The notes under the pieces: generated by a model
Told to the model about the DNA's origin: nothing
The model's database searches: none
The model's input: only the letters and a program-made list of their open reading frames with translations
Shown: piece after piece, positions 1-47,731 of the stretch
Position numbering within the stretch: the first letter of the stretch is position 1
Layout of the letters: every line of letters begins with the position of its first letter
Made by a program: the position numbers and the translations under genes
Sequence record: PZ445407.1
From: a phage
Strand: one strand, 5' to 3'
Length of the DNA: 47,731 nt

Positions 1-41
1 GCACGAATTGCCAAACACAAAAGCCACGGATGGCGTATAGT
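1..41 (+). promoter_or_regulatory. palindrome-type promoter (half-palindrome completed by window end) for 72..449
   Basis: gcacgaattgcca + 22 bp + TATAGT (36..41); near-identical to copy at 43335. Confidence 0.5.
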
Positions 42-71
42 CACTTCACACAAACGAGAGGAGTTAAACAA

Positions 72-449
72 ATGACAAACACTTCAAAGGCTGTATATAT
101 TGGGAACAATGATGACAAGTATTGTGGATTCACTCCGGGAAATGAATACGACGTTTGCGTTCTTGATGATGGATTTTTGGGGGTTTACGATGATGATGAT
201 ATTCACCGTTGCATTAAAAACGGAACGTTACACGAGTTCAAGCTCGATTGTGAGGATGGTCATTTTGTAACTGAGACTGAGTGCGAAGTCATGCCGCCTA
301 TCGACAATAAAAAGCCAGAGCTTAGATATTACATAAATGGTCATGAGGTTGACATGGTTGAGTTCGGAAATGTGCGCTATACTGTAGAGCAGCTTAATGA
401 GGATGGCGTAAAATGCGACACAATCAAGTTCGAAGTAAAATTCGAGTAA
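72..449 (+). CDS. hypothetical protein, moron-like; paralog of 12195..12569
   Basis: ATG at 72 in frame with ORF 30..449, RBS gagg upstream; preceded by palindrome promoter; C-terminus (KFEVKFE) matches 12195..12569 (DFEVSFE). Confidence 0.5.
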   Translation: MTNTSKAVYIGNNDDKYCGFTPGNEYDVCVLDDGFLGVYDDDDIHRCIKNGTLHEFKLDCEDGHFVTETECEVMPPIDNKKPELRYYINGHEVDMVEFGNVRYTVEQLNEDGVKCDTIKFEVKFE

Positions 450-470
450 CCACAAAAGCTGTGATAAACT

Positions 471-494
471 AGCCCCTGTTATGGGGCTTTTTAT
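471..494 (+). terminator. rho-independent terminator
   Basis: hairpin agcccc-tgttat-ggggct + T-run. Confidence 0.5.
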
Positions 495-505
495 TGGAGA
501 AAAAC

Positions 506-1768
506 ATGGTCAAGACAGACAGCTACGCCAATATCTTTCTCGGCGGCAGTGATGGTAGTGAGATTTACGGGAGTTTGCAGAATCAGGCGCCCACAATTCT
601 GGCCTCGCTTTATGCTGACAATGCTCTGGTGCGTCGAATTATCGACACAATACCGGAGACAGCATTAGCGGCAGGATTCCACATTGATGGTATTGATGAT
701 GAATCTGAATTCTGGTCTCACTGGGACGACCTGGAGCTAACAAAACACATCAATGAAGCCTGGTCATGGGCTAGATTGTTCGGTGGGTCTGCAATTGTTG
801 CTATCGTTAAGGACAATAGGGCGCTAACAAGTCCGGTCAGAGAAGGTGCCGAGCTTGAAACGGTTCGCGTTTACGACCGCACACAAGTAAAAGTACAAAC
901 CCGAGAGGAGAACCCACGCAACTCGCGCTTTGGTAAGCCGCTAACCTATCGCATCACAACAAACGAAAGCGATATGTTCTATGATGTGCATTACACCCGC
1001 ATTCACATCATTGACGGAGAGCGAGTCCCTAACGTAATGCGCCGTCAGAATGATGGATGGGGTAGAAGTGTTCTTTCTAGTGATATTCTTGACTCAATCA
1101 AGGATTACACGAACTGTGAACGACTTGCCACGCAATTACTGAAGCGTAAGCAGCAGGCGGTCTGGAAGGCGAAAGGGCTTGCTGAGTTGTGTGATGACAG
1201 CGAAGGATTTGGCGCGGCTCGATTACGACTTGCTCAGGTTGATAACAATAGTGGCGTGGGTCAGGCAATTGGCATTGACGCAGAATCTGAAGAGTACAGT
1301 GTTCTAAACTCTGATATCGGCGGGATTGATGCGTTTCTGGATAAGAAGTTTGACCGAATCGTTGCTCTGAGCGGCATTCATGAAATCATCCTGAAGAACA
1401 AGAACGTTGGCGGTGTATCTTCAAGCCAGAATACGGCGCTTGAGACATTCCACAAGCTGGTTGACCGCAAGCGTAATGCTGAGCTTCTGCCTATTCTTGA
1501 GTTCTTAATCCCGTTCATTGTTAATGTAGAAGAATGGTCAGTAGAGTTTAATCCTTTAGCGCAGGAGTCGAGCAAGGATAAAGCAGAGATTCTGGAGAAG
1601 AACGTAAACAGCATTGCGGCACTAATTGCAGCTGGCGCTATGGATACTAACGAGGCTCGTGATACACTACGAACTATCGCACCAGAGATTAAGATTGGTG
1701 ATGGAAATATCGAACCTGAAGAACCATCTAAGGAAGTAATCGCGACGACAGAGGAATCTAATGAATGA
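506..1768 (+). CDS. portal protein (putative)
   Basis: ~420 aa ORF immediately downstream of the terminase genes across the junction; ATG 506 preceded by ggag; position-based call. Confidence 0.55.
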   Translation: MVKTDSYANIFLGGSDGSEIYGSLQNQAPTILASLYADNALVRRIIDTIPETALAAGFHIDGIDDESEFWSHWDDLELTKHINEAWSWARLFGGSAIVAIVKDNRALTSPVREGAELETVRVYDRTQVKVQTREENPRNSRFGKPLTYRITTNESDMFYDVHYTRIHIIDGERVPNVMRRQNDGWGRSVLSSDILDSIKDYTNCERLATQLLKRKQQAVWKAKGLAELCDDSEGFGAARLRLAQVDNNSGVGQAIGIDAESEEYSVLNSDIGGIDAFLDKKFDRIVALSGIHEIILKNKNVGGVSSSQNTALETFHKLVDRKRNAELLPILEFLIPFIVNVEEWSVEFNPLAQESSKDKAEILEKNVNSIAALIAAGAMDTNEARDTLRTIAPEIKIGDGNIEPEEPSKEVIATTEESNE

Positions 1769-1801
1769 TGAATTTGATGGATTTTAGTGAGGAGAATTGG
1801 G

Positions 1802-2890
1802 ATGTATAAAGTCCGCTATGACAGCGCAAAGTTTAAGGCAACAATCGACGAGAATGGATTCTTAGTCGATACGCCTGTGGTAGCGCGCCTCGGCGTGCAA
1901 GTCTACTACATGGAGGATGGTCGCACGGTTCGAGAGTTTCGCCCAGCAGAGGAAGTTTTCAAGGATGAATCCCTCGCAAGCTACCAGGGTAAGCCAATGA
2001 CCCTGGATCACGTCTTCGTTAACTCTGAGAACGCTAAAGAGGTGGTAGTAGGTTCAGTTTCTGGCAAAGCTGAACCTCTTGGCAGTTCAGTGGTTGCGCC
2101 AATCGTTATTTACGACAACGCAGCCATTCAGGAAGCTATGGCAGGTAACGCCAAGGAGTTGTCAGTCGGATACTCTGCAATTCTTGACGAAACCCCAGGA
2201 TGGGGAGACCCTGCTACTGGCGAGTACATCCTTAAATCTGATGCTGATGAGAAATTCGATGCACCAGAAGGATGGCAGGAGTTCGACGCAATTCAGCGTG
2301 ACATTAAAGTGAACCATCTCGCAATGGTATATCGCGGTCGCGCAGGTATTGCCAAATTGAATATGGACGGTGAGCAGGAAAACCCGTATACTACTGACGT
2401 TGATATCAATAAAGAGGATAAACAGGAAATGATTAAGATTAAACTCGACGGCGCGCAGGAATTTGAGGTCGCACCGGAAGTCGCTTCTCACATCGAAGCG
2501 CTGAACGCAAAGGCTGATACCGCAATCGCAGAGCGCGACGCACTGAAAGCTAAAGTAGACGCAATGCCTGCCGAAATCGAGGCTGCCGTAGCTAAAGCTA
2601 AAGCAGACGCTGAAGCACTAGCTGCCCTGGTTGCTGTTGCCGCTGAAGCTGGTGTGAAAGCTGACGGTCTGGATGCTAAAGGCATTAAAGTTGCTTACGT
2701 TAAAGAAGTCTCCGGCCTTGATGTTGCTGAGAAATCCGACGCGTACATCGACGCAGCGTTCGACATTGCCAAAGATTCTGATAAAATGGCTGAAGTACGT
2801 AAAGCAACTAACGCTTCCAACAAATCTGACAGCGCCGATGAGCCTAAGAAATTAGACCCGCGTGCTCGTTTAGCTAAAATTAAGAAATAA
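1802..2890 (+). CDS. head morphogenesis / scaffold-like protein (putative)
   Basis: ATG 1802 after gaggag; Ala/Lys/Glu-rich C-terminal region typical of scaffold coiled coils; lies between portal and capsid. Confidence 0.4.
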   Translation: MYKVRYDSAKFKATIDENGFLVDTPVVARLGVQVYYMEDGRTVREFRPAEEVFKDESLASYQGKPMTLDHVFVNSENAKEVVVGSVSGKAEPLGSSVVAPIVIYDNAAIQEAMAGNAKELSVGYSAILDETPGWGDPATGEYILKSDADEKFDAPEGWQEFDAIQRDIKVNHLAMVYRGRAGIAKLNMDGEQENPYTTDVDINKEDKQEMIKIKLDGAQEFEVAPEVASHIEALNAKADTAIAERDALKAKVDAMPAEIEAAVAKAKADAEALAALVAVAAEAGVKADGLDAKGIKVAYVKEVSGLDVAEKSDAYIDAAFDIAKDSDKMAEVRKATNASNKSDSADEPKKLDPRARLAKIKK

Positions 2891-2902
2891 GGAGTTATAA
2901 AC

Positions 2903-3424
2903 ATGGCAATTCGTTCCGTAGCACTGGCTGGTATGGTTTCTGATACCTCTCTGTATAACATCGACGGCGCTTGCGTAGTTGGTGGTAGTGATGCAATTCC
3001 GGTTGGTACTGTTGTTGGAGTTACATCCGCTCAGCCTGTGGATGGTCACAAGGTTGTTGGCCTCCCTGCTGTGACTGGCACACCAGTTAAACCTTATGGT
3101 GTTGTTGTTAAATCTCATTACGAGACACCGGATGGCACCGCTCGCGTAAATGAAGCAGTTAACGTAATGACTCATGGTCGAATCTGGGTTCGAACCACTT
3201 TAGAAGCTGCGCCAGATTTTGGTAGTAAGGTTTTCGTAAACGCAAGTGGCGTTGTTGCTACCGAAGCAGCAGGCACTACTTGGGAGACTGGCTTTACATT
3301 TGCTGGCGGTTATGTGTCTGCCTATGCTGGCGGCGCCAACCCAATTCAGCAAGGAGAAAGCGTTGATGGTGCACTAGTTGAGGTTCAGCTTATTCAATCC
3401 GCAGACTCAACTGTTGCAGCTTAA
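2903..3424 (+). CDS. putative head structural / decoration protein
   Basis: RBS aaggag; Gly/Val/Thr-rich; followed by terminator hairpin. Confidence 0.35.
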   Translation: MAIRSVALAGMVSDTSLYNIDGACVVGGSDAIPVGTVVGVTSAQPVDGHKVVGLPAVTGTPVKPYGVVVKSHYETPDGTARVNEAVNVMTHGRIWVRTTLEAAPDFGSKVFVNASGVVATEAAGTTWETGFTFAGGYVSAYAGGANPIQQGESVDGALVEVQLIQSADSTVAA

Positions 3425-3430
3425 TTAGAT

Positions 3431-3450
3431 GGCCCTTCGGGGCCTTTTTT
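3431..3450 (+). terminator. rho-independent terminator
   Basis: ggccc-ttcg-gggcc + TTTTTT. Confidence 0.6.
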
Positions 3451-3466
3451 ACTATATGGGGATTTT

Positions 3467-3691
3467 ATGATAAAAATATTTTCTGGTGACTTCGAGTTCG
3501 CACATGAGGCTGATGCATTCCTTAATGATGCAATTTCCTCAGGATTCAAATATCTAGTCAGGTCGCTGAGCAAATCACCAATGATTCAGGCCTATAGTCG
3601 CAGCGATACAACTCCAGGAAAAGGGGTTATAAGAAAGGATGGAGTGAGAGTTTTGGGAGTGGCCCTATCTGACGACCCTAGATGTGGATAA
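3467..3691 (+). CDS. hypothetical protein
   Basis: ORF bracketed by terminators; same frame as the downstream ORF, separated by one TAA. Confidence 0.3.
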   Translation: MIKIFSGDFEFAHEADAFLNDAISSGFKYLVRSLSKSPMIQAYSRSDTTPGKGVIRKDGVRVLGVALSDDPRCG

Positions 3692-3787
3692 CTGGTTGAT
3701 GAATTTTCTGTTTTTAAGTCAGCGGAGTATGAGGAGTATACTCATGAGATTGATGGTGTATGGGTTAACTATATCCACAATGACTTC

Positions 3788-4009
3788 GTGAGTAAATTAA
3801 ATGATGGTTGGAGAACGGTTACAGACAGCGCATCCCCGCTAACCCACCACCCTCAGGTGTTGACGTGGTCATGGGAGTACAACTACTATTACACAAGATC
3901 ATCATCAACTTATGGTATTTGCTTTTTAGCTAGGTTTGCAAATCATGATTCAACTAAAAAATCTGGCTGGGCCTTAGTTAAGTACGAAGAGGTAGAAGCG
4001 CCACAGTAA
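3788..4009 (+). CDS. hypothetical protein (GTG start; frame open from 3692)
   Basis: ORF track; in frame with 3467..3691. Confidence 0.3.
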   Translation: MSKLNDGWRTVTDSASPLTHHPQVLTWSWEYNYYYTRSSSTYGICFLARFANHDSTKKSGWALVKYEEVEAPQ

Positions 4010-4015
4010 ATAAAG

Positions 4016-4033
4016 CCTCCTTCGGGAGGTTTT
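4016..4033 (+). terminator. rho-independent terminator
   Basis: cctcc-ttcg-ggagg + TTTT. Confidence 0.5.
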
Positions 4034-4043
4034 ACCGCCACCA

Positions 4044-4071
4044 TTGCGTGGGCTAAAAACTCGTGTATAAT
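4044..4071 (+). promoter_or_regulatory. sigma70-like promoter for major capsid gene (-35 TTGCGT, -10 TGTATAAT)
   Basis: Hexamers with 16-bp spacer and extended -10 TG. Confidence 0.45.
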
Positions 4072-4109
4072 GAACCCGTAGACACCTAACTGAAAAGGAA
4101 CAATAAAGA

Positions 4110-5054
4110 ATGGCCATTAAATTTGATGCAGAACAAGCAAAAATCACCGCCCACCTCGAGCAAATGGGCGTAGATAAAGCAGATGCCGCTGGTATCTGGA
4201 CCGTTAATCAGCTTACCGCTGCACTGAATCGTGCTTACGAGAAAGAGTATGCAGAGAACTCTGTCGTTAATATCTTCCCTGTAACAAATGAAATCCCTGG
4301 TCACGCGAAGTATTTCGAATATCCAGAATTCGACGGTGTTGGTATCGCTCAGATTATCGCTGATTACTCTGACGACCTGCCTCTGGTTGACGCTTTCATG
4401 ACTGAGAAGCAAGGTAAAGTATTCCGTTTCGGTAACGCATTCCTGATTTCTACTGATGAAATTAAAGCTGGCGCTGCAACTGGTCAGTCTCTGTCAACTC
4501 GCAAACAAGCGCTGGCATTCGAAGCGCACGACAACCTGTTGGACAAACTGGTTTGGTCTGGTTCCGCTCCGCACGGTATCGTAAGCGTATTCGATCAGCC
4601 GAACATCAACAACGTTGTTGCAACTCCAAACTGGAGCGTCCCGCAGAACGCAATTGATGACGTAACCGCGATGATTGATGCAGTTGAATCTTCAACTCAG
4701 GGCTTACATCATGTGACTGACATTCTGCTTCCAGCCTCTGCTCGCCGAGTAATGCAGCAACTGGTTCCGCAGACAAACCTGAGTTACGGCGAATTGTTCA
4801 CTCGTAACAACTCGGGCCTGACTATTCGCTTCTTGCAGTTCCTGGATAACTACGATGGAGCGGGTGGTAAAGCTGCTCTGGCGTTTGAAAAGAGTCCACT
4901 CAATATGTCTATCGAGATTCCAGAAGCTACTAACGTTCTTCCTGGTCAACCGAAAGATTTGCACTTTAAGTACCCTGTAACATCTAAAGCGACAGGTTTG
5001 ATTGTTTATCGCCCTCTGACGATGGCAGTAATCAAAGGCATTACCTTCGCGTAA
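4110..5054 (+). CDS. major capsid protein (putative)
   Basis: 314 aa ORF behind a strong sigma70-like promoter and followed by a strong terminator; position in head module. Confidence 0.6.
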   Translation: MAIKFDAEQAKITAHLEQMGVDKADAAGIWTVNQLTAALNRAYEKEYAENSVVNIFPVTNEIPGHAKYFEYPEFDGVGIAQIIADYSDDLPLVDAFMTEKQGKVFRFGNAFLISTDEIKAGAATGQSLSTRKQALAFEAHDNLLDKLVWSGSAPHGIVSVFDQPNINNVVATPNWSVPQNAIDDVTAMIDAVESSTQGLHHVTDILLPASARRVMQQLVPQTNLSYGELFTRNNSGLTIRFLQFLDNYDGAGGKAALAFEKSPLNMSIEIPEATNVLPGQPKDLHFKYPVTSKATGLIVYRPLTMAVIKGITFA

Positions 5055-5060
5055 TAAATC

Positions 5061-5082
5061 GCCCTCTTCGGAGGGCTTTTTT
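5061..5082 (+). terminator. rho-independent terminator after major capsid gene
   Basis: gccctc-ttcg-gagggc + TTTTTT. Confidence 0.65.
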
Positions 5083-5147
5083 ACGTCTGTACCAAATGGA
5101 ATTGTTGGGTTATAATCACTCAATCAGATAAACAAAGGAGAAAAAAA

Positions 5148-5393
5148 ATGATTCGCTTAGAACACACTGGCGCTTGCCTTATCGTCTACAAGGGTGAGAA
5201 ATATTTGCCTGGTGATACTTTCGAGGTTGATGCAATTTGCGACGGACTCAAGCGCCTAATCGCAGAGGGTAAGCTCACCATTGAGGGTGACGCTAAGGCA
5301 ACCAAGCAGATCGCGCAGGAAATTGTTAGCAAGAAGAAGCGCAAAGAACCGAAAACCATCTCCGAAGCTGAGACTGGTAACGAGTACAAATAA
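5148..5393 (+). CDS. hypothetical head-module protein
   Basis: ORF with RBS aaaggag; terminator downstream. Confidence 0.4.
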   Translation: MIRLEHTGACLIVYKGEKYLPGDTFEVDAICDGLKRLIAEGKLTIEGDAKATKQIAQEIVSKKKRKEPKTISEAETGNEYK

Positions 5394-5433
5394 CAAAAGG
5401 GCGCTTCGGCGTCCTTTATTGTATGGAGCTAAT

Positions 5434-5835
5434 ATGAATGATGCAATTTTGGCGTTTATGCGATCGCTTGTTCCTGCGCTTAAAGCGGTGGATGACGAAT
5501 CAATTAATGTATGGATCGATTTGGCACGTCTCTACGTATGTGAGAGCAAGTTTGGCAATGATGCTGATCGCGCTGTGGGCCTTTATGCCTTGCACCTGAT
5601 GCTTTCTGATGGCGCATTTAAGGGTGAGAATGAAGGCTTGGAAACATACAGTCGTAGAATGGCAAGTTATGCACTGAGCGGTGAGTTCTCTATCACTTAT
5701 GATAATCAATCAGCAATCCAGGGTGACTTATCATCTTCCTCATGGGGTCGTATGTACAAGGCACTTCTCCGCAAGAAAGGTGGTGGCTTTGGTTTGATTA
5801 CTTCCGCTCGTAGCGGTGGGTGCGGTTGCCGATGA
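5434..5835 (+). CDS. head-tail connector / adaptor (putative)
   Basis: ATG 5434 with ggag RBS; start of a chain of overlapping genes between capsid and major tail. Confidence 0.4.
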   Translation: MNDAILAFMRSLVPALKAVDDESINVWIDLARLYVCESKFGNDADRAVGLYALHLMLSDGAFKGENEGLETYSRRMASYALSGEFSITYDNQSAIQGDLSSSSWGRMYKALLRKKGGGFGLITSARSGGCGCR

Positions 5836-6203
5836 ACTACAACGAAATAGAATCAATCACTCGTGCTGGCATTAACTTCTTTAGTGATGCCAGCGGCGTT
5901 TATGAAATGAGTACGGGAGCTGGATATGTTGAAATCGTTAACGGCGTTGAGGTTGAGGTTCCTTCGCAAACATTTCAGCTAAAGGGCTTGGTGCGAGAAA
6001 TCAAGACGCGAGATATCGATGGCGAGTTTATCCAGTTTGGCGATAAGCGCGGAATCTTCACGGCCCAGGTGGAAATCAAGCAGGGTTATCAGATTAAGGT
6101 TGATGGTGAGACTTTTGTTGTTGTTGACCCGCGCCCTGTTAAACCAACTGGCACGGTTGTTGGCTACCGTCCAATTCTTCGTAGGGTGGCTACTTATGGC
6201 TAG
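5832..6203 (+). CDS. head-tail joining protein (putative)
   Basis: ATGA overlap with upstream gene. Confidence 0.4.
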   Translation: MNYNEIESITRAGINFFSDASGVYEMSTGAGYVEIVNGVEVEVPSQTFQLKGLVREIKTRDIDGEFIQFGDKRGIFTAQVEIKQGYQIKVDGETFVVVDPRPVKPTGTVVGYRPILRRVATYG

Positions 6204-6633
6204 GAATATTGGAAGCGTGGTTACGTTTGAAAAATCTATTGCTGACTGGATTGACAGAGCGGAGGATGGTTTTGGGATTGTGGTAGCCAATACGGTTATC
6301 AAGACAGCCAGCGCAATTGTTGACCTTTCTCCTGTCGACACTGGTAGGTTTAAGGCTAACTGGCAAATCACCGCAAACTCGCCAGCCCAGCAGTCACTAA
6401 ACGAGTACGACCAGACTGGCGGTCAGACAAAAACATACCTCGCCAGACAGGCGAGAGCGGTTGCCAACTCAAAAGCTACAAGTGTTATTTATATTACCAA
6501 CCGACTTGACTACGCGGCTGATCTTGAGTACGGCGCATCAAACCAGGCTCCATCCGGTGTTTTAGGTGTGGTGCAAGCAAGGTTGGGTAGGTATTTTCAA
6601 GAGGCAGTGGAGGAGGCGCGTCGTGCAATATGA
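6196..6633 (+). CDS. tail completion / neck protein (putative)
   Basis: ATG 6196 overlapping upstream stop; position in module. Confidence 0.4.
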   Translation: MARNIGSVVTFEKSIADWIDRAEDGFGIVVANTVIKTASAIVDLSPVDTGRFKANWQITANSPAQQSLNEYDQTGGQTKTYLARQARAVANSKATSVIYITNRLDYAADLEYGASNQAPSGVLGVVQARLGRYFQEAVEEARRAI

Positions 6634-7024
6634 ATTATCATTAGCAGCAAGGAAGTTCGTCAACGATTTGCTGGTAAGTGAATTTCCAGTCAGGTATCCA
6701 GTTGCTTGGGAGAATGCTGCATTTACCCCTCCTGCAGACGGATCAATCTGGCTTAAGTACGACTACACAGAGGCAGACACCGTAACCTATGGGCTTAGCC
6801 GAAAGTGCAAATACTACGTAGGCATGGTGCAGATTTCTGTTTTCTTCAGTCCTGGCACTGGAATTGATAAGCCGAGACAAATCGCTAATCAATTGGCAGA
6901 ATCTATCGTTGATGGTACAATACTTGACAGCGGGACCATTTATGAGTCTGGAGTTGTTAACCCGGTTATCAAATCCAAGTCTGGGTGGTTTATCCCGGTT
7001 CGTTTTTATGTTCGTCTAGACTAA
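6623..7024 (+). CDS. neck / tail terminator protein (putative), GTG start
   Basis: GTG 6623 preceded by aggagg; start codon uncertain. Confidence 0.35.
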   Translation: MQYELSLAARKFVNDLLVSEFPVRYPVAWENAAFTPPADGSIWLKYDYTEADTVTYGLSRKCKYYVGMVQISVFFSPGTGIDKPRQIANQLAESIVDGTILDSGTIYESGVVNPVIKSKSGWFIPVRFYVRLD

Positions 7025-7038
7025 CAAAAGGAAAATAC

Positions 7039-7695
7039 ATGGCCCATTTATCAAACGGCACCCAAGTCTTCGTAGAAGGCTCTCGTGGTGATGCTATTTC
7101 TGTCACTGCAATCTCTAACGCCTCCAGACCAGTTCTAACCGTTGACGATGCTTCTGGCGTTGTTGTTGGTGATTACCTGTTGTTTACAGCATCTGCTTCT
7201 ACACTACTTGCTGATAAGCAAGTTCGAGTTACCGCTGTAACTGGTAACTCAATCACTGTTGAAGGTATCGATACCTCTAACACCACAAAATTCCCAACTG
7301 GCTTAACTGGTGAGGTAGTTAAGATTCTTTCCTGGTTCGAAGTTCCGTGTGTTCAGGACGTATCCACTGACGGTGGAGAGCAGCAGTTTGTTAACTTCCA
7401 GTGCCTTTCTGATGATCGTGAACAGCAGATTCCGACCTATAAATCTGCCGTAACAAACACCTTTACCTTCGCTCATGAGTACACTAACCCGGTTTATCCG
7501 GTTCTGCGTGAATATGATGAGTCTGGTCAGGTTGTCGCGATTCGACTGTATGTTCCACGCGCCCAGGAAATGCGCTTGCAGTCCGGCACTATCGCTTTCA
7601 ACGACACCCCCACCATTGGTGTTAACGAAATCGAAACGGTATCCATCGCAGTATCCATTCGTGGTCGCTTGTCCTCTGTGGCAGCTGAAGTTTAA
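7039..7695 (+). CDS. major tail protein (putative)
   Basis: ATG 7039; ~218 aa; upstream of chaperones and tape measure; terminator follows. Confidence 0.5.
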   Translation: MAHLSNGTQVFVEGSRGDAISVTAISNASRPVLTVDDASGVVVGDYLLFTASASTLLADKQVRVTAVTGNSITVEGIDTSNTTKFPTGLTGEVVKILSWFEVPCVQDVSTDGGEQQFVNFQCLSDDREQQIPTYKSAVTNTFTFAHEYTNPVYPVLREYDESGQVVAIRLYVPRAQEMRLQSGTIAFNDTPTIGVNEIETVSIAVSIRGRLSSVAAEV

Positions 7696-7703
7696 AACAC
7701 AAA

Positions 7704-7723
7704 CCCTCTTCGGAGGGTTTTTT
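7704..7723 (+). terminator. rho-independent terminator after major tail gene
   Basis: ccctc-ttcg-gaggg + TTTTTT. Confidence 0.65.
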
Positions 7724-7729
7724 ATTGCA

Positions 7730-7772
7730 TAGCATTTTTTGATAAAGCATTAATTTAATCTTCCTGTATAGT
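7730..7772 (+). promoter_or_regulatory. palindrome-type promoter (TAGCA-N5-TGATA, 22-bp spacer, -10 TATAGT)
   Basis: Direct read; leader TACCTCATCGAAACGAAA. Confidence 0.55.
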
Positions 7773-7805
7773 TACCTCATCGAAACGAAATGAGAGATTA
7801 AAGAA

Positions 7806-8054
7806 ATGAATAACGTTAAAAACATCATCAAGCTCGCTGCGGTTCTGGTTGCTTTTTATGCAGTGATTCAGATTGTTAATCCAACCGGCGAGGCTGATGC
7901 AAATAGCAAGGCAAACAAATATGCCGTTGAATTTGCTAAAGCTGAGCGAGCATGTCAGTCGCTTGTAGGTGGTAAAGTTGACCAAATCATGAAATATGGC
8001 AAAGAGGTTTGCAAGGACTCAGCCGCTAAGATTGCAAAAGAAAACACTAAGTAA
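7806..8054 (+). CDS. small secreted or membrane protein, moron-like
   Basis: Own palindrome promoter; hydrophobic N-terminal segment (IIKLAAVLVAFYAVIQIV). Confidence 0.4.
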   Translation: MNNVKNIIKLAAVLVAFYAVIQIVNPTGEADANSKANKYAVEFAKAERACQSLVGGKVDQIMKYGKEVCKDSAAKIAKENTK

Positions 8055-8093
8055 TAGAATACATACTCACAAACAATAAGAGGATTAACTAAG

Positions 8094-8408
8094 ATGGCAA
8101 AGTTCAAACTTTCACTGGCGGCACTTCCTGACTTTAAGCTGCCTGTAAAATTCAAGCTAGCTAACGACCAGGATGTAGAGGTTATTTTTACAGTCAAGCA
8201 CAAGAAGACATCGGAACTTCAGGAGTTGCTACAGAAAGAAGACTTGAGTACCAAAGAATTGATTATGGCAATCGCCTCTGATTGGGATCTGGAAGAAGAA
8301 TTTAATGAAGAAAACGTCATCGAGTTTGCTGATTTATTCCCATCCTCCACAGTTGCGCTTACTACCGCTTATATGCAAGCGCTCGCTGGTCAACGAGTAA
8401 AAAACTAA
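8094..8408 (+). CDS. tail assembly chaperone (G-like)
   Basis: Directly upstream of tape measure; ends just after slippery heptamer A_AAA_AAC. Confidence 0.55.
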   Translation: MAKFKLSLAALPDFKLPVKFKLANDQDVEVIFTVKHKKTSELQELLQKEDLSTKELIMAIASDWDLEEEFNEENVIEFADLFPSSTVALTTAYMQALAGQRVKN

Positions 8409-8728
8409 AACGAGCGGTGTATCTCCAGTACCAGTCAGACCCAACCGATGCCGAGCTGGAAGCTATTGGGATGCGCCGCTCTGATTATGAAGATGAAGAG
8501 CCTGAGGTTTTACACTTCGACGACAACATGATGAAGGCGTGGGACATTTACTGTTCAATGGCCACGCAATGGAGGGTTGGAGCTAACGGAGCTACAGGGC
8601 TAGATTACAACGTGCTAAACTTCCTCTTTAGAGTGTATAATGTCTCAGAAGAAGAATTGGTGCTCAGCGATTTACGCATCCTTGAAGCTAAGGCTCTTGA
8701 GATGATGGATAACCTGAGAAAAAAATAA
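8094..8728 (+). CDS. tail assembly chaperone GT-like fusion via -1 frameshift (predicted)
   Basis: ORF 8417..8728 is in the -1 frame relative to 8094..8408 and begins right at the slippery site. Confidence 0.4.
8399..8405 (+). other. -1 programmed frameshift slippery heptamer AAAAAAC
   Basis: X_XXY_YYZ heptamer in frame with the G-like ORF, 1 codon before its stop. Confidence 0.45.
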
Positions 8729-8747
8729 CCCGCTTCGGCGGGTTTTC
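8729..8747 (+). terminator. rho-independent terminator / attenuator before tape measure
   Basis: cccgc-ttcg-gcggg + TTTTC. Confidence 0.5.
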
Positions 8748-8763
8748 TATTATGGAGGCTTAG

Positions 8764-11739
8764 ATGGCAACAAATGAATTAGCCGGAATCACACTAGCCG
8801 TAGATGTCTCGCAAGTGGACAGGGGCACTCAATCCCTGCAAAAGTTCAGACAGGCTAACCAACAAGCGGCCTCTGGGATTAGTGAGTTCGTTGATGCCGA
8901 GAAGGTTGCAAGAATCCAGGCGAGAGACACCGCTAGATCGCTAGCGGAACAGCAAGCGTCACTAGCTAAGTTGCAAACAGCGATTGATCCAACAGCTGCA
9001 AAGTTCCGAAAACTTCAGGAAGCTGCCGCCGCTTTGGACAAGGCTTTCGCCGCTGGAGTGGTTCCTGATGAGGAGTTTTTCCGCTTAGGCGAGGCACTTG
9101 AAACGCAGAATGCAAAGCTCGCTCGCTCTCGCGCAGCTCTCACTGAAGAGGGTAGGGCAGCGGCTCAAGCAGCAAAGGAGAAAGCGAAAGCACAGGCGGC
9201 GGCGGATAGATTTATTGCATCACTTGAACGCCAGGCTCAGGCTGCAACATTGACGCGCGAGGAGTATTTAAAGTTACAGGCAGCACAGCTTGGCGTTAGT
9301 TCTCAGGCCGCGCCTATTATTGACAGAATCGCCGAAGCTTCAGAGAGGGCTAATGTTCAATTAGCGAACCAAAGCAAGGCCTTTCAGAAGTCAGGGCTAA
9401 GCGCCGGTCAATACAAGAATGCCATTAGCCAGTTGCCAGCACAGATTACAGATATTGGAACATCACTTGCTGGCGGCATTCCGATTTGGCTTATTGCAAT
9501 TCAACAGGGTGGGCAGATCAAGGATGCATTTGGCGGTATTGGTAACACCTTTAGGTTTGCCCTTGCTGCGCTAAATCCTTTTAATGTTGCCGTTGGTGTT
9601 CTTGGTGGTGCCCTTGTAGCTCTCGGTGTTGGTGCGGCTCAGGCTGAAAGTGAATTTAGAGCATTAAACTCTGCGATTGCATTCTCAAACAACTCGACAA
9701 TTACGTCAATCTCGCAAGTTAGGCAGTTAGTTAGCTCTGTTTCTGATGCCACTGGCGCCACCAGGGGCCTTGTGACTAGCATCGCAACAAGCCTTATTGA
9801 GCAAGGAAACCTTACGCTAACGCAGATTGATAAGATTACTAAATCAACCGCGAGATGGGCGCAGTTGACAGGTAGGGATGCGAAGGAGATTGCTGGTTAC
9901 TATAACCAGATTGCAAGCGACCCAATCCAGGGTTTAGTTGATTTGGATAAGCGATTTAACTTCCTCACGCAGGGGCAGTTGACGACAATCGAGAACCTGA
10001 GAAAGACAAGGGGAGAAGTTGAGGCTGTTACCGCTGCTATTGATATTTTCAGTAAGTCGCAGGAAGCCAACCTTAACGACATTGCAGCACAGTTAACTCC
10101 GCTTGAGTTAGCCTGGAATGATTTCAAAAAGTACATCTCTGATATCTGGGATGCAATTAGCCGTAGAACGGTTGGGGCGCTAAACCTGTTTGTTGACGTA
10201 ATAGCTGGAACCATTGAGCAAATTAGGGTCTTCATTAACCAGGGCGATGTGCTGATTGGTGAATTCGTAATTAGTGCAACGCAGGCATTGCAGAACATTC
10301 CTGGTCTTGATGGTGTTGGTGATGATGTTATCAAGAGTCAGCAGAAGATTATCGATGCCGCTAAGAAGCAAAACCTTGAGCTAGAAAAGTCTATCAGGGA
10401 GCGAGATGCCAGAATAAGAGAAGGGGAGCTTGGTTACGTTACTCGCAGAGAAAATCAGAACACCAATGAGCAATCAGGTACTGATGAGGAATTTGCAAAA
10501 AGGAAGAAGGCACTTCAGGATGAGCTTGACGCGATCAAGAAAAACAGGAAAGAAGAAAATGGTAGGGTTAAAGAGCAAAGAGACCTAACAATAGGTTATG
10601 AATCTGGCGTTCTGGCGCTTCAGGCTCAGCTAAAAGTTCTTCAGGAAAACAGGGATATCGGCGCAGTAATAAGTAACGAGCGCAAGCAGTACCTTCAGGA
10701 AGAGGCTAAATTCAGGATTCTTGAGCAGAGACAACTTGATGGCTCAATAACCAAAGAGCAGGCAAGGCTTCTCATTGAAAAGGATAAGGTTCTTGAATTG
10801 GCAAGGCAGAAGGCTGAGCTAGGTGATCAGATTGTTTTGCAGGAGCGAGCCAATAAGTTAGCTGAAGATAACAGGAAGAAGATTCTTCAGATTAACAATG
10901 AAGCAAACAACATTGATTTAGGCGCTGCATTGTCATCTCGCGAGCAGCAAAGACTTAAAGAGATTCAGGCTCTTGAGTCCAATCAGGTTAACGCTGGTGG
11001 TTCTCTTGAAGACGTAGATTTTCAGCAACTCCTCGAAGCAAGACGTAATTTTTATGCTCAGGAAGATGCGCTACGTGAAAACTGGCTTGCTGGCGTGAAT
11101 CAATCCTTTGCTGACTGGGCTGAGAGCGCTACAGATGCCTTCTCAATTGCTGGAAGTTTAACCACCACCGTATTTGAGGGTATTACCGACCAGATTACCA
11201 ACCTGGTAACAACTGGTGAGACTAACTTCAGGGAATTTACCGTTAGCATTCTTAAGCAGATTGCTAAGATTGCAACCCAGCTTCTTATTGTCAAGGCTAT
11301 TGAGTCCAGCTTAAGTAGCTTCGGTGGTACTGGTGGCGCTATTGGTTCAATTGCTTCTGGTTTAGGGTTCGCTAGCGGCGGCTACACTGGAGATGGTGGA
11401 AAATATCAGCCAGCAGGCACGGTTCATCGTGGAGAGTTTGTATTCACAAAAGAAGCGACAAGCCGAATTGGTGTTAAGAACCTTTATGCATTAATGAAAG
11501 GTTACGCAAACGGTGGTATTGTTGGTGGTACTTCTGGTTATGCTGGTGGCGGATTGGTTTCTGGTGGCCCTAATGTTGATGTTAGCGGTATAACTGTTAA
11601 CGTGAACTCGGGGGTAGGTAGCGACCCAGAGCAAGCTAAGGCATTGCAAAGTGGCGTCAAGGCAATCGTAGCGGAAGAGATTGCTCAGTCCTTCCAGCAG
11701 GGTGGGCGAGCTTATCAGTACCTTCGTGGATTCAACTAA
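8764..11739 (+). CDS. tape measure protein
   Basis: 991 aa, long coiled-coil-rich middle, Gly-rich C-terminus, preceded by chaperone pair. Confidence 0.8.
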   Translation: MATNELAGITLAVDVSQVDRGTQSLQKFRQANQQAASGISEFVDAEKVARIQARDTARSLAEQQASLAKLQTAIDPTAAKFRKLQEAAAALDKAFAAGVVPDEEFFRLGEALETQNAKLARSRAALTEEGRAAAQAAKEKAKAQAAADRFIASLERQAQAATLTREEYLKLQAAQLGVSSQAAPIIDRIAEASERANVQLANQSKAFQKSGLSAGQYKNAISQLPAQITDIGTSLAGGIPIWLIAIQQGGQIKDAFGGIGNTFRFALAALNPFNVAVGVLGGALVALGVGAAQAESEFRALNSAIAFSNNSTITSISQVRQLVSSVSDATGATRGLVTSIATSLIEQGNLTLTQIDKITKSTARWAQLTGRDAKEIAGYYNQIASDPIQGLVDLDKRFNFLTQGQLTTIENLRKTRGEVEAVTAAIDIFSKSQEANLNDIAAQLTPLELAWNDFKKYISDIWDAISRRTVGALNLFVDVIAGTIEQIRVFINQGDVLIGEFVISATQALQNIPGLDGVGDDVIKSQQKIIDAAKKQNLELEKSIRERDARIREGELGYVTRRENQNTNEQSGTDEEFAKRKKALQDELDAIKKNRKEENGRVKEQRDLTIGYESGVLALQAQLKVLQENRDIGAVISNERKQYLQEEAKFRILEQRQLDGSITKEQARLLIEKDKVLELARQKAELGDQIVLQERANKLAEDNRKKILQINNEANNIDLGAALSSREQQRLKEIQALESNQVNAGGSLEDVDFQQLLEARRNFYAQEDALRENWLAGVNQSFADWAESATDAFSIAGSLTTTVFEGITDQITNLVTTGETNFREFTVSILKQIAKIATQLLIVKAIESSLSSFGGTGGAIGSIASGLGFASGGYTGDGGKYQPAGTVHRGEFVFTKEATSRIGVKNLYALMKGYANGGIVGGTSGYAGGGLVSGGPNVDVSGITVNVNSGVGSDPEQAKALQSGVKAIVAEEIAQSFQQGGRAYQYLRGFN

Positions 11740-11769
11740 TTAATGGGGCTTCGGCCCCTAAGGATTTTT

Positions 11770-12120
11770 ATGGCAATTGATACATTTACCTGGTGTACTC
11801 AGATTCAAGGTGGCTCAGCCTCCTTTAGTAACACGAATAACGTTCGCATAGTTAGCTTTGGCAATGGTTATGAACAGCGTGGGACTGGCGGCTACCGAAG
11901 CAACAAGCGAAGTTACCAGATGACCTACACTAACAAGGACTGGCGTAATGTGATGGATTTCTGTTTCAACCACATCATCACTCCATTCTTCTGGACTACG
12001 CCGCAAGGTGATACGTCAATGTTTGTGATCCAGCAGGATAGCATTAGCGTTACACCACTCAGTAATGAAGTTCAGACTGTAAGCATGCAATTCGTGGAAG
12101 TCTTTAGCTCAATGCGTTAA
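11770..12120 (+). CDS. minor tail protein (lambda M-like, putative)
   Basis: ATG 11770; ~116 aa immediately after tape measure. Confidence 0.5.
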   Translation: MAIDTFTWCTQIQGGSASFSNTNNVRIVSFGNGYEQRGTGGYRSNKRSYQMTYTNKDWRNVMDFCFNHIITPFFWTTPQGDTSMFVIQQDSISVTPLSNEVQTVSMQFVEVFSSMR

Positions 12121-12121
12121 A

Positions 12122-12164
12122 TAGCACTTTTTGCTAAACAGTATTGACATGGATGTCGTATATT
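12122..12164 (+). promoter_or_regulatory. palindrome-type promoter (TAGCA-N5-TGCTA, 22 bp, TATATT)
   Basis: Direct read. Confidence 0.55.
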
Positions 12165-12194
12165 TAATTCAACAAAACGAGAGGAGGATATGAT

Positions 12195-12569
12195 ATGAAG
12201 GCTATTTTTAAAGGATCTGCTGGTAGTGAATTCCTGGTTAAGCGCAACTTTACAGTTGGCAAGGAGTATGATCTGGAAGATGCCAAATTCGGTTTTTACA
12301 TAACTCAGGATAATCAAGGCAAAAGCTTGATTTTTCAGAATGGAGTTGATTACACATTTGATTTAGTTGTTGCTGATAGCTTTATCAAGAGCACTGTATG
12401 CGAAGATTCAGGCAATGAGGTGGTAAAGCGCAATGAGAACAAGATGGTCTACCGAATGAATGGTGTAGATGTGACTTGTGACTACTTTAGCGAAAAGCTG
12501 TTAGAGGTTGAGTTACTTAAAGCTAAAGGCGTTTCGGTATTTATCGACTTCGAAGTTAGTTTTGAATAG
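12195..12569 (+). CDS. hypothetical protein, moron-like; paralog of 72..449
   Basis: Own palindrome promoter and terminator, inserted within tail module. Confidence 0.5.
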   Translation: MKAIFKGSAGSEFLVKRNFTVGKEYDLEDAKFGFYITQDNQGKSLIFQNGVDYTFDLVVADSFIKSTVCEDSGNEVVKRNENKMVYRMNGVDVTCDYFSEKLLEVELLKAKGVSVFIDFEVSFE

Positions 12570-12588
12570 TTAAGGATGATGTTAAACT

Positions 12589-12617
12589 AGGTCAATCGAG
12601 AGATTGGCCTTTTTTTA
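12589..12617 (+). terminator. rho-independent terminator after moron 12195..12569
   Basis: ggtcaatc-gaga-gattggcc + TTTTTTT. Confidence 0.55.
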
Positions 12618-12629
12618 TTGGAGAAAATC

Positions 12630-13385
12630 ATGTTAAGTCCAAAGTTTGAAAATCAGTTGCAAAGCCTTTTCCCTGGCGAGATTGTAACTCTAATCCAGGT
12701 TGACGGCACGTCCTTCGGAAGTCTCGTTTACAATTTCCACAATGAGAACATTTCATACACACCTGAAGAAATCATGCTAGCCCAAATGAATGGTGAGCCA
12801 CTACCAGAGAAAACCATCACCTTTCGTGGTGAAGAGTACGGCCCAAGACCTTTTGGAATCTCGGGCATAAATATGACCTCTGACGGCAAGGCAAACAAGG
12901 TTACGCTAACAGTATCAAACGTAGACCAGCGCATTAGCGCATTGATTCGCACATACAACGGACTTGTTAAAGCTAAGGTTACCATCTGGATTACTACGCG
13001 AGATAACATCAATGAAGACGGAAGCATTGCTGATGGGGATTATCGCAGATTCGTTTACTTCATTGAGCGACCAAAGCAGGTTGACTACAAGACGGCATCA
13101 TTTGAGCTAAGCAGCCCGATGGATATGGATGGTATTTACATTCCTGCTCGACTTGTTCAGTCTGTTTGCTATTTCGCCTCTAGGGGTTGGTATCGTAGCG
13201 GTAATGGTTGCGCTTATGCTGGAAACAGATACTTCAACAAGGATGACGAGCCAGTATCAGACCCTTCATTAGACTTCTGCGCAGGAACTGTTAACAGTTG
13301 CAAGCTTAGATTTGGTGAGAATAATCAGTTAGATTTCGGCGGTTGCGCTGCAGCAAGCCTTCAGGCTAAAGCTAATCAATCATAG
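12630..13385 (+). CDS. minor tail protein (lambda L-like, putative)
   Basis: Cys-cluster near C-terminus (CYF..GNGCAYAG..CAGTVNSC..GGC); RBS context identical to portal (ttattggagaaaa). Confidence 0.55.
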   Translation: MLSPKFENQLQSLFPGEIVTLIQVDGTSFGSLVYNFHNENISYTPEEIMLAQMNGEPLPEKTITFRGEEYGPRPFGISGINMTSDGKANKVTLTVSNVDQRISALIRTYNGLVKAKVTIWITTRDNINEDGSIADGDYRRFVYFIERPKQVDYKTASFELSSPMDMDGIYIPARLVQSVCYFASRGWYRSGNGCAYAGNRYFNKDDEPVSDPSLDFCAGTVNSCKLRFGENNQLDFGGCAAASLQAKANQS

Positions 13386-13430
13386 CACTTTTTGTTAAGA
13401 GGATGGTCCAGACTTGGGCTATCCTATAAT
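13383..13430 (+). promoter_or_regulatory. palindrome-type promoter variant (TAGCA-N5-TGTTA, 27-bp spacer, TATAAT) for HNH gene
   Basis: Direct read; spacer longer than family norm. Confidence 0.4.
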
Positions 13431-13452
13431 CTCTTATATTGGTGGTTAAAAT

Positions 13453-13935
13453 ATGAATTGGAATGATTACTTTAGATATGAAAGCGGCAACCTATACTGG
13501 TTGACAAAGAGAAAGGGAGTTAGAGCAAGTGGACTTGCCGGCTATTCAAGGAAGGACGGTTATGTTCAGGTTAGAGTTTCAGGAAAAGCCTTCCTTGCGC
13601 ACAGAATTATATGGGAAATGCATAATGGATTGATACCAGAAGGCATGGAGATAGATCACATAAACCACAACCCAGGAGACAATTCAATCGAAAATCTTAG
13701 GGTCGTCACATGCAAAGACAATCAAATGAATAGACCAATCAGGCTGTTGAGTAAAAGCGGCTTTAACGGTGTCACTTGGCACAAAAAATCAAAAAAATGG
13801 CAGGCAACGGCAAGAGTTAATGGAAAAACAAGATACTTCGGTCTGTTTGATGATCCAATCGATGCCTCAAAGGCAATGCGTTCATTTTTTATGGAAAATA
13901 ATTTCCATCCAAATCATGGGGAAAAACGATGTTAA
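13453..13935 (+). CDS. HNH homing endonuclease
   Basis: H-N-H motif region (GMEIDHINHNPGDNSIENLRVVTCKDNQ); free-standing with own promoter inside tail module. Confidence 0.7.
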   Translation: MNWNDYFRYESGNLYWLTKRKGVRASGLAGYSRKDGYVQVRVSGKAFLAHRIIWEMHNGLIPEGMEIDHINHNPGDNSIENLRVVTCKDNQMNRPIRLLSKSGFNGVTWHKKSKKWQATARVNGKTRYFGLFDDPIDASKAMRSFFMENNFHPNHGEKRC

Positions 13936-14687
13936 CACCAAAAGTTAAACTAGAAATCTTCCAGCACGCAAAGGAAGTTTACCCGCACGAATGCTGTGGG
14001 GTTGTCACACAGAAGGGTCGAGCCCAGAAATATCACAGAATCACCAATGCCAGCAAAGACCCTGAAAATGAGTTTATCCTTGATTCAAATGAGTATGCAG
14101 ATGTTCTCTTTGAGTTAGCTCACAATGAATCTATTGTTTATGTAGTTCACTCTCACACTGGTGACGGTGCCACAACAAGACCCAGTCCTGCGGATATCTG
14201 TAGCTGTAATGAATGCGAGATTCCTTACGTTATTGTAAGCATTCCTGAGGGAGACATGCGGATTCTTGAGCCATCAAAAATGCCACTGATTGGTCGGCCG
14301 TGGGGTTTGGGTAGCTTTGATTGCTGGGAGTTGGTTATGGCATTTCACAAGAAATACGGCGTCAAACTGAATGACTATCGCGTTAATTACCCGTGGTGGG
14401 AGAAGAAGTACGGAGAAAATATCTATGATGACAACTGGATTAAGGAAGGTTTTGATCTGGTAAAAACTTCGGATATTCCTGTTGGCTCAATGATTATGAT
14501 GCAGGTGCAAAGCGAGGTTACAAACCACGCCGGAATCTACATTGGCAATAACAGGTTCATCCACCATCTCTATGGTAAAATGAGCTCTGTTGATATCTAC
14601 TCCGATTACTGGCGAGAGCGCACCGTGAGAATCGTTCGTCACAAGGATTTACCAGAGGATGTAATTTATGACCCAGAAACTGATTGA
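13929..14687 (+). CDS. tail assembly protein (lambda K-like, peptidase-like)
   Basis: Conserved Cys/His residues (HECCGV, HSH); position between L-like and I-like genes. Confidence 0.55.
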   Translation: MLTPKVKLEIFQHAKEVYPHECCGVVTQKGRAQKYHRITNASKDPENEFILDSNEYADVLFELAHNESIVYVVHSHTGDGATTRPSPADICSCNECEIPYVIVSIPEGDMRILEPSKMPLIGRPWGLGSFDCWELVMAFHKKYGVKLNDYRVNYPWWEKKYGENIYDDNWIKEGFDLVKTSDIPVGSMIMMQVQSEVTNHAGIYIGNNRFIHHLYGKMSSVDIYSDYWRERTVRIVRHKDLPEDVIYDPETD

Positions 14688-15240
14688 TATTAAGTTAGGC
14701 CTGTCTCTAGGCCGTAAGTTTGGCAAGATTCACCAAATGGCGGTGAGTAGCGTGCCAGAGGCTATGCGAGCGCTTTGTTCTCAGATTCCAGCATTCAAAG
14801 AATTTATGAACAGTCATGTTGGTCAAAATACTAGATATGCAATTTTCGTTGATGGCAAAAATGTGAATGAACATAGAATTTCTGATTTCAGTGCCGTTCA
14901 GGAGATACGCATCTTACCAATACCTCAAGGTCGAAAGTCTGGCGGTTTGTTTCAGACAATACTAGGCGCCGCGCTTATCACGGTTGGCATCTTCACTGGC
15001 CAGATTTATCTTGTCGGTGCTGGTGTATCTTTGGCTGCTGGTGGTATTGCGCAATTACTTTCACCACAGGCAACTGGTTTGAAGACCCAGGACAACCAAA
15101 CAAGCAACCGCGCATCATACGCATTTGGCTCTGCTGTTAACACGGTAGCTGCTGGTTATCCGGTTTGCTTACCTTATGGATATCGAACGGTTGGCGGATC
15201 CGTGTTTAGTGCCGGATCGTATAGTGAAGACATTGCTTAA
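14668..15240 (+). CDS. tail assembly protein (lambda I-like, putative)
   Basis: Overlaps K-like gene, precedes J-like gene; hydrophobic C-terminal segment. Confidence 0.5.
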   Translation: MTQKLIDIKLGLSLGRKFGKIHQMAVSSVPEAMRALCSQIPAFKEFMNSHVGQNTRYAIFVDGKNVNEHRISDFSAVQEIRILPIPQGRKSGGLFQTILGAALITVGIFTGQIYLVGAGVSLAAGGIAQLLSPQATGLKTQDNQTSNRASYAFGSAVNTVAAGYPVCLPYGYRTVGGSVFSAGSYSEDIA

Positions 15241-15248
15241 ATACCATA

Positions 15249-15270
15249 CCCGCCTAGTGCGGGTTTTTTA
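15249..15270 (+). terminator. rho-independent terminator
   Basis: cccgc-ctagt-gcggg + TTTTTT. Confidence 0.55.
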
Positions 15271-15320
15271 TTTAGTGTAGAATGGCGCAAATGATCAAAA
15301 CAAACATGAGGCTTTGTGAT

Positions 15321-18300
15321 ATGGCTGAAGAGATTAAGATTTATGGTGCTAAAGGCGGTAGCCAGAAGCAACACCAACCAGTGGAGCAGGAAGATAACCT
15401 TATTTCACTTAACAAGGTTAAGGTGTTACTTGCGGTTGCTGACGGAGAGGTGGACCCTAACTTCTCATTGAAGGATTTATACCTTGCTGACGTTCCGGTA
15501 CAAAACCAGAATGGCACATACAACTATGAAGGAGTTCGAGCCGAGTTTAGGGCTGGTACGCAGTATCAGGATTACATCGCTGGGCTTGATGGTGCAAACT
15601 CGGAGATTCAGGCTTCAAGGGAAATCACAAACGATACCCCGTACATCATTGCGGTTAACAATACTCAGCTATCAGCAATTCGAGTTAAACTCTTTTGGCC
15701 CAGACTAGTTAAGCAAGAAAGTAACGGAGACCTTGTTGGAACTACTTGCGAGTACGCAATTGACCTGTCTGTTAATGGTGGCGCTTACCAGGAATACACT
15801 CGGGGAGTTGCTAACGGCAAGACAACTACAGGTTACGATCGCAGCATTCGTGTAAACCTTCCTGCTGAATTTGATAGCGCACTGGTTCGCATCCGCAAGA
15901 TTACAGCGGACTCAACGAGTAGCACACTGGTAAACGGAATGCAAATTACAACCTATCAGGAAGTAATCGACGCTAAATTTCGCTACCCTCTTACGGCTCT
16001 GGTTTATGTTGAGTTTGGTTCTGACCTTTTTCCTAACGGGATCCCGACAATCTCAATCAAGAAGCGCTGGAAGCTAATTCAGGTTCCGACAAACTACAAC
16101 CCAGAGACCAGGACTTACAGCGGCACATGGAATGGCCTGTTCAAAATGGCATGGTCAAACAACCCAGCCTGGGTTCTTTATGATCTAGTGACAAATCGCC
16201 GCTATGGCCTTGACCAGCGAGAGTTGGGTGTAGAGATTGATAAGTGGGGGCTGTATGAAGCGGCGCAATTCTGTGACCAGATGGTTCCAGATGGCAAGGG
16301 TGGCTTAGAGCCGAGATACCTTTGCGATATGGTTGTTCAAAACAAGGTTGAGGCATACACACTAATTCGTGATATCTGTTCAATCTTCCGTGGACTAACT
16401 TTCTATGATGGCGAAAAGATTGGCATCGTTGTTGATAAGCCTCGCAATCCATCATACATCTTCACGAATGATAACGTTGTAAACGGATTATTCAGCCGCA
16501 CATTTGCCAGCGATAAGAGTCTTTACACTACCGCGAACGTACAGTTTGACGATGTGGAGAACAACTATCAGCAAGATGTTGAGCCGGTATTTGAACTGGA
16601 AGCAACTCGCCGATTCGGGTTTAATCCAGTCGATCTTACGGCAATCGGATGTACTCGCAGAAGTGAAGCAAACAGACGCGGCAGGTGGCTCCTGAAAACA
16701 AACCTGAGAAGCGAAACTATCAGCTTCACTACCGGATTGGAAGGCATGATTCCGATGATTGGTGAGGTTATCGCGGTCAACGATGCAGCATGGTCGAGCA
16801 ACTATCAGTTAAACCTTTCCGGTCGTATTGAATCAGTGCAGGGATTGCAGGTTTTTACACCGTTTAAAGTTGACGCGGCGCCGGGTGACAGAATTCTTCT
16901 GAACAAGCCAGACGGGAGCCCGGAGGCGAGAACTATTGCAAGCGTTTCGGAAGATGGTAGGACGATTAACCTGAACACGGCGTTCAGCTTTGTAGCTCAA
17001 CCTGATACTGTGTTCGCAATCGATAAGGACAATCTGGCGCTTCAGCAGTATGTTGTGACCGGGATTCAAAAAGCAGATTCTGACGGTTCGGATTCATTCC
17101 AGTACACAATTACCGCTGTAGAGTATGACCCAAACAAGTACGACGAGATTGATTATGGCGTAAACATTGTTGACCGCCCAACTTCAATTGTAGAGCCTGA
17201 CAGATTGTCGCCACCTGAGAATTTAACAGTATCAAGCTACAGCAAGATTGTTCAGGGCTTATCAGTTGAGACGATGGTGATTGGCTGGGACAAGGCGCCA
17301 TACGCTAAAACCTACAATGTTCAGTGGAGGAAAGAAAATGGCAACTGGATTAACGTACCAAGAACAGCTAGCACAGAGGTTGATATCGAAGGTATTTACG
17401 CAGGAATCTATGACGTTAGGGTTCGAAGCGTATCAGATACTGAAAACGTGTCTGCCTGGTCTGACATTGTAACGGTATCGCTAACTGGCAAGATTGGTCG
17501 CCCGTCGGCACCTACAGTTATCACGGCATCAACTGATGAAGTGTTTGGCATCCGTGTTAAGTGGGGATTCCCTGAGGGCTCTGGTGACACTGCTTACACT
17601 GAACTTCAGCAGGTTCCTGATAATGGTGATGGTACTTATAATCCTGATAATGCAAGTTTACTTACGTTACTTCCGTATCCGGCCTATGAATACTGGCACA
17701 CGCCAATTCAGCCTGGCAAGGTTATCTGGTATCGCGCAAGATTGATTGACAGAATCGGGAACACCTCTGATTGGTCTGATTTCGCGAGAGGCATGAGTAC
17801 TGATGATGCCAACATAATCAACGATTACATCAAGGTTGATATTGAGGGTTCGGAAGGATTCAAATATCTCGAGCAGAATGCGATTCAAAAGAACCAGGAT
17901 GTTCAGAACCAAGCCGAGGCAATTATCGAGAACGCATTGGCAAACGATACTGATGTTCGCCGCATGACAAAGGAGAATGGCGCCAGAAAGGCTGAGTTTG
18001 TTCAAGCAGTGAATCTCATAGCTGATGAAACTCAGGCGCGTGTAGAGGCTCTTACGCAGCTTAAGTCACAGATTGATGACGAGATTGTTGGTCAGATTAC
18101 AATGATTGAAACGGCGCTGGCTACAGAGACTGAAGCTAGAGCAACGGCTGACACTCAGCTATCAGCAAGGATTGGTGATAACGAGGCCGCTCTAAACCAG
18201 AAGCTGGACGCATTCTCTAACGCAACATCAACCGGTGTGCAGTACGGAATTAGTCTTGGCCTGAAATACAATGGACAGACTTATTCATCCGGTATGAGCA

Positions 18301-18677
18301 TGGAGCTTGTTGGAACTGGTGATAATGTTCGCAGTCAATTCATTTTTGACGCAAACAGATTCGCAATCAGTAACGGCATTGGTTCTGGTTCCGGTCAGTG
18401 GCAACTCCCCTTCGTTGTCGAGAACGGAAACGTAATCATCCAGAGCGCGGTAATCGGCGATGGCTCAATCAGTAACGCGAAGATTGGAAACTTTATTCAG
18501 TCCAATAACTATGTAGCTAACACTACTGGATGGAGACTTGATAAAGGCGGCACATTCGAGAATAACGGGTTCACACCTGGTGAAGGTAGAATGAAGCAGA
18601 CTAACCAGACAATTTCGGTTGCTGATGCTAACGGAAGGCTTCGTGTTCAGATTGGTCGTTTAACTGGAGTGTACTAA
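15321..18677 (+). CDS. tail tip / central fiber protein (lambda J-like host-specificity protein)
   Basis: ~1119 aa; N-terminus resembles J-type (YGAKGGSQKQ, FRAGTQ); ATG 15321 after gagg. Confidence 0.75.
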   Translation: MAEEIKIYGAKGGSQKQHQPVEQEDNLISLNKVKVLLAVADGEVDPNFSLKDLYLADVPVQNQNGTYNYEGVRAEFRAGTQYQDYIAGLDGANSEIQASREITNDTPYIIAVNNTQLSAIRVKLFWPRLVKQESNGDLVGTTCEYAIDLSVNGGAYQEYTRGVANGKTTTGYDRSIRVNLPAEFDSALVRIRKITADSTSSTLVNGMQITTYQEVIDAKFRYPLTALVYVEFGSDLFPNGIPTISIKKRWKLIQVPTNYNPETRTYSGTWNGLFKMAWSNNPAWVLYDLVTNRRYGLDQRELGVEIDKWGLYEAAQFCDQMVPDGKGGLEPRYLCDMVVQNKVEAYTLIRDICSIFRGLTFYDGEKIGIVVDKPRNPSYIFTNDNVVNGLFSRTFASDKSLYTTANVQFDDVENNYQQDVEPVFELEATRRFGFNPVDLTAIGCTRRSEANRRGRWLLKTNLRSETISFTTGLEGMIPMIGEVIAVNDAAWSSNYQLNLSGRIESVQGLQVFTPFKVDAAPGDRILLNKPDGSPEARTIASVSEDGRTINLNTAFSFVAQPDTVFAIDKDNLALQQYVVTGIQKADSDGSDSFQYTITAVEYDPNKYDEIDYGVNIVDRPTSIVEPDRLSPPENLTVSSYSKIVQGLSVETMVIGWDKAPYAKTYNVQWRKENGNWINVPRTASTEVDIEGIYAGIYDVRVRSVSDTENVSAWSDIVTVSLTGKIGRPSAPTVITASTDEVFGIRVKWGFPEGSGDTAYTELQQVPDNGDGTYNPDNASLLTLLPYPAYEYWHTPIQPGKVIWYRARLIDRIGNTSDWSDFARGMSTDDANIINDYIKVDIEGSEGFKYLEQNAIQKNQDVQNQAEAIIENALANDTDVRRMTKENGARKAEFVQAVNLIADETQARVEALTQLKSQIDDEIVGQITMIETALATETEARATADTQLSARIGDNEAALNQKLDAFSNATSTGVQYGISLGLKYNGQTYSSGMSMELVGTGDNVRSQFIFDANRFAISNGIGSGSGQWQLPFVVENGNVIIQSAVIGDGSISNAKIGNFIQSNNYVANTTGWRLDKGGTFENNGFTPGEGRMKQTNQTISVADANGRLRVQIGRLTGVY

Positions 18678-18724
18678 GTGATAGAATTGGCAAATGGATT
18701 TGCCTCTTTCAATTGGAGATAATT

Positions 18725-19033
18725 ATGGCTGAGTATGGAATTGCAACATATGATGCAAATGGTAATTACAATAACTATGGGATTAAGCCAGTGACGGTTG
18801 TTGGTGTTGTTAAACTCAATGAGGGTCAAACGTCCGGATCTTATACTTACAGCATCCCTTCTGGATACAAAGTTGGTTACTTTATAACCCTTGATTCCGC
18901 AAACACGCCAAACAATGGCAGGAACATAAGTGCGTCCGGCAACTCAATAACAATAACACCAAGCAATTCAACAGGACCAAACTACTACGCGGCAAGCGAG
19001 TGTGAAATGGTCGTTTATTTGGAGAAAGCATAA
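18725..19033 (+). CDS. hypothetical tail-associated protein
   Basis: ATG 18725 after ggag; N-terminus (MAEYGIATYDANGN) parallels the next gene. Confidence 0.4.
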   Translation: MAEYGIATYDANGNYNNYGIKPVTVVGVVKLNEGQTSGSYTYSIPSGYKVGYFITLDSANTPNNGRNISASGNSITITPSNSTGPNYYAASECEMVVYLEKA

Positions 19034-19704
19034 TGGCAGATTACGGAGCTATAATTGATGTGAATGGAAACCCATTTATCACACCTGCATCAACTCCATT
19101 TTGTCTATATGGAAAATATACCTACCAATCATCTGGCAACAGTGCTGCTCACAGCGTTACTCAATACATACCGATTGATTCAAGCTATCCGGTTTGCGCA
19201 TTCTTGAAAACCAGCAATACTGAGCAAGGTACGGCGGTGATAGCATATGCAATACGTAGCGGCGCGAATGCTGGAACTCTGTACGTGAATGGAACGAACT
19301 ATTCAGGCCAATCATTCACTCTAACCGTTTATGTTTTCGCTATATTCCCGCAAACCCTTCCGGCTTGGGGTATGGCGATATGGGATGCTAACGGGAAATT
19401 GGTTCTTACGAACGAAAGCAGGGTTCTTAGCGACCTGGAGACAGTACCAGGCTCAGGTTACACACTTGATTATACATATAATGGTAGTTACGCCGTTTCC
19501 CCGAGGGCGCTTGGTGCGGTTAACGTTTATCAGGTGCAGAACGGACAGCAGATTATAAGGAGCGCAACGGCTGGTGTTTCTTGCAGATTTGATGGTTCAC
19601 GAACAAGAATAAATGCGGTCCCTCTTATTAATGGAAGCGCCGCGAGTGGGGGTACTTCAAACGGTGGGCTTGTAACGGCGATCAATACAGCGGCATACGA
19701 TTAA
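19033..19704 (+). CDS. hypothetical tail-associated protein
   Basis: N-terminus MADYGAIIDVNGN similar to upstream gene; terminator follows. Confidence 0.4.
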   Translation: MADYGAIIDVNGNPFITPASTPFCLYGKYTYQSSGNSAAHSVTQYIPIDSSYPVCAFLKTSNTEQGTAVIAYAIRSGANAGTLYVNGTNYSGQSFTLTVYVFAIFPQTLPAWGMAIWDANGKLVLTNESRVLSDLETVPGSGYTLDYTYNGSYAVSPRALGAVNVYQVQNGQQIIRSATAGVSCRFDGSRTRINAVPLINGSAASGGTSNGGLVTAINTAAYD

Positions 19705-19727
19705 GCCCCTTTCGGGGCTTTTCTTTT
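19704..19727. terminator. bidirectional terminator between convergent genes
   Basis: agcccc-tttc-ggggct with T-run; same hairpin as 22964. Confidence 0.55.
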
Positions 19728-19947
19728 ACATTGAGCAATCGTGAGACTTAAAGTTATTCTCTGATACGTAGTGGAACGAGAATGGGTATCCAGCACGCAA
19801 TATCATCTCCTCACCGCGCATCTGAGAGCCAAAAACATAAACCGAGTACTCTGCTCCACCTGATTCATAAATCGCAGTACATGTGCGCTCTGGCATCGTA
19901 GAGCAACCACTCAGGAGTAATGCCGCAATAGTAATGATCTTCTTCAT
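19726..19947 (-). CDS. outer-membrane lipoprotein, Cor-like superinfection-exclusion candidate
   Basis: Signal peptide with lipobox LLSGC; small size; minus-strand island after tail genes. Confidence 0.5.
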   Translation of the reverse strand: MKKIITIAALLLSGCSTMPERTCTAIYESGGAEYSVYVFGSQMRGEEMILRAGYPFSFHYVSENNFKSHDCSM

Positions 19948-19957
19948 ATTTCTCACC

Positions 19958-20062
19958 TTAGAAACCGTTAAAATTAGAAGCCAGCATCAGAACCCAAACC
20001 AAGAAACCAGTTACAGCAGTGCCGGCGACCAGGGAGATTGAGTTGTTGATTAAGTTAGTCAT
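19958..20062 (-). CDS. small hydrophobic peptide (34 aa, MTNLINNSISLVAGTAVTGFLVWVLMLASNFNGF)
   Basis: Hand-translated; RBS gagggg; sits between palindrome promoter and Cor-like gene. Confidence 0.3.
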   Translation of the reverse strand: MTNLINNSISLVAGTAVTGFLVWVLMLASNFNGF

Positions 20063-20101
20063 TTTGTACCCCTCATTAAGTTGTTTCGTTTCGATGGAGT
20101 A

Positions 20102-20144
20102 ATAGTATCGCATCCTTGCGAGCAGTGTTTAGCAATTCGTGCTA
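20102..20144 (-). promoter_or_regulatory. palindrome-type promoter on minus strand for small peptide and Cor-like operon
   Basis: Reverse complement reads TAGCA cgaat TGCTA + 22 bp + TACTAT + leader TACTCCATCGAAACGAAAC. Confidence 0.5.
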
Positions 20145-20200
20145 TTGCATACACGTAACCGTTGTAACTCGATGTATACAATCTCATCCGCGAAAAATGA

Positions 20201-20300
20201 TATACGCCCTGTTACGCCAATTTACGCATTAGTTACATTAAAATATCTATATATATCAACCTTTTACTCTTATTATTATTATTATATATATTACTGTGTA
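20201..20300. repeat. iteron/AT-rich repeat element copy A (TTACGC-like repeats, ATATCTATATATATCAACCTTTTA core, (TTA)5 microsatellite)
   Basis: ~80-85% identical by eye to copy B; in divergent intergenic region. Confidence 0.6.
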
Positions 20301-20526
20301 TATCATGTAACTACTTCTATAGAGCGTTCCGGTTATAATTTTAATATCATGTGGATTTATACAGTATTGCGCGGTAGCTATAACAATGCACCATCAGCGA
20401 TAAACGGTATACACGATATACACACTAGTTACATTGAGCTATAGCTGGGCTGAGGTGCTAAAAGCCGTAACCAATGGCAATGCCTACACGCAATTACAAA
20501 GATTCACGCGTAAGTTTGAATCAACG

Positions 20527-20570
20527 ATTGGCAAAACCAATTGGACTGGCTACGGTGCCGAATATATAGT
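20527..20570 (+). promoter_or_regulatory. promoter with variant palindrome ATTGG-N5-CCAAT, 23 bp, -10 TATAGT
   Basis: Same geometry and leader as family but different half-site. Confidence 0.4.
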
Positions 20571-20607
20571 TAAATCATCGAAAGCAATCAACCAGAGAGA
20601 TACAGAA

Positions 20608-20802
20608 ATGACCTACTACATTATCAAAGAGAAAAACAACGCACTTTTCGGCGATTGCTATTTTGGTGGCCCTGCTGGATACACCACAAATAAGAGCGAA
20701 GCTGACCGATTCGAGACCAAAGAAGAAGCCCGAGATGTGCTGACCGGGTACTTCACTGAAGAAGATTTGAAGTCTGTTAAAGTGGTTAAGATCAAGGGGT
20801 GA
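20608..20802 (+). CDS. hypothetical protein (64 aa; track ORF 20434..20802 probably over-extended)
   Basis: ATG 20608 sits behind a promoter/leader of the conserved type located inside the track ORF. Confidence 0.35.
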   Translation: MTYYIIKEKNNALFGDCYFGGPAGYTTNKSEADRFETKEEARDVLTGYFTEEDLKSVKVVKIKG

Positions 20803-20805
20803 GTT

Positions 20806-21771
20806 ATGAGCTTTAAGGTTTTTACGCGAGAGGAGCTAAGTAACGAGGCCTATCACGCTGAGACTGAACACATCTCCGGTAGCTCGCTTGTTGAGATTAT
20901 CCAGGGCTCACCAGCTAAGTGGAAGTTCAAGCAACGAAATAATGATAGCAAGGCGCTTAAGTTTGGAACCTTAAGCCACACTATGATTTTGGAACAAGAT
21001 GTATTCGATAAAGAATACCTTCGCGCAACAGACCTTGATGCAATCGAGGGATTAATTACAAGCCAGGCTGGATTGTCGGCAGCGCTTAAAAAAGTTGGTG
21101 TAGCTGGAGCGTCTGGGAAAGGATATGTCGAACTCATAGAGATGATGTATCGATCTGGTGAGGATTGGCCTGTTAAGTGGCTAATTGAGCAGCAGGAGAG
21201 CGCACAGGCGCTTGTGGAGGGTAAGGAGCTTGTTAGCGCAGCGGACTACGATAAAGTTATGGCAATGCGTGAAGTTCTTTGCAATATTCCTGCTTACGAT
21301 AAGATTGTTAACAGTGAAACGGCGCAGAAAGAGTTATCAATATTTGGTGAGATTCTCGGGGTTGGCGTGAAGATTCGAATTGACCATGTTGACGTTGTTG
21401 ATGGCGTAGTTCGCATCACAGATTACAAAACGACAGCAGACGCAAGCCCTGAAGGATTTGGTAAGTCGGCATTCTCACACGGATACCTTGCAAAAATGAC
21501 CCTTCAGAGAGATCTGTTTGTGAAGGCGTTTAACGAGAAGCGCAAGGTTGTCGTGGGATTGCTAGCGCAGGAGAAGGTAGAGCCATATCTCCCAATGCTT
21601 TACACCTTAACGGATGAGCAACTTCGAATCGGCCGCTTGCAGTACCTTGAGGCGCTAGCCACTTATAAGAAGTGCAAGGAGCTTGATATTTGGCCTGGCT
21701 ACTCGAATGGCATTACAGAGCAAGAGCTATTGGTTCCTGAGTGGGCTCTAAAACAATACAAAGAAATCTAA
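20806..21771 (+). CDS. PD-(D/E)XK 5'-3' exonuclease (YqaJ/RecE-like recombination exonuclease)
   Basis: D...D/E...K arrangement (IDHVD..ITDYKT); adjacent to Erf-like gene. Confidence 0.6.
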   Translation: MSFKVFTREELSNEAYHAETEHISGSSLVEIIQGSPAKWKFKQRNNDSKALKFGTLSHTMILEQDVFDKEYLRATDLDAIEGLITSQAGLSAALKKVGVAGASGKGYVELIEMMYRSGEDWPVKWLIEQQESAQALVEGKELVSAADYDKVMAMREVLCNIPAYDKIVNSETAQKELSIFGEILGVGVKIRIDHVDVVDGVVRITDYKTTADASPEGFGKSAFSHGYLAKMTLQRDLFVKAFNEKRKVVVGLLAQEKVEPYLPMLYTLTDEQLRIGRLQYLEALATYKKCKELDIWPGYSNGITEQELLVPEWALKQYKEI

Positions 21772-21772
21772 A

Positions 21773-21815
21773 CAGCACAAATTGCTAAAGACAAAATTAA
21801 AAGGTGGGGTATGAT
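21773..21815 (+). promoter_or_regulatory. palindrome-type promoter (CAGCA-N5-TGCTA, 22 bp, TATGAT) for erf
   Basis: Direct read; leader TACCCCATCAAAAACGAACGAGG. Confidence 0.5.
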
Positions 21816-21844
21816 TACCCCATCAAAAACGAACGAGGTTAAAG

Positions 21845-22495
21845 ATGCAAATTTCAGAATCATGCAAGTCAATTCTAAACGCACTGCACACTGCTAAATC
21901 GCTATTTGCGAAGGCTGAAAAGTCTAAGCAGAACTCGCACCTAAAAAACAAGTACGCAACCCTTGAAGACGTACTAGCGGCTGTTGAGCCTGGTTTAGAT
22001 GAGTGCGGTCTTGTTATGTTCCAGAGCGTTCTTGATGATGAGCAAACGAATCGCATGAAGGTTGAGACAAAGCTGTTCCATGCTGAGTCAGGGGAGTGGG
22101 TTAGCTTCTTAATGATAGTCCCAATTAGCAAGAATGATGCTCAGGGTTATGGCTCCGCATTAACATACGCTCGACGTTACGGAATCACAGCGGCATTGGG
22201 ACTTAGTCAAGCAGATGATGATGGCAATCTCGCAGCGAAAGGTGTTAAGGATTTCAAACGGGAACTTGAGAAGTGCAACACATTAGATGAGCTTCGTAAT
22301 GTCTGGAAGGATGCCAAGCAGTCACTTGACGCGGCAGGATGGAAGGTCTTTGAGCCTCATATTATTGAGCGCAAGGCAGAGATTGAAGCAAATGCAGCAA
22401 CTGGCTTCAATCCAGCAACACCAAAGAAAGTTGCAGAAAAAAGTAGTATTGATGAAAAGCCTGAAGCAGAATCACAACAAATCGACACATTCTAA
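21845..22495 (+). CDS. erf: Erf-family single-strand annealing protein
   Basis: Motif GSALTYARRYGI characteristic of ERF family; next to exonuclease. Confidence 0.6.
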   Translation: MQISESCKSILNALHTAKSLFAKAEKSKQNSHLKNKYATLEDVLAAVEPGLDECGLVMFQSVLDDEQTNRMKVETKLFHAESGEWVSFLMIVPISKNDAQGYGSALTYARRYGITAALGLSQADDDGNLAAKGVKDFKRELEKCNTLDELRNVWKDAKQSLDAAGWKVFEPHIIERKAEIEANAATGFNPATPKKVAEKSSIDEKPEAESQQIDTF

Positions 22496-22537
22496 ATTTA
22501 ACGGGGCTGCGGCCCCAACAAGCAGAGAGATAAAAAC

Positions 22538-22957
22538 ATGCACGTAATTACTGGTCAGATTCGCCGCGCTCCATTCACCAAAGAAGGACAGAACGCCAAT
22601 GGTAGCTGGAAAATGTTTGCGGTTGATTTGAGTGAGCGATACAAGGATAAGGATGGTAATAATCATTACACCAACTATCGCGCAGTTTTCTTCGCTAAAG
22701 AGTCAATGTTAGATTGGTATAATGAAGCATTTCAAGAGGGTAAAATTGTTAGCGTTAGCGCTGAAAGCCTGGCTGTTGATGTTCGGGATAAAGATGGCAA
22801 GACTTACGTAACGGTCAATATGAACAACCCTAGACTTGAGTTTAGCCAACGTGGTGATTCAGCACCACAACAGAAGGCGCAAAAGCAACCACAGCAACAG
22901 CAGAATCAACAGCAACCGCAACAGCAACAACAGTTTAATGAAGACATTCCATTCTAA
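22538..22957 (+). CDS. SSB-like single-stranded DNA-binding protein (putative)
   Basis: Gln/Pro-rich linker and C-terminal DIPF tip like bacterial SSB acidic tails. Confidence 0.45.
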   Translation: MHVITGQIRRAPFTKEGQNANGSWKMFAVDLSERYKDKDGNNHYTNYRAVFFAKESMLDWYNEAFQEGKIVSVSAESLAVDVRDKDGKTYVTVNMNNPRLEFSQRGDSAPQQKAQKQPQQQQNQQQPQQQQQFNEDIPF

Positions 22958-22963
22958 ATATAA

Positions 22964-22990
22964 AGCCCCTTTCGGGGCTTTTTTTATTTT
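22964..22990. terminator. bidirectional terminator between SSB-like gene and convergent tail fiber
   Basis: agcccc-tttc-ggggct + TTTTTTT. Confidence 0.6.
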
Positions 22991-25098
22991 GCAATCCAGG
23001 TGCCTGGCGTTCCTGATGATGTGCAAATCCACTTTTCAATAAATGATGTTCCGCTTGGGTTTATGTTGTAAACAATATCACCAGCAACCCAGGTTAATGT
23101 TGTCGGAGCCGCTCCACCATAAGCTGTCGCCCTTGATTTGTTGTCAGTTCTGGTTAAAGATCCAAGTATGCTTGGGTTTGTTGCTGTATCGAATCTATTT
23201 CCATAGAAAGTTAAATATGGAAGCCCATCACCATACATCCTAACTGATGTGTCCGTAGTATTGGCTGATTCATTTCCAATTATAACCATACCTTGTGAAT
23301 TCCATGTTATATTTCTATAAAAACCATCAAAATAACAATTAATTATTGAGTTTTTTGATGTGTTTGCATCTATAGCAACATCCGTAGTTGATTCCCCTCC
23401 ATGAGTGAATCTACAGCCTTTGTATCTTACATTTACACCTCCAAAACCAACTTTTGAACACTCAGCTACAATGTCTGATATCTCAACTCCACCACCTCCA
23501 GAGAAAGAGAAAAGCTGCCCAACATTTGTCGCAGATGAAGAGCTAAATGAGCAGTTGGTCGCGTTATAAAAAGAAACGCATGGAGTTGCGAGCCTATTTC
23601 CAATCTGCTTAAGAACAAAGTTAGAGCAAACTATGTTAGACCCCTGTATTGAAACCATTGCGCTATTGGGTTGCGAGTTCCTGTAAATTGATGTGTTTGA
23701 TAAGTTAATGCTATTTAATCCACCCTCCTCGTTGTAAACATAAACGTCTATTTTTTGGTTGTTTGAAGACTGAACTCCAGATATCAATATTGATGATGAA
23801 CTGGATACATCATCATTCTGCGAGTAAACCCTTAATCCATACTCTGTATTGTTGTTTGTCGTGACATTGGAAACAATTGACCCAACACATCGCCACAACA
23901 AAATACCCCTACCAAGATTGTTAGCTGGAGCAACACCAGTGTTACCATTGTAGTTAAACTTTCCTGATAGTATTGAGTTATTGAAACCATCACGATCTTG
24001 AATTCCGCAAACTAGATTATTAAAAGACCTTGCTTTATCAATGATCATGTTGCGACATGATACCATCCTTAATCCATCTTGTGATCCCTTAGTTATGATG
24101 CAACCATCAACAAGTCCATACTCGCAGTTTTCCAATAGAATCATGTGTCCGTTGCCTGACGTGTTATCAAGACCTGTCCCAACAAATCTACCTCCAATTA
24201 TAGAGAAGTTGTTTGCGTAGCTAGCTCTCCATGCCGCAGTAACCAATTCACTTGTTAGCTGAATAGTTGAAGTGCCAAGCACTATATAATGCCCTGATCT
24301 GATCGTAACCTGCTTGCTTTGAATGTAGGTTCCAGCCGGAAAATAAACATTTAGAGAGGAGTTAAGCGCTGAGATAATGGCGTCAGAATCATCAGTAACA
24401 CCATCACCCTTTGCGCCAAAGTCCTTAACACTAACGAATCCCCTTGATGATATTTCACCCTTTGAGTAAACATCAAGGTTCTGCCTTGCTAGTGGCTTGT
24501 CTGTTAAGTCTGAGAGCGCCAAATCTTTTCTTAGTAGGTTCTGCGTGTCAAGTGACGCCGCATAATCTGCCGCCTCCTGCGCTGAAGTTGCTGCCGCGTC
24601 TTTGGCTGATAGTGCGCTGGTTGCACTTGCTGCCGCTGCATTCTTATCGGTGGTCACTTGGGCGGCATCATTTGCAACCTGTGCCCCAATAGAAACAACA
24701 TCACCATGCTGCGCGTCTACCTGAGCTACCTTTGATTCAAAATCCGCAGAGTCAAAGTTATTGAAAGCATCAACAGCATCTGCAATCTCAGTTTCACGTG
24801 ACTGATAGTAACGCAATGTTTCGGCAACATCCTGAGCTAAACCCTGAACGGTAATCCCATCATGAGCAAGGATCGCGTAACCAGTCCCAGCAGGAACAGT
24901 TTCAGAATTAGGATTATAAACATTAATCTGCGTATCGCTGATAATTTCTGAGATGGTGTAAATTTGTACTGGTTCAGTTTTAAATACAATTGTGGCGCCT
25001 GCCCTGATAAGAGTAAGAGGCGCCTTCCATGTCGTTCCTACGCCAGTCACCTCGCCATTTTCTACTAGTGACGCTGTTCCTAAGTCATAAATTGCCAT
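22984..25098 (-). CDS. tail fiber / tailspike with pectate-lyase-like beta-helix domain
   Basis: Motif VKDFGAKGDGVTDDSDAI followed by Asn/Ser/Gly-rich beta-helix-like repeats; Ala-rich coiled-coil N-terminal part. Confidence 0.65.
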   Translation of the reverse strand: MAIYDLGTASLVENGEVTGVGTTWKAPLTLIRAGATIVFKTEPVQIYTISEIISDTQINVYNPNSETVPAGTGYAILAHDGITVQGLAQDVAETLRYYQSRETEIADAVDAFNNFDSADFESKVAQVDAQHGDVVSIGAQVANDAAQVTTDKNAAAASATSALSAKDAAATSAQEAADYAASLDTQNLLRKDLALSDLTDKPLARQNLDVYSKGEISSRGFVSVKDFGAKGDGVTDDSDAIISALNSSLNVYFPAGTYIQSKQVTIRSGHYIVLGTSTIQLTSELVTAAWRASYANNFSIIGGRFVGTGLDNTSGNGHMILLENCEYGLVDGCIITKGSQDGLRMVSCRNMIIDKARSFNNLVCGIQDRDGFNNSILSGKFNYNGNTGVAPANNLGRGILLWRCVGSIVSNVTTNNNTEYGLRVYSQNDDVSSSSSILISGVQSSNNQKIDVYVYNEEGGLNSINLSNTSIYRNSQPNSAMVSIQGSNIVCSNFVLKQIGNRLATPCVSFYNATNCSFSSSSATNVGQLFSFSGGGGVEISDIVAECSKVGFGGVNVRYKGCRFTHGGESTTDVAIDANTSKNSIINCYFDGFYRNITWNSQGMVIIGNESANTTDTSVRMYGDGLPYLTFYGNRFDTATNPSILGSLTRTDNKSRATAYGGAAPTTLTWVAGDIVYNINPSGTSFIEKWICTSSGTPGTWIAK

Positions 25099-25120
25099 TG
25101 TAAAGTCTCCATTTGTAAAA

Positions 25121-25135
25121 TAGCACAGATTGCTA
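25121..25135 (-). promoter_or_regulatory. palindrome TAGCA cagat TGCTA only ~22 nt upstream of tail fiber start codon (operator-like position)
   Basis: Perfect palindrome but no room for the usual spacer, -10 and leader. Confidence 0.4.
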
Positions 25136-25162
25136 AGTTGGATTGTAGCAGCTTTCAGACAT

Positions 25163-25185
25163 AAAAAAACCTCCCGTGGGAGGTT
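25163..25185 (-). terminator. minus-strand terminator between primase and tail fiber
   Basis: hairpin cctccc-gtg-ggagg with A-run on plus strand. Confidence 0.5.
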
Positions 25186-26107
25186 AGTCTAATAACTCGC
25201 TTGCTTTGTATATTCGCTTTCTTATGCCTGACTTGAAAAAATTATCATCATTTGGTAATACCACATCAAGATTGCGATCGTCAGCAACAGCAAGTAATTC
25301 AAAATTATGGCGAGTACAAGCGATGCGTAACTTGTGGTTTCTAAGCGCGTAAGCAACCATTTCCATATTATAACTGGAGTGACAAACAAGTACGCAGCGG
25401 TTGCCAGTACCAAGATGAACGTGAACACCATCAATCCAATTGTCGACAAGATAAGCGTACTCATCATCTTTAAGAGAGCCAATAACAGCAACTGACTGGC
25501 GAGTGTAATCTTTTGCAGCATAACTAACATCTCCCTCTTCATTGATAAACATTACATTGCACATTTCCTCTGATATACCGTCACTATAAGCCATAAAGCA
25601 CGGTATTGCGTGTATTAGTTCGCCTGATTTTGCTCTACCAACATCAAATCCAAACTCGCTATAGATTCCCTCGTATGTACTGAGTGGGGTTGATTCTACT
25701 CTTTTGGTCCTTCCCATTATCTCCAGGCATCTTTCGTGGTCAATCTGAGCGCCCATCTTGTATGGTGATGTTCTTGATGCTTGCTTGTTTGCTTTGTTAA
25801 CCACCTCGACGGGGATTAGGTTTAACCACTCACCTAGAGCATCGATACATTCGCTGAACGACTCCCCTCGCAGTTTCTGGACCCAAAGAATTCCATCACC
25901 TGAGCCGCATTGGTTGCAAATAATACCACCATCACCAGGCTCGCTAACTTTGTCGGTCCATCTTGCGCGATCGTTTCCGCCGCAATAAATGCATGGTTGA
26001 TGCTTCTTGGTCTGGAAGAACTTTGGGTCAGCGCCGCAGATATTAATAAGTGCCTTATCCCACAGGCCGCGCATTCTTGGTAGAACCTCTTTCTTATCGT
26101 AGTGCAT
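25184..26107 (-). CDS. DNA primase (zinc-binding, putative)
   Basis: N-terminal Cys4 cluster (CIYCGG...CNQCG); replication region. Confidence 0.55.
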   Translation of the reverse strand: MHYDKKEVLPRMRGLWDKALINICGADPKFFQTKKHQPCIYCGGNDRARWTDKVSEPGDGGIICNQCGSGDGILWVQKLRGESFSECIDALGEWLNLIPVEVVNKANKQASRTSPYKMGAQIDHERCLEIMGRTKRVESTPLSTYEGIYSEFGFDVGRAKSGELIHAIPCFMAYSDGISEEMCNVMFINEEGDVSYAAKDYTRQSVAVIGSLKDDEYAYLVDNWIDGVHVHLGTGNRCVLVCHSSYNMEMVAYALRNHKLRIACTRHNFELLAVADDRNLDVVLPNDDNFFKSGIRKRIYKASELLD

Positions 26108-26190
26108 ATCAATCTATCTCTTAACAAATAAAAAAAGGATGTACCGATTATGGCACATCCCATTACTTACTCTTTAACTTTTCGTGCTAC

Positions 26191-26379
26191 TTAAATTACA
26201 AAGTGATGAGTCATTCTTAGAGACAAAAAAGACTCAAGATACCCCTCAATTACTTCCTTTTTACCAGTTTTTTTGTTGTAGGCGTATGGAATTCCTCTGC
26301 TGTTATCAACTTTACCAACAAATTTGTCGCCATCAACGTTAAAGATTGCTACGAATTTACATTTAGGGAATTTGTTCAT
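26191..26379 (-). CDS. hypothetical protein
   Basis: ORF track; in minus operon. Confidence 0.3.
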   Translation of the reverse strand: MNKFPKCKFVAIFNVDGDKFVGKVDNSRGIPYAYNKKTGKKEVIEGYLESFLSLRMTHHFVI

Positions 26380-26428
26380 TTTGTATATCCTTGTTTAGTT
26401 TATCTGCTTTCGATGTGTTAACTATACC

Positions 26429-26914
26429 TCATCCATGAGATATGTCTTTAGCTTTTCGTGCTGCTTCGTTAGCAGCCTTAATTTTACGCCATGATCGACA
26501 TTCTGGTTTGGTTGCTAACTCGGATTCAGTAACCACACGCAGCATGTGACGCTTTTTGCAACGCAGCGTAAGAGGCTTTCCATTGCCGTCGAATTGCAGA
26601 TCTGGTCGGCAGAATGTAGCGCGAAAACCTTCTCCGGTTCGTTTGTAGTAGTTGTGAGATAGCTGAGCGCCACGTGCAGAGATCATGCCACGCTTAAACC
26701 ACTCTTCTACAGCCTGCGGCGTCACCTTTAACTGCTTTGCGATATTCGCCTTTGTGCCGAAGAAATCAAGGAGCATCTCAAGCCGCGCGCGTAGCCCAGC
26801 CCTTACCTCATCTTTCAAAACGTAGTAACCTGAAGGTCGTTTCCGCTGCTTTTTATCTTCAGTGCGGATGGTTCCGTTATTGCCGTTAGTGGTTCGCTTA
26901 TCAACTGCATTCAT
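26429..26914 (-). CDS. putative HTH DNA-binding regulator
   Basis: Segment IAKQLKVTPQAVEEWFKRGMIS resembles a helix-turn-helix; highly basic protein; divergent from helicase promoter. Confidence 0.45.
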   Translation of the reverse strand: MNAVDKRTTNGNNGTIRTEDKKQRKRPSGYYVLKDEVRAGLRARLEMLLDFFGTKANIAKQLKVTPQAVEEWFKRGMISARGAQLSHNYYKRTGEGFRATFCRPDLQFDGNGKPLTLRCKKRHMLRVVTESELATKPECRSWRKIKAANEAARKAKDISHG

Positions 26915-26926
26915 TTTATTACCTCA

Positions 26927-26968
26927 ATAGCATTTTTTGTTAAAAGTCATTCTGATTTGATGGTAGTA
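26927..26968 (+). promoter_or_regulatory. palindrome-type promoter for helicase (TAGCA-N5-TGTTA, ~21 bp, TAGTAT)
   Basis: Direct read; palindrome lies 13 bp from start codon of divergent HTH gene. Confidence 0.45.
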
Positions 26969-26971
26969 TTG

Positions 26972-27001
26972 TACTCAATTAAACGCTACAAGACAATTTT
27001 T
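26972..27001 (-). promoter_or_regulatory. sigma70-like promoter on minus strand (-35 TTGTCT, 17 bp, -10 TACAAT) for HTH/primase/tail fiber operon
   Basis: Read from reverse complement of divergent intergenic region; coordinates approximate. Confidence 0.35.
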
Positions 27002-27015
27002 ATAGGAATTTAGAT

Positions 27016-29010
27016 ATGTTGCCTATCGAGAAGCTGGTTGCCAACTTTGATAAAGAGAGAATTAAACAGATTCAGAAAGATTACCAGTTTGGCGAGATAA
27101 CACCTTACGAGTTCCAGTGCGTTACATTTGATGCAATTGGGAAAGCCATTGGCAAGTATGAGGCTCCATTTATCGCAGACCTTTCCGTGTCTGCGGGCAA
27201 GACAATAATTCTGGCTATGATTGGTAAGCGCATGGAGCAATTGGGGTTGCCTTATATGGTGCTCTCTCGCCAGTCAGAGATAATCAGCCAGAACTCAGAA
27301 GAGCTTCGCAACTTCGGCATCCGTAACAGCGTCTATTGCGCTGGTCTTAACGTTAAATCAGTTTACTACCCAACCATAGTTGCTAGTGAGGGTACGGCAG
27401 CCAACGGCTTGTTTAAGGGGCTTGGTGATTATGTTCCGGCAGTTATCGCTATCGATGAATGCCACATGGTCGATCACATGGATATCGTGGAAGCTGAAGA
27501 GAACGAAGAAACATTTGAGCAAATGAGCACAAAGAAAGGTGAGATGGTATTCAAGGATGGCGTTAACACTGGTTTGATTGGTACAGGTCGCGCACAATAC
27601 ACGCTAATAATTACCGAAATGAAACGTCGTTGCCGTGAGAAATACGGGCGGGAGCTTCGCATCTTTGGCCTTACTGGCAGCCCATATCGTAACAACGATC
27701 ATATCGTCGTTAGTAATCCAAACATCCGTGGTTTCTGGCGCAAGACGGTAATACAAGTACCAACCAATTACCTTGTTGATTTGGGGTTCGTTGTGCCAAC
27801 TGTTTACGGTGAGGTTGGCGATTTGGGTTACGATCTTAGTGAGTTTGCGCCAGATGGAAGTGACGGAATTAAGGATTTTAGCAAAAAAGAAATGGATGCG
27901 ATGGAGGAGAAAATCCACCAAAACCAATCAATGACTCAAAAGATTATGCAATTTGCCGCAAAGTTCATGGAGACTCGCAACGCAGCGCTTGTGACATGCT
28001 CTGGTAAGCGTCACTGTGAAGAAGCGGCAGCGGCGCTTCCTGAGGGTGTGACCTGGGCTATAGTAACCGACTCTACAGGTGAGAAAAAGCGCCGTGAGAT
28101 TCTGGCTGACGCTTCAGAAGGTAAGTATAAGTTCATCTTTCAGATTGGTTGCCTCACAACCGGAGTGAACGTCCCACCGTGGGATACATCAATCATTCTG
28201 CGCAAGGTTGGTAGCATCACGTTACTTATTCAGCTTTTGGGTCGAGGCATGCGAATTCTTAAGAAGAAGCATAAAGAAATGGGCATGGTTAAGGACGACC
28301 ACGTGGTTCTAGACTTCGCTGGAACACTTGACGACATGGCAGAGTTGTACTTTGACCCAATCATAGAGGAGGTGCAGGACCAGAAGTTTAAATCATCACG
28401 CAAGGGAAACGATGAGCCGAGGGTTTGCCCGGCCTGCAGCTATGAGAACTCACCATTCGCTCGTCGATGCAATAACGTAATTGACGGGAGGCGTTGTGAA
28501 CATTTTTTTAAATTTCGCTTATGTGAAGATATAGAGGACCACCAGACAAAAGTTACTGTTAAGAAAGGTTGTGGTGAGAAGAATGATATTGCCGCTAAAA
28601 ACTGCCGCTGCTGCGGAGAAATGCTTATTGACCCTAACGCAAAGTTGTCTGGAAAGATGTATCGAAAAGGTGACTGGTTGAGAGTTTACGGATTCAGTAT
28701 TGGGTTAACTAAAAACCAAGCCGGAATCGTTGCTCGCTATGAAATAATGGCTCACAGCGGGGATAGGTTTGTTGCTTACGAAACTTTCTTCCCAGAGAGT
28801 GACCATCGCGTTTGTTCCGTTAAGTGGAAGGCATTTTGCCAGGCGCACATCCAGAACAAAACAGAAGCATTTCGCATCGGAAGACTTCGAAACGCCAAAA
28901 TGATTATGACTAACGCAATTCAATTTCGTGAGCCAATGCGAGTGACTCATAGAAAGAACCAGAAGGGGCAGGACATTATTGCAAACAAATCTTTTACTAT
29001 GGATGATTGA
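27016..29010 (+). CDS. DExH-box helicase
   Basis: Motif II DECH (AIDECHMVDH), motif VI-like QLLGRGMR, C-terminal Cys clusters. Confidence 0.75.
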   Translation: MLPIEKLVANFDKERIKQIQKDYQFGEITPYEFQCVTFDAIGKAIGKYEAPFIADLSVSAGKTIILAMIGKRMEQLGLPYMVLSRQSEIISQNSEELRNFGIRNSVYCAGLNVKSVYYPTIVASEGTAANGLFKGLGDYVPAVIAIDECHMVDHMDIVEAEENEETFEQMSTKKGEMVFKDGVNTGLIGTGRAQYTLIITEMKRRCREKYGRELRIFGLTGSPYRNNDHIVVSNPNIRGFWRKTVIQVPTNYLVDLGFVVPTVYGEVGDLGYDLSEFAPDGSDGIKDFSKKEMDAMEEKIHQNQSMTQKIMQFAAKFMETRNAALVTCSGKRHCEEAAAALPEGVTWAIVTDSTGEKKRREILADASEGKYKFIFQIGCLTTGVNVPPWDTSIILRKVGSITLLIQLLGRGMRILKKKHKEMGMVKDDHVVLDFAGTLDDMAELYFDPIIEEVQDQKFKSSRKGNDEPRVCPACSYENSPFARRCNNVIDGRRCEHFFKFRLCEDIEDHQTKVTVKKGCGEKNDIAAKNCRCCGEMLIDPNAKLSGKMYRKGDWLRVYGFSIGLTKNQAGIVARYEIMAHSGDRFVAYETFFPESDHRVCSVKWKAFCQAHIQNKTEAFRIGRLRNAKMIMTNAIQFREPMRVTHRKNQKGQDIIANKSFTMDD

Positions 29011-29011
29011 T

Positions 29012-29431
29012 ATGAATATTACAGACAAAGTTGATTACATTGAGTTTTACCCGGGCCCGGTTAAGTCATGCCCCAAAGAGGACGACGAACAGATCTTTTG
29101 CTCTGATTGGGTTAAGTACCATTATCCTCAGATTATCTATTGGCATACCGTTAATGAGGGGAAGAAATCAATGTGCGCAGCCAGAAAGGATGCAGCAAAA
29201 GGCCTCCTTAAAGGCGTATCAGACTGCCTATTTCTAATACCTGAACCATTGCGAGGAAGGTATCCATTTGGCGCAATAGAGCTAAAGAGGGCAGGGAAAA
29301 CGCAGGCTAGTCCAGTCAGCGAAGATCAGAAGGCATTCCTGAAGAGCGTAAGAGAATCAGGCGGCTTCTCGGCTGTGGCCTACGGTCGTGAAGGTTTTCT
29401 TGCGGCGTTCAGAGAAATGATTTCAAAATAG
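29012..29431 (+). CDS. VRR-NUC-like nuclease (putative)
   Basis: D/E/K residues in DCLFLIPEP...GAIELK arrangement; start choice 29003 or 29012. Confidence 0.45.
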   Translation: MNITDKVDYIEFYPGPVKSCPKEDDEQIFCSDWVKYHYPQIIYWHTVNEGKKSMCAARKDAAKGLLKGVSDCLFLIPEPLRGRYPFGAIELKRAGKTQASPVSEDQKAFLKSVRESGGFSAVAYGREGFLAAFREMISK

Positions 29432-29471
29432 CACTAATTGCTAAAGAGATTTCGCAGGGATGCGATATAGT
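29429..29471 (+). promoter_or_regulatory. palindrome-type promoter (TAGCA-N5-TGCTA, 22 bp, TATAGT)
   Basis: Direct read; palindrome includes stop codon of upstream gene. Confidence 0.55.
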
Positions 29472-29507
29472 TACTCCATCGAAACGAAACACAGAGAGAG
29501 AAACAAA

Positions 29508-29702
29508 ATGGCTACTATCTTTACTGGTAAAATCTACGAATCACGCAAGACTGGTTATGAATATGAATTAGTAATCACCGCTGAGGGTTATGTTCTTGAC
29601 GATGGTGAGGGTTATGCTTTCGAAGTAAGCCCAACTTACAAGGATGATTTGGAGACTGTTAAAAACGCATTTGGCGAAAAATTTGATGAGGTATCAGAAT
29701 GA
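29508..29702 (+). CDS. hypothetical early protein
   Basis: ATG 29508 behind conserved promoter and leader. Confidence 0.4.
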   Translation: MATIFTGKIYESRKTGYEYELVITAEGYVLDDGEGYAFEVSPTYKDDLETVKNAFGEKFDEVSE

Positions 29703-29856
29703 GAGAGGCAATCGTAAACTGGAAAAACGGAGAAGATTCAAAGTTCTTCTTCAATACACTCTCACAATACATTGATAAGATTGTTTTCGTAATTGATGGC
29801 GGGTGTGAGGTTATTGTGCCTATAAAGCTAATAGATGGATTGGGAGTATCTGAATA
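29698..29856 (+). CDS. hypothetical small protein (52 aa)
   Basis: Hand-translated; ATGA overlap with upstream gene. Confidence 0.3.
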
Positions 29857-30075
29857 ATGAAATTAACATTTGATAAGCAATGGGAACTCTTTCAGGCAAT
29901 GGTGGCTCAGGAGTTGAGCAAAGCTGGATATAAACATGATGTTTGGGATTTGGCTTGGTGTCTTGATTATAGTTTCGAGGAAGACTACCTGAACACCGAT
30001 ATCGAAACATGGCGCGACCGTATGGTTTCTGATATCCAAGAAATGAAAAAAGATTGCCCTGAGGATTTCTTATGA
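29857..30075 (+). CDS. hypothetical protein
   Basis: ORF track; TAATG overlap. Confidence 0.4.
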   Translation: MKLTFDKQWELFQAMVAQELSKAGYKHDVWDLAWCLDYSFEEDYLNTDIETWRDRMVSDIQEMKKDCPEDFL

Positions 30076-30272
30076 TTGGCATCTGCGTAAAAACAAATGG
30101 AAGTTTTACTTTATTCGATGAGTACGAGATTAATTTTGGCGATGATTTTTATTCAGACAAGATTGTAGTAATGAGCGATGATGGATGGAATTACATTATT
30201 GATTATCAAGGTGATGGCTACTACGGGTGCGTAGACGCGAAAGGAAAAGAAGTTAGTTTCTTGGTTGAATAG
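30072..30272 (+). CDS. hypothetical protein
   Basis: ORF track; stop TAG forms next promoter palindrome. Confidence 0.4.
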   Translation: MIGICVKTNGSFTLFDEYEINFGDDFYSDKIVVMSDDGWNYIIDYQGDGYYGCVDAKGKEVSFLVE

Positions 30273-30312
30273 CATTTTTTGTTAAAACTAAAATCCAGGG
30301 ATGGATTATATT
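30270..30312 (+). promoter_or_regulatory. palindrome-type promoter (TAGCA-N5-TGTTA, 22 bp, TATATT)
   Basis: Direct read. Confidence 0.55.
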
Positions 30313-30342
30313 AAACACATCAACAACGGAGAGGATTAAGAG

Positions 30343-30468
30343 ATGAAAATTGTAGACAAAGAGATGCTTGACCTTGCTCAAATTTACTCAAAGGCAGCAG
30401 TAAATCAGGGTTGTGACTACCTCTGGATGTGTGCTAAAGAATACCTGAAAATGGCATACGGATTATGA
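30343..30468 (+). CDS. hypothetical small protein (41 aa)
   Basis: Hand-translated; behind conserved promoter; ATGA overlap with next gene. Confidence 0.3.
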   Translation: MKIVDKEMLDLAQIYSKAAVNQGCDYLWMCAKEYLKMAYGL

Positions 30469-30713
30469 TAGTTGAAACCGGACGCGCCGCAGTATGGTCG
30501 CATTGTGGAGAGGCTGGACTTCAAGATGATATTAAGCAGATATCCCGCTTCTTTGATATAAAAGATATCAGCGTTGTCTTTAATGGTAAATTATCTTACA
30601 TGGATGAGCGACCAAGAAAATACGTAAGAGTTAAGCCGGGCGTCAGGATTGATGTTAACGAGTTCCTCAAGGCTGAGGGATACAAGTTTAAGATAACGAA
30701 GCCTAAGGATTAA
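30465..30713 (+). CDS. hypothetical protein
   Basis: ORF track. Confidence 0.4.
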   Translation: MIVETGRAAVWSHCGEAGLQDDIKQISRFFDIKDISVVFNGKLSYMDERPRKYVRVKPGVRIDVNEFLKAEGYKFKITKPKD

Positions 30714-30715
30714 GT

Positions 30716-30967
30716 ATGTTGGGTTTAGATTTTCAGCCAGAGCATTACGATTTGGTTCATGGGCAAAGCGGTGCGAAGTTTAGGGCGATACCTATTGCTG
30801 ACTGGTTCCCTCCTGACTATGTGGATGTGAACGCAAAAACTAAAGACGGAAAGTGGGTGCAGATTTACTACTCTCCAGCGTGCGGAAACCTTTGCATGAC
30901 CGACCTTGAGCGAAAGTTAGCAATTAGTGCGGAAGTGATAGGCTACTGGTTGAAAGAGGTTGAATGA
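30716..30967 (+). CDS. hypothetical protein
   Basis: ORF track. Confidence 0.4.
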   Translation: MLGLDFQPEHYDLVHGQSGAKFRAIPIADWFPPDYVDVNAKTKDGKWVQIYYSPACGNLCMTDLERKLAISAEVIGYWLKEVE

Positions 30968-31038
30968 CGAGCCTAATACTAGTAGCATCGTTACCACTGT
31001 TTAGCTTTACTATCTTATACTTTATCGCAATGAATTAA
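30964..31038 (+). CDS. hydrophobic micro-ORF (24 aa, MTSLILVASLPLFSFTILYFIAMN)
   Basis: Hand-translated; ATGA overlap with upstream stop. Confidence 0.2.
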   Translation: MTSLILVASLPLFSFTILYFIAMN

Positions 31039-31050
31039 GGAACTTATATA

Positions 31051-32181
31051 ATGGCAACTGCAAAAATTACCAACGAAGAACTGCGCGAAGAACTGGCTAA
31101 TGGCATGACCAACAAAGCTATCGCAGAGAAGTACGGAATGAATATTCGCAATGTCGAATTGCGTCGTAGTAAATTAGCTAAGAGTGGAGAGTTGCACGGA
31201 AACCCAGGTATCAAGAAGTTAGTTCCTGACGGTTATTTGGTCAAAGGTACGTCAACCATGATTGATGCGGATGGCAACGAGAAGATTCGCTGGGTTAAGA
31301 CCTCAATTGATAATGAGCGACTTGAGGTTTTAATGGAGCAAGCTCGAGAAGCATTCTGCTCTGATTTGCCAAAAGCAGATGCGGTAATCCACTCAGGTAA
31401 TGAGGTCAACTCTGAGTTAATGACTCTTTACCCTATTTTCGATATCCATATTGGCATGATGGCGCATCGCCATGAGTCCGGCGAAAATTATGACACGAAC
31501 ACCGCTGAGAAATTAATGGGATCATATTTTGACCATGCAATTTCCGTATCACCAGCCTCAGAGAAAGCCGTGATTTTAGTTGGTGGTGATTTCCTTCACT
31601 CCGATGGGTTGGAATCGGTAACTCCAGCAAGCGGACACTGCCTTGATCAAGATAGTCGATATGCCAAGTTAGTTTATGTTGCTATTCGCTCGATTCGTTG
31701 CGCCGTAGAGAAGATGCTTAAGAAGCATAAGAATGTCGAGATTCAGATTATAGAGGGCAATCACGACCAGAGTGGTATGATTTGGCTCCGTGCGGCAATG
31801 GCTGCATTTTATGAAAACGAGAATCGCGTGTTTGTTGATACCAGTCCGGCAATCATGCACAAGACGCGATTTGGCTCAACATTACTTGGTTACACTCACG
31901 GTCACACCATGAAGAAAGCCGAGGGTAGACTTGCAGCAATGGCTACCGACTACCGCAAAGACTTTGGTGAATGTGAGTTTGTTTACTGCCACTCCGGCCA
32001 TTTCCATCACGCAACTGTTACAGAGTGCACTCTTGGGATTGACGAGGTTCACCCAGCGCTGGCTAGTAAGGATGCGTATGCAGCTCGAGGAGGGTGGCGC
32101 TCATATCGCCAAGCTGCCGCAATCATCTATCACAAGGAGTTCGGTGAGGTTGGTAGGCATATTTATCGCCCAGGCATGTAA
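31051..32181 (+). CDS. calcineurin-like metallophosphoesterase with N-terminal HTH-like domain
   Basis: Motifs DIHIG..H, GGDFLH, GNHD, GHxH; N-terminal TNKAIAEKYGMNIRNVELRRSKL. Confidence 0.55.
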   Translation: MATAKITNEELREELANGMTNKAIAEKYGMNIRNVELRRSKLAKSGELHGNPGIKKLVPDGYLVKGTSTMIDADGNEKIRWVKTSIDNERLEVLMEQAREAFCSDLPKADAVIHSGNEVNSELMTLYPIFDIHIGMMAHRHESGENYDTNTAEKLMGSYFDHAISVSPASEKAVILVGGDFLHSDGLESVTPASGHCLDQDSRYAKLVYVAIRSIRCAVEKMLKKHKNVEIQIIEGNHDQSGMIWLRAAMAAFYENENRVFVDTSPAIMHKTRFGSTLLGYTHGHTMKKAEGRLAAMATDYRKDFGECEFVYCHSGHFHHATVTECTLGIDEVHPALASKDAYAARGGWRSYRQAAAIIYHKEFGEVGRHIYRPGM

Positions 32182-32182
32182 G

Positions 32183-32225
32183 TAGCACTTTTTGCCTAAA
32201 GGATGCCGTAGAAATACGGCATAAT
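32183..32225 (+). promoter_or_regulatory. palindrome-type promoter variant (TAGCA-N5-TGCCTA)
   Basis: Direct read; one-base insertion in right half-site. Confidence 0.4.
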
Positions 32226-32266
32226 CACCAAATCGAAACGAGATGAACTAAACCAGGAAACACAAA

Positions 32267-32461
32267 ATGACTAAGATGATTTATTGCACCAAGAACAACT
32301 CCAAGACTCTGCCGTTTACTGTCAACCAGCCGTACAATGCGGAGTACCAGGGTGATGGATATTTCAAGATTTACGGCGATGACATGACGTGGATTTTAGC
32401 GCCGATTGATGGTTCGCTGGTTGAATTTATTATCGCTGACTAGCGCAGCAAAAACATAGCG
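32267..32461 (+). CDS. hypothetical small protein (64 aa)
   Basis: Hand-translated behind conserved promoter/leader; not in supplied ORF track, so coordinates need checking. Confidence 0.25.
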
Positions 32462-32472
32462 TTAAACACGGG

Positions 32473-32500
32473 GGGGCTTTTGGCTCCCTTTTTTTATGCT
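32473..32500 (+). terminator. rho-independent terminator before lysis cassette
   Basis: G-rich hairpin + TTTTTTT. Confidence 0.4.
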
Positions 32501-32573
32501 TCTTTTCCGAGCAGGTCTAATGTATCATTCTTTTACTAACTTAAGCATTGACAAATAAATAAAGGTGGATCAC

Positions 32574-32789
32574 ATGAGGGAAGTCATTAACGCCGCTACA
32601 GCATCAACTGGCGGCGCTGCTTTTACTGGTGCGGCAACTGGTCAAATGACTATAGCAATAATCAGCCTTATCGCTCTGATTATTTTTGGTGCCTGGGGAG
32701 CGTACTGGAAGTTCAAGGATAGCCAGGCTATTCGCCGAGCGCTTGAATCAGGGGATCTAAAAACAGCACTAAAGATAAGGAGCAAGTAA
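32574..32789 (+). CDS. holin (pinholin-like, two TMDs)
   Basis: Gly/Ala-rich TMD1 plus hydrophobic TMD2, charged C-terminus; immediately upstream of SAR endolysin. Confidence 0.55.
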   Translation: MREVINAATASTGGAAFTGAATGQMTIAIISLIALIIFGAWGAYWKFKDSQAIRRALESGDLKTALKIRSK

Positions 32790-33275
32790 ATGAAGCAGAA
32801 GATAGCCATTACCGCGGCTACGGCTGCGGCTATATACATCGCGGCGCCGCTTATTGAACTTGTGGAGGGTGTAGAGAATAAGCCATACATGGACATTGCC
32901 GGAATTCCTACGGTCTGCGCAGGTATCACTGGGCCTGACGTGACATGGGGTAAAACTTACAGTAACAGAGAGTGTCGCAACCTTCTTGAGAAGCACATCC
33001 AGATTCATGGAAAGCATGTTCAGAATGCCGTTACCTATCCAATCGCACCTCAGACAAGGGCGGCTTTAATCAGCTTCAGTTATAATGTTGGTGGCTCAGC
33101 AATGAGGAATTCTACCGCTGTGAGACTAATTAACCAGGGTAAGATTGAGCAGGGTTGTAAGGCTCTCGGGATGTGGAATAAAGCTACCGTTAATGGCAGG
33201 AAGGTTGTGGTTAAGGGATTGGTAAACCGCCGGAATCAGGAGATTAAATTATGTTTAAGTGGATTGCAGCGTTAG
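32790..33275 (+). CDS. SAR endolysin (T4-lysozyme-type)
   Basis: N-terminal Ala/Gly-rich signal-anchor-release segment followed by E...D...T catalytic spacing (ELVEGVENKPYMDIAGIPTVCAGIT). Confidence 0.7.
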   Translation: MKQKIAITAATAAAIYIAAPLIELVEGVENKPYMDIAGIPTVCAGITGPDVTWGKTYSNRECRNLLEKHIQIHGKHVQNAVTYPIAPQTRAALISFSYNVGGSAMRNSTAVRLINQGKIEQGCKALGMWNKATVNGRKVVVKGLVNRRNQEIKLCLSGLQR

Positions 33276-33640
33276 TAATGTGCGTAGCTTTGTCTGGATG
33301 TTCAGCAACTGATGCACTGACCGGATTGATTGGCAGCAAGCCGGAGGTTACAGCTCAGGCCGGGGCAGAGAATAACAAGGTTGGAGTTGGGTTAACGAAT
33401 AAGGTCGACTCTAGTAACTCCAGTGATGCCACTGTTAAGGATTCCAGCGTAGGCTCTCTGGATAGCTCGAGTGGGAAAAAGACTGCTGACAATTCGATTA
33501 AGGCCTCAACAATTACCGCCGAAAAGATTGAAATTACCAATAACGAATCATCCGCGCTTCCGTGGGTTGGAACAGGAGCAATGGGTTTGTTGGTTTTAAT
33601 TCTCATGGCATTAATCTTAAGACGTAAAAAAGCCTCCTAA
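33251..33640 (+). CDS. unimolecular spanin (u-spanin-like)
   Basis: N-terminal lipobox LSGC plus C-terminal TMD followed by RRKK; overlaps endolysin 3' end. Confidence 0.6.
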   Translation: MFKWIAALVMCVALSGCSATDALTGLIGSKPEVTAQAGAENNKVGVGLTNKVDSSNSSDATVKDSSVGSLDSSSGKKTADNSIKASTITAEKIEITNNESSALPWVGTGAMGLLVLILMALILRRKKAS

Positions 33641-33662
33641 TGGAGGCTATATTTTTATCCAA
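33641..33662. terminator. bidirectional terminator after spanin
   Basis: agcctcc-taat-ggaggct flanked by A-run and T-run. Confidence 0.55.
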
Positions 33663-33990
33663 ATAACTCGTCGTCCGTCATTGTTCCTATATTCATCATC
33701 TCTTTTATGTACTTGCTTTGATACCCGTTAAGCGCCTCGAAGTTAAACTCAAATGGTCTTTTCAAGCTACCCTTGCTAACAAACTCACCACACTTACCAT
33801 CAATGTATCCAGCAGTTAGCATTTTTGCACAAAATTCCTTTGATGCGGCACTGCAAAACTCTCTGTGCGACAAACCAGCCGCTTTGCTGAATCTCTCAGA
33901 GTCCTTGTGTTTGTAGATGAATCGCGCCAAATGCTGGCGCGTAAAGTAGGAATAAGATTCACAGAATCGGTACACGTCAAGGATGAACAT
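33655..33990 (-). CDS. hypothetical protein
   Basis: Last gene of minus-strand operon. Confidence 0.4.
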   Translation of the reverse strand: MFILDVYRFCESYSYFTRQHLARFIYKHKDSERFSKAAGLSHREFCSAASKEFCAKMLTAGYIDGKCGEFVSKGSLKRPFEFNFEALNGYQSKYIKEMMNIGTMTDDELFG

Positions 33991-33992
33991 AA

Positions 33993-34079
33993 TTAACTCC
34001 TGAGTACTGCCAAAACAAATAGAAGCATCGAAATTGTTACAACAACACCAAGTATTATCAATAGTATCGATTCAATCAT
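33993..34079 (-). CDS. hydrophobic micro-ORF (28 aa, MIESILLIILGVVVTISMLLFVLAVLRS)
   Basis: Hand-translated; RBS gggtga; tightly packed between two minus-strand genes. Confidence 0.25.
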   Translation of the reverse strand: MIESILLIILGVVVTISMLLFVLAVLRS

Positions 34080-34082
34080 AAG

Positions 34083-35666
34083 TCACCCCAGCAATCGTGG
34101 ATTAATGTAAACTTTATCACCAATCAGGCACGTGTAGTTTTTCTCATCAAGCATTGGCAGCAGGTGATCTTTAATCTTAGTCATCACTCCAGCCTGAGCT
34201 TCGAATGGTTTGACCTTACGAGCAGCTTCATATAGAGAACGAACGCCTACTACGCCTTTCCCGTTCCTGCCTTGTTTAATCAGAATATCAATCAGCTTAT
34301 TCATCTCGGCATTGTCTCCAGCGTGACCAGCGGCGTTGGCAGATGACAGATAAGTCTTGCTAAGTTCCTGGAACATAATTACAGCCTCCTGCATTGTGTC
34401 CAACTCAATCTCCCTGGACTTCTGTGGACTCCCGCCGTTAGGGTTGAACCAGTTGCGAATAGTGTGAAGAACCGCAGCGATTCTGATAGCCTGCTTATCG
34501 AACTTGCCTAACGCACCGCGCAACATTGTGTGTGAATACTTCCCGCCGTCCGCGAGGTGAGGCTCCATTTCCTGACGCGCTCGGTTGAGATATTTCATTG
34601 CTGAGTTGCTCACTGTCAACTTAACATCTTGCTCATTCATGATTTCGTGAACCAGTCGGAAGTAATCAGCCTTTAGTCCACCATCAATTGGCTCGTATGT
34701 TGATTCACCATTTTCATCAACGAATACACGCTCGCCCAGGAATGACTTTTCACGTACAAGCAGGAAACGTTCCGACACACCAATACCACGCGCACCAGCA
34801 TTCATGATCGCGTTTATTGTTTCATCCTGCGCAATTACTGAGATGCAACCCATAGCAAAGAAACTCATGTTGTTCTCTGCATTCGCGCGAGCGATAGATA
34901 CGTGCCCACCATCCCATGCTTTAAGAACAAGTTCGCTGTTCGTTTTCTTAGAGCCATCACCATAGGTCATGCCAAGCAGTGAGTTAACACTCGTTGCCTC
35001 ATCCGAGATAACCGCGAAGTTACCCTGGCGGTTGTTTATTCGTGCCAGGCCTTCAGGTGTGGTGTCTGATACCGGGAATACGATATCGCACAACTTCTCC
35101 AGTTTTTCCTCTAGCTCCTCCTTTTCCTCAAATAGGGAGGCCATCTCTGAAGGAGATTTTTCCTGCTTCATCTCTTTGGATAATGCGGATAGTTTTGCCA
35201 TAATCTTTTTGCGCTCACGCTTGCGAACTTCATTCAGTCGCTCGGTCTCAGCAATCATTGGAGCAATCGAAAGTGAGTTGATGGCTGATTTACCAGTTGA
35301 TGGCGGCTGACTGGTCACGACGTAAAGCGAAGTCGGTTGCTGAGTTCCATGATACTCGACAGTAAAGCGGCCCAGCATCGCAGCAGAAATACACCCCAGG
35401 AAGTGCATATAGGCTGAAGACTCTGGGAACTGAACGGAGCGGGCAATGTTGGCAGAAAGTTTACCAACAACATCAATATCATTACCGAGTGAGATTACGG
35501 GGTACTTGTCATTAGCGGAATCAATCTCTACGGGCGCCTTCCAGAACGATTGAGACTGTCGATAGCCATTGGCATTAATAGCGACTCGCAGGGGTGGGAG
35601 GTTGTCTGCGGCAGCAATTGCCATAACCTGTTCAACAGATAGCTTATCTTCGTTGAAATCAAACAT
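34083..35666 (-). CDS. P-loop NTPase (putative replication-associated ATPase)
   Basis: Walker A-like QPPSTGKS and Walker B-like AVISDEAT; N- and C-terminal regions shared with 38508..39047. Confidence 0.55.
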   Translation of the reverse strand: MFDFNEDKLSVEQVMAIAAADNLPPLRVAINANGYRQSQSFWKAPVEIDSANDKYPVISLGNDIDVVGKLSANIARSVQFPESSAYMHFLGCISAAMLGRFTVEYHGTQQPTSLYVVTSQPPSTGKSAINSLSIAPMIAETERLNEVRKRERKKIMAKLSALSKEMKQEKSPSEMASLFEEKEELEEKLEKLCDIVFPVSDTTPEGLARINNRQGNFAVISDEATSVNSLLGMTYGDGSKKTNSELVLKAWDGGHVSIARANAENNMSFFAMGCISVIAQDETINAIMNAGARGIGVSERFLLVREKSFLGERVFVDENGESTYEPIDGGLKADYFRLVHEIMNEQDVKLTVSNSAMKYLNRARQEMEPHLADGGKYSHTMLRGALGKFDKQAIRIAAVLHTIRNWFNPNGGSPQKSREIELDTMQEAVIMFQELSKTYLSSANAAGHAGDNAEMNKLIDILIKQGRNGKGVVGVRSLYEAARKVKPFEAQAGVMTKIKDHLLPMLDEKNYTCLIGDKVYINPRLLG

Positions 35667-35740
35667 TACTTCTCTCCGTGTTGTTTCTGAGCGGCCATTA
35701 TATCAACGGCCGCCTATAATTCATTATCAATTTGTGCTAT

Positions 35741-36094
35741 TTACAGGTATTGCGCTTCAAATCTGTAGTCACCGCACACTGTAACAAAGCCAACCTCTTC
35801 GTCACGGTATAGCTGCCAGGCATTGCCTTCTCTATCGTAAACGTATCCAGCAAACTGCCCAAGACCTGCATGAATGGCAACTTGATACCTCTTCCCTTCG
35901 GTAAAGTACTTGCGAATAGATGAGCGATGGTTAACCTTTGTGCAGTAAATAGTTTTGGTCTTGATATACTTACCGCGCCCTTCAATGTTAATCCATTTGC
36001 CATCTTTCTTGATTTGCTCTACACCATCTTTAACGCGAGCTTTGTATAATACGTTTTCGTTGCTAATCCAGTTCTTTGTCAGTGTAGTAGTCAT
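35741..36094 (-). CDS. hypothetical protein
   Basis: ATG 36094 overlaps stop of upstream small ORF. Confidence 0.4.
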   Translation of the reverse strand: MTTTLTKNWISNENVLYKARVKDGVEQIKKDGKWINIEGRGKYIKTKTIYCTKVNHRSSIRKYFTEGKRYQVAIHAGLGQFAGYVYDREGNAWQLYRDEEVGFVTVCGDYRFEAQYL

Positions 36095-36255
36095 TTTGTT
36101 ACTCTCTTCGTTGTCCACATGAATTTGTTAGGTACTGATTTGCGCACGATTCGCACAGCAATCTTGTCAAACTTCTGAACTAAACCGTAAATCTTCCCAT
36201 CAAGTGAGGAGCGGTAAACAGCCTCTTCCATTGCGTCGTAAAAGTTGTCGAACAT
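36091..36255 (-). CDS. hypothetical small protein (~54 aa)
   Basis: Hand-translated; coupled to neighbours. Confidence 0.25.
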   Translation of the reverse strand: MFDNFYDAMEEAVYRSSLDGKIYGLVQKFDKIAVRIVRKSVPNKFMWTTKRVTK

Positions 36256-36258
36256 TTT

Positions 36259-36450
36259 CTATCTCTTTGTTGCGTAAGTAATATTGCCCGCTGGAGTTGA
36301 GCATGTGATATCAAGTGGTTTGCTGTTGTGCTTAATTGTCTTGCTCTGCTCTCTAGCTGTCAAAACTGAATCAATAATCCTTTGGATGATAACCTTATCT
36401 CGTTTGCTTGACAGCTTCCATCGTTTCGTTAAAGTTTTTATGTCTTGCAT
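36259..36450 (-). CDS. hypothetical protein
   Basis: ORF track; behind minus-strand palindrome promoter. Confidence 0.35.
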   Translation of the reverse strand: MQDIKTLTKRWKLSSKRDKVIIQRIIDSVLTAREQSKTIKHNSKPLDITCSTPAGNITYATKR

Positions 36451-36476
36451 TTCACATCTCCCGTTTCAATGAGATG

Positions 36477-36519
36477 AATATACATGAAAAGCCCCGAAGG
36501 GATTTAGCGATTCGTGCTA
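36477..36519 (-). promoter_or_regulatory. palindrome-type promoter on minus strand with terminator-like hairpin in spacer
   Basis: Reverse complement: TAGCA cgaat CGCTA + 22 bp (contains cccttcgggg hairpin) + TATATT. Confidence 0.45.
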
Positions 36520-36665
36520 TTGCGTGCTTTTTCTATCGCCCTTAGCATAATCTCATGACTATCAAGCAAGTCTTCTCGGAACCAATCCCCGCATGGCCAG
36601 CCCTTTCCGCTGTAGGCGCTGATGACCTCCAGATCGAAATAATTTATCTCAGATGGTAATAGCAT
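36504..36665 (-). CDS. hypothetical small protein (~53 aa)
   Basis: Hand-translated; stop embedded in promoter palindrome. Confidence 0.25.
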   Translation of the reverse strand: MLLPSEINYFDLEVISAYSGKGWPCGDWFREDLLDSHEIMLRAIEKARNSTNR

Positions 36666-36668
36666 TAC

Positions 36669-36860
36669 TCAGGCCTCCATAATGTATTCAAACTCTGATG
36701 TAAACAGTGGAAGCTCCCTTCCGGAAGGAGTCTTGATACTAACCCCGCCGGACTCATACTGTCGCATAACCTCGTAAGAACCTCCAATCTCAACTCCGTA
36801 GAATTCTCTCTCGTATTTGCCGTGTTTCGTTTGAAAGCTGATTAATTTAATTTTCATCAT
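36669..36860 (-). CDS. hypothetical protein
   Basis: ORF track. Confidence 0.35.
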   Translation of the reverse strand: MMKIKLISFQTKHGKYEREFYGVEIGGSYEVMRQYESGGVSIKTPSGRELPLFTSEFEYIMEA

Positions 36861-37096
36861 TTCACCTCATTAAAGGTTGCAATACCAGGGATAAACATTC
36901 CAACCTTCCAGCCCGCAATGGCAATCCATCCAGAGTCGTGCTTGTGCGGTCGCTCAGCGCCATTAATCACCCACTCGTTCGGGATTGTCTTGCCGTTAAT
37001 GATTAGCGGCTCAGCGTCGTATGCAGAGCCTTTGACGAATGGTGTTAATACCTTCTTGTCTGTACTTGTAATAACGTTAGTGCAGCGAATTTTCAT
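36857..37096 (-). CDS. hypothetical protein (start MKIRCTNV)
   Basis: RBS gagga before ATG 37096. Confidence 0.35.
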   Translation of the reverse strand: MKIRCTNVITSTDKKVLTPFVKGSAYDAEPLIINGKTIPNEWVINGAERPHKHDSGWIAIAGWKVGMFIPGIATFNEVK

Positions 37097-37106
37097 ATCC
37101 AAATCC

Positions 37107-37286
37107 TCAAATAAATGGTAGGCATTCGTCACAGCCAAGTCCATCACAGCACAGGAATTCATCTTCTGACTGGAATTGCTTAGCCAAATCTATATCCAAC
37201 TTTCCTCGCACCACAAGTTCCGTGTAATCCTCGTTAAGCCCAATCAGTGCGCATTCTTGGCGTAACTCATCTTTATCAATCTTCAT
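37107..37286 (-). CDS. hypothetical protein (60 aa; Cys-rich C-terminus CCDGLGCDEC)
   Basis: ATG 37286 behind minus-strand promoter/leader of the conserved type. Confidence 0.35.
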   Translation of the reverse strand: MKIDKDELRQECALIGLNEDYTELVVRGKLDIDLAKQFQSEDEFLCCDGLGCDECLPFI

Positions 37287-37313
37287 ATCCACCCCCTCGT
37301 TGTTGATGAGTTG

Positions 37314-37357
37314 ACTATACCCTCGCCAGACCATAACGTCATTAACAAAAAGTGCTA
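37314..37357 (-). promoter_or_regulatory. palindrome-type promoter on minus strand for the 33655..37286 accessory operon
   Basis: Reverse complement: TAGCA ctttt TGTTA + ~22 bp + TATAGT + leader ...CATCAACAACGAGGGGG. Confidence 0.5.
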
Positions 37358-37373
37358 TTCGTCAGATTTATGG

Positions 37374-37458
37374 ATTGTTGCAGATATTGCAATGATTCAC
37401 ATGATTATTGCACATATAGCAATATTGCTTCAGATGCAATGATGTTTTTGATTGTTGC
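37374..37458. promoter_or_regulatory. cluster of ATTGCA/TGCAAT repeats flanked by direct repeat GATTGTTGC (operator-like)
   Basis: At least six TTGC(A) units within 85 bp of a non-coding region. Confidence 0.3.
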
Positions 37459-37602
37459 GAAAAGTGAAATGAAGGGGTGAGTGAGCGAATGATAGATGGA
37501 TGGACTACCATACAAGTTGATTTTGATTCTTCTTGAGCAACTTTGCGCATACGCGTTATAAAGGTTATGCCATGTAGATGAAATCTCACTCCGCAGGAAT
37601 CG

Positions 37603-37700
37603 TGTACGCCTATCACGCAGGATTACGCAATGGTTACGTAATAATATCTATATATATCAACCTTTTAGTGTTATTATTATTATTATTATTATATACGTGT
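37603..37700. repeat. iteron/AT-rich repeat element copy B (same core, (TTA)7)
   Basis: Direct repeat of copy A; second short conserved block TTACATTGAGCTATA at 37848..37869 vs 20429..20449. Confidence 0.6.
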
Positions 37701-37753
37701 ATATAGTGTAGATAGTGGATATTGGATATTGCGATAGTTTTCTATGATTTTTT

Positions 37754-37786
37754 CCTACACTTGTAGGAATGTGACTACACTGTAGG
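37754..37786. promoter_or_regulatory. two tandem palindromic sites CCTACA-(N1-2)-TGTAGG-AAT (operator-like)
   Basis: cctacacttgtaggaat and ctacactgtaggaat read directly. Confidence 0.35.
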
Positions 37787-37917
37787 AATAAATAGGCATA
37801 TATGGGCCACCCCTCCATAAAAACTTATCTACAATCTGTACACGGCTTTACATTGAGCTATATCTGGGGTTGGTAGCTGAAAAGCGTAAATAAATTGAAT
37901 TCAACCACAAATAACGC

Positions 37918-37946
37918 TTGATAACATGTAACCTCGATGATATTAT
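37918..37946 (+). promoter_or_regulatory. sigma70-like promoter (-35 TTGATA, 17 bp, -10 TATTAT) for 37987..38508
   Basis: Hexamers read directly. Confidence 0.45.
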
Positions 37947-37986
37947 GCACCCATATTAACGAAGGCAACAATCAGGAGTAATATCT

Positions 37987-38508
37987 ATGTCGAATCGAAT
38001 TCAGCCAGTAAGCCTTGGTGATGTTATCCGCTACATGGCCAAGCAGGCACTTAAGACTGACAACCGAACTTTTCATGTCCCAATCCATCTTATAGCTCGC
38101 CAGGTGTACGGACTAACGTCTGATGATATGGGCCGAATCAGCACTGAAGATCTCGAGACTGGTGGCAAATACAGCTTGGCAAAGTTGAAAGCGTCATATG
38201 TCTCTAACACAGTTGCAAGGATGCCGGAGATTCAGGAGGCGAACGTTCGGGCCAAGCTATCAATCAAGGACGGAGACTTCGGGGATGATGTTGATGTTCG
38301 ATGCGCATACATCACCTTGGTAGATGGGGCAATTCAGAAAGGAAAGAGAGTGAAGGCCAACAACCAGGTTGCAGAGAAGGCGGTGAACGACTTTAAGGAT
38401 AGAATCCTCAAGCTAATGCCATCCGTGACTGAGTTTGAAGGAGGCGAGATCACTGGAGCCATTAAGGCAATTAAGATGTACCAGGAAATGATTAAGGAGA
38501 CAAAATAA
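37987..38508 (+). CDS. hypothetical protein
   Basis: Behind canonical sigma70-like promoter. Confidence 0.45.
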   Translation: MSNRIQPVSLGDVIRYMAKQALKTDNRTFHVPIHLIARQVYGLTSDDMGRISTEDLETGGKYSLAKLKASYVSNTVARMPEIQEANVRAKLSIKDGDFGDDVDVRCAYITLVDGAIQKGKRVKANNQVAEKAVNDFKDRILKLMPSVTEFEGGEITGAIKAIKMYQEMIKETK

Positions 38509-39047
38509 TGGGGATGTTTGATTTTACCGAAGAGAAGCTGACAGATGAGCAGATTATGCAGATTGCTGCGCGGGATGGACTTCCTCCGCTACGAGTTGCA
38601 ATCAATGCCAATGGATATCGCCAGTCTCAATCATTCTGGTGTAGTGTTGAGGAGTTGCTCTGCGCAAAGCTCGACAGCAAGTCGGGCGTAGTTGTGCTAA
38701 AAATTCACGACCAGAGCAGGAACGGTAAAGGGGTTGTAGGAATTAGATCAACATATGAAGCGCTGAGAAAGGTCAAGCCATTTGCCGGACTCAACGGAGT
38801 CATGCATGACCTGAAAAATAACATCCTGCCATCGCTACAGGACGTAGGAATCATCTGCCTCATTGGAGATAAAATTTACGTGCATCCATACATCATTGGC
38901 ATGCATGCGATAGAAGTTGAAGAGTGGTGCGACCCATGTCCTGCTGTTGAGCAAGATACTAGACTACCATACCACTTGCGTTATAGTGAGGAAGAGGTGG
39001 AGATGGCGATGGACTTGTATCGTAGATGGAATGCTGTTGGGAAATGA
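38508..39047 (+). CDS. internally deleted paralog of the 34083..35666 ATPase (N- and C-terminal modules only)
   Basis: Shares LPPLRVAINANGYRQSQSFW and C-terminal RNGKGVVG.R..YEA.RKVKPF...CLIGDK.Y with the 527-aa protein; lacks the P-loop core. Confidence 0.5.
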   Translation: MGMFDFTEEKLTDEQIMQIAARDGLPPLRVAINANGYRQSQSFWCSVEELLCAKLDSKSGVVVLKIHDQSRNGKGVVGIRSTYEALRKVKPFAGLNGVMHDLKNNILPSLQDVGIICLIGDKIYVHPYIIGMHAIEVEEWCDPCPAVEQDTRLPYHLRYSEEEVEMAMDLYRRWNAVGK

Positions 39048-39067
39048 AGCCAATCCTGAACGGTGAA

Positions 39068-39110
39068 TAGCAATAATTGCTAAACAATTGATCGGGTAGT
39101 CAGCTATGAT
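39068..39110 (+). promoter_or_regulatory. palindrome-type promoter (TAGCA-N5-TGCTA, 22 bp, TATGAT)
   Basis: Direct read; leader TACCCCATCTACAACAAAGAGG. Confidence 0.55.
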
Positions 39111-39134
39111 TACCCCATCTACAACAAAGAGGAA

Positions 39135-39344
39135 ATGAAGATGGAAAATATTCGTATTGAAGATGTTTACGTTGACCAGGCTGAGGTCAGCATCACAAAA
39201 AGAGATCGTGGTGCCGTTGTATCTCTGGATTTCGACCCTGATGAATACGGAGATTGTCAGACGCTGATGCAATACAGTCCAGACCAGGCGCGCAAGCTGG
39301 CGGCGGCATTAATTCTGGCGGCTGATGAGGCAGAGAAGCAATGA
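39135..39344 (+). CDS. small acidic protein (paralog family with 39456 and 42469)
   Basis: Shared C-terminal helix (ARKLAAALILAADEA). Confidence 0.4.
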   Translation: MKMENIRIEDVYVDQAEVSITKRDRGAVVSLDFDPDEYGDCQTLMQYSPDQARKLAAALILAADEAEKQ

Positions 39345-39455
39345 GTAGTCATCACAATGAGCACGTAATGCAGCTCTACCGACATAATCTCAAGTCACTT
39401 GGTCGGTTGGGTAGGTAAAATAACGGGCCTTTACAGGCCCATTTAGAGGTGTTAT

Positions 39456-39641
39456 ATGAGCAACGGAATCATTATAAAATCTGGCGACAGGATTCTTATT
39501 GAGGCGCGCAGAAATGTCGTTGAACTTGAAACAGAAAATGACTATGCGTTCATGACTCCAGAGCAGGCGCTTGAACTTGCAGCCGCCCTTGTATCTGCGG
39601 CGAATGAAGCCAACAACCAGCTCGGGAGCGCCCAGGCATGA
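39456..39641 (+). CDS. small acidic protein (paralog family)
   Basis: C-terminal ALELAAALVSAANEA. Confidence 0.4.
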   Translation: MSNGIIIKSGDRILIEARRNVVELETENDYAFMTPEQALELAAALVSAANEANNQLGSAQA

Positions 39642-39862
39642 AGAAGCATCGCATTGTGATGATCAGGACTGAGACGGCGTTCGGCGATCCGTGTCACAGT
39701 ACTGTCGATGCGTTCGTGAGTGAGCTTGCGGCTGGTCCAGGGAAAACCGTCCAAGATGACAAATACGGCGTCGCAGATGAATTGACGAAGAAAAGCAAAT
39801 TCACTTTCGGTAGCAATTTCGGTGAAGGCAAAGCGCTTACCATGTCAACTGCGAAAATGTAG
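39638..39862 (+). CDS. hypothetical protein
   Basis: ATGA overlap with upstream stop. Confidence 0.3.
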   Translation: MKKHRIVMIRTETAFGDPCHSTVDAFVSELAAGPGKTVQDDKYGVADELTKKSKFTFGSNFGEGKALTMSTAKM

Positions 39863-39901
39863 CCACGAATCGGCGGTTACGGATATGTCAATCGTCACAT
39901 A

Positions 39902-40201
39902 TTGGCGGTTAGCGAATGCGAATCGGCACGCGATCGCAAGGTGGCTGTTTGCTATTGCGTTGGTGGCAATGAGTTCATCAATGGTTGCGAATGCGAGTAT
40001 GAAGTTGATGAGCGCGAGGCGGGGTGTGAGCCGCGCATTATTCATATCGTACAAGATGCATTCGTCTCTGACTTAAAAGGTGATCACCGCTGGGAATCTG
40101 TTAAGTTTGGAAAGCTTAACATTGATGGAAAAGATCTTGGCGATGCATACGCAATCATAAATCCTGATGGCGGCGTAGTGGCTCAGTTCTACATCAAATA
40201 G
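39902..40201 (+). CDS. hypothetical Cys-rich protein (non-ATG start, boundary uncertain)
   Basis: No in-frame ATG; stop TAG embedded in promoter palindrome. Confidence 0.25.
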   Translation: MAVSECESARDRKVAVCYCVGGNEFINGCECEYEVDEREAGCEPRIIHIVQDAFVSDLKGDHRWESVKFGKLNIDGKDLGDAYAIINPDGGVVAQFYIK

Positions 40202-40241
40202 CACGATTTGTTAAAAGGGGATTCATCCTGACTGGTATAAT
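40199..40241 (+). promoter_or_regulatory. palindrome-type promoter (TAGCA-N5-TGTTA, 22 bp, TATAAT)
   Basis: Direct read. Confidence 0.55.
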
Positions 40242-40274
40242 CCCCACATCAACCACACGAATGGAAGTTAACAA

Positions 40275-40814
40275 ATGAATCAGATGTACACCATGATTAA
40301 GCAACACCTGAACACCGAGGCAATCAACAAGCCAGTCTACGTGTTTGACTACGACGGCACGCTGTCGGACGGATCGCATCGCTTGCATAAGTTGCCGACA
40401 AAGGATTTACACCTCACTGAGTCATGGTCTGAATTCAATCGACTGTCAGAATATGATGAACCTATCGAATCAACCATTCAGGTGATGAATAGCCTGTACG
40501 ACTCTGGCGCATACATCATCATCCTAACCGGGCGGTCAGACGAGGTGTGTGAAATTTCGACTCAGTGGCTTCATGATGCTAAAGCAAAATATAACGTAAT
40601 GGTCATGCGCCAGGCTGATGACAACAGAAAGGATACAATCATCAAAGAGGAGTTCTTGCGCTACATTGGCTTGCATCGAATTACGGCAGCATTCGATGAT
40701 AGCCCTAACGTGGTTGCGCACTTCCGAAGCCTGGGCATCACTACCTATCAGGTTTGCGACTATGGCGATAAGCTACACGCTGGAGTCGGATCGCATGGCG
40801 TTCATCATAAGTGA
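40275..40814 (+). CDS. HAD-superfamily phosphatase / nucleotidase (putative)
   Basis: HAD motif I VFDYDGTL and later D-rich motifs. Confidence 0.5.
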   Translation: MNQMYTMIKQHLNTEAINKPVYVFDYDGTLSDGSHRLHKLPTKDLHLTESWSEFNRLSEYDEPIESTIQVMNSLYDSGAYIIILTGRSDEVCEISTQWLHDAKAKYNVMVMRQADDNRKDTIIKEEFLRYIGLHRITAAFDDSPNVVAHFRSLGITTYQVCDYGDKLHAGVGSHGVHHK

Positions 40815-40934
40815 CGATATACGAACATAAATTCAGTAGCAGGGGTATTGATATGCTCCTGCACTATGTAGACGAAAAATACGCAAATCTCATGCTTAAG
40901 ACGCATGGTGGCACAATAACGAGGATTAACATCA

Positions 40935-41567
40935 ATGGCTAAAATAATCATTCTTAATGGACCGGCAGGTATTGGAAAGGACACTATCGGAAACGCGCTT
41001 GCAGCAGATTACAATTGCAACCTGGTAAGTTTCAAGCGTCCTATGTTTGATATCGCATCCTCAATACTAGGCGCTTTAGCCTTCAGCAAATTCATCACCG
41101 CTTATAATGACCGAGATCAGAAAGAGCGTCCTCAGGAATTTCTTGGTGGAAAGACATGCCGTGAGTTCATGATCTGGATTAGCGAATCAGTAGTTAAGCC
41201 GCTTTTAGGCGATAGGCAGTTCGGTAAGTTGATGAGCGAACATATCCAGATGCGTGACGAAGGCTTTACGTTTGTTTGCACTGATGGCGGTTTCCCTGAT
41301 GAGGTTATTCAGCTAGTGGAAGATGGACACGATGTTACCCTTGTACGCTTATTTATGGATGGTAAGACATTCGCTGGCGATAGTCGTGATTACATCCGAA
41401 TCAAGGAATCGCACTTCCCTGATTACCATGCCTACCAGGAGCATGATGTTCATCTAGTCAATGGTGATATTTATGGCGGTGTTCTGTCGGTAGCTGATGC
41501 TTGCGGTATTGGCTCACCAGTTCCAGAGGTTGATGTTTACGAGTGGGAAGATGGATTACCCTGGTAA
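40935..41567 (+). CDS. P-loop nucleotide/nucleoside kinase (dNMP-kinase-like, putative)
   Basis: Walker A GPAGIGKDT at N-terminus. Confidence 0.5.
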   Translation: MAKIIILNGPAGIGKDTIGNALAADYNCNLVSFKRPMFDIASSILGALAFSKFITAYNDRDQKERPQEFLGGKTCREFMIWISESVVKPLLGDRQFGKLMSEHIQMRDEGFTFVCTDGGFPDEVIQLVEDGHDVTLVRLFMDGKTFAGDSRDYIRIKESHFPDYHAYQEHDVHLVNGDIYGGVLSVADACGIGSPVPEVDVYEWEDGLPW

Positions 41568-41568
41568 A

Positions 41569-41610
41569 TAGCACGAATCGCCAAAGCCGCTCCGGCGGGT
41601 TTTGTTATAG
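41569..41610 (+). promoter_or_regulatory. palindrome-type promoter variant with terminator hairpin in spacer (TAGCA-N5-CGCCA, TATAGT)
   Basis: Direct read; hairpin ccgc tccg gcgg + T-run inside spacer. Confidence 0.4.
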
Positions 41611-41643
41611 TTAGTTCACACCAAACGAGAGGAAGTAGAAGAA

Positions 41644-41835
41644 ATGATTACAATTAACCTGTCAGAAGAAATGGCTGCTGACCTTATTGATTCACTAAGC
41701 CTGGTTAAAATTCGATACGGGACTTACAACAGAAGCGAATCAATAAAGGAAGTGGTAAAGCAAGTTAAACAGCAGGTCGAAGCGGCCAAAATCGAATTGC
41801 AGAACACCCCATACGATTTTAATAAAGGTGAGTAA
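41644..41835 (+). CDS. hypothetical protein (MITINLS paralog 1)
   Basis: N-terminus MITINLSEE. Confidence 0.4.
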   Translation: MITINLSEEMAADLIDSLSLVKIRYGTYNRSESIKEVVKQVKQQVEAAKIELQNTPYDFNKGE

Positions 41836-41836
41836 G

Positions 41837-42055
41837 ATGATTACAATTAACCTGTCAGACAAGCAAGCAGCAGAACTTAAATCCATGTTATCAATCTTTG
41901 AGAAGCCAAATGACCGAGCAATTGCAAAAGAGGTTATCTCTCAGATCAACAACCAGCAATTCGACGTCAGTGACTTCGAGTCATCACGTCAATATGAAGC
42001 GATGAGTGTCAACGCTGCATACCTGGTTAACTGGGATAAGGCGACTAAGCAATGA
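41837..42055 (+). CDS. hypothetical protein (MITINLS paralog 2)
   Basis: N-terminus MITINLSDK; tandem duplicate. Confidence 0.4.
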   Translation: MITINLSDKQAAELKSMLSIFEKPNDRAIAKEVISQINNQQFDVSDFESSRQYEAMSVNAAYLVNWDKATKQ

Positions 42056-42189
42056 TTTACGTTCACACTTACTACACTGCAAAGTTTAATAGCGTGAAGA
42101 ATGTTAGTGTTCACGAAAGCTACGAGAGCGCAAAAGCTCAATGGTTGGTTCTCGGCGGTGATATTAATTCATATAGAGTCGATGAATAG
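42052..42189 (+). CDS. hypothetical small protein (45 aa)
   Basis: Hand-translated; ATGA overlap. Confidence 0.25.
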   Translation: MIYVHTYYTAKFNSVKNVSVHESYESAKAQWLVLGGDINSYRVDE

Positions 42190-42228
42190 CAAGAATTGCT
42201 AAAACAGCATTGGGGTAATTTGTTATAG
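42186..42228 (+). promoter_or_regulatory. palindrome-type promoter (TAGCA-N5-TGCTA, 22 bp, TATAGT)
   Basis: Direct read; leader TACCCCATAGAAACGAATGAGG. Confidence 0.55.
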
Positions 42229-42259
42229 TTACCCCATAGAAACGAATGAGGAAGAAGAG

Positions 42260-42472
42260 ATGAAAATTGAAATTATCGACGTGGATTACCAGGTGGACCA
42301 GGAAATTCCTACTCTGCGCGACTGTGGTTTCCGGGTTGGAGATATAGTAGAGGTGATTGGTTACTACGATGATGGCGACATTTCAATCCCTGCAATCCGT
42401 GAGACTGAGTTCGCCAATATCGGAGATGAAATCAGTATTTGCGAGCATGAATACAGGGGGGTAGAGAAATGA
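42260..42472 (+). CDS. hypothetical protein
   Basis: Behind conserved promoter/leader. Confidence 0.4.
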   Translation: MKIEIIDVDYQVDQEIPTLRDCGFRVGDIVEVIGYYDDGDISIPAIRETEFANIGDEISICEHEYRGVEK

Positions 42473-42651
42473 TTAAGTTCGAGCAAAGCGAACCTAAGCT
42501 ACAGGCTAACCACTTCGATGGCTACTCAACATTCATCATTGCCCAGGCGTACGGAATGCGTGAAGACCCACAGGTCCACACAATCCACTTAACCGAAGAG
42601 CAGGCTAGAGAGTTGGCTTACGAAATTCTAGAGCAATTGAATAAGATTTAA
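42469..42651 (+). CDS. small acidic protein (paralog family with 39135 and 39456)
   Basis: C-terminal EQARELAYEILEQL. Confidence 0.4.
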   Translation: MIKFEQSEPKLQANHFDGYSTFIIAQAYGMREDPQVHTIHLTEEQARELAYEILEQLNKI

Positions 42652-42700
42652 CGCGCCTAAAACGCACTATGACGAAAGATAATTTAAGTAAGGTGATTCT

Positions 42701-42871
42701 ATGATTAAAGCTGTTTTTGTTGCTGAGGATGACGATTATCTAGGCCTAAAGACACATGACGTGATCTATGTTGAACCATTAAAAAATGGTGATGGCTATA
42801 TCTACACTGATAAATTTGGCGTGCGTCTTTTTATTGAGCGATGGGAAATTGAGGAGATTAGTGGTGAGTAA
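42701..42871 (+). CDS. hypothetical small protein (56 aa)
   Basis: Hand-translated; RBS aaggtg. Confidence 0.3.
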   Translation: MIKAVFVAEDDDYLGLKTHDVIYVEPLKNGDGYIYTDKFGVRLFIERWEIEEISGE

Positions 42872-42986
42872 CGAAAGCCCCGTAGAGTGGTGCAAGAGAA
42901 TGCAGGACGAGGCCAAGACGAGCGAAGAGGCAATGGCTTACTACGAGCTTGCGAAAATGTGGATGGAGCGGGAGAAGAAGGAATGA
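42864..42986 (+). CDS. hypothetical small protein (GTG start)
   Basis: RBS gaggag; overlaps neighbours. Confidence 0.2.
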   Translation: MSNESPVEWCKRMQDEAKTSEEAMAYYELAKMWMEREKKE

Positions 42987-43126
42987 GCTTCACTGAATAT
43001 GTTATCGCATGTGAGAGAATTGTGTTTGACATGAAAACCTTTCACTGGTTCATCATTAAGGATTTAATCAAGCCTTATAAGCAAGGCGTTACGCCAGAAC
43101 AGTTTGTTAAGTCATTCTATAAATAA
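42983..43126 (+). CDS. hypothetical small protein (47 aa)
   Basis: ATGA overlap. Confidence 0.25.
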   Translation: MSFTEYVIACERIVFDMKTFHWFIIKDLIKPYKQGVTPEQFVKSFYK

Positions 43127-43152
43127 TCTTATCAGAAAGAGAGAGAAACAAA

Positions 43153-43350
43153 ATGTGGATCAACATTAAAGAAGAGATGCCTGGCAGCGAGGATGTTTTG
43201 GTTTATTGCTCAGACACAAGAGAGCAGATGGTTGGGTTCCACAAGGGGAGAGGTCTTTTTCAGTTCTTTTTCATGAATGGGGTGGAGGGAGTTTGCAAAC
43301 CAACGCATTGGATGCCGCTACCAGAAGGTCCAGATAGCACGAATTGCTAA
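43153..43350 (+). CDS. hypothetical protein
   Basis: ORF track, RBS agagagag. Confidence 0.4.
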   Translation: MWINIKEEMPGSEDVLVYCSDTREQMVGFHKGRGLFQFFFMNGVEGVCKPTHWMPLPEGPDSTNC

Positions 43351-43377
43351 ACACGCTCGCCACGGATGGCATATAAT
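43335..43377 (+). promoter_or_regulatory. palindrome-type promoter (TAGCA-N5-TGCTA, 22 bp, TATAAT)
   Basis: Direct read; near-duplicate of junction copy. Confidence 0.55.
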
Positions 43378-43407
43378 TACCCCATCAACACAACGAGAGA
43401 TTGAGAG

Positions 43408-43647
43408 ATGTTTGGATTAAATGAAGCGATGTTTAATGCTGTAAAGCGCCAGGCTAAAAAGCTCAACGATAAGTATGAGACACTAAGCAAACTGGACCGC
43501 AAGAATGACAAGCTAGTTGCTGGAGTTATAACTGAGATTTGGCAGCCCGTTTCTACGGTAATCAGCAGAGATCGCTTTGTGTGGGTAGCTGGTTACTTGC
43601 GAGGCCGGGTTGGTCACGACGAGAATGGGAATAGCCTTTATGAGTAA
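43408..43647 (+). CDS. hypothetical protein
   Basis: Behind conserved promoter/leader. Confidence 0.4.
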   Translation: MFGLNEAMFNAVKRQAKKLNDKYETLSKLDRKNDKLVAGVITEIWQPVSTVISRDRFVWVAGYLRGRVGHDENGNSLYE

Positions 43648-43747
43648 GTTTATTGATTGTGTTATTTACGCGTGGTGCTTGGCGCTGGCTTCAGCCTCGG
43701 TTATGTTAATAATTGCTGCGATTATGATGATGGGTGGGTATGTATGA
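43640..43747 (+). CDS. hydrophobic micro-ORF (35 aa, MSKFIDCVIYAWCLALASASVMLIIAAIMMMGGYV)
   Basis: Hand-translated; overlaps both neighbours. Confidence 0.3.
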   Translation: MSKFIDCVIYAWCLALASASVMLIIAAIMMMGGYV

Positions 43748-43932
43748 GTAATTGCAACAAGCACCACTATTACTACGCATACGAGTCGAAATTGGAGAAG
43801 TCTGACATTGATGGGATTAGATATGGATGGGCTGACGCAACGGCGCCATGCATCTTCGTAGGAATGAAAATGGCATTCTACGTTTGCAGTAAGTGCCACA
43901 ACATACTTATCACCGAGAGGCTGAGTAAATGA
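43744..43932 (+). CDS. zinc-ribbon-like protein (paralog 1; C.KHHYYY...C.KCH)
   Basis: Cys/His spacing shared with 43994..44230. Confidence 0.4.
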   Translation: MSNCNKHHYYYAYESKLEKSDIDGIRYGWADATAPCIFVGMKMAFYVCSKCHNILITERLSK

Positions 43933-43997
43933 GTGAACTAACAATCTGGTTTATCGCAGGGCTGGTTACTTGGGCTTACTTTATGGAGGCAGCATGA
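43929..43997 (+). CDS. hydrophobic micro-ORF (22 aa, MSELTIWFIAGLVTWAYFMEAA)
   Basis: Hand-translated; ATGA overlaps at both ends. Confidence 0.3.
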   Translation: MSELTIWFIAGLVTWAYFMEAA

Positions 43998-44230
43998 GAA
44001 CATTGAGGCAGATTTTAAACGGATGCAAGAAGCATCATTACACTTACTTTCGTGACATTAAATGGTTCGAGGATGCTAATCGTTTAGATGGCTACAAGAC
44101 AAAGTTAATATGCAAGAAGTGCCACCATGTTGAGAACAGTAAGGTAGATATGATGATTTGCCGTAGCACACTCGACGAAGTTCATTATGCAAAGGCCAGA
44201 AGGCTCAAAAAACTAGTTGCCAGACCGTAA
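43994..44230 (+). CDS. zinc-ribbon-like protein (paralog 2)
   Basis: CKKHHYTY...CKKCH pattern; RBS ggagg. Confidence 0.4.
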   Translation: MRTLRQILNGCKKHHYTYFRDIKWFEDANRLDGYKTKLICKKCHHVENSKVDMMICRSTLDEVHYAKARRLKKLVARP

Positions 44231-44244
44231 TTGTTAAAAAGAAC

Positions 44245-44273
44245 TTGCACCACTGACCGGAATTATATAATAT
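44245..44273 (+). promoter_or_regulatory. sigma70-like promoter (-35 TTGCAC, 17-bp spacer, -10 TAATAT) driving non-coding region and tRNA
   Basis: Hexamers read directly from sequence. Confidence 0.4.
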
Positions 44274-44279
44274 TAACCA

Positions 44280-44640
44280 CGTAGACAAACGAGGCCACTA
44301 AGTGGCAACGGCGCACGGAGCGCACTACGCGGTAAGTCCGCTGCTCATTAAGTAGCGTATGCGGCGCATCTGGTCCATGAGGATAAGGCGTAAACCTCAA
44401 CCAACTTCCCAGTATGGGCTTTATTCCCTTAGGGACTTGAAGACCTAGCGCAAATAGGCCGACATGGTCCAAGTCGAAAAAACTGACCAGACCTGAGCAC
44501 GTCATTAAAAGAGCTTTCTGTTAATCGGTCGTTTCAGGCGACCCCGGAGCCGTAACCGGGATTTATATGGGTGGCATTTATGTCATCTTGTAAATTGGTC
44601 GTAAAGGCGACCCCGGAATCATAACCGGGACTCATTCAAA
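44280..44640 (+). ncRNA. candidate structured non-coding RNA / tRNA precursor leader with duplicated double-hairpin unit
   Basis: No convincing ORF; GC-rich; two ~34-nt direct repeats (44527..44562 and 44596..44630) each forming two 5-bp hairpins. Confidence 0.3.
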
Positions 44641-44718
44641 GCTCTGCTAGCTCAATTGGATAGCAGCAACGACCTTCTAAGTCGTAGGTTACTGGTTCGA
44701 ATCCAGTGCGGAGCGCCA
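44641..44718 (+). tRNA. tRNA-Arg (anticodon UCU), CCA encoded
   Basis: Acceptor stem GCTCTGC/GCGGAGC, anticodon stem ACGAC/GTCGT with loop CTTCTAA, canonical T-arm GGTTCGAATCC, 3' GCCA. Confidence 0.8.
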
Positions 44719-44745
44719 AATTAAACCAATAATCCTGGGGGATTT

Positions 44746-44928
44746 ATGAAAACTGTAACATTCATCGTAAAAGATTCAGGGACGGGAACCGTTCAGAAGT
44801 TTAACGCGAAATTAACCTACAACAAAGGTGGAAGTAAAGAAGTTAGAGGCTCACTGGGCGGCGTGATGGTTGAGGCTCGACTCCCGATTATCTACCCTGA
44901 TGACGAGCGCCGCAATGTGGGACGTTAA
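44746..44928 (+). CDS. hypothetical protein
   Basis: ORF track; RBS gggg. Confidence 0.35.
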   Translation: MKTVTFIVKDSGTGTVQKFNAKLTYNKGGSKEVRGSLGGVMVEARLPIIYPDDERRNVGR

Positions 44929-45097
44929 ACTTTCAATCAGACTAATGGGCCGAAGTTGCAAGAATTGCACTCAAGATTATATCGCGTCAGTTGCCGCAAT
45001 CAGCGCTGAGGATGCGGTAGCGAAAGTAAAAGAGTTGTCAGGCGCTGATCCAGACACTCACAAATTCCTGGTAGCTTACGTTCGTGAGCGAAAGTAA
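44915..45097 (+). CDS. hypothetical protein
   Basis: ATG 44915 in frame of track ORF 44870..45097. Confidence 0.35.
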   Translation: MWDVKLSIRLMGRSCKNCTQDYIASVAAISAEDAVAKVKELSGADPDTHKFLVAYVRERK

Positions 45098-45141
45098 AAA
45101 GTGTTATACCCTCGTTAAGTTCCGTTTCTCTCGTTGTTTTT

Positions 45142-45165
45142 AGCCCTCGCTTGAGGGCTTTTTTT
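45142..45165 (+). terminator. rho-independent terminator
   Basis: agccctc-gctt-gagggct + TTTTTTT. Confidence 0.6.
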
Positions 45166-45175
45166 CGCCCGCATG

Positions 45176-45204
45176 TTGACAACAATATATAGGTGCATTA
45201 GTAT
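45176..45204 (+). promoter_or_regulatory. sigma70-like promoter (-35 TTGACA, 17 bp, -10 TAGTAT)
   Basis: Hexamers read directly. Confidence 0.45.
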
Positions 45205-45245
45205 TAACTCATCGGGGCGACCCACTAACCAGAAGGAGATTCAAA

Positions 45246-45482
45246 ATGATTACATTAAAAGCAATTCACAAAGACGGTAGCGAGCAGGTTTTTGAAGTTA
45301 AGAATTTTGGCTACAGAGCTACGCAGAACCGTATTGATGCTGTTGATTGCGATTGCCAACCTTTCAGTATTTACCTTAATGATGACTCAGTTGCTATTGT
45401 GTACGCAATGAACTCAAGAGGGGCAACTATTGGTAAATACTCTCTTATTGAGTCGGTAGGACTACGAGATTACATATCTTAA
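45246..45482 (+). CDS. hypothetical protein
   Basis: Behind canonical promoter, RBS aaggag; terminator follows. Confidence 0.45.
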   Translation: MITLKAIHKDGSEQVFEVKNFGYRATQNRIDAVDCDCQPFSIYLNDDSVAIVYAMNSRGATIGKYSLIESVGLRDYIS

Positions 45483-45486
45483 ATTA

Positions 45487-45510
45487 GAGCCCCTTAATTG
45501 GGGCTTTTTT
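45487..45510 (+). terminator. rho-independent terminator before terminase genes
   Basis: agcccc-ttaatt-ggggct + TTTTTT. Confidence 0.55.
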
Positions 45511-45555
45511 ACGCCTGTAACATGGTATAATATAACATCAACAAAGGAGGATTAA

Positions 45556-46062
45556 ATGAGCAAAGCAGCATTAAAGATGGGTGAGGGAAATTTCAAGGCG
45601 CTTTACAACAAGAAGTATGGCGATATTGCGATGGTGGCTATTAACCGCAAGTACACGCCTGAGGAAGTTTTCGATTTCGCTGTTCGATACTTCTCCTGGG
45701 CTGAGACTGAGGCAATCAAAGCAATTGAGACGGCGGCATTCCAGGGTGTGGTTAGTGAGAGCCTTGTGCACAAGCCTCGAGTATTCACATTAACCGGGCT
45801 GGCGCTCTTTATGGGTGTTAATATCAATAGATTCGCACGCTGGCGTACTGAGGCTGGTTACTCTGATGTGATGGAATTCATTGATAACGTAATCTACGAG
45901 CAGAAATACCAGCTTGGCGTTGCTGGTATCATCAACTCCACCATCGTGGGGAAAGAATTGGGAATTGATAAGCCGCAGGAGATTACCATCAGCAACAACT
46001 CCACAGCCAACGACGTTGATAGCATGAAGGAAGCGCTGGAATCTGTTATTAGTAAGCTGTGA
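45556..46062 (+). CDS. terminase small subunit (putative)
   Basis: ~168 aa gene directly upstream of large terminase; RBS aaggagg. Confidence 0.55.
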   Translation: MSKAALKMGEGNFKALYNKKYGDIAMVAINRKYTPEEVFDFAVRYFSWAETEAIKAIETAAFQGVVSESLVHKPRVFTLTGLALFMGVNINRFARWRTEAGYSDVMEFIDNVIYEQKYQLGVAGIINSTIVGKELGIDKPQEITISNNSTANDVDSMKEALESVISKL

Positions 46063-46080
46063 TAAAACGAGGGTATAACA

Positions 46081-46176
46081 ATGAAAGGCTTGATTAAACT
46101 ATTCATGATGTATTATCTATTAACTAGCGTATCTCTTTGTGTCTTTATGTTGGTGGTTAAATTATGGCTAATTTAG
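46081..46176 (+). CDS. hydrophobic micro-ORF (31 aa) overlapping terminase large start
   Basis: Hand-translated; RBS gaggg. Confidence 0.2.
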   Translation: MKGLIKLFMMYYLLTSVSLCVFMLVVKLWLI

Positions 46177-47731
46177 TATGGGAAGAAATGACCATTCAGG
46201 AAAAGATGGCCGTCAAGGCGATATCAGAACACAGCTTCGAGGGCTTTCTTCGTTGCTGGTTCCAAATCACACAGGGCGAGCGATACATCCCTAACTGGCA
46301 TCACAAATATCTATGCAGAATCATTGACGAGATTATTGCAGGTGAGCGCAAGGACACCATCATCAACATAGCGCCGGGCAGCGGAAAGACAGAAATAGCT
46401 TCAATTCACTTTCCTGCCTACTCTATGGTTAAGCTGAAGAAGGTGCGGAACCTTAATATCTCCTTTGCCGACTCATTGGTTAAGCGTAACTCCAAGCGCG
46501 TACGTGACCTTATCAAATCTCAAGAATTTCAATCACTCTGGCCATGCAAGTTTGGTACGTGCAAAGACGATGAGCTTCAGGTTCTTGACGAGAGTGGCAA
46601 GGTTAGATTTGAGTCAATATCAAAGGCGGCTGGAGGTCAGATTACAGGCGCTCGAGGTGGCTATATAACAGAAACATACAGCGGGGCAGTTCTATTAGAT
46701 GATTTCGACAAGCCGGCCGACATGCTATCTCAGGTCTACCGAACTAACAATCACGTAATGCTTAAGAACACGATTCGCTCACGTCGAGCTAGTTCTGTAA
46801 AAGGCAAGGCGACACCAATCATTTCGATACAGCAGCGATTGCACGTCAATGACTCAACCTGGTTCATGATGGAAGGAGGGATGGGTATTGATTTCGATCT
46901 GATTAAGATACCAGCATTAGTTACTGAGGATTACATCGATTCACTTCCTGACTGGATTAAAGAGCAGTTTGCGGAAGACGTTTTGAGTGGTGAGTACATT
47001 GAGCGAGATGGGGTAAAGTACTATAGCTACTTCCCTAAAAAGGAATCCGTGCACGACCTAGTTGCGATGTGGGATAGTGACCCGTACACTTTCCTTAGCC
47101 AGTATCAACAGGAACCTGTAGCTCTCGGCGGCAATCTGATTAACGTGGATTGGTTCCAGCGCCTTAGTGACACATTCAGACCTCCAGCTAAGTATGATTA
47201 TCGATTCATCACGGCTGATACGGCGATGACAACTAAAAGCTATAGTGACTTCTCTGTGTTGCAACTTTGGGGCTATAAGGATGCCAGGATTTACCTTCTT
47301 GACCAACGCAGAGGCAAATGGGAGGCACCAGAGTTACAGGCTGAATTGCTTGAGTTTGAGAAGTCCGCAAGGGCCACCAGTCAGCAAAATGGAATTCTTC
47401 GAAAGATTATCGTCGAGAAGAAAGCATCTGGTATCGGTCTTATTCAATCAGCAAGTCGAGTTATGCGAACGCCAGTCGAGCCATACGTTCCGGATAACGA
47501 CAAGCTGACCAGGGTAATGAGTGCGCTACCGCAGATTAAGGCCGGTAACGTCGTTCTTCCAGGGTCAGCGACATGGCTAAATGGTTTGCTTACGGAGATT
47601 GCATCTTTCACAGCAGACGACTCACACAAGCATGACGACCAAATTGACTGCCTAACAATGGCAATCAACCTGGTACTTAACATTGCAGATGACCCTAAAT
47701 CGCGGATGTTACGCCTTGCAGGAATTAAATA
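46164..47731 (+). CDS. terminase large subunit; CDS wraps the window junction (stop TAG = 47730, 47731 and base 1)
   Basis: Walker A-like NIAPGSGKTE, Asp-rich nuclease-type C-terminal region; open to window end. Confidence 0.8.
   Translation, partial: MANLVWEEMTIQEKMAVKAISEHSFEGFLRCWFQITQGERYIPNWHHKYLCRIIDEIIAGERKDTIINIAPGSGKTEIASIHFPAYSMVKLKKVRNLNISFADSLVKRNSKRVRDLIKSQEFQSLWPCKFGTCKDDELQVLDESGKVRFESISKAAGGQITGARGGYITETYSGAVLLDDFDKPADMLSQVYRTNNHVMLKNTIRSRRASSVKGKATPIISIQQRLHVNDSTWFMMEGGMGIDFDLIKIPALVTEDYIDSLPDWIKEQFAEDVLSGEYIERDGVKYYSYFPKKESVHDLVAMWDSDPYTFLSQYQQEPVALGGNLINVDWFQRLSDTFRPPAKYDYRFITADTAMTTKSYSDFSVLQLWGYKDARIYLLDQRRGKWEAPELQAELLEFEKSARATSQQNGILRKIIVEKKASGIGLIQSASRVMRTPVEPYVPDNDKLTRVMSALPQIKAGNVVLPGSATWLNGLLTEIASFTADDSHKHDDQIDCLTMAINLVLNIADDPKSRMLRLAGIK

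Follow-up and report, generated by a model that had tools for sequence, protein, structure and literature searches.

An oriented, marbox-matching box in the -35 position of putative repeated promoters of a T1-like phage

What do the near-identical repeats ahead of so many genes of a T1-like phage do, and which protein reads them? We analysed sequence record PZ445407.1 over its whole length of 47,731 nucleotides (the window), a complete T1-like genome (Drexlerviridae, Braunvirinae) that is circularly permuted, as ...AAATA|GCACGAATTGCC joins its end to its start. A preliminary description had proposed a promoter family of about 19 copies, built on a palindrome in place of a -35 hexamer. All of its sites exist: TAGCANNNNNTGCTA (TAGCA-N5-TGCTA) has 7 exact matches in the window versus 0.02 expected, and 17 with at most one mismatch versus 1.9 expected, and the copy near position 1 is merely split by the window ends, its box continuing across the junction. 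We add an 18th strong copy at 35725 (minus strand), together with two degenerate ones that keep the full geometry, at 26190 (minus strand; primase) and 26464 (minus strand; a 62-aa ORF). These 18 strong and 2 degenerate copies share a single fixed layout, each aimed at a downstream gene, with the start codon at a fixed distance and in the same orientation for 20/20. They are given below with strand, box, box-to-hexamer spacing, -10 hexamer and start codon.

47729..47731 joined to 1..41 (+): cassette 1, box ATAGCACGAATTGCCAAACA across the junction, 18 bp, TATAGT (36-41); start codon 72; Martin 14/14, Grainger 10/10; TerL TAG stop inside the box
7729..7772 (+): box ATAGCATTTTTTGATAAAGC, 18 bp, TATAGT; start codon 7806
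12121..12164 (+): box ATAGCACTTTTTGCTAAACA, 18 bp, TATATT; start codon 12190/12195; Martin 14/14
13382..13430 (+): HNH endonuclease gene, box ATAGCACTTTTTGTTAAGAG; hexamer either TATCCT, 18 bp away and conserved in DTL and Rtp, or TATAAT, 23 bp away; start codon 13453
20102..20145 (-): box ATAGCACGAATTGCTAAACA, 18 bp, TACTAT; start codon 20062; Martin 14/14
21772..21815 (+): Erf-like gene, box ACAGCACAAATTGCTAAAGA, 18 bp, TATGAT; start codon 21845
26147..26190 (-): degenerate, primase gene, GTAGCACGAAAAGTTAAAGA, 18 bp, CATAAT; PWM 17.3
26421..26464 (-): degenerate, within the regulator ORF at its 3' end, GCAGCACGAAAAGCTAAAGA, 18 bp, TATAGT; start codon 26379; PWM 15.3
26927..26969 (+): helicase gene, box ATAGCATTTTTTGTTAAAAG, 17 bp, TAGTAT; start codon 27016
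29428..29471 (+): ATAGCACTAATTGCTAAAGA, 18 bp, TATAGT; start codon 29508
30269..30312 (+): ATAGCATTTTTTGTTAAAAC, 18 bp, TATATT; start codon 30343
32182..32225 (+): GTAGCACTTTTTGCCTAAAG, 18 bp, CATAAT; 8-bp spacer hairpin; start codon 32267
35697..35740 (-): DNA helicase, ATAGCACAAATTGATAATGA, 18 bp, TATAAT; start codon 35666
36477..36520 (-): ATAGCACGAATCGCTAAATC, 18 bp, TATATT; start codon 36450; Martin 14/14
37314..37358 (-): ATAGCACTTTTTGTTAATGA, 19 bp, TATAGT; start codon 37286
39067..39110 (+): ATAGCAATAATTGCTAAACA, 18 bp, TATGAT; start codon 39141
40198..40241 (+): polynucleotide kinase, ATAGCACGATTTGTTAAAAG, 18 bp, TATAAT; start codon 40275
41568..41611 (+): ATAGCACGAATCGCCAAAGC, 18 bp, TATAGT; terminator-like spacer hairpin; start codon 41644
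42186..42229 (+): ATAGCAAGAATTGCTAAAAC, 18 bp, TATAGT; hairpin arms TGGGGTAA/TTACCCCA on either side of the -10; start codon 42260
43334..43377 (+): ATAGCACGAATTGCTAAACA, 18 bp, TATAAT; start codon 43408; Martin 14/14

Each cassette runs from a 20-bp box through 18 bp to a sigma70 -10 hexamer (TATAnT), then 6 nt to CA at the inferred +1; a leader of some 24 nt, which includes a Shine-Dalgarno sequence, leads to the start codon, and the complete cassette measures about 75 nt. The proposed common geometry holds: the palindrome end lies 22 bp (21-23) from TATAnT, which amounts to 18 bp when counted from where the 20-bp box ends. Within the window, a conserved CA(T) follows 7 nt past the hexamer in 14/20 sites, and the distance from hexamer to start codon is about 31 nt. 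This layout is kept in 112 sites of seven Drexlerviridae genomes, and another 419 sites from 79 viral loci show it too; the box-to-hexamer spacing is 18 bp in 96 of the 112, and among the sites of the 79 loci 271 have 18 bp, 82 have 17 bp and 18 have 19 bp. TGn precedes the hexamer in 43/112 sites. A -35 element, sought at 17-bp spacing from the -10, gave a mean TTGACA match of only 1.68/6, which supports the suggestion that a protein site replaces it ahead of a good sigma70 -10. The box cassettes thus look like promoters with a protein site centred near -41/-42 in place of the -35.

The leader fared differently. TACCCCATC, put forward as conserved, is not fixed and covaries with the spacer as a hairpin 3' arm, so that the ‘conserved leader’ is largely the 3' arm of covarying hairpins nested within the promoters; the portion truly conserved is CAtcgAAAc.A...GAGG. 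As for the upstream TAG stop, one that belongs to a credible upstream gene lies inside the box at 6 of 18 sites (13385, 29431, 30272, 40201, 42189 and the TerL stop across the window junction).

The element itself is an oriented 20-bp box, ATAGCAC-nnW-TTG-YT-AAA, rather than a palindrome. Its flanks read A..AAA on the same strand, with A1 and A17-A18 non-palindromic, and only 66 of the 112 sites (59%; seven genomes) show complementarity at pair 4/14, without compensating change, because an invariant G4 faces either C or T at position 14. Positions G4, C5, A6 and G13 are invariant across these sites and N8, W9, W10 and Y14 (C66/T39) are degenerate; a ‘TTT’ class (CACTTTTTGCTAAAA) accounts for 51/112 and a ‘GAA’ class, which has no T-run, for 35/112. 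The orientation of the box strictly follows the direction of transcription. The earlier interpretation is partly supported: it holds as to an apparent promoter architecture without a -35, but the site is not a symmetric dimer operator.

An oriented site at this position recalls the marbox, 5'-gcannwwntgnnaaa-3', which is non-palindromic and, at class II promoters, lies forward and overlaps the -35 (PMC12052159). Class II sites cluster near -41, with a canonical -10 and start site and no -35 (mean 1.9/6 matches to TTGACA; PMC10268841), and RamA binds at about -41 on micF (PMC8811837). The 15-bp E. coli consensus gcannwwntgnnaaa is matched at 10/10 positions by 13 of the 18 window sites and by 87/112 sites of the seven genomes, and 4/18 window sites fit AYnGCACnnWnnRYYAAAYn at 14/14; the window genome holds 14 perfect marbox matches versus 0.57 in shuffles. 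The degenerate positions of the box are those of the marbox. On this evidence the phage box corresponds to a consensus marbox, forward, overlapping the -35 position and centred near -41; the identity, orientation, spacing, -35 absence and family-wide conservation can all be read directly from the sequences. At T2, A3, T11 and T15 the phage box allows less variation than the marbox, which gives it its 5+5 palindrome; a second, dimeric reader could account for this extra constraint, as could mere common descent of the copies. The repeat is already published: a 21-nt ‘direct repeat’ of phage TLS, described in 2024 without an assigned function and with mention of T1, Rtp and Rogue1, is the same element.

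We put at about 0.5 the probability that the cassettes are class II promoters and that marbox-binding proteins of the host activate them. A host protein would occupy the box and replace -35 recognition through contacts with sigma70 region 4 and the RNA polymerase alpha-CTD, thereby recruiting host RNA polymerase to almost every transcription unit of the phage. MarA, SoxS and Rob, AraC-family activators with two HTHs, each bind the marbox as a monomer, and RamA is a marbox-binding activator in Klebsiella and Salmonella; candidates here would be Rob, a constitutive protein that bile salts or dipyridyl activate, or MarA/SoxS under antibiotic or oxidative stress. Binding, activation, start sites and the protein acting in vivo are what we infer, and we found no start-site mapping, binding or host-mutant results for these promoters in the literature. 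Weighing against host activators, unstressed cells contain little MarA and SoxS, and most of their Rob is aggregated. T1-like phages nevertheless grow fast in ordinary laboratory culture, and the model therefore needs one of three conditions: consensus sites of high affinity, able to draw on a small active pool; promoters with useful basal activity; or activation triggered by the phage. The same boxes are carried by Vc1 (labelled V. cholerae) and Motto (labelled P. aeruginosa); if these labels are right and those hosts are without marbox proteins, the model fails, although the Motto label is doubtful because its GC is 45%. If the model is true, the phage may switch on its genes through the bacterium's own antibiotic-stress regulators.

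Some promoters lack a box, and some boxes lack a promoter. A few palindrome-free sigma70-like promoters, as had been suggested, do exist, including that of the regulator gene; in the preliminary description such promoters pointed to two temporal classes, which stay a conjecture here.

20541..20570 (+): box-free sigma70-type relative of the family, TTGGAC-18-TATAGT, same leader (TAAATCATCGAAAGC)
37918..37946 (+): box-free, TTGATA-17-(TG)TATTAT, preceding the 37987 gene (DUF7174)
45176..45204 (+): box-free, TTGACA-17-TAGTAT, upstream of the 45246 gene
26968..26996 (-): box-independent promoter of the regulator gene, TTGTCT-17-TACAAT
25120..25139 (+): box lacking promoter geometry, flanked by the primase terminator and the tail-fibre gene start (25098, -)
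26429..26914 (-): regulator, a 161-aa Cro-like HTH protein of the T1 gp23 / Rtp52 / TLS gp57 family

The first of these had been taken, at 20527, for a half-site variant; it is instead a sigma70-type promoter with the family leader, which on a sequence reading would drive ATG 20608 and an exonuclease VIII-like gene (the PHROG match begins at residue 59 of ORF 20434), and it is comparable with TLS P51. The operator-like copy at 25121 is indeed a box, but one with neither a usable -10 nor a downstream gene; boxes are similarly placed at DTL 39980, Rtp 33762 and T1 34902.

The Cro-like protein is the only recognisable transcription factor of the phage: Pfam detected no other DNA-binding domain, phmmer against all six-frame ORFs found no AraC-family protein (best E-value 0.26), and the product of 31051-32181, whose N-domain had been proposed as an HTH, is a metallophosphoesterase / DNA-repair exonuclease in which no HTH was detected. 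The -10 of the regulator gene overlaps the divergent helicase -10 by 2 bp and the helicase-promoter box lies in the transcribed leader of the regulator gene, an arrangement that looks like an autoregulatory switch, which speaks against the host model, and is the same as TLS P57/DR11.

The Cro-like protein, proposed earlier as a possible binder, could itself be the activator, a reading we consider unlikely but the main rival. As a dimer on the TAGCA-N5-TGCTA core at -42, it would activate delayed-early, middle and late promoters in class II fashion, being made first from its own sigma70 promoter and later shutting that promoter off, and the marbox match would be coincidence or the legacy of a captured host promoter. 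Its fold matches dimeric all-alpha Cro (Xfaso1 Cro 3bd1, N15 Cro 6on0; target-normalised TM-score 0.72), a half-site separation of 10 bp suits an HTH dimer, and the extra invariance at T2, A3 and T15 makes the palindrome. Its gene, present in 829 phage records and 7/7 genomes compared, has the box-independent promoter and box-containing leader described above, and a host stress signal would be unnecessary. Yet the recognition helix (residues 66-75) is its least conserved structured segment (mean top-residue frequency 0.49) and differs outright among the window, T1, TLS and Vc1, whose boxes are identical; overall identity among homologues ranges from 38 to 94%, yet their phages all carry an invariant box. 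The protein thus stays a candidate, though a weaker one than first sight suggests. The asymmetry of the box (pair 4/14, flanks A1/A17-A18) and its orientation fixed to transcription also argue against a dimer, the 10/10 marbox match, forward orientation and micF-identical spacing go unexplained, and a gene between primase and helicase could instead encode an origin-binding protein or a repressor.

Phage-encoded promoter-specificity factors are common, and a small unrecognised protein, from among the conserved early ORFs without a detectable domain, might read the box or remodel RNA polymerase as T4 MotA/AsiA do. Small ORFs of unknown function occur in 7/7 genomes (30465-30713, 33655-33990, 35741-36118, 42052-42189, 43408-43647 and 44870-45097), but we detected no DNA-binding, sigma-like, AsiA-like or MotA-like domain in them, most themselves lie behind box promoters, which poses a bootstrap problem, and marbox identity is left without explanation; we regard this as improbable. 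A factor-free reading, in which the box is an A/T-rich UP-like element for alpha-CTD that boosts -10/extended -10 promoters, was already raised by the TLS authors and would fit the TGn before many hexamers and the T-run-NNN-AAA pattern of the ‘TTT’ class, resembling the UP consensus reportedly that of Estrem et al. 1998. It seems quite improbable, as the invariant positions are G4, C5, A6 and G13 and not A/T tracts, the ‘GAA’ class has no T-run, the box AAA is about 7 bp nearer the -10 than in UP elements, and strict 20-bp conservation is typical of a sequence-specific protein site. The TLS authors also proposed stoperators as a possibility, and boxes acting negatively, as stoperator-like roadblocks or as decoys titrating host marbox proteins, would accord with the few that lack promoter geometry, at late-gene translation starts or antisense (window 25120; T1 8362, 25021 and 15086(-); TLS 24908 and 15042(-)), and with about 20 consensus sites per genome copy, which could sponge MarA/SoxS/Rob. 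An exact 18-bp spacing and gene co-orientation at 96/112 boxes would be needless for either purpose, however, and neither an integrase nor an immunity repressor was detected in this virulent phage; this is the most improbable reading of those considered.

Activation by host marbox-binding proteins, the reading we prefer, has a counterpart in the host. E. coli K-12 micF, a class II MarA/SoxS/Rob promoter, reads ACAGCACTGAATGTCAAAAC-18 bp-TAGAAT-7 nt-+1 against its annotated RNA start, the same layout as the phage cassettes, whose counterpart is ATAGCACGAATTGCTAAAAC-18 bp-TATAAT; the E. coli mar marbox, ATGCCACGTTTTGCTAAATC, has TTGCTAAA in common with the phage box.

Seven exact copies of TAGCANNNNNTGCTA are present in the window where 0.02 would be expected, and 17 copies (1.9 expected) when at most one mismatch is allowed. 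Printing all sites with their flanks recovered every one listed in a preliminary description, and the printed sites followed the single layout proposed there, of a palindrome (TAGCA-N5-TGCTA), 22 bp, TATAnT and a start codon. Beyond that list lie a copy at 35725 (-) and two others, degenerate in sequence but with the right spacing, at 26190 (-) and 26464 (-). CA(T) is conserved 7 nt past the hexamer and is followed by a purine-rich ribosome-binding site and the start codon. Transcription is predicted to begin at this CA, near 48, 7779, 12171, 21822, 29478, 30319, 39117, 40248, 41618, 42236 and 43384 on the plus strand and near 20095, 26140, 26414, 36470 and 37307 on the minus strand. We refer to the unit of box (an oriented 20-bp element containing the palindrome), 18-bp spacer, -10 hexamer, leader and start codon as a cassette; all 20 cassettes in the window (18 strong and 2 degenerate) are co-oriented with their start codon, which lies 69–89 nt from box position 1. 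The TAG stop codon said to be often part of the palindrome was credible as the upstream gene's stop at 6 of the 18 strong sites, and the supposed half-site variant at 20527 is instead a sigma70-type promoter (TTGGAC-18-TATAGT) that shares its leader with the family. Some ORF calls (20434-20802, 30-449 and 29460-29702) begin too early, with cassettes and ribosome-binding sites indicating starts at 20608, 72 and 29508, respectively; the PHROG match of ORF 20434 starts only at residue 59.

By megablast, the window is placed among T1-like phages, being ~87% identical to Escherichia phage DTL (Drexlerviridae; Braunvirinae) and Veterinaerplatzvirus across the structural half and ~85% identical to the BASEL phages AugustePiccard and JeanPiccard over the rest. 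Joining the window end (...AATTAAATA) to its start (GCACGAATTGCC...) creates one further copy of the repeat, and the TerL frame stops at a TAG spanning the junction 47731/1; this identifies the window as an entire genome of 47,731 bp, circularly permuted, and its cut happens to fall inside a promoter box (window 1 / 47731).

The geometry holds well beyond this genome. We pooled 112 boxes from the window and six other Drexlerviridae genomes (DTL, T1, Rtp, TLS, Vc1 and Motto). The hexamer follows the end of the box after 18 bp in 96 of them, after 17 bp in 9 and after 19 bp in 7, and the commonest hexamers are TATAGT, CATAAT, TATAAT and TATTAT. A further 79 IMG/VR loci, chosen as encoding a homologue of the phage regulator described below (1.45 Mb in total), each hold at least one box; their 419 boxes have a hexamer at 18 bp in 271 cases, at 17 bp in 82 and at 19 bp in 18. 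From hexamer to start codon, the median is 31 nt (interquartile range 30–33), giving a whole unit of ~75 nt. That the box takes the place of a -35 hexamer was borne out, as phage sites match TTGACA at a mean of only 1.68 of 6 positions, and reading TTGCTA/TTGTTA as the -35 was rejected because the spacer would be 22 bp, beyond the sigma70 range. A generic sigma70 consensus scan of 33000-47731 gave no enrichment over shuffles (21 found versus 28.3 expected), so we cite only individually strong box-free promoters.

Alignment of the sites gave the consensus aAATAGCACnnnTTGcTAAA. Across the 112 boxes, G4, C5, A6 and A17 are invariant, position 13 is G in 111 sites and positions 9 and 10 are exclusively A or T. 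The palindrome of the preliminary description is imperfect: pairs 2/16, 3/15, 5/13 and 6/12 are complementary in 89–99% of sites, but pair 4/14 is so in only 59%, and the flanking pairs 1/17 and 7/11 in 0–4%, with A on the same strand at both sides. Position 14, facing the invariant G4, holds C at 66 sites and T at 39, and no compensating change was seen. The element is thus oriented. A terminator hairpin was rejected as a reading of the palindrome, whose stem is A/T-rich, only 5 bp long and not followed by a T-run; the actual hairpins lie downstream, in the spacer.

An oriented, non-palindromic element of this kind is known from the host. The marbox, bound by the AraC-family activators MarA, SoxS and Rob (RamA in relatives), has been given as 5'-gcannwwntgnnaaa-3' by the Grainger laboratory, and in class II promoters it lies forward and overlaps the -35 (PMC12052159). 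Forward sites in Salmonella cluster near -41, and class II promoters there have a canonical -10 and start site with a mean TTGACA match of 1.9 of 6 (PMC10268841); RamA binds on micF at about -41 (PMC8811837). The phage boxes fit this consensus at all 10 specified positions in 13 of the 18 strong window sites and in 87 of the 112 family sites, with 14 perfect 15-bp matches genome-wide versus 0.57 in shuffles. The longer form AYnGCACnnWnnRYYAAAYn is matched at 14 of 14 positions by 4 of the 18. Read against its annotated RNA start, E. coli K-12 micF has ACAGCACTGAATGTCAAAAC, 18 bp, TAGAAT, 7 nt and +1, and a phage cassette has ATAGCACGAATTGCTAAAAC, 18 bp and TATAAT; the two boxes are identical at 14 of 20 positions. 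The mar marbox (ATGCCACGTTTTGCTAAATC) has TTGCTAAA in common with the phage box, where it is the second recognition element (RE2), identical to that of mar. Variation among the phage boxes falls at positions 8, 9, 10, 14 and 20, where the marbox accepts any base or either of two. Positions T2, A3, T11 and T15 are held more tightly in the phage box than in the marbox, which yields the palindrome. Its placement is that of class II sites, overlapping the -35 and centred at about -41 relative to the predicted start, with the 18-bp spacing of micF. In sequence, orientation, spacing and possession of a -10 without a -35, the repeat matches a class II marbox promoter.

The cassettes carry a second layer of conserved structure. 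Changes in the TACCCCATC leader, earlier taken to be conserved, go together with changes in the promoter spacer (covariation). Of the 112 cassettes, 49 contain a perfect inverted repeat of at least 6 bp (~7 expected in shuffles). With stems of at least 5 bp, the arms flank the -10 hexamer at 35 sites (for example GGGGTAA...TATAG TTACCCC; AAGGCCA/TGGCCTT; AGGGGAAT/ATTCCCCT; AAGGCACA/TGTGCCTT), and a GC hairpin lies inside the spacer at 21, in some of which a T-run merges into the hexamer, as in TACCCGCgaaaGCGGGTATTATTGTTTT; such a hairpin could be the terminator of the upstream gene. Examples are as follows.

Window, 42206-42241: nested hairpin
Window, 21792-21827: nested hairpin
Window, 32202-32225: nested hairpin
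T1, 3535: nested hairpin
T1, 4344: nested hairpin
T1, 4864: nested hairpin
TLS, 4061: nested hairpin
TLS, 30222: nested hairpin

The 42-nt cassette core folds at -9.9 kcal/mol versus -4.8 for shuffles (p ~2e-19), and folding is stronger for the sense strand than for its complement (p = 5e-5), a sign that the hairpins form in RNA, on sense transcripts that read through. These hairpins could serve as terminators, 3' stabilisers or processing signals.

We searched for a phage-encoded protein that might read the box. Queried with phmmer against all six-frame ORFs, SoxS and E. coli MarA gave no phage-encoded homologue (best E = 0.26), and Pfam scans of 40 ORFs contained no AraC-type HTH. Across Pfam and PHROGs for the same 40 ORFs, there was no other DNA-binding, sigma-like, AsiA-like or MotA-like domain besides that of a single recognisable regulator, a 161-aa protein encoded at 26429-26914 (T1 gp23, Rtp52, TLS gp57) whose gene family spans 829 phage records. 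The N-domain of the 31051-32181 protein, previously put forward as an HTH, matched only metallophosphoesterase/DNA-repair exonuclease families in Pfam and PHROGs. The regulator's AlphaFold model (pLDDT 87) has a core resembling the all-alpha Cro proteins Xfaso1 Cro and N15 Cro (target-normalised TM-score 0.72); its proposed role as the box reader is weakened by a variable recognition helix. Conservation was scored as mean top-residue frequency per segment over 36 homologues (38–94% identity), and of all the structured segments the recognition helix (residues 66-75) scored lowest, at 0.49. Its sequence is PQAVEEWFKR in the window, NQTVQGWKER in T1, LKTVWGWKER in TLS and VRLTNAYRLR in Vc1, yet the DNA box is identical across these phages, which argues against the HTH reading it; a dimeric Cro/CI-type operator would be expected to have a cognate recognition helix conserved along with it. 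By comparison, the regulator's N-terminal arm (residues 5-25, DKRTxNGNNGTxRGxDKKxRKRP), basic and predicted to be disordered, is nearly invariant (0.83), far better conserved than the protein's own HTH; candidate partners for it are the DNA groove, RNA polymerase or another host protein. All 79 additional loci (50–96% regulator identity) carry the same box, and no lineage was found there in which box and regulator co-diverge, so these loci do not discriminate between readers.

The regulator gene has a box-independent promoter, TTGTCT-17-TACAAT (26996-26968, -), with a box within its transcribed leader. Within 26964-26996, this TACAAT overlaps by 2 bp, face to face, the helicase (+) -10 TAGTAT, so the two promoters should be mutually exclusive, and the same layout is present in TLS (P57/DR11). 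This predicted arrangement has the shape of an autoregulated switch. Another candidate operator for the regulator, CTACA-N2-TGTAG in the non-coding region at ~37.7 kb, was rejected, there being one exact copy, which is not above chance.

We consider the cassettes to be activator-dependent class II sigma70 promoters, with a probability of about 0.8. For the identity of the activator, we put the chance that a host marbox protein acts physiologically at about even. If only a phage protein read the box, then the perfect match, the marbox-like degeneracy, the forward orientation and the micF spacing would amount to three separate coincidences. The Cro-like regulator is the only recognisable phage candidate, and several observations speak for it: its own gene has a box-independent promoter, a box in the leader and an overlapping divergent -10; the box is over-constrained relative to the marbox at positions that produce the palindrome; and, a real physiological caveat for a host activator, MarA and SoxS are scarce without stress and Rob, although its affinity for the box is higher than theirs, is largely aggregated in standard conditions (PMC10268841). 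That Vc1 (labelled Vibrio) and Motto (labelled Pseudomonas) have the same boxes points the same way. The GC content of Motto is 45%, versus ~66% for P. aeruginosa, making its host label doubtful, and near-identical T1-like genomes have been filed in public records under the names of non-enterobacterial hosts (MG065688 etc., Campylobacter phage A110b; PP134917, Pseudomonas phage PsgS01F; ON843697, Motto); such labels seem untrustworthy, and any argument that turns on a host factor has to allow for this. Set against its variable recognition helix, these points leave the Cro-like protein an unlikely activator, and a phage factor that we failed to recognise is less likely still.

Explanations that dispense with an activator fare worse. 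We give little weight to an UP-like element, since G4, C5 and G13 are invariant, the T-run is absent from one third of sites and the box spans about -50 to -31 as against -59 to -38 for the A/T tracts of UP elements. The notion that the boxes are negative elements is likewise given little weight; stoperators in particular were rejected, as sites lie 18 bp before a -10 at gene heads with few exceptions (25120; T1 8362, 25021). 

For activation by a host protein, we tentatively propose, at somewhat less than even odds, that T1-like phages (Drexlerviridae) run most of their transcription from consensus class II marbox promoters, hijacking the host Mar/Sox/Rob regulon of multidrug and bile stress, with ~20 boxes also soaking up its regulators and the Cro-like protein perhaps later reading the palindromic core. 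Under this scheme, a host protein would activate the cassette, and the phage protein would subsequently read the superimposed core, modulating expression or shutting it off; such dual reading would account for a perfect marbox and an imperfect palindrome together. Phage expression would then be strongest in cells with antibiotic or bile defences switched on, in which the receptor of TolC-using relatives would also be raised, and the ~20 high-affinity boxes per genome copy would sequester marbox regulators.

Some boxes lack promoter geometry. The copy noted at 25121 is indeed a box (25120-25139), with no usable -10 or downstream gene; it is flanked by the primase terminator and by the start of the opposite tail-fibre gene, just downstream of a minus-strand TACAAT, and its placement is conserved (DTL 39980, Rtp 33762, T1 34902). 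It may serve for repression or as a promoter of antisense transcripts. Others are found in T1 (8362, 25021, 15086(-), 18850(-)), TLS (24908, 15042(-)), Vc1 (5730(-)) and Motto (5727(-)), some directly before late-gene start codons (terS, J-like tail protein) and others antisense before the major capsid gene; the equivalent places in the window have no box. Two non-coding stretches were also seen. The 630 bp between divergent early gene clusters (37360-37990) contain ATTGCAAT/TTGCA-type repeats, a (TTA)n run and palindromes such as CCTACACTTGTAGG; the region corresponds to the physical ends of the T1 map and may be a pac site, genome end or origin region. Within 44270-44718, ~370 nt upstream of tRNA-Arg(TCT) (44641-44718) hold two copies of GGCGACCCCGGA(G/A)(C/T)C(G/A)TAACCGGGA hairpins, with a TATAAT at ~44266; Rfam yielded only the tRNA there.

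T1 belongs to the original set of T phages, yet little has been learnt of how its transcription is organised: genome papers on the family report only 3–10 promoters. Those on T1-like genomes other than TLS report 5–10 sigma70 promoters and do not mention the repeat. In the searchable literature, we found no start-site maps or transcriptomes for Drexlerviridae (the lone transcriptomics paper concerns a T5-like phage) and no link of the marbox or MarA/SoxS/Rob to phage promoters or T1-like phages. The class II marbox reading supplies ~20 promoters per genome and a concrete mechanism: the cassettes are apparently class II promoters that depend on an activator, repeated along the genome of a virulent phage, and would borrow a host stress regulon. 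Were MarA, SoxS or Rob the activator, a virulent phage family would have its expression wired to the antibiotic, oxidative and bile stress response, phage therapy might work better on mar-constitutive multidrug-resistant strains or with inducers, and there would be a bearing on gut phage ecology and on how phages gain promoters without encoding a sigma factor or RNA polymerase. Were the Cro-like protein the reader, it would be an activator encoded by the phage and acting at a site that imitates a box of a host regulon. As promoter parts, the cassettes are, in addition, compact, portable and possibly inducible.

Among phage systems, the middle promoters of T4 share the logic of a sigma70 -10 with an activator box in place of the -35. 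They differ in that the MotA box, TGCTT, is centred at -30, with 11–13 bp to the -10, and its use requires the phage proteins MotA and AsiA, whereas the box here lies 10 bp further upstream; a MotA-type promoter was rejected, as TGCT is at least 22 bp from the -10 and early ORFs have no MotA/AsiA domain by Pfam. The Mor/C-dependent promoters of Mu and Ogr-dependent promoters of P2 also lack a -35, with the activator upstream of or over it, but their activators are phage-encoded and their dyad sites unrelated to the marbox. T4-type phages have PeSL (promoter-early stem-loop) modules, many combinations of promoter and hairpin before small early ORFs that are a plausible substrate for shuffling; those are ordinary sigma70 early promoters, whereas here a marbox stands in for the -35, with hairpin and -10 interleaved. 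The stoperators of mycobacteriophage L5 lie inside transcribed stretches, where the immunity repressor binds them and elongation is blocked; the sites here are locked to a -10 in a virulent phage. What the two share is many oriented copies of one asymmetric site across a phage genome (PMC11447400).

The closest precedent is the 2024 re-annotation of TLS, which lists only three promoters in total and describes a 21-nt direct repeat, aaATAGCACnnnTTGnTAAAA, at 21 locations, along transcription and ~76 nt before start codons, also stated to be present in T1, Rtp and Rogue1 and suggested to comprise stoperators, enhancer-binding sites or UP elements (PMC11447400). The TLS direct repeats (DR1-18) are the same element by consensus, orientation and distance to start codons, and our window/family PWM recovers them. 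The repeat itself was already known, with its function left open; the fixed 18-bp link to a -10, the marbox identity and the nested hairpins are not in that paper (PMC11447400) or, as far as we could find, elsewhere in the searchable literature. Class II MarA/SoxS/Rob (RamA) promoters, including micF, are alike in their forward 20-bp marbox, 18 bp to the -10, centre at about -41 and lack of a -35. They differ in being scattered among stress genes, whereas the phage has ~20 copies in 48 kb that would drive most transcription units, with boxes nearer the consensus and extra constraint at T2, A3, T11 and T15; to the host design, the phage adds a leader of fixed length and nested hairpins, and for its boxes binding and activation by marbox proteins are predicted.

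Follow-up and report, generated by a model that had tools for sequence, protein, structure and literature searches.

In the concept of Hendrix and Juhala, applied to lambdoid and other tailed phages, a moron is an added gene that has a promoter and a terminator to itself and lies between two genes adjacent in related phages. T4-type phages have mobile regulatory cassettes called PeSLs (promoter-early stem-loop) (Arbiol et al. 2010, PMC2839356; PMC4122927). For the Drexlerviridae, the re-annotation of phage TLS gave a direct repeat with the consensus aaATAGCACnnnTTGnTAAAA and took up the T1 'transcripton' idea; its authors considered that the repeat might be a stoperator, an enhancer site or a UP element, and left its function open (PMC11447400).

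Exact protein matches identify the window analysed here, PZ445407.1 (47,731 nucleotides), as the whole genome of Escherichia phage JulesPiccard (Bas03; Drexlerviridae, Braunvirinae), a T1-like E. coli phage. T1-like phages are common contaminants in the laboratory and in fermentation, they form part of the BASEL reference collection, and many of their small genes are unexplained. An initial annotation of the sequence had proposed that two ORFs of about 125 amino acids, which we call A and B, are a paralogous pair of morons inserted in the structural region. ORF A lies between the genes for the terminase large subunit (TerL) and the portal protein, and ORF B between the M-like and L-like tail genes (Table 1). 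Their GC contents are 40.5% and 38.4%, respectively, against 46.3% for the structural genes without the inserts. We suggest below that the two genes are an ordinary phage accessory cassette, in effect morons, and that they provide a clean example of how such cassettes move.

Table 1. Features of the two cassettes and their surroundings in PZ445407.1
Feature	Position	Strand	Details
TerL, upstream flank of cassette A	46164..47731	+	522 aa; TAG stop over bases 47730, 47731 and 1
Promoter-like element, cassette A	1..41	+	repeat ATA 47729..47731 plus GCACGAATTGCCAAAC 1..16; TATAGT 36..41
Leader and ribosome-binding site, ORF A	42..71	+	CACTTCACACAAACGAGAGGAG; GAGGAG at 57..62
ORF A (bas03_0004)	72..449	+	125 aa; pI 4.4; ends ..IKFEVKFE
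3' boundary, cassette A	457..505	+	CTGTGATAAACTAG, hairpin 471..488, U-run, ATTGGAGAAAAAC, portal ATG at 506
Portal protein, downstream flank of cassette A	506..1768	+	PF06381
Lambda-M-like minor tail protein, upstream flank of cassette B	11743..12120	+	PF05939
Promoter-like element, cassette B	12121..12164	+	direct repeat ATAGCACTTTTTGCTAAAC directly after tail M stop; TATATT 12159..12164
Leader and ribosome-binding site, ORF B	12165..12194	+	TAATTCAACAAAACGAGAGGAGG
ORF B (bas03_0023)	12195..12569	+	124 aa; pI 4.7; ends ..IDFEVSFE
3' boundary, cassette B	12580..12629	+	TGTTAAACTAG, hairpin 12589..12610, U7, ATTGGAGAAAATC, tail-L ATG at 12630
Lambda-L-like minor tail protein, downstream flank of cassette B	12630..13385	+	PF05100
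Third variable slot (tail L/K)	13382..13935	+	repeat-type promoter element 13382..13401; HNH homing endonuclease 13453..13935

Both reading frames and their lengths are as the initial annotation had them, and so are the near-identical C-terminal ends, in which the most conspicuous identity falls within the last eight residues. This could have been a chance resemblance or a short terminal motif shared by unrelated genes. We give that reading practically no credence, because pairwise alignment refutes it: residues 6-125 of A align with residues 2-124 of B (BLASTP, 31% identity, 43% positives, E=8e-9), well beyond the last eight positions, and both proteins match phrog_14592 (A, E=1.2e-34, residues 4-125 on profile positions 1-116; B, E=1e-23, residues 1-124 on positions 2-116). 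Seven residues spread over both domains (Y26, F56, N89, F98, I118, E121 and V122) are invariant across 43 family sequences, and the A and B types are linked by intermediate and mosaic sequences. One such mosaic, P0049, combines a B-type N-domain with an A-type C-domain, and the reverse combination is found in P0057-59. When a family HMM was run against the 827 six-frame ORFs of the window, it recovered A and B and no further full-length member. The phrog_14592-type family comprises 117 clusters, all of 64-198 amino acids and nearly all of 105-145, with no Pfam domains or domain fusions among them. The longest contigs that carry members are of phage-genome size, up to about 50 kb, and a C-domain profile search of 1.8 billion proteins returned only 36 representatives. 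As judged from these comparisons, A and B are paralogs that diverged long ago, in a small family confined to coliphages of the Drexlerviridae. At protein identities of 30-60%, synonymous sites have reached saturation.

Close relatives of JulesPiccard carry zero, one or two family members, distributed over three slots: TerL/portal, tail M/L and tail L/K. In that order, the window holds A, B and an HNH homing endonuclease gene; AugustePiccard holds HNH plus A, nothing, and a B-type gene; G8 an A-type gene, nothing, and a B-type gene; and DTL nothing, nothing, and HNH. All three slots are empty in vB_EcoS-12210I. L004 and L005 have B at M/L, with HNH at L/K in the former and an empty L/K in the latter. 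A scan of IMG/VR gave only three loci, one of which, L011, was left out as an odd assembly that has neither repeat nor TerL upstream. A B-type member stands in place of HNH at L/K in AugustePiccard, SU57, G8 and phiEB49. TerL and portal are directly adjacent in DTL and vB_EcoS-12210I, and L and K in L005 and vB_EcoS-12210I. ORF B does interrupt the tail gene string, as had been claimed; the M/L junction is closed in six relatives (SU57, G8, AugustePiccard, DTL, phiEB49 and vB_EcoS-12210I). The proteins L, K, I and portal of the close relatives are 91-98% identical to those of the window, M is 66-95% and TerL 79-94% identical, with lower flanking-protein identities throughout in the more distant phiEB49; the family members in the same relatives are only 30-66% identical. 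Because vB_EcoS-12210I has all three slots empty, both genes are dispensable. The genome comparison shows that the cassettes vary between phages both in whether they are there and in which of three structural-module junctions they occupy.

Ahead of each ORF stands a copy of ATAGCAC-N4-TTGCTAAA, a Drexlerviridae repeat found throughout the genome; a -10-like hexamer follows it at a distance of exactly 22 nt, and the repeat begins 74 nt before the ATG in both cases. The proposal of a family-type promoter in front of each ORF is borne out to the extent that a repeat-family member and a hexamer are present at both; their promoter role is predicted. At cassette A the repeat wraps around the circular junction and overlaps the TAG stop codon of TerL, TATAGT follows TTGCCA by 22 nt, and transcription is predicted to start near 48; at cassette B, TATATT follows TTGCTA by 22 nt and the predicted start is near 12171. 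The leaders share the signature ..CA(C/A)AAACGAGAGGAG, which is common to both cassettes and to family members in other phages and slots. The pattern TAGCANNNNNTGNTAA, with at most one mismatch, has 29 matches in the window, versus 4.1 expected. About 17 gene-oriented copies of the repeat each have a -10-like hexamer at the fixed distance, and some of them stand before core genes; promoter-gene-terminator units are therefore normal Drexlerviridae genome syntax, and possession of its own promoter does not in itself mark a gene as a moron. Promoter and leader of A are 69% alike to those of M/L-type B cassettes, compared with 41-46% for other repeat-type promoters. The A and B promoters are mutual best matches at 69%, but the promoter at 43334 resembles that of A just as closely, so that the likeness of A and B promoters alone does not prove that they were duplicated together with the genes. 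A classical sigma-70 promoter was considered and rejected: only a weak site at B (TAAACA-18-TATATT) and a site inside gene A were found, with no excess over shuffled sequences, and the 22-nt distance to the hexamer is unlike that of a sigma-70 -35 element.

The repeats before A and B are copies, in the direction of transcription, of the TLS repeat, and lie about 74 nt from the start codon here and about 76 nt in TLS (PMC11447400). The TLS paper draws no link from the repeat to polymorphism of gene cassettes (PMC11447400). Beyond that description, we find the hexamer at its fixed 22-nt distance and cassette boundaries that fall exactly at the repeat.

The genome is punctuated by many terminators. 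The initial annotation mentioned one after the second ORF only; the hairpin and T-run are there, but this is not unique, as ORF A is also followed by such a structure. The two hairpins fold with -15.3 (A) and -12.7 kcal/mol (B), with z about -3, and the stretch downstream of A resembles an intrinsic terminator with the ribosome-binding site of the portal gene behind it. Phage DTL, whose TerL/portal site is empty, has the A hairpin there too, so this hairpin is a backbone element rather than cassette A's own. The hairpin sequence AGGTCAATCGAGAGATTGGCCT of cassette B recurs in B-type cassettes in the L/K slot of other phages, so the B terminator travels with its cassette. Only the B-type cassette, then, brings a predicted terminator of its own. 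With the terminator of A belonging to the backbone, read-through from the A promoter may simply feed portal and the head genes.

When exact junctions were compared, the first bases of every cassette were found to be ATAGCAC, placed at the stop codon of the preceding gene or overlapping it. At M/L and L/K, B-type cassettes have the same terminator hairpin, and the empty L/K site has neither promoter element nor terminator; the promoter-like element of cassette B is likewise missing from the relatives' empty M/L junctions. In the window, TAAACTAG-hairpin-TTTTTATTGGAG is a motif with just two occurrences, one at the 3' end of each cassette. Around ORF A, the flanks are mostly 72-98% identical between phages, the promoter 83-92%, and the last 30 nt plus terminator 77-93%, whereas identity in the core of ORF A falls to 18-60%, with diverged segments that differ from phage to phage. 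These profiles show conserved cassette ends and a coding core that is hypervariable and mosaic, in which N- and C-domains have recombined between types, a pattern that fits exchange by recombination at regulatory boundary repeats. Short repeats also flank the inserts (GTTAA at M/L, AA(T)AGC at TerL/portal), and these would equally fit deletion.

How far, then, do these genes conform to morons? The structural part of the definition holds when the window is set against its relatives: A and B lie between genes that are adjacent there, with a predicted promoter upstream and a hairpin downstream, a shift in GC content, and dispensability. Other parts of the moron label fare less well. Drexlerviridae are virulent phages, so the meaning of moron that implies a benefit to the lysogen, with expression from a prophage, does not apply. 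The promoters and terminators are not foreign but are the phage family's own repeated regulatory elements, own-promoter units being usual here; copy A relies on the backbone terminator; and this one genome holds two paralogous copies. The resemblance to PeSLs lies in the repeated promoter and stem-loop motifs that bracket small non-essential ORFs of unknown function, and in indels and replacements between close relatives that are bounded by these motifs, as seen in the junctions, the identity profile and the unique 3' motif. Unlike the T4 system, ours is found in a siphovirus of about 48 kb, at only three hot junctions and in the structural module instead of hyperplastic early regions, and its predicted promoter element is the Drexlerviridae repeat with its atypical 22-nt spacing.

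We consider it probable that A and B are accessory genes in self-contained cassettes, broadly the moron-like account. Such a cassette would run from the direct-repeat promoter element (ATAGCAC-N4-TTGCTAAA, 22 nt, -10 hexamer) through the family leader and ribosome-binding site, the ORF, the terminator hairpin and TTTTTATTGGAG to the start of the next gene, and, as predicted from these motifs, each would be transcribed independently of the neighbouring late genes. Recombination at the conserved boundary repeats may let cassettes come, go, replace one another and change place, much as T4 PeSLs do, with possible help from the homing endonucleases that share the slots. It is also conceivable, although we lean against it, that there was no insertion: at least copy A would be ancestral to Braunvirinae and Rogunavirinae, the empty sites would be secondary deletions, and an old duplication would have been retained in some lineages. 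A-type genes do occupy TerL/portal in Braunvirinae (JulesPiccard, AugustePiccard, T145P1) and in the Jk06 lineage, and the Rogunavirinae phage phiEB49 has a split A-type copy, recorded irrespective of its neighbours; copies that look split in ACG-M12, phiEB49 and ECH1 hint at decay, and the empty sites retain the terminator and short repeats flank the insert. However, at least one relocation is needed to account for B-type genes that share promoter, leader and terminator yet occupy two slots, and the lower GC content and mosaic core indicate horizontal exchange. Mobility driven by the HNH homing endonucleases themselves, with the small genes as cargo co-converted during homing, seems unlikely to us. 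An HNH gene adjoins copy A in AugustePiccard and RobRod40, others are found at L/K in the window, L004 and DTL and at the TMP/M junction of phiEB49, and HNH cassettes have the same repeat-type promoter start. Yet the link is sporadic, since members stand without HNH in G8, IME253, T145P1 and L005 and in the case of the window's copy A, and DTL has HNH without a family member.

What the proteins do is a separate matter. The structure prediction that had been proposed as a check gave, for ORF A, an AF2 model with an apparently SH3-like N-domain (about residues 4-60), a disordered linker (62-79) and a small beta-beta-alpha-beta C-domain (84-124); ORF B has the same two-domain layout, in keeping with the similar organisation first claimed for the pair. 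Both products are acidic, and sequence inspection, made without a predictor, revealed no evident signal peptide or hydrophobic segment in either. Sequence searches of Pfam, NCBIfam, PADLOC and PDB found no informative homolog, with no hits above noise, fold comparison likewise pointed to no particular function, and in PADLOC, NCBIfam and Pfam neither protein matched known anti-phage defence or named bacterial protein families. RefSeq and PHROG (phrog_14592) label the family 'virion structural protein', and the members could accordingly be minor parts of the virion or of its assembly (decoration proteins, or accessory proteins of the head or tail), with copy A serving the head side, copy B the tail tip, and position reflecting function. 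All family members that were found lie in the structural module and none in the early region, a placement that could hint at a morphogenetic role, and docking by strand addition is conceivable for the invariant C-terminal strand ..FEV.FE. We nevertheless regard a virion role as quite unlikely. Both genes are absent from vB_EcoS-12210I and DTL, which are viable and have near-identical structural proteins; slot and copy number differ between phages; no experimental origin of the label was found in the Rogue1, AHP24 and TLS papers; no member is among the seven proteins of Jk06-like phages or the three of Rogue1 listed by virion mass spectrometry; and no solved virion structure in the PDB gave a match. 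It is very unlikely that the proteins are modulators of transcription or termination that use a KOW/SH3-like domain to target RNA polymerase, NusG, Rho or the ribosome and control read-through of terminators.

Instead, we tentatively suggest that the products stay soluble in the cytoplasm and serve as accessory factors in conflict with the host or with other phages, acting in counter-defence or host takeover, and are not parts of the virion. If so, the three junctions would be places to search for more such genes. A fuller version, which we hold with a little more doubt, is that the family is a rapidly diversifying two-domain effector of Braunvirinae and Rogunavirinae directed against host defences or competing phages, with an SH3-like domain for recognition and a conserved beta-beta-alpha-beta domain. 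Its cassette would hop among the three junctions of the structural module through recombination between copies of the Drexlerviridae repeat and of the terminator motifs. In that case a siphovirus would have its own equivalent of T4 PeSL shuffling, and two diverged copies in one genome would widen the range of targets. The pair is a well-defined, dispensable and fast-evolving family with exact boundaries, and it lends itself readily to deletion and to testing against defence panels. It also offers a natural experiment in the way the ATAGCAC repeat and terminators arrange transcription in a small siphovirus and favour the shuffling of its genes.

Gp54 of phage Bas11 (PDB 9AXB) is a small non-essential Drexlerviridae protein that triggers CapRel(SJ46) (PMC11578894). 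We rejected a link to it as non-specific: the sequences show no detectable similarity, generic SH3 domains score just as well, and Gp54 is a single-domain protein of 66 amino acids encoded elsewhere in the genome, unlike the two-domain products of A and B. Within the window, the family N-domain HMM matches the DUF7244 protein encoded at 32267..32443 (25.8 bits, E=5e-7 among 827 ORFs). The N-domain alone matches no Pfam profile at E<=1, that of DUF7244 (PF23896) included, and these scores point at most to a remote, one-directional relationship.

ORF A and ORF B, two small genes carried in the structural region, are paralogs. Their translations (125 and 124 amino acids) agree with those of the initial annotation, and a single BLASTP comparison gave 31% identity and 43% positives over the whole length (E=8e-9). 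Both match the protein family phrog_14592 end to end (1.2e-34 for ORF A, 1e-23 for ORF B). Since the similarity covers the whole length, and an alignment of 43 family members has invariant positions in both protein halves, the likeness extends far beyond the last eight residues. ORF B does interrupt the string of tail genes, as had been proposed. The two ORFs are exact, full-length matches of bas03_0004 and bas03_0023 of Escherichia phage JulesPiccard (Bas03, BASEL collection), and the nearest phage-collection records are Drexlerviridae of the Braunvirinae (Veterinaerplatzvirus, Loudonvirus DTL and others), to which nucleotide identity across the structural module is ~87%. The window is a complete, circularly joined genome opened at an arbitrary point inside a repeat element: joining its end (…AAATA) to its start (GCAC…) re-forms the repeat ATAGCAC, and the TAG stop codon of the large terminase (TerL) ORF spans the junction. 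Like other T1-like phages, it has a single tRNA-Arg (anticodon TCT).

The decisive evidence, as read from sequence comparison, is the occupancy of three gene junctions across relatives.

Occupancy of the TerL/portal, tail M/L and tail L/K junctions by relatives of ORF A (A-type), relatives of ORF B (B-type) or HNH endonuclease genes
Phage or locus	TerL/portal	M/L	L/K
JulesPiccard (window)	A	B	HNH endonuclease
AugustePiccard	HNH + A	empty	B-type
G8	A-type	empty	B-type
SU57	A-type, by tblastn match position alone	empty	B-type
L004 (metagenomic)	outside locus	B	HNH
L005 (metagenomic)	outside locus	B	empty
phiEB49	split A-type copy elsewhere in record	empty	B-type
DTL	empty	empty	HNH
vB_EcoS-12210I	empty	empty	empty

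Some relatives, such as vB_EcoS-12210I, carry neither gene, and therefore both are dispensable for a viable phage; this record is the one inspected of ~19 vB_EcoS records among the matches listed, all of 44,219 bp and with identical match statistics. Against their counterparts in the window, the flanking proteins of close relatives show 91-98% identity for L, K, I and portal, 66-95% for M and 79-94% for TerL; in the more distant phiEB49 these identities are lower throughout. The best A-type homolog among 5.8 billion proteins is just 66% identical, and the GC content of ORF A (40.5%) and ORF B (38.4%) compares with 46.3% in the structural genes. The suggestion that the pair are morons is thus supported in the structural sense, and both insertion of each copy and ancestral presence with loss elsewhere stand as readings. 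The L/K junction is a third variable slot, which in the window holds a homing endonuclease; its homologs in DTL and L004 occupy the same place with 45-49% protein identity and nearly identical upstream sequence.

Several records in this comparison have peculiarities of their own. The TerL/portal-slot family member aligns as two pieces in the ACG-M12, SCS31, ECH1 and phiEB49 records, the phiEB49 annotation there giving only the 68-aa gp57; these copies may be frameshifted or decaying, or may reflect sequencing error. In DTL the tail L gene (14414..15311) consists of two overlapping ORF pieces, unannotated in the RefSeq record, likely through a frameshift or sequencing error. The sole family member found without a repeat element or TerL upstream (2850..3650 of IMGVR_UViG_3300010266_000002) is followed by a broken portal gene, and a chimeric or low-quality contig is the probable explanation. 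PP134917.1, 'Pseudomonas phage PsgS01F', equals Escherichia phage vB_EcoS_UALMA_PCEc3 in length (44,679 bp) and in family-member identity, and its host assignment looks doubtful.

Comparison of the junctions delimits the cassettes (promoter-like repeat element, leader and RBS, ORF, hairpin). Every cassette, the HNH ones included, opens with ATAGCAC, placed directly at the preceding gene's stop codon or overlapping it, and closes with a hairpin, a U-run and, ahead of the next start codon, ATTGGAG. Cassettes A and B carry, at their 3' ends, the genome's only two occurrences of the motif TAAACTAG-hairpin-TTTTTATTGGAG. A terminator had been noted after ORF B, and this prediction holds; ORF A too is followed by a hairpin and U-run, but there the terminator is a backbone element, because TerL/portal and M/L sites contain such a hairpin (AAACTAAGCCCC…GGGGCTTTTTTATTGGAG) even when empty. 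The B-type cassettes of the M/L and L/K slots have a common hairpin of their own (AGGTCAATCGAGAGATTGGCCT), and the empty L/K site (TAAGGAGAAATAAATG) has neither promoter nor terminator, so that the B-type unit, with its promoter and terminator as predicted, amounts to a complete promoter-ORF-terminator-RBS module, one that has settled at two distinct junctions. The inserts are flanked by short repeats, GTTAA at M/L and AA(T)AGC at TerL/portal, which would fit microhomology-mediated insertion or deletion alike.

The 'family-type promoter' described upstream of each ORF stands as a sequence family; the element is the phage family's own repeat and a putative promoter. Allowing up to one mismatch, TAGCANNNNNTGNTAA has 29 matches in the window against 4.1 expected. 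Of the ~17 copies that face a gene, 14 have their best -10-like hexamer exactly 22 nt after TTGNTA, and the genome-wide repeat, ATAGCAC-N4-TTGCTAAA, combines this fixed distance with a conserved leader (TTACcCCATCgAAACGA..GAGG). For both ORF A and ORF B it starts 74 nt 5' of the ATG. The direct repeat aaATAGCACnnnTTGnTAAAA was described in phage TLS and noted also for T1, Rtp and Rogue1, the TLS authors considering a stoperator, an enhancer site or an UP-like element (PMC11447400). The 22-nt spacing exceeds that allowed for a sigma-70 -35 hexamer, and TAGCA-N6-TGCTA is palindromic and centred near -42.5, from which we infer a possible activator-type site in place of a -35 box. A hairpin in the structural module lies immediately before the repeat at 7729, a composite terminator-promoter unit that recalls the promoter-early stem-loop (PeSL) cassettes of T4-type phages (PMC2839356; PMC4122927).

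Coordinates of features in the window
Feature	Position	Strand	Remarks
ORF A	72..449	+	between TerL and portal genes
ORF B	12195..12569	+	between lambda-M-like and lambda-L-like genes
HNH homing endonuclease with own repeat element	13382..13935		phrog_99, E=1.7e-60; between tail L and K, overlaps K start
TAAACTAG-hairpin-TTTTTATTGGAGAAAA-ATG	465..505; 12583..12629		only these two sites in genome; in relatives also at empty TerL/portal and M/L junctions
Repeat starts	47729, 7729, 12121, 13382, 21772, 26927, 29428, 30269, 39067, 40198, 42186, 43334	+	
Repeat starts	37358, 36520, 35740, 20145 (also 26189)	-	
Repeat across window junction	47729..47731 + 1..17		
Large terminase ORF	46164..47731		
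Hairpin terminators, structural module	5061..5076; 7701..7720; 8727..8744		score on both strands
tRNA-Arg	44641..44718		
DUF7244 protein	32267..32443		PF23896, E=4.6e-29; barrel motif
Small early-region ORFs	30063..30269; 29445..29699		barrel motif
ORF	35741..36118	-	barrel motif in C-terminal half
phrog_557 'outer membrane protein'	18713..19033		moron or host-takeover category; 3' of J-like tail tip gene
phrog_425 'membrane associated protein'	19033..19704		as preceding

Between these conserved ends the cassettes are hypervariable. When the ORF A region is compared with four relatives, nucleotide identity lies mostly at 72-98% for TerL and portal, at 83-92% for the promoter and at 77-93% for the terminator together with the last 30 nt; within the ORF it drops to 18-60%. 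Which segment has diverged depends on the phage: T145P1 differs in the C-domain, IME253 and Rtp in the middle, and G8 over nearly the whole ORF. The proteins are also domain mosaics, one family member (P0049) joining a B-type N-domain to an A-type C-domain and three others (P0057-59) the reverse. Promoter-leaders of family members are more alike across slots than to the genome's other repeat-type promoters; that of ORF A is 69% alike to that of B in M/L over positions 21-66, versus 41-46% to the others. Within the window, though, the promoter of ORF A is equally near the one at 43334. Together, these features fit recombination at conserved boundaries, by which whole cassettes and domain-sized pieces would be exchanged. 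Among documented precedents, the PeSL cassettes come closest. HNH homing endonucleases in the same junctions may stimulate such exchange, although they accompany the family only sporadically.

As to function, we tentatively consider a role as accessory genes in host or inter-phage conflict the most likely, because dispensability, patchy distribution, fast mosaic evolution, independent cassettes and cytoplasmic, acidic products (pI 4.4 for ORF A, 4.7 for ORF B) are the usual profile of such genes. No signal peptide or hydrophobic segment was evident on inspection of both protein sequences. That all members lie in the structural module could instead point to an accessory role in morphogenesis, which we regard as unlikely: the virions of phages that lack the genes are normal, and no family member is among the virion proteins listed by mass spectrometry for Jk06-like phages and for Rogue1. 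We sought the source data for the database label 'virion structural protein' and traced none. The ORF A and ORF B cassettes are a new, well-delimited example of an already known kind of element.

Searches of Pfam, NCBIfam and PADLOC with the proteins gave no match. A profile search yielded 117 clusters; all are 64-198 aa long, the great majority 105-145 aa, and they contain neither Pfam domains nor fusions. Their longest contigs are phage-genome sized; the C-domain profile found only 36 representatives among 1.8 billion proteins. AlphaFold2, run with the 43-sequence alignment, predicts an N-terminal five-stranded barrel (4-60), a disordered linker (62-79) and a C-terminal beta-beta-alpha-beta domain (84-124), with mean pLDDT 75, and 94.8 for the C-domain modelled alone. 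The family N-domain HMM weakly detects the DUF7244 protein of the window (25.8 bits, E=5e-7); the Pfam DUF7244 model does not detect the family N-domain. A similar motif (K.iY…FT.G..Y…dGY..i.dD.G) recurs in the small early-region ORFs so marked in the table. This motif and the HMM match raise the possibility of a broader group of small SH3-like barrel proteins in this phage, each encoded downstream of a repeat-type promoter. The phrog_557 and phrog_425 genes may be additional accessory genes belonging to the tail module, perhaps of a superinfection-exclusion type.

Follow-up and report, generated by a model that had tools for sequence, protein, structure and literature searches.

Candidate single-span membrane micro-proteins encoded at coupled gene junctions of the coliphage JulesPiccard

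Small single-span membrane proteins are found in bacteria, with KdpF (29 aa), AcrZ (49 aa), MgtS (31 aa) and CydX (37 aa) as examples, and type I toxin peptides are represented by Ibs, ShoB, TisB and Hok/Ldr. Phage morons (Hendrix and colleagues) are accessory genes inserted where relatives have two adjacent genes; classical morons carry their own promoter and terminator. Conserved hydrophobic intergenic micro-ORFs have been catalogued in Enterobacteriaceae (PMC11188072). The Cor/Llp superinfection-exclusion cassette of FhuA-dependent siphophages was described as an outer-membrane protein, a membrane-associated protein and Cor, and the Drexlerviridae lysis module as exonuclease-SH3-holin-endolysin-spanin (PMC13164509).

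The window, i.e. the whole analyzed stretch of 47,731 nucleotides, is from coliphage JulesPiccard (Bas03, Drexlerviridae). Four hydrophobic ORFs of 24-34 codons (ORF1-ORF4, Table 1) had been listed in a first-pass annotation and translate exactly as described there. The plausible ribosome-binding sites and start/stop coupling that it claimed were found at all four: each has an ATG, an SD-like motif 4-8 nt 5' of it, and tight stop/start spacing to its neighbours. At least three different situations are represented: one conserved family that has been shuffled, one core micro-gene shared family-wide, and accessory inserts at junctions. GenBank already contains two of the four, ORF4 under the identifier given in Table 1 and ORF1 as bas03_0032 with a longer start.

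Table 1. Coordinates of the micro-ORFs and associated features in the window
Feature	Coordinates	Strand	Product or sequence	Remarks
ORF1	19958..20062	-	34 aa, MTNLINNSISLVAGTAVTGFLVWVLMLASNFNGF	Heads the short ORF1-cor operon
Promoter-like element and 5' leader	20082..20144	-	TAGCAC..TTGCTAAA..TGCGATACTAT..CCATCGAAACGAAACA	Upstream of ORF1; conserved
cor	19726..19946	-	Cor superinfection-exclusion lipoprotein (MKKIITIAALLLSGC...)	Coupled, downstream of ORF1
ORF2	30964..31038	+	24 aa, MTSLILVASLPLFSFTILYFIAMN	Directly upstream of the DNA-repair exonuclease gene
DNA-repair exonuclease / metallophosphoesterase	31051..32181	+	T1 gp16 homologue	Assigned by translation and relatives' annotations; constant downstream partner of ORF2
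ORF3	33993..34079	-	28 aa, MIESILLIILGVVVTISMLLFVLAVLRS	Accessory; its 87-bp insert separates the helicase stop from the MF(I/L)LD.. gene (T1 gp10-like)
Fifth hydrophobic micro-ORF (43640 ORF)	43640..43747	+	35 aa	GenBank bas03_0083; junction insert flanked by direct repeat ATGAGTAA
ORF4	46081..46176	+	31 aa, MKGLIKLFMMYYLLTSVSLCVFMLVVKLWLI	GenBank bas03_0002; accessory
Displaced TerL start	46165..46200	+	MANLVWEEMT...	GGTGG SD from the 3' end of the ORF4 insert; assigned by alignment with relatives' TerL N-termini

The label 'single TMD' refers to hydrophobic stretches of 20-22 residues in ORF1-ORF4 (Kyte-Doolittle); their maximum 15-residue window scores 2.1-3.05, and the stretch length is suited to a membrane span (~18-22 residues). 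Hydrophobicity by itself is unremarkable, because 31 of the 556 ORFs of 20-59 aa in the six frames of the window reach a 17-residue Kyte-Doolittle value of >=2.0. A census class was defined as small ORFs with ATG and SD that lie at least 75% inside intergenic gaps on the local coding strand; ORF1-ORF4 are its sole strongly hydrophobic members and account for 4/6 of its ORFs of <=34 aa. T is enriched at their codon position 2 (0.45-0.70), and the other five frames over them contain many stops and are not hydrophobic. In composition-preserving shuffles, an open and equally hydrophobic frame arose with P = 0.02, 0.0015, 0.0007 and 0.005 for ORF1-ORF4, respectively; their frame-specific hydrophobicity exceeds what base composition explains. 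The micro-ORFs matched no Pfam or PHROG family, which leaves them without a functional anchor, and no Rfam family overlaps any of them, the whole window giving one tRNA only.

ORF1 consists of one hydrophobic span (ISLVAGTAVTGFLVWVLMLA) and a conserved C-terminal SNF(N/K)GF tail, with GAGGGG 7 nt 5' of its start and 11 nt from its stop to the cor ATG. Homologues occur in 37 phage records, comprising Escherichia, Shigella, Klebsiella, Enterobacter and Citrobacter phages. In a nine-member alignment W23, L27, A28, N30, F31, G33 and F34 are invariant, and the family's C-terminal motif, LA(S/G)NF(K/N)GF, is maintained in all nine homologues though synonymous codons differ. Codon position 3 varies most and position 2 least, with pS of 0.4-0.86 versus pN of 0.18-0.48 (pN ~0.35-0.5 of pS). 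These homologues firmly support the prediction that ORF1 is coding and is one of a conserved family of Drexlerviridae genes that evolves under purifying selection. Its true start is ATG 20062; phages TR3 and BrunoManser are annotated with the 34/35-aa form, no ATG precedes MTNL in frame in IME253, and the start of the 51-aa GenBank version, ATG 20113, lies inside the promoter.

ORF1 comes first after a conserved promoter/leader. The leader is also found 5' of the ORF1 homologues in Ec_L1 and L013 and of rtp45 in Rtp, and an exact 20-nt copy stands before an unrelated gene at 29472-29491(+), with a chance expectation of 0. With this common leader, the homologues occupy two genomic contexts. ORF1 is coupled with cor in JulesPiccard, RobRod40, Sd1, Phagiculus and IME253; the cor product matches phrog_1119 ('Cor superinfection exclusion protein', E=1.3e-28), and its RobRod40 homologue carries the Cor annotation. 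In other genera the homologue precedes the SH3-holin-endolysin-spanin genes, being located between the exonuclease and SH3 (DUF7244) genes in BrunoManser, KL3, Ec_L1, L013 and L045. Our best guess is that ORF1 would be an envelope-acting accessory of the Cor superinfection-exclusion or lysis-associated module. A bidirectional terminator lies by cor, at 19703-19720.

ORF2 is preceded by an AAGAGG SD, shares an ATGA overlap with the upstream gene and ends 12 nt before the exonuclease ATG. Searches with tblastn retrieved variants from Braunvirinae (90 records), Rogunavirinae (29), Tunavirus including T1 (62), Tempevirinae (138) and Webervirus (348), i.e. from 5/5 sampled Drexlerviridae lineages, and the 667 summed hits represent ~650 phage genomes. 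ORF2 is present at 16/19 IMG/VR loci; L010 has it without a canonical start, and L013 and L020/21 are without it altogether. In the outgroups SETP3 and Gluttony, no ORF2 was found upstream of the homologous exonuclease gene. The family is hydrophobic, 22-26 aa long, and always lies directly before the exonuclease gene whatever lies further upstream. Its members retain an ATG start and 22-26 open codons with T at the second position; a basic residue or Trp stands at position 2-3 of the peptide, and a Tyr located 4-6 residues before the C-terminus is near-invariant. The family has never been annotated in the genomes that carry it, T1, Rtp, SU57, RobRod40, JeanPiccard and PeterMerian among them, and none of the variants tested against a 15-billion-protein collection is present there as a called protein.

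Between lineages, pS of ORF2 is 0.6-1.0 versus pN of 0.4-0.58, with position 2 varying least; these cross-subfamily alignments were protein-guided, which biases pN/pS downward. In the close Rtp-like group, variable sites by codon position number 3/8/10, and the 3' half is nearly invariant, synonymous sites included; a nucleotide-level constraint, in the translation-initiation region of the exonuclease, therefore also acts. No terminator lies between ORF2 and its neighbours. ORF2 is part of a micro-gene family that occurs in every Drexlerviridae subfamily sampled, and its predicted coding nature is firmly supported by the open hydrophobic frame kept at the same site across subfamilies. As a best guess, ORF2 would encode a functional peptide and, by being translated, would also bring ribosomes to the exonuclease start.

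Few relatives have ORF3, ORF4 or the 43640 ORF, and filled sites were compared with empty ones. All three are accessory cassettes placed exactly at translationally coupled gene junctions, where each takes the SD and start of the downstream gene and gives a new SD-stop-ATG at its own 3' end. They were probably acquired through recombination at short SD-stop-ATG microhomologies. No terminators flank the inserts, and their promoter-like matches are at chance level. Pooled over the three, pN/pS is ~0.2 (binomial P=4.7e-5).

ORF3 begins 3 nt past the stop codon of the helicase gene, and its own end is followed 2 nt later by the next ATG. Its insert is missing at 13/16 related loci and is carried by four T145P1 records with 96% identity; the diverged IME253 version (27 aa) has an in-frame 3-nt indel and an open hydrophobic frame at ~60% nucleotide identity. 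The pN/pS of 0.19 has only 3 substitutions behind it, and it is mainly the in-frame indel and open frame of IME253 that make ORF3 a probable coding gene. At the same junction, phiEB49 has two different TM micro-ORFs. The 43640 ORF, whose architecture is like that of ORF3 and ORF4, was absent from the earlier list. Its homologue in L031 is 89% identical, with synonymous changes at 10/20.7 versus non-synonymous changes at 6/72.3 sites (P=6e-4; pN/pS 0.17); in L029 the site is empty and the two flanking genes overlap directly.

ORF4 has a GAGGG SD and starts 18 nt past the TerS stop. An overlap with the large terminase start had been noted in the first pass; it amounts to 12 nt (ATG 46165), but there is more to it than overlap, as ORF4 uses the ancestral TerL SD and ATG after an insertion of ~85 bp, while in relatives GAGGGTATAACA-ATG directly starts TerL. 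The same displaced TerL start is annotated in AugustePiccard, and no RNA structure sequestering it was found (z=+1.06). The insert occurs elsewhere only in AugustePiccard (87% aa identity, annotated bas01_0002), with 5 synonymous versus 5 non-synonymous differences (pN/pS 0.26, P=0.037); an alternative frame gives a similar pN/pS, but has stops. With one homologue and 10 substitutions, the comparison is only suggestive of a coding gene. HNH endonucleases are also inserted at the TerS/TerL junction in Rtp and L035, which marks it as insertion-prone; the ORF4 insert has no similarity to HNH genes.

We consider it probable that the micro-ORFs are separate small protein-coding genes and not chance ORFs, encoding single-helix peptides of 24-35 residues that are translated with their neighbours in operons. 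Each peptide would essentially be one membrane-spanning helix, and each micro-ORF would receive ribosomes from, or pass them on to, its operon neighbours. By analogy, the peptides may insert in the host inner membrane as single-span micro-proteins, where, in the manner of bacterial small membrane proteins, they would bind or perturb larger proteins of the membrane or envelope. Conservation in relatives had been proposed as the check, and the frame is retained wherever the DNA is present. The earlier joint reading of coupled membrane-peptide ORFs stands in that most appear to be genuine small genes, but they do not form one system; its caveat that some may be chance has to be graded, with firm support for ORF1 and ORF2, a probable ORF3 and an only suggestive ORF4.

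The frames might be translated and yet matter only as carriers of ribosomes to the next start, the peptides being functionless and either degraded or harmlessly buried in the membrane. Consistent with this, every ORF reaches to within 0-15 nt of the next start or overlaps it, the SD for that start falls in or beside the last codons of the ORF in all lineages, ORF4 occupies the former TerL initiation site, and the Rtp-like group shows nucleotide-level conservation of the ORF2 3' half. A pure spacer ORF should however drift in amino-acid composition, whereas across subfamilies ORF2 keeps its hydrophobicity, the Tyr and the N-terminal basic residue or Trp despite saturated synonymous sites, pN/pS is ~0.2 for the inserts, and the C-terminal motif of ORF1 is strongly conserved. 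Stops near the downstream start are thus found as for a spacer, but so is amino-acid constraint (pN<pS, motifs). Moreover, in most relatives ORF3, ORF4 and the 43640 ORF are missing and their flanking genes couple directly, so a spacer is not needed, and we regard this explanation as unlikely.

That the ORFs, mainly ORF4 and ORF3, are untranslated and unselected chance products of AT/T-rich spacers or insertion scars is very unlikely, even though 31/556 small ORFs are equally hydrophobic, AT-rich intergenic DNA favours hydrophobic ORFs (PMC11188072), most relatives are without ORF3 and ORF4, and the TerS/TerL junction attracts insertions. Frames are open wherever the DNA exists, in ORF3 even through its divergence and indel, synonymous change is in excess, same-composition shuffles seldom yield comparable frames, and the ORF4 insert does not resemble HNH genes; ORF4 would be hard to leave untranslated, because it inherited a proven strong initiation site from TerL. 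For ORF1 and ORF2, a chance origin is excluded by their wide conservation. We give still less credence to nucleic-acid elements, in which case the conserved sequence would serve the downstream gene as promoter, U-rich translational enhancer or RNA structure, the open frame being incidental. Conserved promoter/leader repeats do occur in these intergenic regions, and the near-invariance of the ORF2 3' half in close relatives would fit. But the promoter/leader lies upstream of ORF1 and not inside it, promoter-like matches within ORF2 and ORF3 do not exceed chance, Rfam gave no match, the ORF4/TerL region is without significant structure, and an ATG-initiated open hydrophobic frame persists between ORF2 lineages of low DNA identity.

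Two further readings seem quite unlikely to us. In one, the T1 gp16-type exonuclease would have the ORF2-family peptide as an obligate partner, which might for instance anchor or control the repair of phage DNA or the processing of host DNA at the inner membrane; in the other, the junction inserts would form a distinct class of promoter-less 'micro-morons'. Such an obligate partnership, if true, would explain the family-wide adjacency of the pair whatever lies upstream. The 'micro-morons' would include ORF3, ORF4 and the 43640 ORF as well as tandem pairs in phiEB49 and CEB_EC3a; they would spread by duplicating the start region of whichever gene they land in front of, and coupled gene junctions would, if this is true, be places where virulent phages generally take up new membrane peptides.

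Among the known systems, morons are resembled by ORF3, ORF4 and the 43640 ORF, which are patchy and lie between genes that abut in most relatives, and not by ORF1 and ORF2. Unlike classical morons, these inserts have neither a promoter nor a terminator of their own; they take over the SD and start of the downstream gene and provide a replacement, which makes them autonomous in translation rather than in transcription. ORF1 is like the Cor/Llp cassette in being co-transcribed and coupled with cor, but is absent from the published cassette description (PMC13164509); as a Cor/Llp lipoprotein it was rejected, having no Cys, no lipobox and no PHROG match, and being unrelated to Cor. ORF2 adjoins the exonuclease gene at the 5' edge of the Drexlerviridae lysis module; neither ORF1 nor ORF2 is mentioned in the analysis of that module, in which the word 'transmembrane' does not occur (PMC13164509). 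A holin or antiholin role was likewise rejected, with none of ORF1-ORF4 within the window's lysis cassette (32565-33640) and no Pfam or PHROG holin match; it is only in other genera that ORF1 homologues stand two genes ahead of the holin, and the similarity of ORF1 to a pinholin N-terminus (42% over 19 aa, E about 2) is insignificant. Like type I toxin peptides (19-50 aa), the micro-ORF products are very short and almost entirely hydrophobic, but the micro-ORFs are embedded in phage operons, whereas type I systems are stand-alone toxin-antitoxin loci; this assignment was rejected, as the loci have no antisense RNA or Rfam family and no Pfam match. The likeness to bacterial small membrane proteins and to the hydrophobic micro-ORFs catalogued in Enterobacteriaceae extends to size (<50 aa), a single hydrophobic helix, a place in operons beside larger genes, oversight by annotation pipelines and discovery via purifying selection; a conserved frame under purifying selection is clear for ORF1, ORF2 and the 43640 ORF, with P=0.037 for ORF4. 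The micro-ORFs differ in being encoded by a virulent phage and in having sequences unrelated to named small proteins (Pfam, PHROG), and are predicted to be new cases of an already known class, the small single-span membrane proteins.

By exact protein match, the window corresponds to Escherichia phage JulesPiccard (Bas03 of the BASEL collection), whose GenBank annotation was probed by exact-sequence look-ups only; this T1-like coliphage (Drexlerviridae, Braunvirinae) is ~85% identical to SU57, RobRod40 and Rtp in its central 16 kb. Phages of this type are classic model systems, and notorious for contaminating laboratories. Four hydrophobic micro-ORFs (ORF1 to ORF4; 34, 24, 28 and 31 aa) had been listed in the first-pass annotation, and all four translations were reproduced. 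Each has an ATG with an SD-like motif upstream, and by the measured nucleotide spacings all four are packed tightly against their neighbours, in agreement with the plausible RBS and start/stop coupling ascribed to them; the overlap of ORF4 with the start of the large terminase gene (TerL) was likewise confirmed. Coordinates are collected in the table.

Coordinates of the micro-ORFs and associated features (window positions unless stated otherwise)
Feature	Position	Strand	Context
ORF1	19958-20062	-	stop 11 nt ahead of cor ATG
ORF2	30964-31038	+	ATGA overlap with upstream gene's stop; 12 nt to exonuclease gene
ORF2 copy in T1 (Tunavirus type)	NC_005833 40740-40808		
ORF3	33993-34079	-	begins 3 nt past helicase stop; ends 2 nt ahead of next ATG
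ORF4	46081-46176	+	begins 18 nt past TerS stop; overlaps TerL start by 12 nt
43640 ORF	43640-43747	+	35 aa, GenBank bas03_0083; not in first-pass list
phiEB49 micro-ORF pair	~8130-8320 of L006 (phiEB49)	-	just downstream of helicase stop; unannotated
Second micro-ORF of CEB_EC3a	~1724-1790 of L031 (CEB_EC3a)		directly after 43640 homologue; ATGA overlap
Promoter-like element	7730, 12122, 13383, 26928, 29429, 30270, 32183	+	
Promoter-like element	37346	-	
Leader core	20082-20101	-	exact copy
Leader core	29472-29491	+	exact copy
Leader core	7779, 32232	+	
80-aa ORF	29460-29702	+	
AHP24_45	211-330 of L051 (AHP24)		39 aa
DUF7244 gene	32267-32443	+	58 aa
Helicase C-terminal paralogy	38712-38900 vs 34086-34270	+ vs -	same pattern in SU57 at 1161-1385
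91-aa TTG ORF	43657-43932	+	
tRNA-Arg (anticodon TCT)	44641-44718	+	SU57 has one at equivalent position

Hydrophobicity by itself does not distinguish ORF1 to ORF4, as the hydropathy cut-off was passed by 31 of the 556 six-frame ORFs of 20-59 codons in the window. In a census restricted to small ORFs with ATG and SD that fall between genes and run in the local coding direction, they were the only strongly hydrophobic members, and also four of the six with 34 codons or fewer. Their hydrophobic signal is frame-specific: codon position 2 is T-enriched (0.45-0.70), the five alternative frames contain many stops and no hydrophobicity, and same-composition shuffles yielded an open, equally hydrophobic frame with P=0.02, 0.0015, 0.0007 and 0.005 for ORF1 to ORF4, respectively. 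These tests matter because AT-rich intergenic DNA favours hydrophobic ORFs (PMC11188072). PHROG and Pfam scans of the four peptides gave no family match.

The most informative and useful result is ORF2, a micro-gene that is family-wide yet unannotated. In 16 of 19 IMG/VR loci of the T1 gp16-type DNA-repair exonuclease, the space immediately ahead of the exonuclease gene is taken up by a hydrophobic ORF of 22-26 codons with an ATG start, a position kept even in heavily diverged DNA; the start is not canonical in L010, and the ORF is absent from L013 and L020/21. ORF2-type ORFs were also found in Tunavirus Lg3, the Tempevirinae PeterMerian and grams, and Klebsiella phage Roth08; the outgroups SETP3 (Jerseyvirus) and Gluttony (Dhillonvirus) carry a homologous exonuclease gene, and no ORF2-type ORF was seen there. 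Searched variant by variant with tblastn, ORF2 matched 90 (Braunvirinae), 29 (Rogunavirinae), 62 (Tunavirus), 138 (Tempevirinae) and 348 (Webervirus) records, a sum of 667 that includes some double counting and RefSeq/GenBank duplicates. It adjoins the exonuclease gene whatever precedes it, be this a coupled gene (Braunvirinae, T1), a promoter/leader (Rogunavirinae) or an HNH endonuclease gene (mar001J1). Conserved features of the alignment are M1, a Trp or basic residue at position 2-3, in most cases a Pro in mid-helix, and, 4-6 residues before the C-terminus, a near-invariant Tyr. Between lineages, for which protein-guided alignments were used, pS is 0.6-1.0 (saturated) versus a pN of 0.4-0.58, with codon position 2 the least variable. 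Within the close Rtp-like group, variable sites are distributed 3/8/10 over the codon positions and there is almost no variation in the 3' half, so the DNA is also under constraint from the exonuclease initiation region.

No annotation of ORF2 was found in T1, Rtp, SU57, RobRod40, JeanPiccard, PeterMerian, Lg3, grams or Roth08, and eleven variants were looked up among ~15 billion called proteins, with no match. AHP24_45 was considered as an annotated Rogue1-type ORF2 and rejected, being in a different reading frame; this hydrophilic ORF begins within the conserved leader element and is probably a mis-call. A read-through fusion across the ORF2 stop into the exonuclease was considered, since the window has both in one frame at a distance of 87 nt, and was excluded because this spacing is not conserved (11, 10 and 14 nt in Rtp, L003 and L005).

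Homologues of ORF1 were detected by tblastn in 37 records of Escherichia, Shigella, Klebsiella, Enterobacter and Citrobacter phages. In an alignment of nine sequences, W23, L27, A28, N30, F31, G33 and F34 are invariant, with a C-terminal motif LA(S/G)NF(K/N)GF, and the lineages differ in the synonymous codons used for the invariant motif. Codon position 3 is the most variable and position 2 the least in every pairwise comparison (pS 0.4-0.86 versus pN 0.18-0.48). Judged by this substitution pattern, ORF1 is a protein-coding gene; conservation in relatives, proposed as a check in the first-pass annotation, was found with a coding-type pattern for ORF1 and across all subfamilies sampled for ORF2. 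An exhaustive HMMER search returned only 2 representative clusters, which means that the family is small or that its members are too short for detection; scanning IMG/VR with the alignment brought in just 3 further loci.

In GenBank, ORF1 is read as the 51-aa bas03_0032, for which a homologue search gave nothing beyond one ENA cluster and the GenBank protein of the window itself. Its start ATG (20113, minus strand) lies within the -10 region of a promoter element (GGATGCGATA...) and IME253 has no in-frame ATG at that position, which argues for the 34-aa peptide as the true product and for 20062 as the probable start; the short form is annotated with 34 aa in TR3 and 35 aa in BrunoManser. The start of the 80-aa ORF (29460) likewise falls inside a -10 region (GGATGCGATA...), and its real start is probably 29508.

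ORF1 occurs in two contexts with one common upstream leader. Cor or another lipoprotein is encoded by the next gene in JulesPiccard, RobRod40, Sd1, Phagiculus and IME253, the gene in the window being the superinfection-exclusion gene cor (phrog_1119, E=1.3e-28), and ORF1 lies between the exonuclease and the DUF7244/SH3-holin-endolysin-spanin genes in BrunoManser, Klebsiella phage KL3, Enterobacter phage Ec_L1 and two metagenomic contigs. In Rtp, the leader and first five codons (MTNLI) run directly into the lipoprotein gene rtp45; together with the shared leader, this means that cargo behind a conserved promoter/leader has been exchanged. Kinship of ORF1 to the pinholin or to the rtp45 signal peptide was rejected, as the likeness was insignificant or confined to the five shared codons. 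The 20-nt leader core has two exact copies in the window, with the same architecture, where 0 are expected by chance. A promoter-like element, TAGCA(C/T)TTTTTG, recurs in intergenic regions, in many cases with the leader motif ATCGAAACGA behind it; it stands ahead of different cargo genes in different Drexlerviridae, and by this distribution may be the substrate of exchange at the ORF1/cor/rtp45 locus. The DUF7244 gene of the window, by its match to phrog_4788 and PF23896, corresponds to the lysis-module protein termed "standalone SH3" in PMC13164509; the 85-bp gap upstream of it lacks the ORF1-type peptide that precedes DUF7244 in other genera.

At the junction of ORF3, the helicase stop leads directly to the MF(I/L)LD... 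gene in 13 of 16 relatives. Besides the window, four T145P1 records (96% aa identity) carry the 87-bp ORF3 insert, and a much diverged copy was found in IME253, where nucleotide identity is ~60% versus ~90% in the flanks and the open hydrophobic frame is kept, the difference being an in-frame 3-nt indel. The same junction of phiEB49 holds two different, mutually related hydrophobic micro-ORFs in tandem (MRKIESFVMYSLIPIHLISILFCILSLIHDFWGRL and MKNLKNFIVHSLIPFLFFTFVLVMTLIYG), unique to this phage, with a second, 26-nt copy of the helicase 3' end between them. A 179-aa ORF (38508-39047) contains a paralogue, 57% identical, of the last ~63 residues of the helicase (34083-35666).

For ORF4, GAGGGTATAACA-ATG is the TerL start itself in relatives, and the window has an ~85-bp insertion directly after this ancestral ATG, so that ORF4 uses the ancestral SD and start of TerL, which now starts at 46165 (MANLVWEEMT) behind GGTGG from the insert. 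The insert is common only to AugustePiccard (87% aa identity), and ORF4 is already annotated in both phages (bas01_0002 and, in JulesPiccard, bas03_0002). The two copies differ at 10 nt, 5 synonymous and 5 non-synonymous (P=0.037), the latter conservative (L->F, M->I, M->W, V->I). No RNA structure masking the TerL start was found. The TerS/TerL junction (46063-46164 of the window) is occupied by ORF4 here and by HNH homing-endonuclease genes in Rtp (6388-6864) and L035, so this boundary is a repeated insertion site; descent of the ORF4 insert from these HNH genes was rejected for lack of sequence similarity.

A fifth hydrophobic micro-ORF (43640 ORF) has an 89% identical homologue in CEB_EC3a; tblastn with the peptide against GenBank phages gave no match, possibly owing to the low-complexity filter. 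Its flanking genes overlap directly in L029. The insert is flanked by a direct repeat, ATGAGTAA, so that the ORF opens with a copy of the displaced gene's first codons. In the true frame, 10 synonymous changes in 20.7 sites compare with 6 non-synonymous in 72.3 (P=6e-4); other frames have no such synonymous excess. In CEB_EC3a, the homologue is followed by another hydrophobic micro-ORF of 21 aa (MSELTIWFIAGLITWAYFLIV). Within the 91-aa TTG ORF, ATG 43744 (MSNCNKHHYYY...) agrees with the start of the L029 homologue, and the gene more likely encodes 62 aa from there.

These comparisons indicate one design for ORF3, ORF4 and the 43640 ORF: the insert sits exactly at a coupled junction, takes the SD and start of the downstream gene, and provides a new SD-stop-ATG at its end. 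Pooled, the three have 17 synonymous versus 12 non-synonymous differences (P=4.7e-5). From this architecture we infer acquisition by recombination at junction microhomology.

The first-pass annotation had allowed that some of its ORFs might arise by chance; this is excluded for ORF1 and ORF2, and is unlikely for ORF3, ORF4 and the 43640 ORF. The serious rival is that translation merely serves the neighbouring gene, above all for ORF2 and ORF4, which would leave the conserved hydrophobicity and motifs unexplained; moreover, the same gene pairs are coupled without any spacer in most relatives. That the segments act as nucleic-acid elements instead of coding frames is not supported, since the tRNA-Arg is the sole Rfam match in the window (and the only one in ARAGORN), promoter-like matches within the ORFs are no more frequent than expected by chance, and the genuine promoter/leader is located ahead of ORF1. 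We therefore favour coding frames, whose products would be translated, insert into the membrane and act on envelope or membrane partners.

ORF1 adds a previously unrecognised component beside the Cor exclusion gene, and beside lysis genes in other genera, and may have a role in exclusion or lysis; ORF2 may be linked to exonuclease function. In the T1 reference genome, ORF2 represents a concrete, easily tested annotation gap, and length cut-offs of 30-40 codons systematically conceal conserved phage genes. About half of the genes of T1-like phages, mostly small, are without known function (PMC13164509); the Drexlerviridae analysis in that work covers the exonuclease-SH3-holin-endolysin-spanin block and the cor cassette, with no mention of these peptides. 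In bacteria, unannotated small hydrophobic proteins are a recognised class (PMC11188072), of which the peptides of the window would be further members. The junction architecture suggests a route by which virulent phages gain membrane peptides without new promoters: ORF3, ORF4 and the 43640 ORF resemble morons in distribution, but differ from them in having no promoter or terminator of their own.

Follow-up and report, generated by a model that had tools for sequence, protein, structure and literature searches.

A paired repeat element with origin-like anatomy in Escherichia phage JulesPiccard and its relatives: a candidate replication origin of the T1 family

Iteron origins, packaging sites and the T1-like phages

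Iteron origins, such as those of lambda, P4 (ori plus crr) and pSC101/R6K, are built of helically phased short direct repeats beside an AT-rich region. An IHF bend is used by pSC101 and R6K, a second distant iteron locus (crr) is needed by P4, and the lambda origin is activated by nearby transcription. Short repeats and IHF are also combined at packaging sites (P1 pac: hexamer repeats and IHF; lambda cosB: R sites and I1). T1 belongs to the seven classical T phages; relatives of it often contaminate laboratories and fermentations and are also candidates for phage therapy.

A design with two origins is found in Bacillus phage SPP1: oriL and oriR lie ~13 kb apart, each combines direct repeats with an AT-rich unwinding element, and gp38 binds both (PMC6316719). 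In the papers on T1-like phages no origin or iterons were found (PMC11447400, PMC7718038), so the role of origin is unfilled in this group; the literature searched contained no replication-intermediate data for any T1-like phage.

The window analysed here is the complete genome (47,731 nucleotides) of Escherichia phage JulesPiccard (Bas03), an Rtp-like member of the Drexlerviridae. Its strongest non-trivial repeat is a pair of elements, copy A and copy B, both of which lie in divergent intergenic regions (Table 1). This pair is the best candidate yet for the replication origin or origins of the T1 family.

Anatomy and conservation of the paired element

The two copies had been described in part by a first-pass annotation, which listed TTACGC-like units at ~10-bp spacing, a core and a (TTA)5 tract in copy A, a repeat of these in direct orientation at 37603..37700, and a second block common to both copies. 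All of these were found where it had placed them, with hexamers, the same 24-nt core and (TTA)7 in copy B, and the gene context that it gave for copy A (Cor-like genes to the left, a RecE/Erf/SSB module to the right) is upheld by annotated relatives. In the genome self-alignment which it had proposed as a check, the A/B pair is the top non-trivial match (20222-20303 vs 37623-37704, 87% over 84 nt, E 6e-19), and a second alignment of the pair covers 102 nt at 78%. Based on pairwise alignment, the similarity reaches past the coordinates first given, to the limits shown in Table 1. Beyond the earlier description, each copy contains a second hexamer array, of which the ‘second block’ is the end, the core contains an IHF consensus, copy B lies near the packaging start, and the pair is found across the family.

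Table 1. Coordinates of copy A, copy B and neighbouring features in the JulesPiccard genome
Feature	Coordinates	Strand	Remarks
Copy A, whole	20147..20470	+	Divergent intergenic, between Cor-like leftward genes and RecE/Erf/SSB operon; from alignment with copy B
Copy A leader motif TCATCCGCGAAAAATG	20184..20199	+	Precedes left hexamer array
Copy A left array	20202..20238	+	ATACGC 20202, TTACGC 20212 and 20222, (G)TTACAT 20232/20233; starts 10, 10, 11 bp apart
Copy A core ATATCTATATATATCAACCTTTTA	20243..20266	+	Identical in A and B of the window and in nearly all relatives
Copy A IHF consensus match (WATCAANNNNTTR)	20254-20266	+	Inside core
Candidate DNA unwinding element, copy A	20233..20292	.	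Ranks first among the genome's 60-bp stretches for low duplex stability; includes (TTA)5, 20270-20284
Copy A TGTGTATATCATGTAACTAC	20295..20314	+	Two 9-bp units, TGTATAT/TGTAAC type, right of AT tract
Copy A right array	20392..20449	+	Leader CATCAGCGATAAACGG; ATACAC 20409, ATACAC 20418, TTACAT 20429; tail TGAGCTATAGCTGGG; second block TTACAT+TGAGCTATAGCTGGG, 20429-20449
Rightward sigma-70-like promoter TGGACT-N17-TATAGT	20542..20570	+	Before 64-codon gene (start 20608) and recE; outside repeat
Pac-proximal repeats GATTGTTGC (x2), TGCAATGAT (x2), palindrome AGCAATATTGCT and inferred terminus ~37508-37525	37360..37525	+	Beside copy B only
Copy B, whole	37546..37890	+	Divergent intergenic, between leftward helicase/methylase operon and rightward early genes
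Copy B leader CTCCGCAGGAAT and left array	37589..37639	+	GTACGC 37604, TCACGC 37613, TTACGC 37623, TTACGT 37634; starts 9, 10, 11 bp apart
Copy B AT stretch	37635..37694	.	Ranks second among the genome's 60-bp stretches for low duplex stability
Copy B core, IHF consensus, (TTA)7	37644-37667, 37655-37667, 37671-37691	.	Core is the same 24 nt as in copy A
Copy B 9-bp units GTGTATATA, GTGTAGATA, GTGGATATT, GGATATTG	37697..37731	+	Four units, right of AT tract
Copy B right array	37810..37868	+	Leader CCCCTCCATAAAAACT; CTACAA 37829, GTACAC 37838, TTACAT 37848; tail TGAGCTATATCTGGG; second block TTACAT+TGAGCTATATCTGGG, 37848-37868
Rightward sigma-70-like promoter TTGATA-N17-TATTAT, TG extension	37918..37946	+	Before first early gene at 37987; outside repeat

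The layout is the same in both copies: a left array of four hexamers, (A/T/G)TACGC, is followed by the invariant AT core with a perfect IHF consensus and by a (TTA)5-7 microsatellite, and ~180 bp further on there is a second array of three hexamers. Each copy thus has 4+3 same-sense short direct repeats at 9-11 bp spacing, that is, in helical phase. Equivalents of the 9-bp units to the right of the AT tract are present, likewise phased, in all copies (TGTATACCG twice, TGTATATCT twice, or GTGTATATA/GTGTAGATA/GTGGATATT), and in Nouzillyvirus p111 the place of the right array of copy A is taken by CCCTCCGTGAAAAATGG with TATACAC, TATACAC and TTTACAT. Defining an array as at least three units within one mismatch of TTACGC at 9-11 bp spacing, just two arrays are found on both strands of the genome, those of copies A and B, against a mean of 0.08 in first-order Markov genomes; this statistic is affected by the post hoc choice of the motif from the same data, and the two arrays are not independent because the copies are homologous. 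A possible third copy of the second block (29035-29076) is 62% identical, lies inside coding sequence and was taken as chance.

Concerning duplex stability, the AT cores of copies A and B rank first and second in the genome by nearest-neighbour free energy over 60 bp (z = +5.3 and +5.1, respectively; third-ranked stretch z = 3.6). These ranks hold in windows of 40, 60 and 100 bp (z 4.4-5.3; third 3.5-3.8). By sequence match, an IHF site, WATCAANNNNTTR with an A/T-rich 5' flank, is found as TATCAACCTTTTA after ATATCTATATA at 20254 and 37655; two of the eight occurrences of the consensus on both strands of the genome are those in copies A and B. In copy B of Rtp, RobRod40 and p111 the strict consensus has degenerated (AACAA/AATAA for ATCAA), and T1 lacks it. 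Possible DnaA boxes (TGTGGATTT at 20350 and AGTGGATAT at 37714) match at 7 of 9 positions at best, and were rejected, the sites not being conserved.

The hexamers are the constant part of the left array: none of 24 hexamer columns varies among 12 distinct copy A orthologues, whereas 8 of 12 spacer columns do (Fisher p 1.6e-5), and the information profile of 22 A and B copies peaks at TACGC, ACGC, TTACGC and GTTACA. In RobRod40, Rtp, MSK and p111, the left half of copy A (20147-20320) keeps 94-97% identity, whereas the flanking genes are 85% identical or replaced; this left half forms a conserved island even in p111, where the RecE protein is just 49% identical. The left half of copy B is 81-86% identical among orthologues. 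The leader TCCGC(G/A)(G/A)(G/A)AA is kept in the A and B copies of Braunvirinae, and all six genomic occurrences of CCGCGGA in Rtp lie inside the two elements; looking across genera, enrichment of the leader motif is clear in Braunvirinae only.

The pairing extends over the family. In all eight Drexlerviridae genomes compared (six genera), the two least stable 60-mers are the paired sites (z 4.5-5.9; third 3.2-3.8), one ~300-400 bp upstream of recE and the other in the region that separates the leftward helicase operon from the rightward early genes. The repeat units vary by genus yet agree between the two copies of one genome: TTACGC-type units in T1, where the two regions have 91 nt at 76% in common; G(T/G)GAACA in TLS (136 nt at 70% in common, E 2.6e-12); GTTATC/GATAACG in Hanrivervirus E6; and ATCTTACC in Webervirus mtp13, of which 8 of 9 genomic copies lie within the two elements (ATCTTAC: 13 of 18). 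The copies of mtp13 are mutually inverted, each still being oriented alike relative to its downstream operon. No similarity to copies A and B was found in plasmids (PLSDB) or in 5,426 E. coli genomes, which argues against a borrowed origin and against a satellite carrying the element. In IMG/VR, matches to the 14-nt core TATATATATCAACC were nearly all chance ones in unrelated contigs; an 18-nt core gave 15 useful loci, and protein-anchored scans added few.

Competing explanations of the element

The main rival reading, named as the alternative by the first-pass annotation too, is a regulatory module shared by two early divergent promoter regions; we consider it possible though on balance unlikely. 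The hexamers would then be operator or activator sites for a winged-helix or HTH regulator of phage or host, the two arrays could loop the DNA via the IHF bend, and control would be exerted on the sigma-70 promoters that read rightward or on the DR-type promoters that read leftward. Divergent transcription units do flank both copies, a rightward promoter of sigma-70 type accompanies each, and two of the three sigma-70 promoters predicted in all of TLS, P51 (upstream of recE) and P01, are in equivalent regions. Promoter predictions are also drawn by AT-rich intergenic DNA. The phage encodes a Cro/C2-like HTH protein, and response-regulator-type winged-helix proteins also bind repeats one helical turn apart. 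The location in promoter-bearing regions and the fixed orientation toward the downstream operon, kept in mtp13 despite the inversion, count against an origin to the extent that a regulatory element would behave likewise. However, the AT cores lie ~250-280 bp upstream of the rightward -35, and the leftward DR promoter is ~100 bp away; these distances are too long for a role as core promoter or UP element. The sigma-70-like -35/-10 pairs inside the element are just 9/12 matches, produced by the TAA repeat and no commoner than in shuffles. No comparable element is present at the third promoter region (26915-27015), it is not obvious why the rightward operons of A and B would be controlled in common, and an operator does not need the extreme duplex instability that sets the paired sites apart in the family. 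Checked by hand, a sigma-54 promoter in the second block was rejected (GG and GC are 8 nt apart, not 10), as was a likeness of the units to CpxR/OmpR boxes, whose required bases are not the most conserved ones here (ACGC). Another conserved intergenic repeat of T1-like phages is the 21-nt direct repeat aaATAGCACnnnTTGnTAAAA, with function unassigned (PMC11447400). Copies A and B do not belong to this repeat family, which is characterised by ATAGCACnnnTTGnTAAAA ~80 bp upstream of a start codon and whose copies lie outside the elements, at 20128-20146 (minus strand), abutting copy A, and at 37342-37359 (minus strand), left of copy B.

A role in packaging, with the repeats and the IHF bend as part of the terminase recognition site (pac) and copy A as a secondary or vestigial site, has the position of copy B in its favour. 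The PhageTerm terminus of MSK (position 36,862) corresponds to window position 37508 and the end of the SU57 record to ~37524, which places the inferred terminus, carried over from these relatives rather than from JulesPiccard reads, to the left of copy B, at 80-95 bp from its first hexamer, and packaging runs rightward through the copy; the Rtp and T1 records are also opened in the copy B region. A passage of the MSK paper mentions that Wietzorrek et al. (2006) noted ATATA repeats in T1 while seeking its pac site; going by that passage, we read them as the AT core of T1 region B. Nevertheless we regard this role as very unlikely. GATTGTTGC and TGCAATGAT, conserved between T1 and JulesPiccard, are better candidates for terminase recognition, and they flank copy B only, although a recognition sequence is expected wherever the element occurs; repeats of the same kind are present in T1 region B, and nothing similar adjoins copy A. 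No reported terminus is near copy A, and for MSK a single significant one was reported, so cutting is not directed by the shared element on its own. Were there another active pac 17 kb away, a second packaging series would be expected, and none is reported; the higher conservation of copy A than of copy B is also hard to square with a vestige. Only a slim chance is given to a structural or recombinational explanation without a dedicated initiator, in which the copies are AT-rich bendable junctions, RecE/Erf hot spots or module boundaries, or sinks for nucleoid proteins (IHF, H-NS, Fis). The near-identity of copy A amid unrelated flanks does mark a mosaic junction, and the IHF consensus and the variable length of the (TTA)n tract among orthologues would fit, but the invariant hexamers with drifting spacers, the genus-specific repeats matching between copies and the constant two-array architecture are left unexplained. 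Next to no probability remains for a coding gene (ORF 20139-20444, 101 codons). A stop-free plus-strand frame of ~100 codons does run through copy A in most orthologues, and a hypothetical protein is annotated there in RobRod40; against this, copy B has the same nucleotides without such a frame, only 53 codons are left in locus L147, the differences among orthologues are non-synonymous and confined to spacers, with no 3-nt periodicity, the product would be a low-complexity poly-Tyr sequence, and the Rtp annotators called no CDS there. The ORF was therefore rejected and copy A taken as non-coding. In an Rfam covariance-model scan of the whole window the sole match was a tRNA (44641-44715); the elements match no known RNA family.

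Proposed function and comparison with known systems

The reading that we prefer, tentatively and at somewhat below an even chance, is that copies A and B are paired iteron-plus-unwinding-element origins, cis-acting replication modules akin to oriL and oriR of SPP1. Helically phased direct repeats, an adjacent AT region of lowest stability and lineage-specific units that match within a genome are all present, as in iteron origins. The origin proposed by the first-pass annotation thus stands as far as architecture is concerned, and gains from the conserved hexamers, the least stable AT tracts and the family-wide pairing. GC and AT skew tracks gene orientation and transcription only and carries no replication signal.

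According to this origin model, a sequence-specific phage protein would bind the two same-sense arrays, with their three to four repeats one helical turn apart, on either side of the TA-rich stretch, and melting would take place there, at the easiest site of the genome. In JulesPiccard an IHF-type bend at the invariant core may help to wrap the complex, and divergent transcription on either side may supply negative supercoiling. The melted region would then admit the phage helicase and primase for initiation. The two copies may be alternative start sites, or the work may be split between them after the manner of SPP1, in which oriL fires and the initiator at oriR is proposed to arrest the fork, leading to a recombination-dependent, concatemer-forming mode. 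Copy A is placed immediately upstream of the exonuclease/annealase/SSB operon, and copy B immediately next to the packaging start.

Among the phage's genes are those for a DUF3987 protein (34083-35666), a further helicase of SF2 type and a DnaG-type primase (25184-26107); no separate initiator protein was recognisable. The DUF3987 family is described as one of MCM-related replicative helicases that carry a winged helix at the C terminus (PMC4889955), and this winged helix is a candidate for the repeat-binding part. Covariation with repeat type, across few genera, linked none of the proteins compared (the winged-helix domain of the helicase, its 179-aa paralogue, TerS, the 161-aa HTH regulator and the primase); the C-terminal domain of the helicase is 50% identical in T1, 57% in E6 and 40% in mtp13, and does not track repeat type. 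The small helicase paralogue beside copy B is missing in T1, E6 and mtp13 and is a remnant in Rtp; a structure search with the 179-aa protein gave weak winged-helix-type matches only (E above 0.08).

A broader proposal, which we think quite unlikely, is that all Drexlerviridae have in common a replication system of two sites, with iterons specific to the genus and unlike jobs for the two sites: one would fire theta replication, and the other would stop forks or bring in the MCM-like DUF3987 helicase, switching to the synthesis of recombination-dependent concatemers coupled to the packaging start. The second site would be either the one at the promoter of the exonuclease/annealase/SSB operon or the one right beside pac. 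The helicase paralogue (38508-39047), which would keep the N-terminal and winged-helix domains and have lost the ATPase core, would act as a competitor or regulator in some lineages.

A paired, family-wide element with full origin anatomy offers a candidate so precise that the bases to mutate can be named, and turns the question of where and how T1 replication starts into a simple experiment. A true origin would explain the targeting of an MCM-related phage helicase to DNA, would be a second case of the two-origin design known from SPP1, and would supply building blocks for T1-based vectors and for the engineering or blocking of T1-like phages. If it is an operator array instead, it would define the early regulatory switch of the Drexlerviridae.

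Compared with iteron origins, the JulesPiccard elements have similar phased repeats and AT-rich region, second distant locus and nearby transcription, and in this phage an IHF consensus that may serve a bend. They differ in unit length (6 bp vs 18-22 bp), in the two arrays flanking the AT tract, and in lacking a neighbouring rep gene and any convincing DnaA box. As at P1 pac and lambda cosB, short repeats are clustered on both sides of a putative IHF site near the inferred terminase cutting position (copy B); unlike in P1 pac, the hexamers contain no GATC (Dam) sites, and copy A is near no reported terminus and has no pac-proximal repeats.

The closest counterpart is the SPP1 pair, although the elements have no sequence similarity. 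In SPP1, oriL is inside the initiator gene, a protein dedicated to origin binding, a loader and a helicase of the DnaB type are present, and binding and initiation have been demonstrated; in JulesPiccard both copies are intergenic, and the phage has DUF3987 and SF2-type helicases and a primase. Both phages are pac-type lytic siphoviruses of roughly 44-48 kb, and each has its two copies at separate places of the circular map, 13-17 kb from one another. In both, the copies consist of direct repeats together with an unwinding element rich in AT, with one in a long intergenic region (PMC6316719), and both phages possess the set of exonuclease, annealase and SSB that drives later, concatemer-forming replication.

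Gene order and anatomy of the repeated element

In its DNA the window matches the Rtp-like phages (Drexlerviridae, subfamily Braunvirinae), and one of its proteins has 100% identity to bas03_0065 of Escherichia phage JulesPiccard. The whole window is one complete genome, circularly permuted; its first bases complete a 21-nt repeat split by linearisation, and the reading frame of the large terminase seems to extend into its end. The gene order was transferred from annotated relatives and is listed in the table with the positions of the other features.

In a self-alignment of the genome, the direct repeat proposed in the first-pass annotation is the top non-trivial self-match (E 6e-19), and the equivalent pair likewise ranks first in Rtp and RobRod40. 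All the motifs described are present where they were placed, but the limits had been drawn too short: the alignment covers 20147-20470 (copy A) and 37546-37890 (copy B). Concerning phased arrays (at least three units with up to one mismatch to TTACGC, at 9-11 bp spacing), the genome contains just two, which are copies A and B, against a mean of 0.08 per simulated genome; in this count the motif was picked post hoc and the copies are homologous and non-independent.

Within the core, TATCAACCTTTTA fits the IHF consensus WATCAANNNNTTR. The (TTA)n tract is a microsatellite of variable length, with 5-7 units among relatives. The sequence marked earlier as a separate second block does occur in both copies; since a second array and a tail are seen in each, it is the final unit of that array plus the tail. 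The tail is kept in Rtp and p111, and in copy A it holds the 10-bp palindrome AGCTATAGCT. It was also considered as a sigma-70 or sigma-54 promoter and rejected, as the spacing does not fit. The perfect palindrome of region B (the divergent intergenic region holding copy B) is replaced in SU57-like phages by TCTGACA-NN-TGTCAGA, so both arms are altered jointly; a dimer operator and a hairpin are the two alternatives for it.

Features of the window, with gene order as in annotated relatives
Feature	Position	Strand	Remarks
Structural genes	to ~19.7 kb	+	
Two Cor-type genes, then region A (holding copy A)	after structural genes	- (genes)	
recE-erf-ssb	right of region A	+	
Tail fibre, primase, HTH regulator	after recE-erf-ssb	-	
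Region C	between HTH regulator and 664-aa helicase		short, divergent
664-aa helicase to lysis genes	right of region C	+	
527-aa helicase and small genes, then region B	after lysis genes	- (genes)	
Small early genes to terminase	right of region B	+	
161-aa Cro/C2-like HTH protein	26429-26914	-	
527-aa protein	34083-35666	-	
179-aa protein	38508-39047	+	start of rightward early operon, adjoins copy B
DNA repeat	35541-35666 / 38514-38639		links 527-aa helicase gene and 179-aa paralogue gene
Leader TCCGC(G/A)..AAAT	leftmost		both copies
Left array, four hexamers (A/T/G)(T/C)ACGC, last GTTACA/G	right of leader		both copies
Core ATATCTATATATATCAACCTTTTA	right of left array		both copies, invariant
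(TTA)n tract	20270-20284; 37671-37691		(TTA)5 in A; (TTA)7 in B
TATATA, then two to four TGTATAT-type 9-bp units	right of (TTA)n		both copies
Variable stretch, ~100 bp	between TGTATAT-type units and second leader		both copies
Second leader C..C.G/ATAAA and three hexamers	right of variable stretch		both copies
Right array			A: ATACAC, ATACAC, TTACAT; B: CTACAA, GTACAC, TTACAT
Tail TGAGCTATA(G/T)CTGGG	20435-20449; 37854-37868		after right array, both copies
Palindrome TTCCTACA-CT-TGTAGGAA and half copy	37752-37769; 37776-37789		region B only
GATTGTTGC repeats	37373, 37450		left of mapped termini (37508-37525)
TGCAATGAT repeats	37388, 37435		left of mapped termini
12-bp palindrome AGCAATATTGCT	37418-37429		left of mapped termini
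Sigma-70-like promoters, rightward	20542-20570; 37918-37946	+	~250-280 bp right of AT core of A and B, respectively
21-nt DR AATAGCACnnnTTGCTAAA	12120, 21771, 25119, 29427, 39066, 40197, 41567, 42185, 43333	+	
21-nt DR AATAGCACnnnTTGCTAAA	20128-20146, 36503-36523, 37342-37359	-	first and third ahead of leftward genes, regions A and B
Small paralogous early genes in tandem	41644-41686 / 41837-41879		23-nt starts identical
31-nt direct repeat	44536-44566 / 44605-44635		just upstream of sole tRNA gene (44641-44715)

Duplex stability and conservation among related phages

Based on nearest-neighbour free energies computed over the whole genome, the AT cores of copies A and B rank first and second for lowest duplex stability in windows of 40, 60 and 100 bp (instability z 4.4-5.3 vs 3.5-3.8 for the third-ranked stretch). 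Eight complete genomes were compared: the window, RobRod40, Rtp, MSK, p111 (Nouzillyvirus), T1 (Tunavirus), E6 (Hanrivervirus) and mtp13 (Webervirus). The pairing extends across the family: in every one of them, one of the two least stable 60-mers is found ~300-400 bp upstream of recE and the other in the region-B equivalent (z 4.5-5.9, third-ranked 3.2-3.8), and the two sites resemble one another inside each genome. In T1, 91 nt are common to both sites (76% identity); in TLS, 136 nt (70% identity) and, in addition, a second block. The TLS paper reports no such repeats anywhere in that genome; contrary to this, they are present, short and degenerate. Copy A is also present in Rogunavirus AKS96.

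The short repeats flanking the AT core vary by genus: TTACGC/GTTAC in Braunvirinae and T1, GTTATC/GATAACG in E6, G(T/G)GAACA in TLS and GGTAAGAT/ATCTTACC in mtp13, where 8 of 9 genomic copies of ATCTTACC and 13 of 18 of ATCTTAC are no further than 220 bp from one of the two cores. The mtp13 copies are near-identical and mutually inverted in the record, with the orientation to their own downstream operon kept. In Webervirus (Klebsiella phage mtp13) the recE module has the reverse orientation with respect to the helicase/terminase backbone, and both AT-core elements are inverted along with it; each of them (mtp13 positions 16200-16580 and 950-1330) has GGTAAGAT/ATCTTACC repeats around it in either orientation, 10 at the recE site and 3 at the second one.

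Across 22 distinct element copies gathered from relatives, information content is highest in hexamers and core and dips in the 4-5 nt spacers. Variable columns among 12 distinct copy-A orthologues number 0 of 24 in hexamers vs 8 of 12 in spacers (Fisher p 1.6e-5, which, as the orthologues are related, contrasts column classes and does not count independent events). In RobRod40, Rtp, MSK and p111 (OL449681), copy A keeps 94-97% identity over its left half (20147-20320). In its flanks, recE has ~85% nucleotide identity (protein 49% in p111) and the leftward genes have given way to others; copy A is either a mosaic junction marker or itself horizontally exchanged. Copy B is less conserved (81-86%).

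Candidate proteins

The 527-aa protein belongs to DUF3987 (E 3.7e-42), whose members have been described as replicative helicases related to MCM (SF6) that carry a winged helix at the C-terminus and often accompany primases (PMC4889955); one member is a demonstrated 5'-3' helicase (PMC11724360). A zinc-ribbon primase, an SF2-type 664-aa helicase, a Cro/C2-like HTH protein and a small terminase of P22 gp3 type are also encoded. Of the DUF3987 helicase, the paralogous 179-aa protein retains the N-terminal 51 residues (71% identity) and the C-terminal 63 (57%) but not the ATPase core. In its AlphaFold model (pLDDT 82.7) one unit has the order helix-strand-helix-helix-strand-strand, as is typical for winged helices, and a fold search gave weak matches alone, mostly to winged-helix proteins. 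It is found in RobRod40, MSK and p111; as Rtp keeps a remnant of it and T1, E6 and mtp13 lack it, it is not essential to the element. Among the few genera compared, no protein tracked the repeat type in its divergence. Our leading guess for the binder of the phased repeats is the winged helix of the DUF3987 helicase, since spacing of one helical turn suits such domains.

Possible functions of the element

On three of three sequence-level points the element resembles an iteron-plus-unwinding-element origin and would work like one. That copies A and B are paired origin-type modules is our preferred reading, held tentatively and at a little under even confidence. A phage protein would bind the phased repeats on either side of the TA-rich stretch, whose melting would be aided by an IHF-type bend (in the window lineage) and also by negative supercoiling from divergent transcription; helicase and primase would then load there. 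The main rival, an operator or looping module governing the early divergent promoters, is rather unlikely: it accounts for the position and orientation of the copies, but leaves unexplained both the extreme duplex instability and why region C, which contains a DR but no hexamer array and no TA tract, lacks the element. Two of the three predicted sigma-70 promoters of TLS are at places equivalent to those of the window, with the third preceding the regulator gene in region C. Promoter-like matches within the element derive from TAA repeats, without excess over shuffled controls, and the promoters annotated there in two relatives are software predictions. The DR, already known from TLS, T1 and Rtp (PMC11447400), is a palindrome (TAGCA-N5-TGCTA) centred, by hand, ~22 nt ahead of a -10 hexamer resembling TATAGT (~-41.5), with the -35 hexamer absent. 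This is the geometry of a class II activator site, and the 161-aa HTH protein is one candidate activator. The element was considered as a member of the DR family and is not one.

A packaging function for the shared element is improbable and fits less well than an origin. The one PhageTerm terminus in the MSK paper (position 36,862, forward) aligns to 37508, and the end at which the SU57 record was opened, picked from PhageTerm and a coverage step, to ~37524; from either position, copy B has its first hexamer 80-95 bp to the right, and packaging would proceed rightwards through that copy. The GATTGTTGC/TGCAATGAT repeats and the palindrome AGCAATATTGCT, all located between 37360 and 37470, are confined to region B in the window, without counterpart at copy A; they have counterparts in T1, whose record starts within one such unit. 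Recognition of pac, the headful packaging initiation site, most likely resides in these repeats (37360-37525), and the shared element most likely adjoins pac without itself being pac. The MSK paper credits Wietzorrek et al. (2006), the authors of the Rtp paper, with naming ATATA repeats of T1 in the search for pac; these would be the T1 AT core. A purely structural or recombinational function is slightly less probable still, and again the poorer fit. A coding function, also fitting worse than an origin, is scarcely credible: the stop-free frame of ~100 codons that spans copy A is missing in copy B, is interrupted in one relative and has non-synonymous substitutions, which argues that the element is non-coding.

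The element belongs to no Rfam family, plasmids and E. coli genomes contain nothing similar, and the literature searched does not describe the pair. With it, a classical phage family whose origin is unmapped gains a directly testable candidate. T1 recombination-gene mutants show arrest of DNA synthesis. A close functional model for the paired elements is SPP1, which has two origins of one build ~13 kb apart (PMC6316719): one serves theta initiation, while the other, bound by initiator, is proposed to stall forks and trigger recombination-dependent concatemer synthesis by exonuclease, annealase and SSB. In the window phage copy A heads the corresponding operon (recE-erf-ssb) and copy B adjoins pac, so by analogy a division of labour like that of SPP1 is conceivable.
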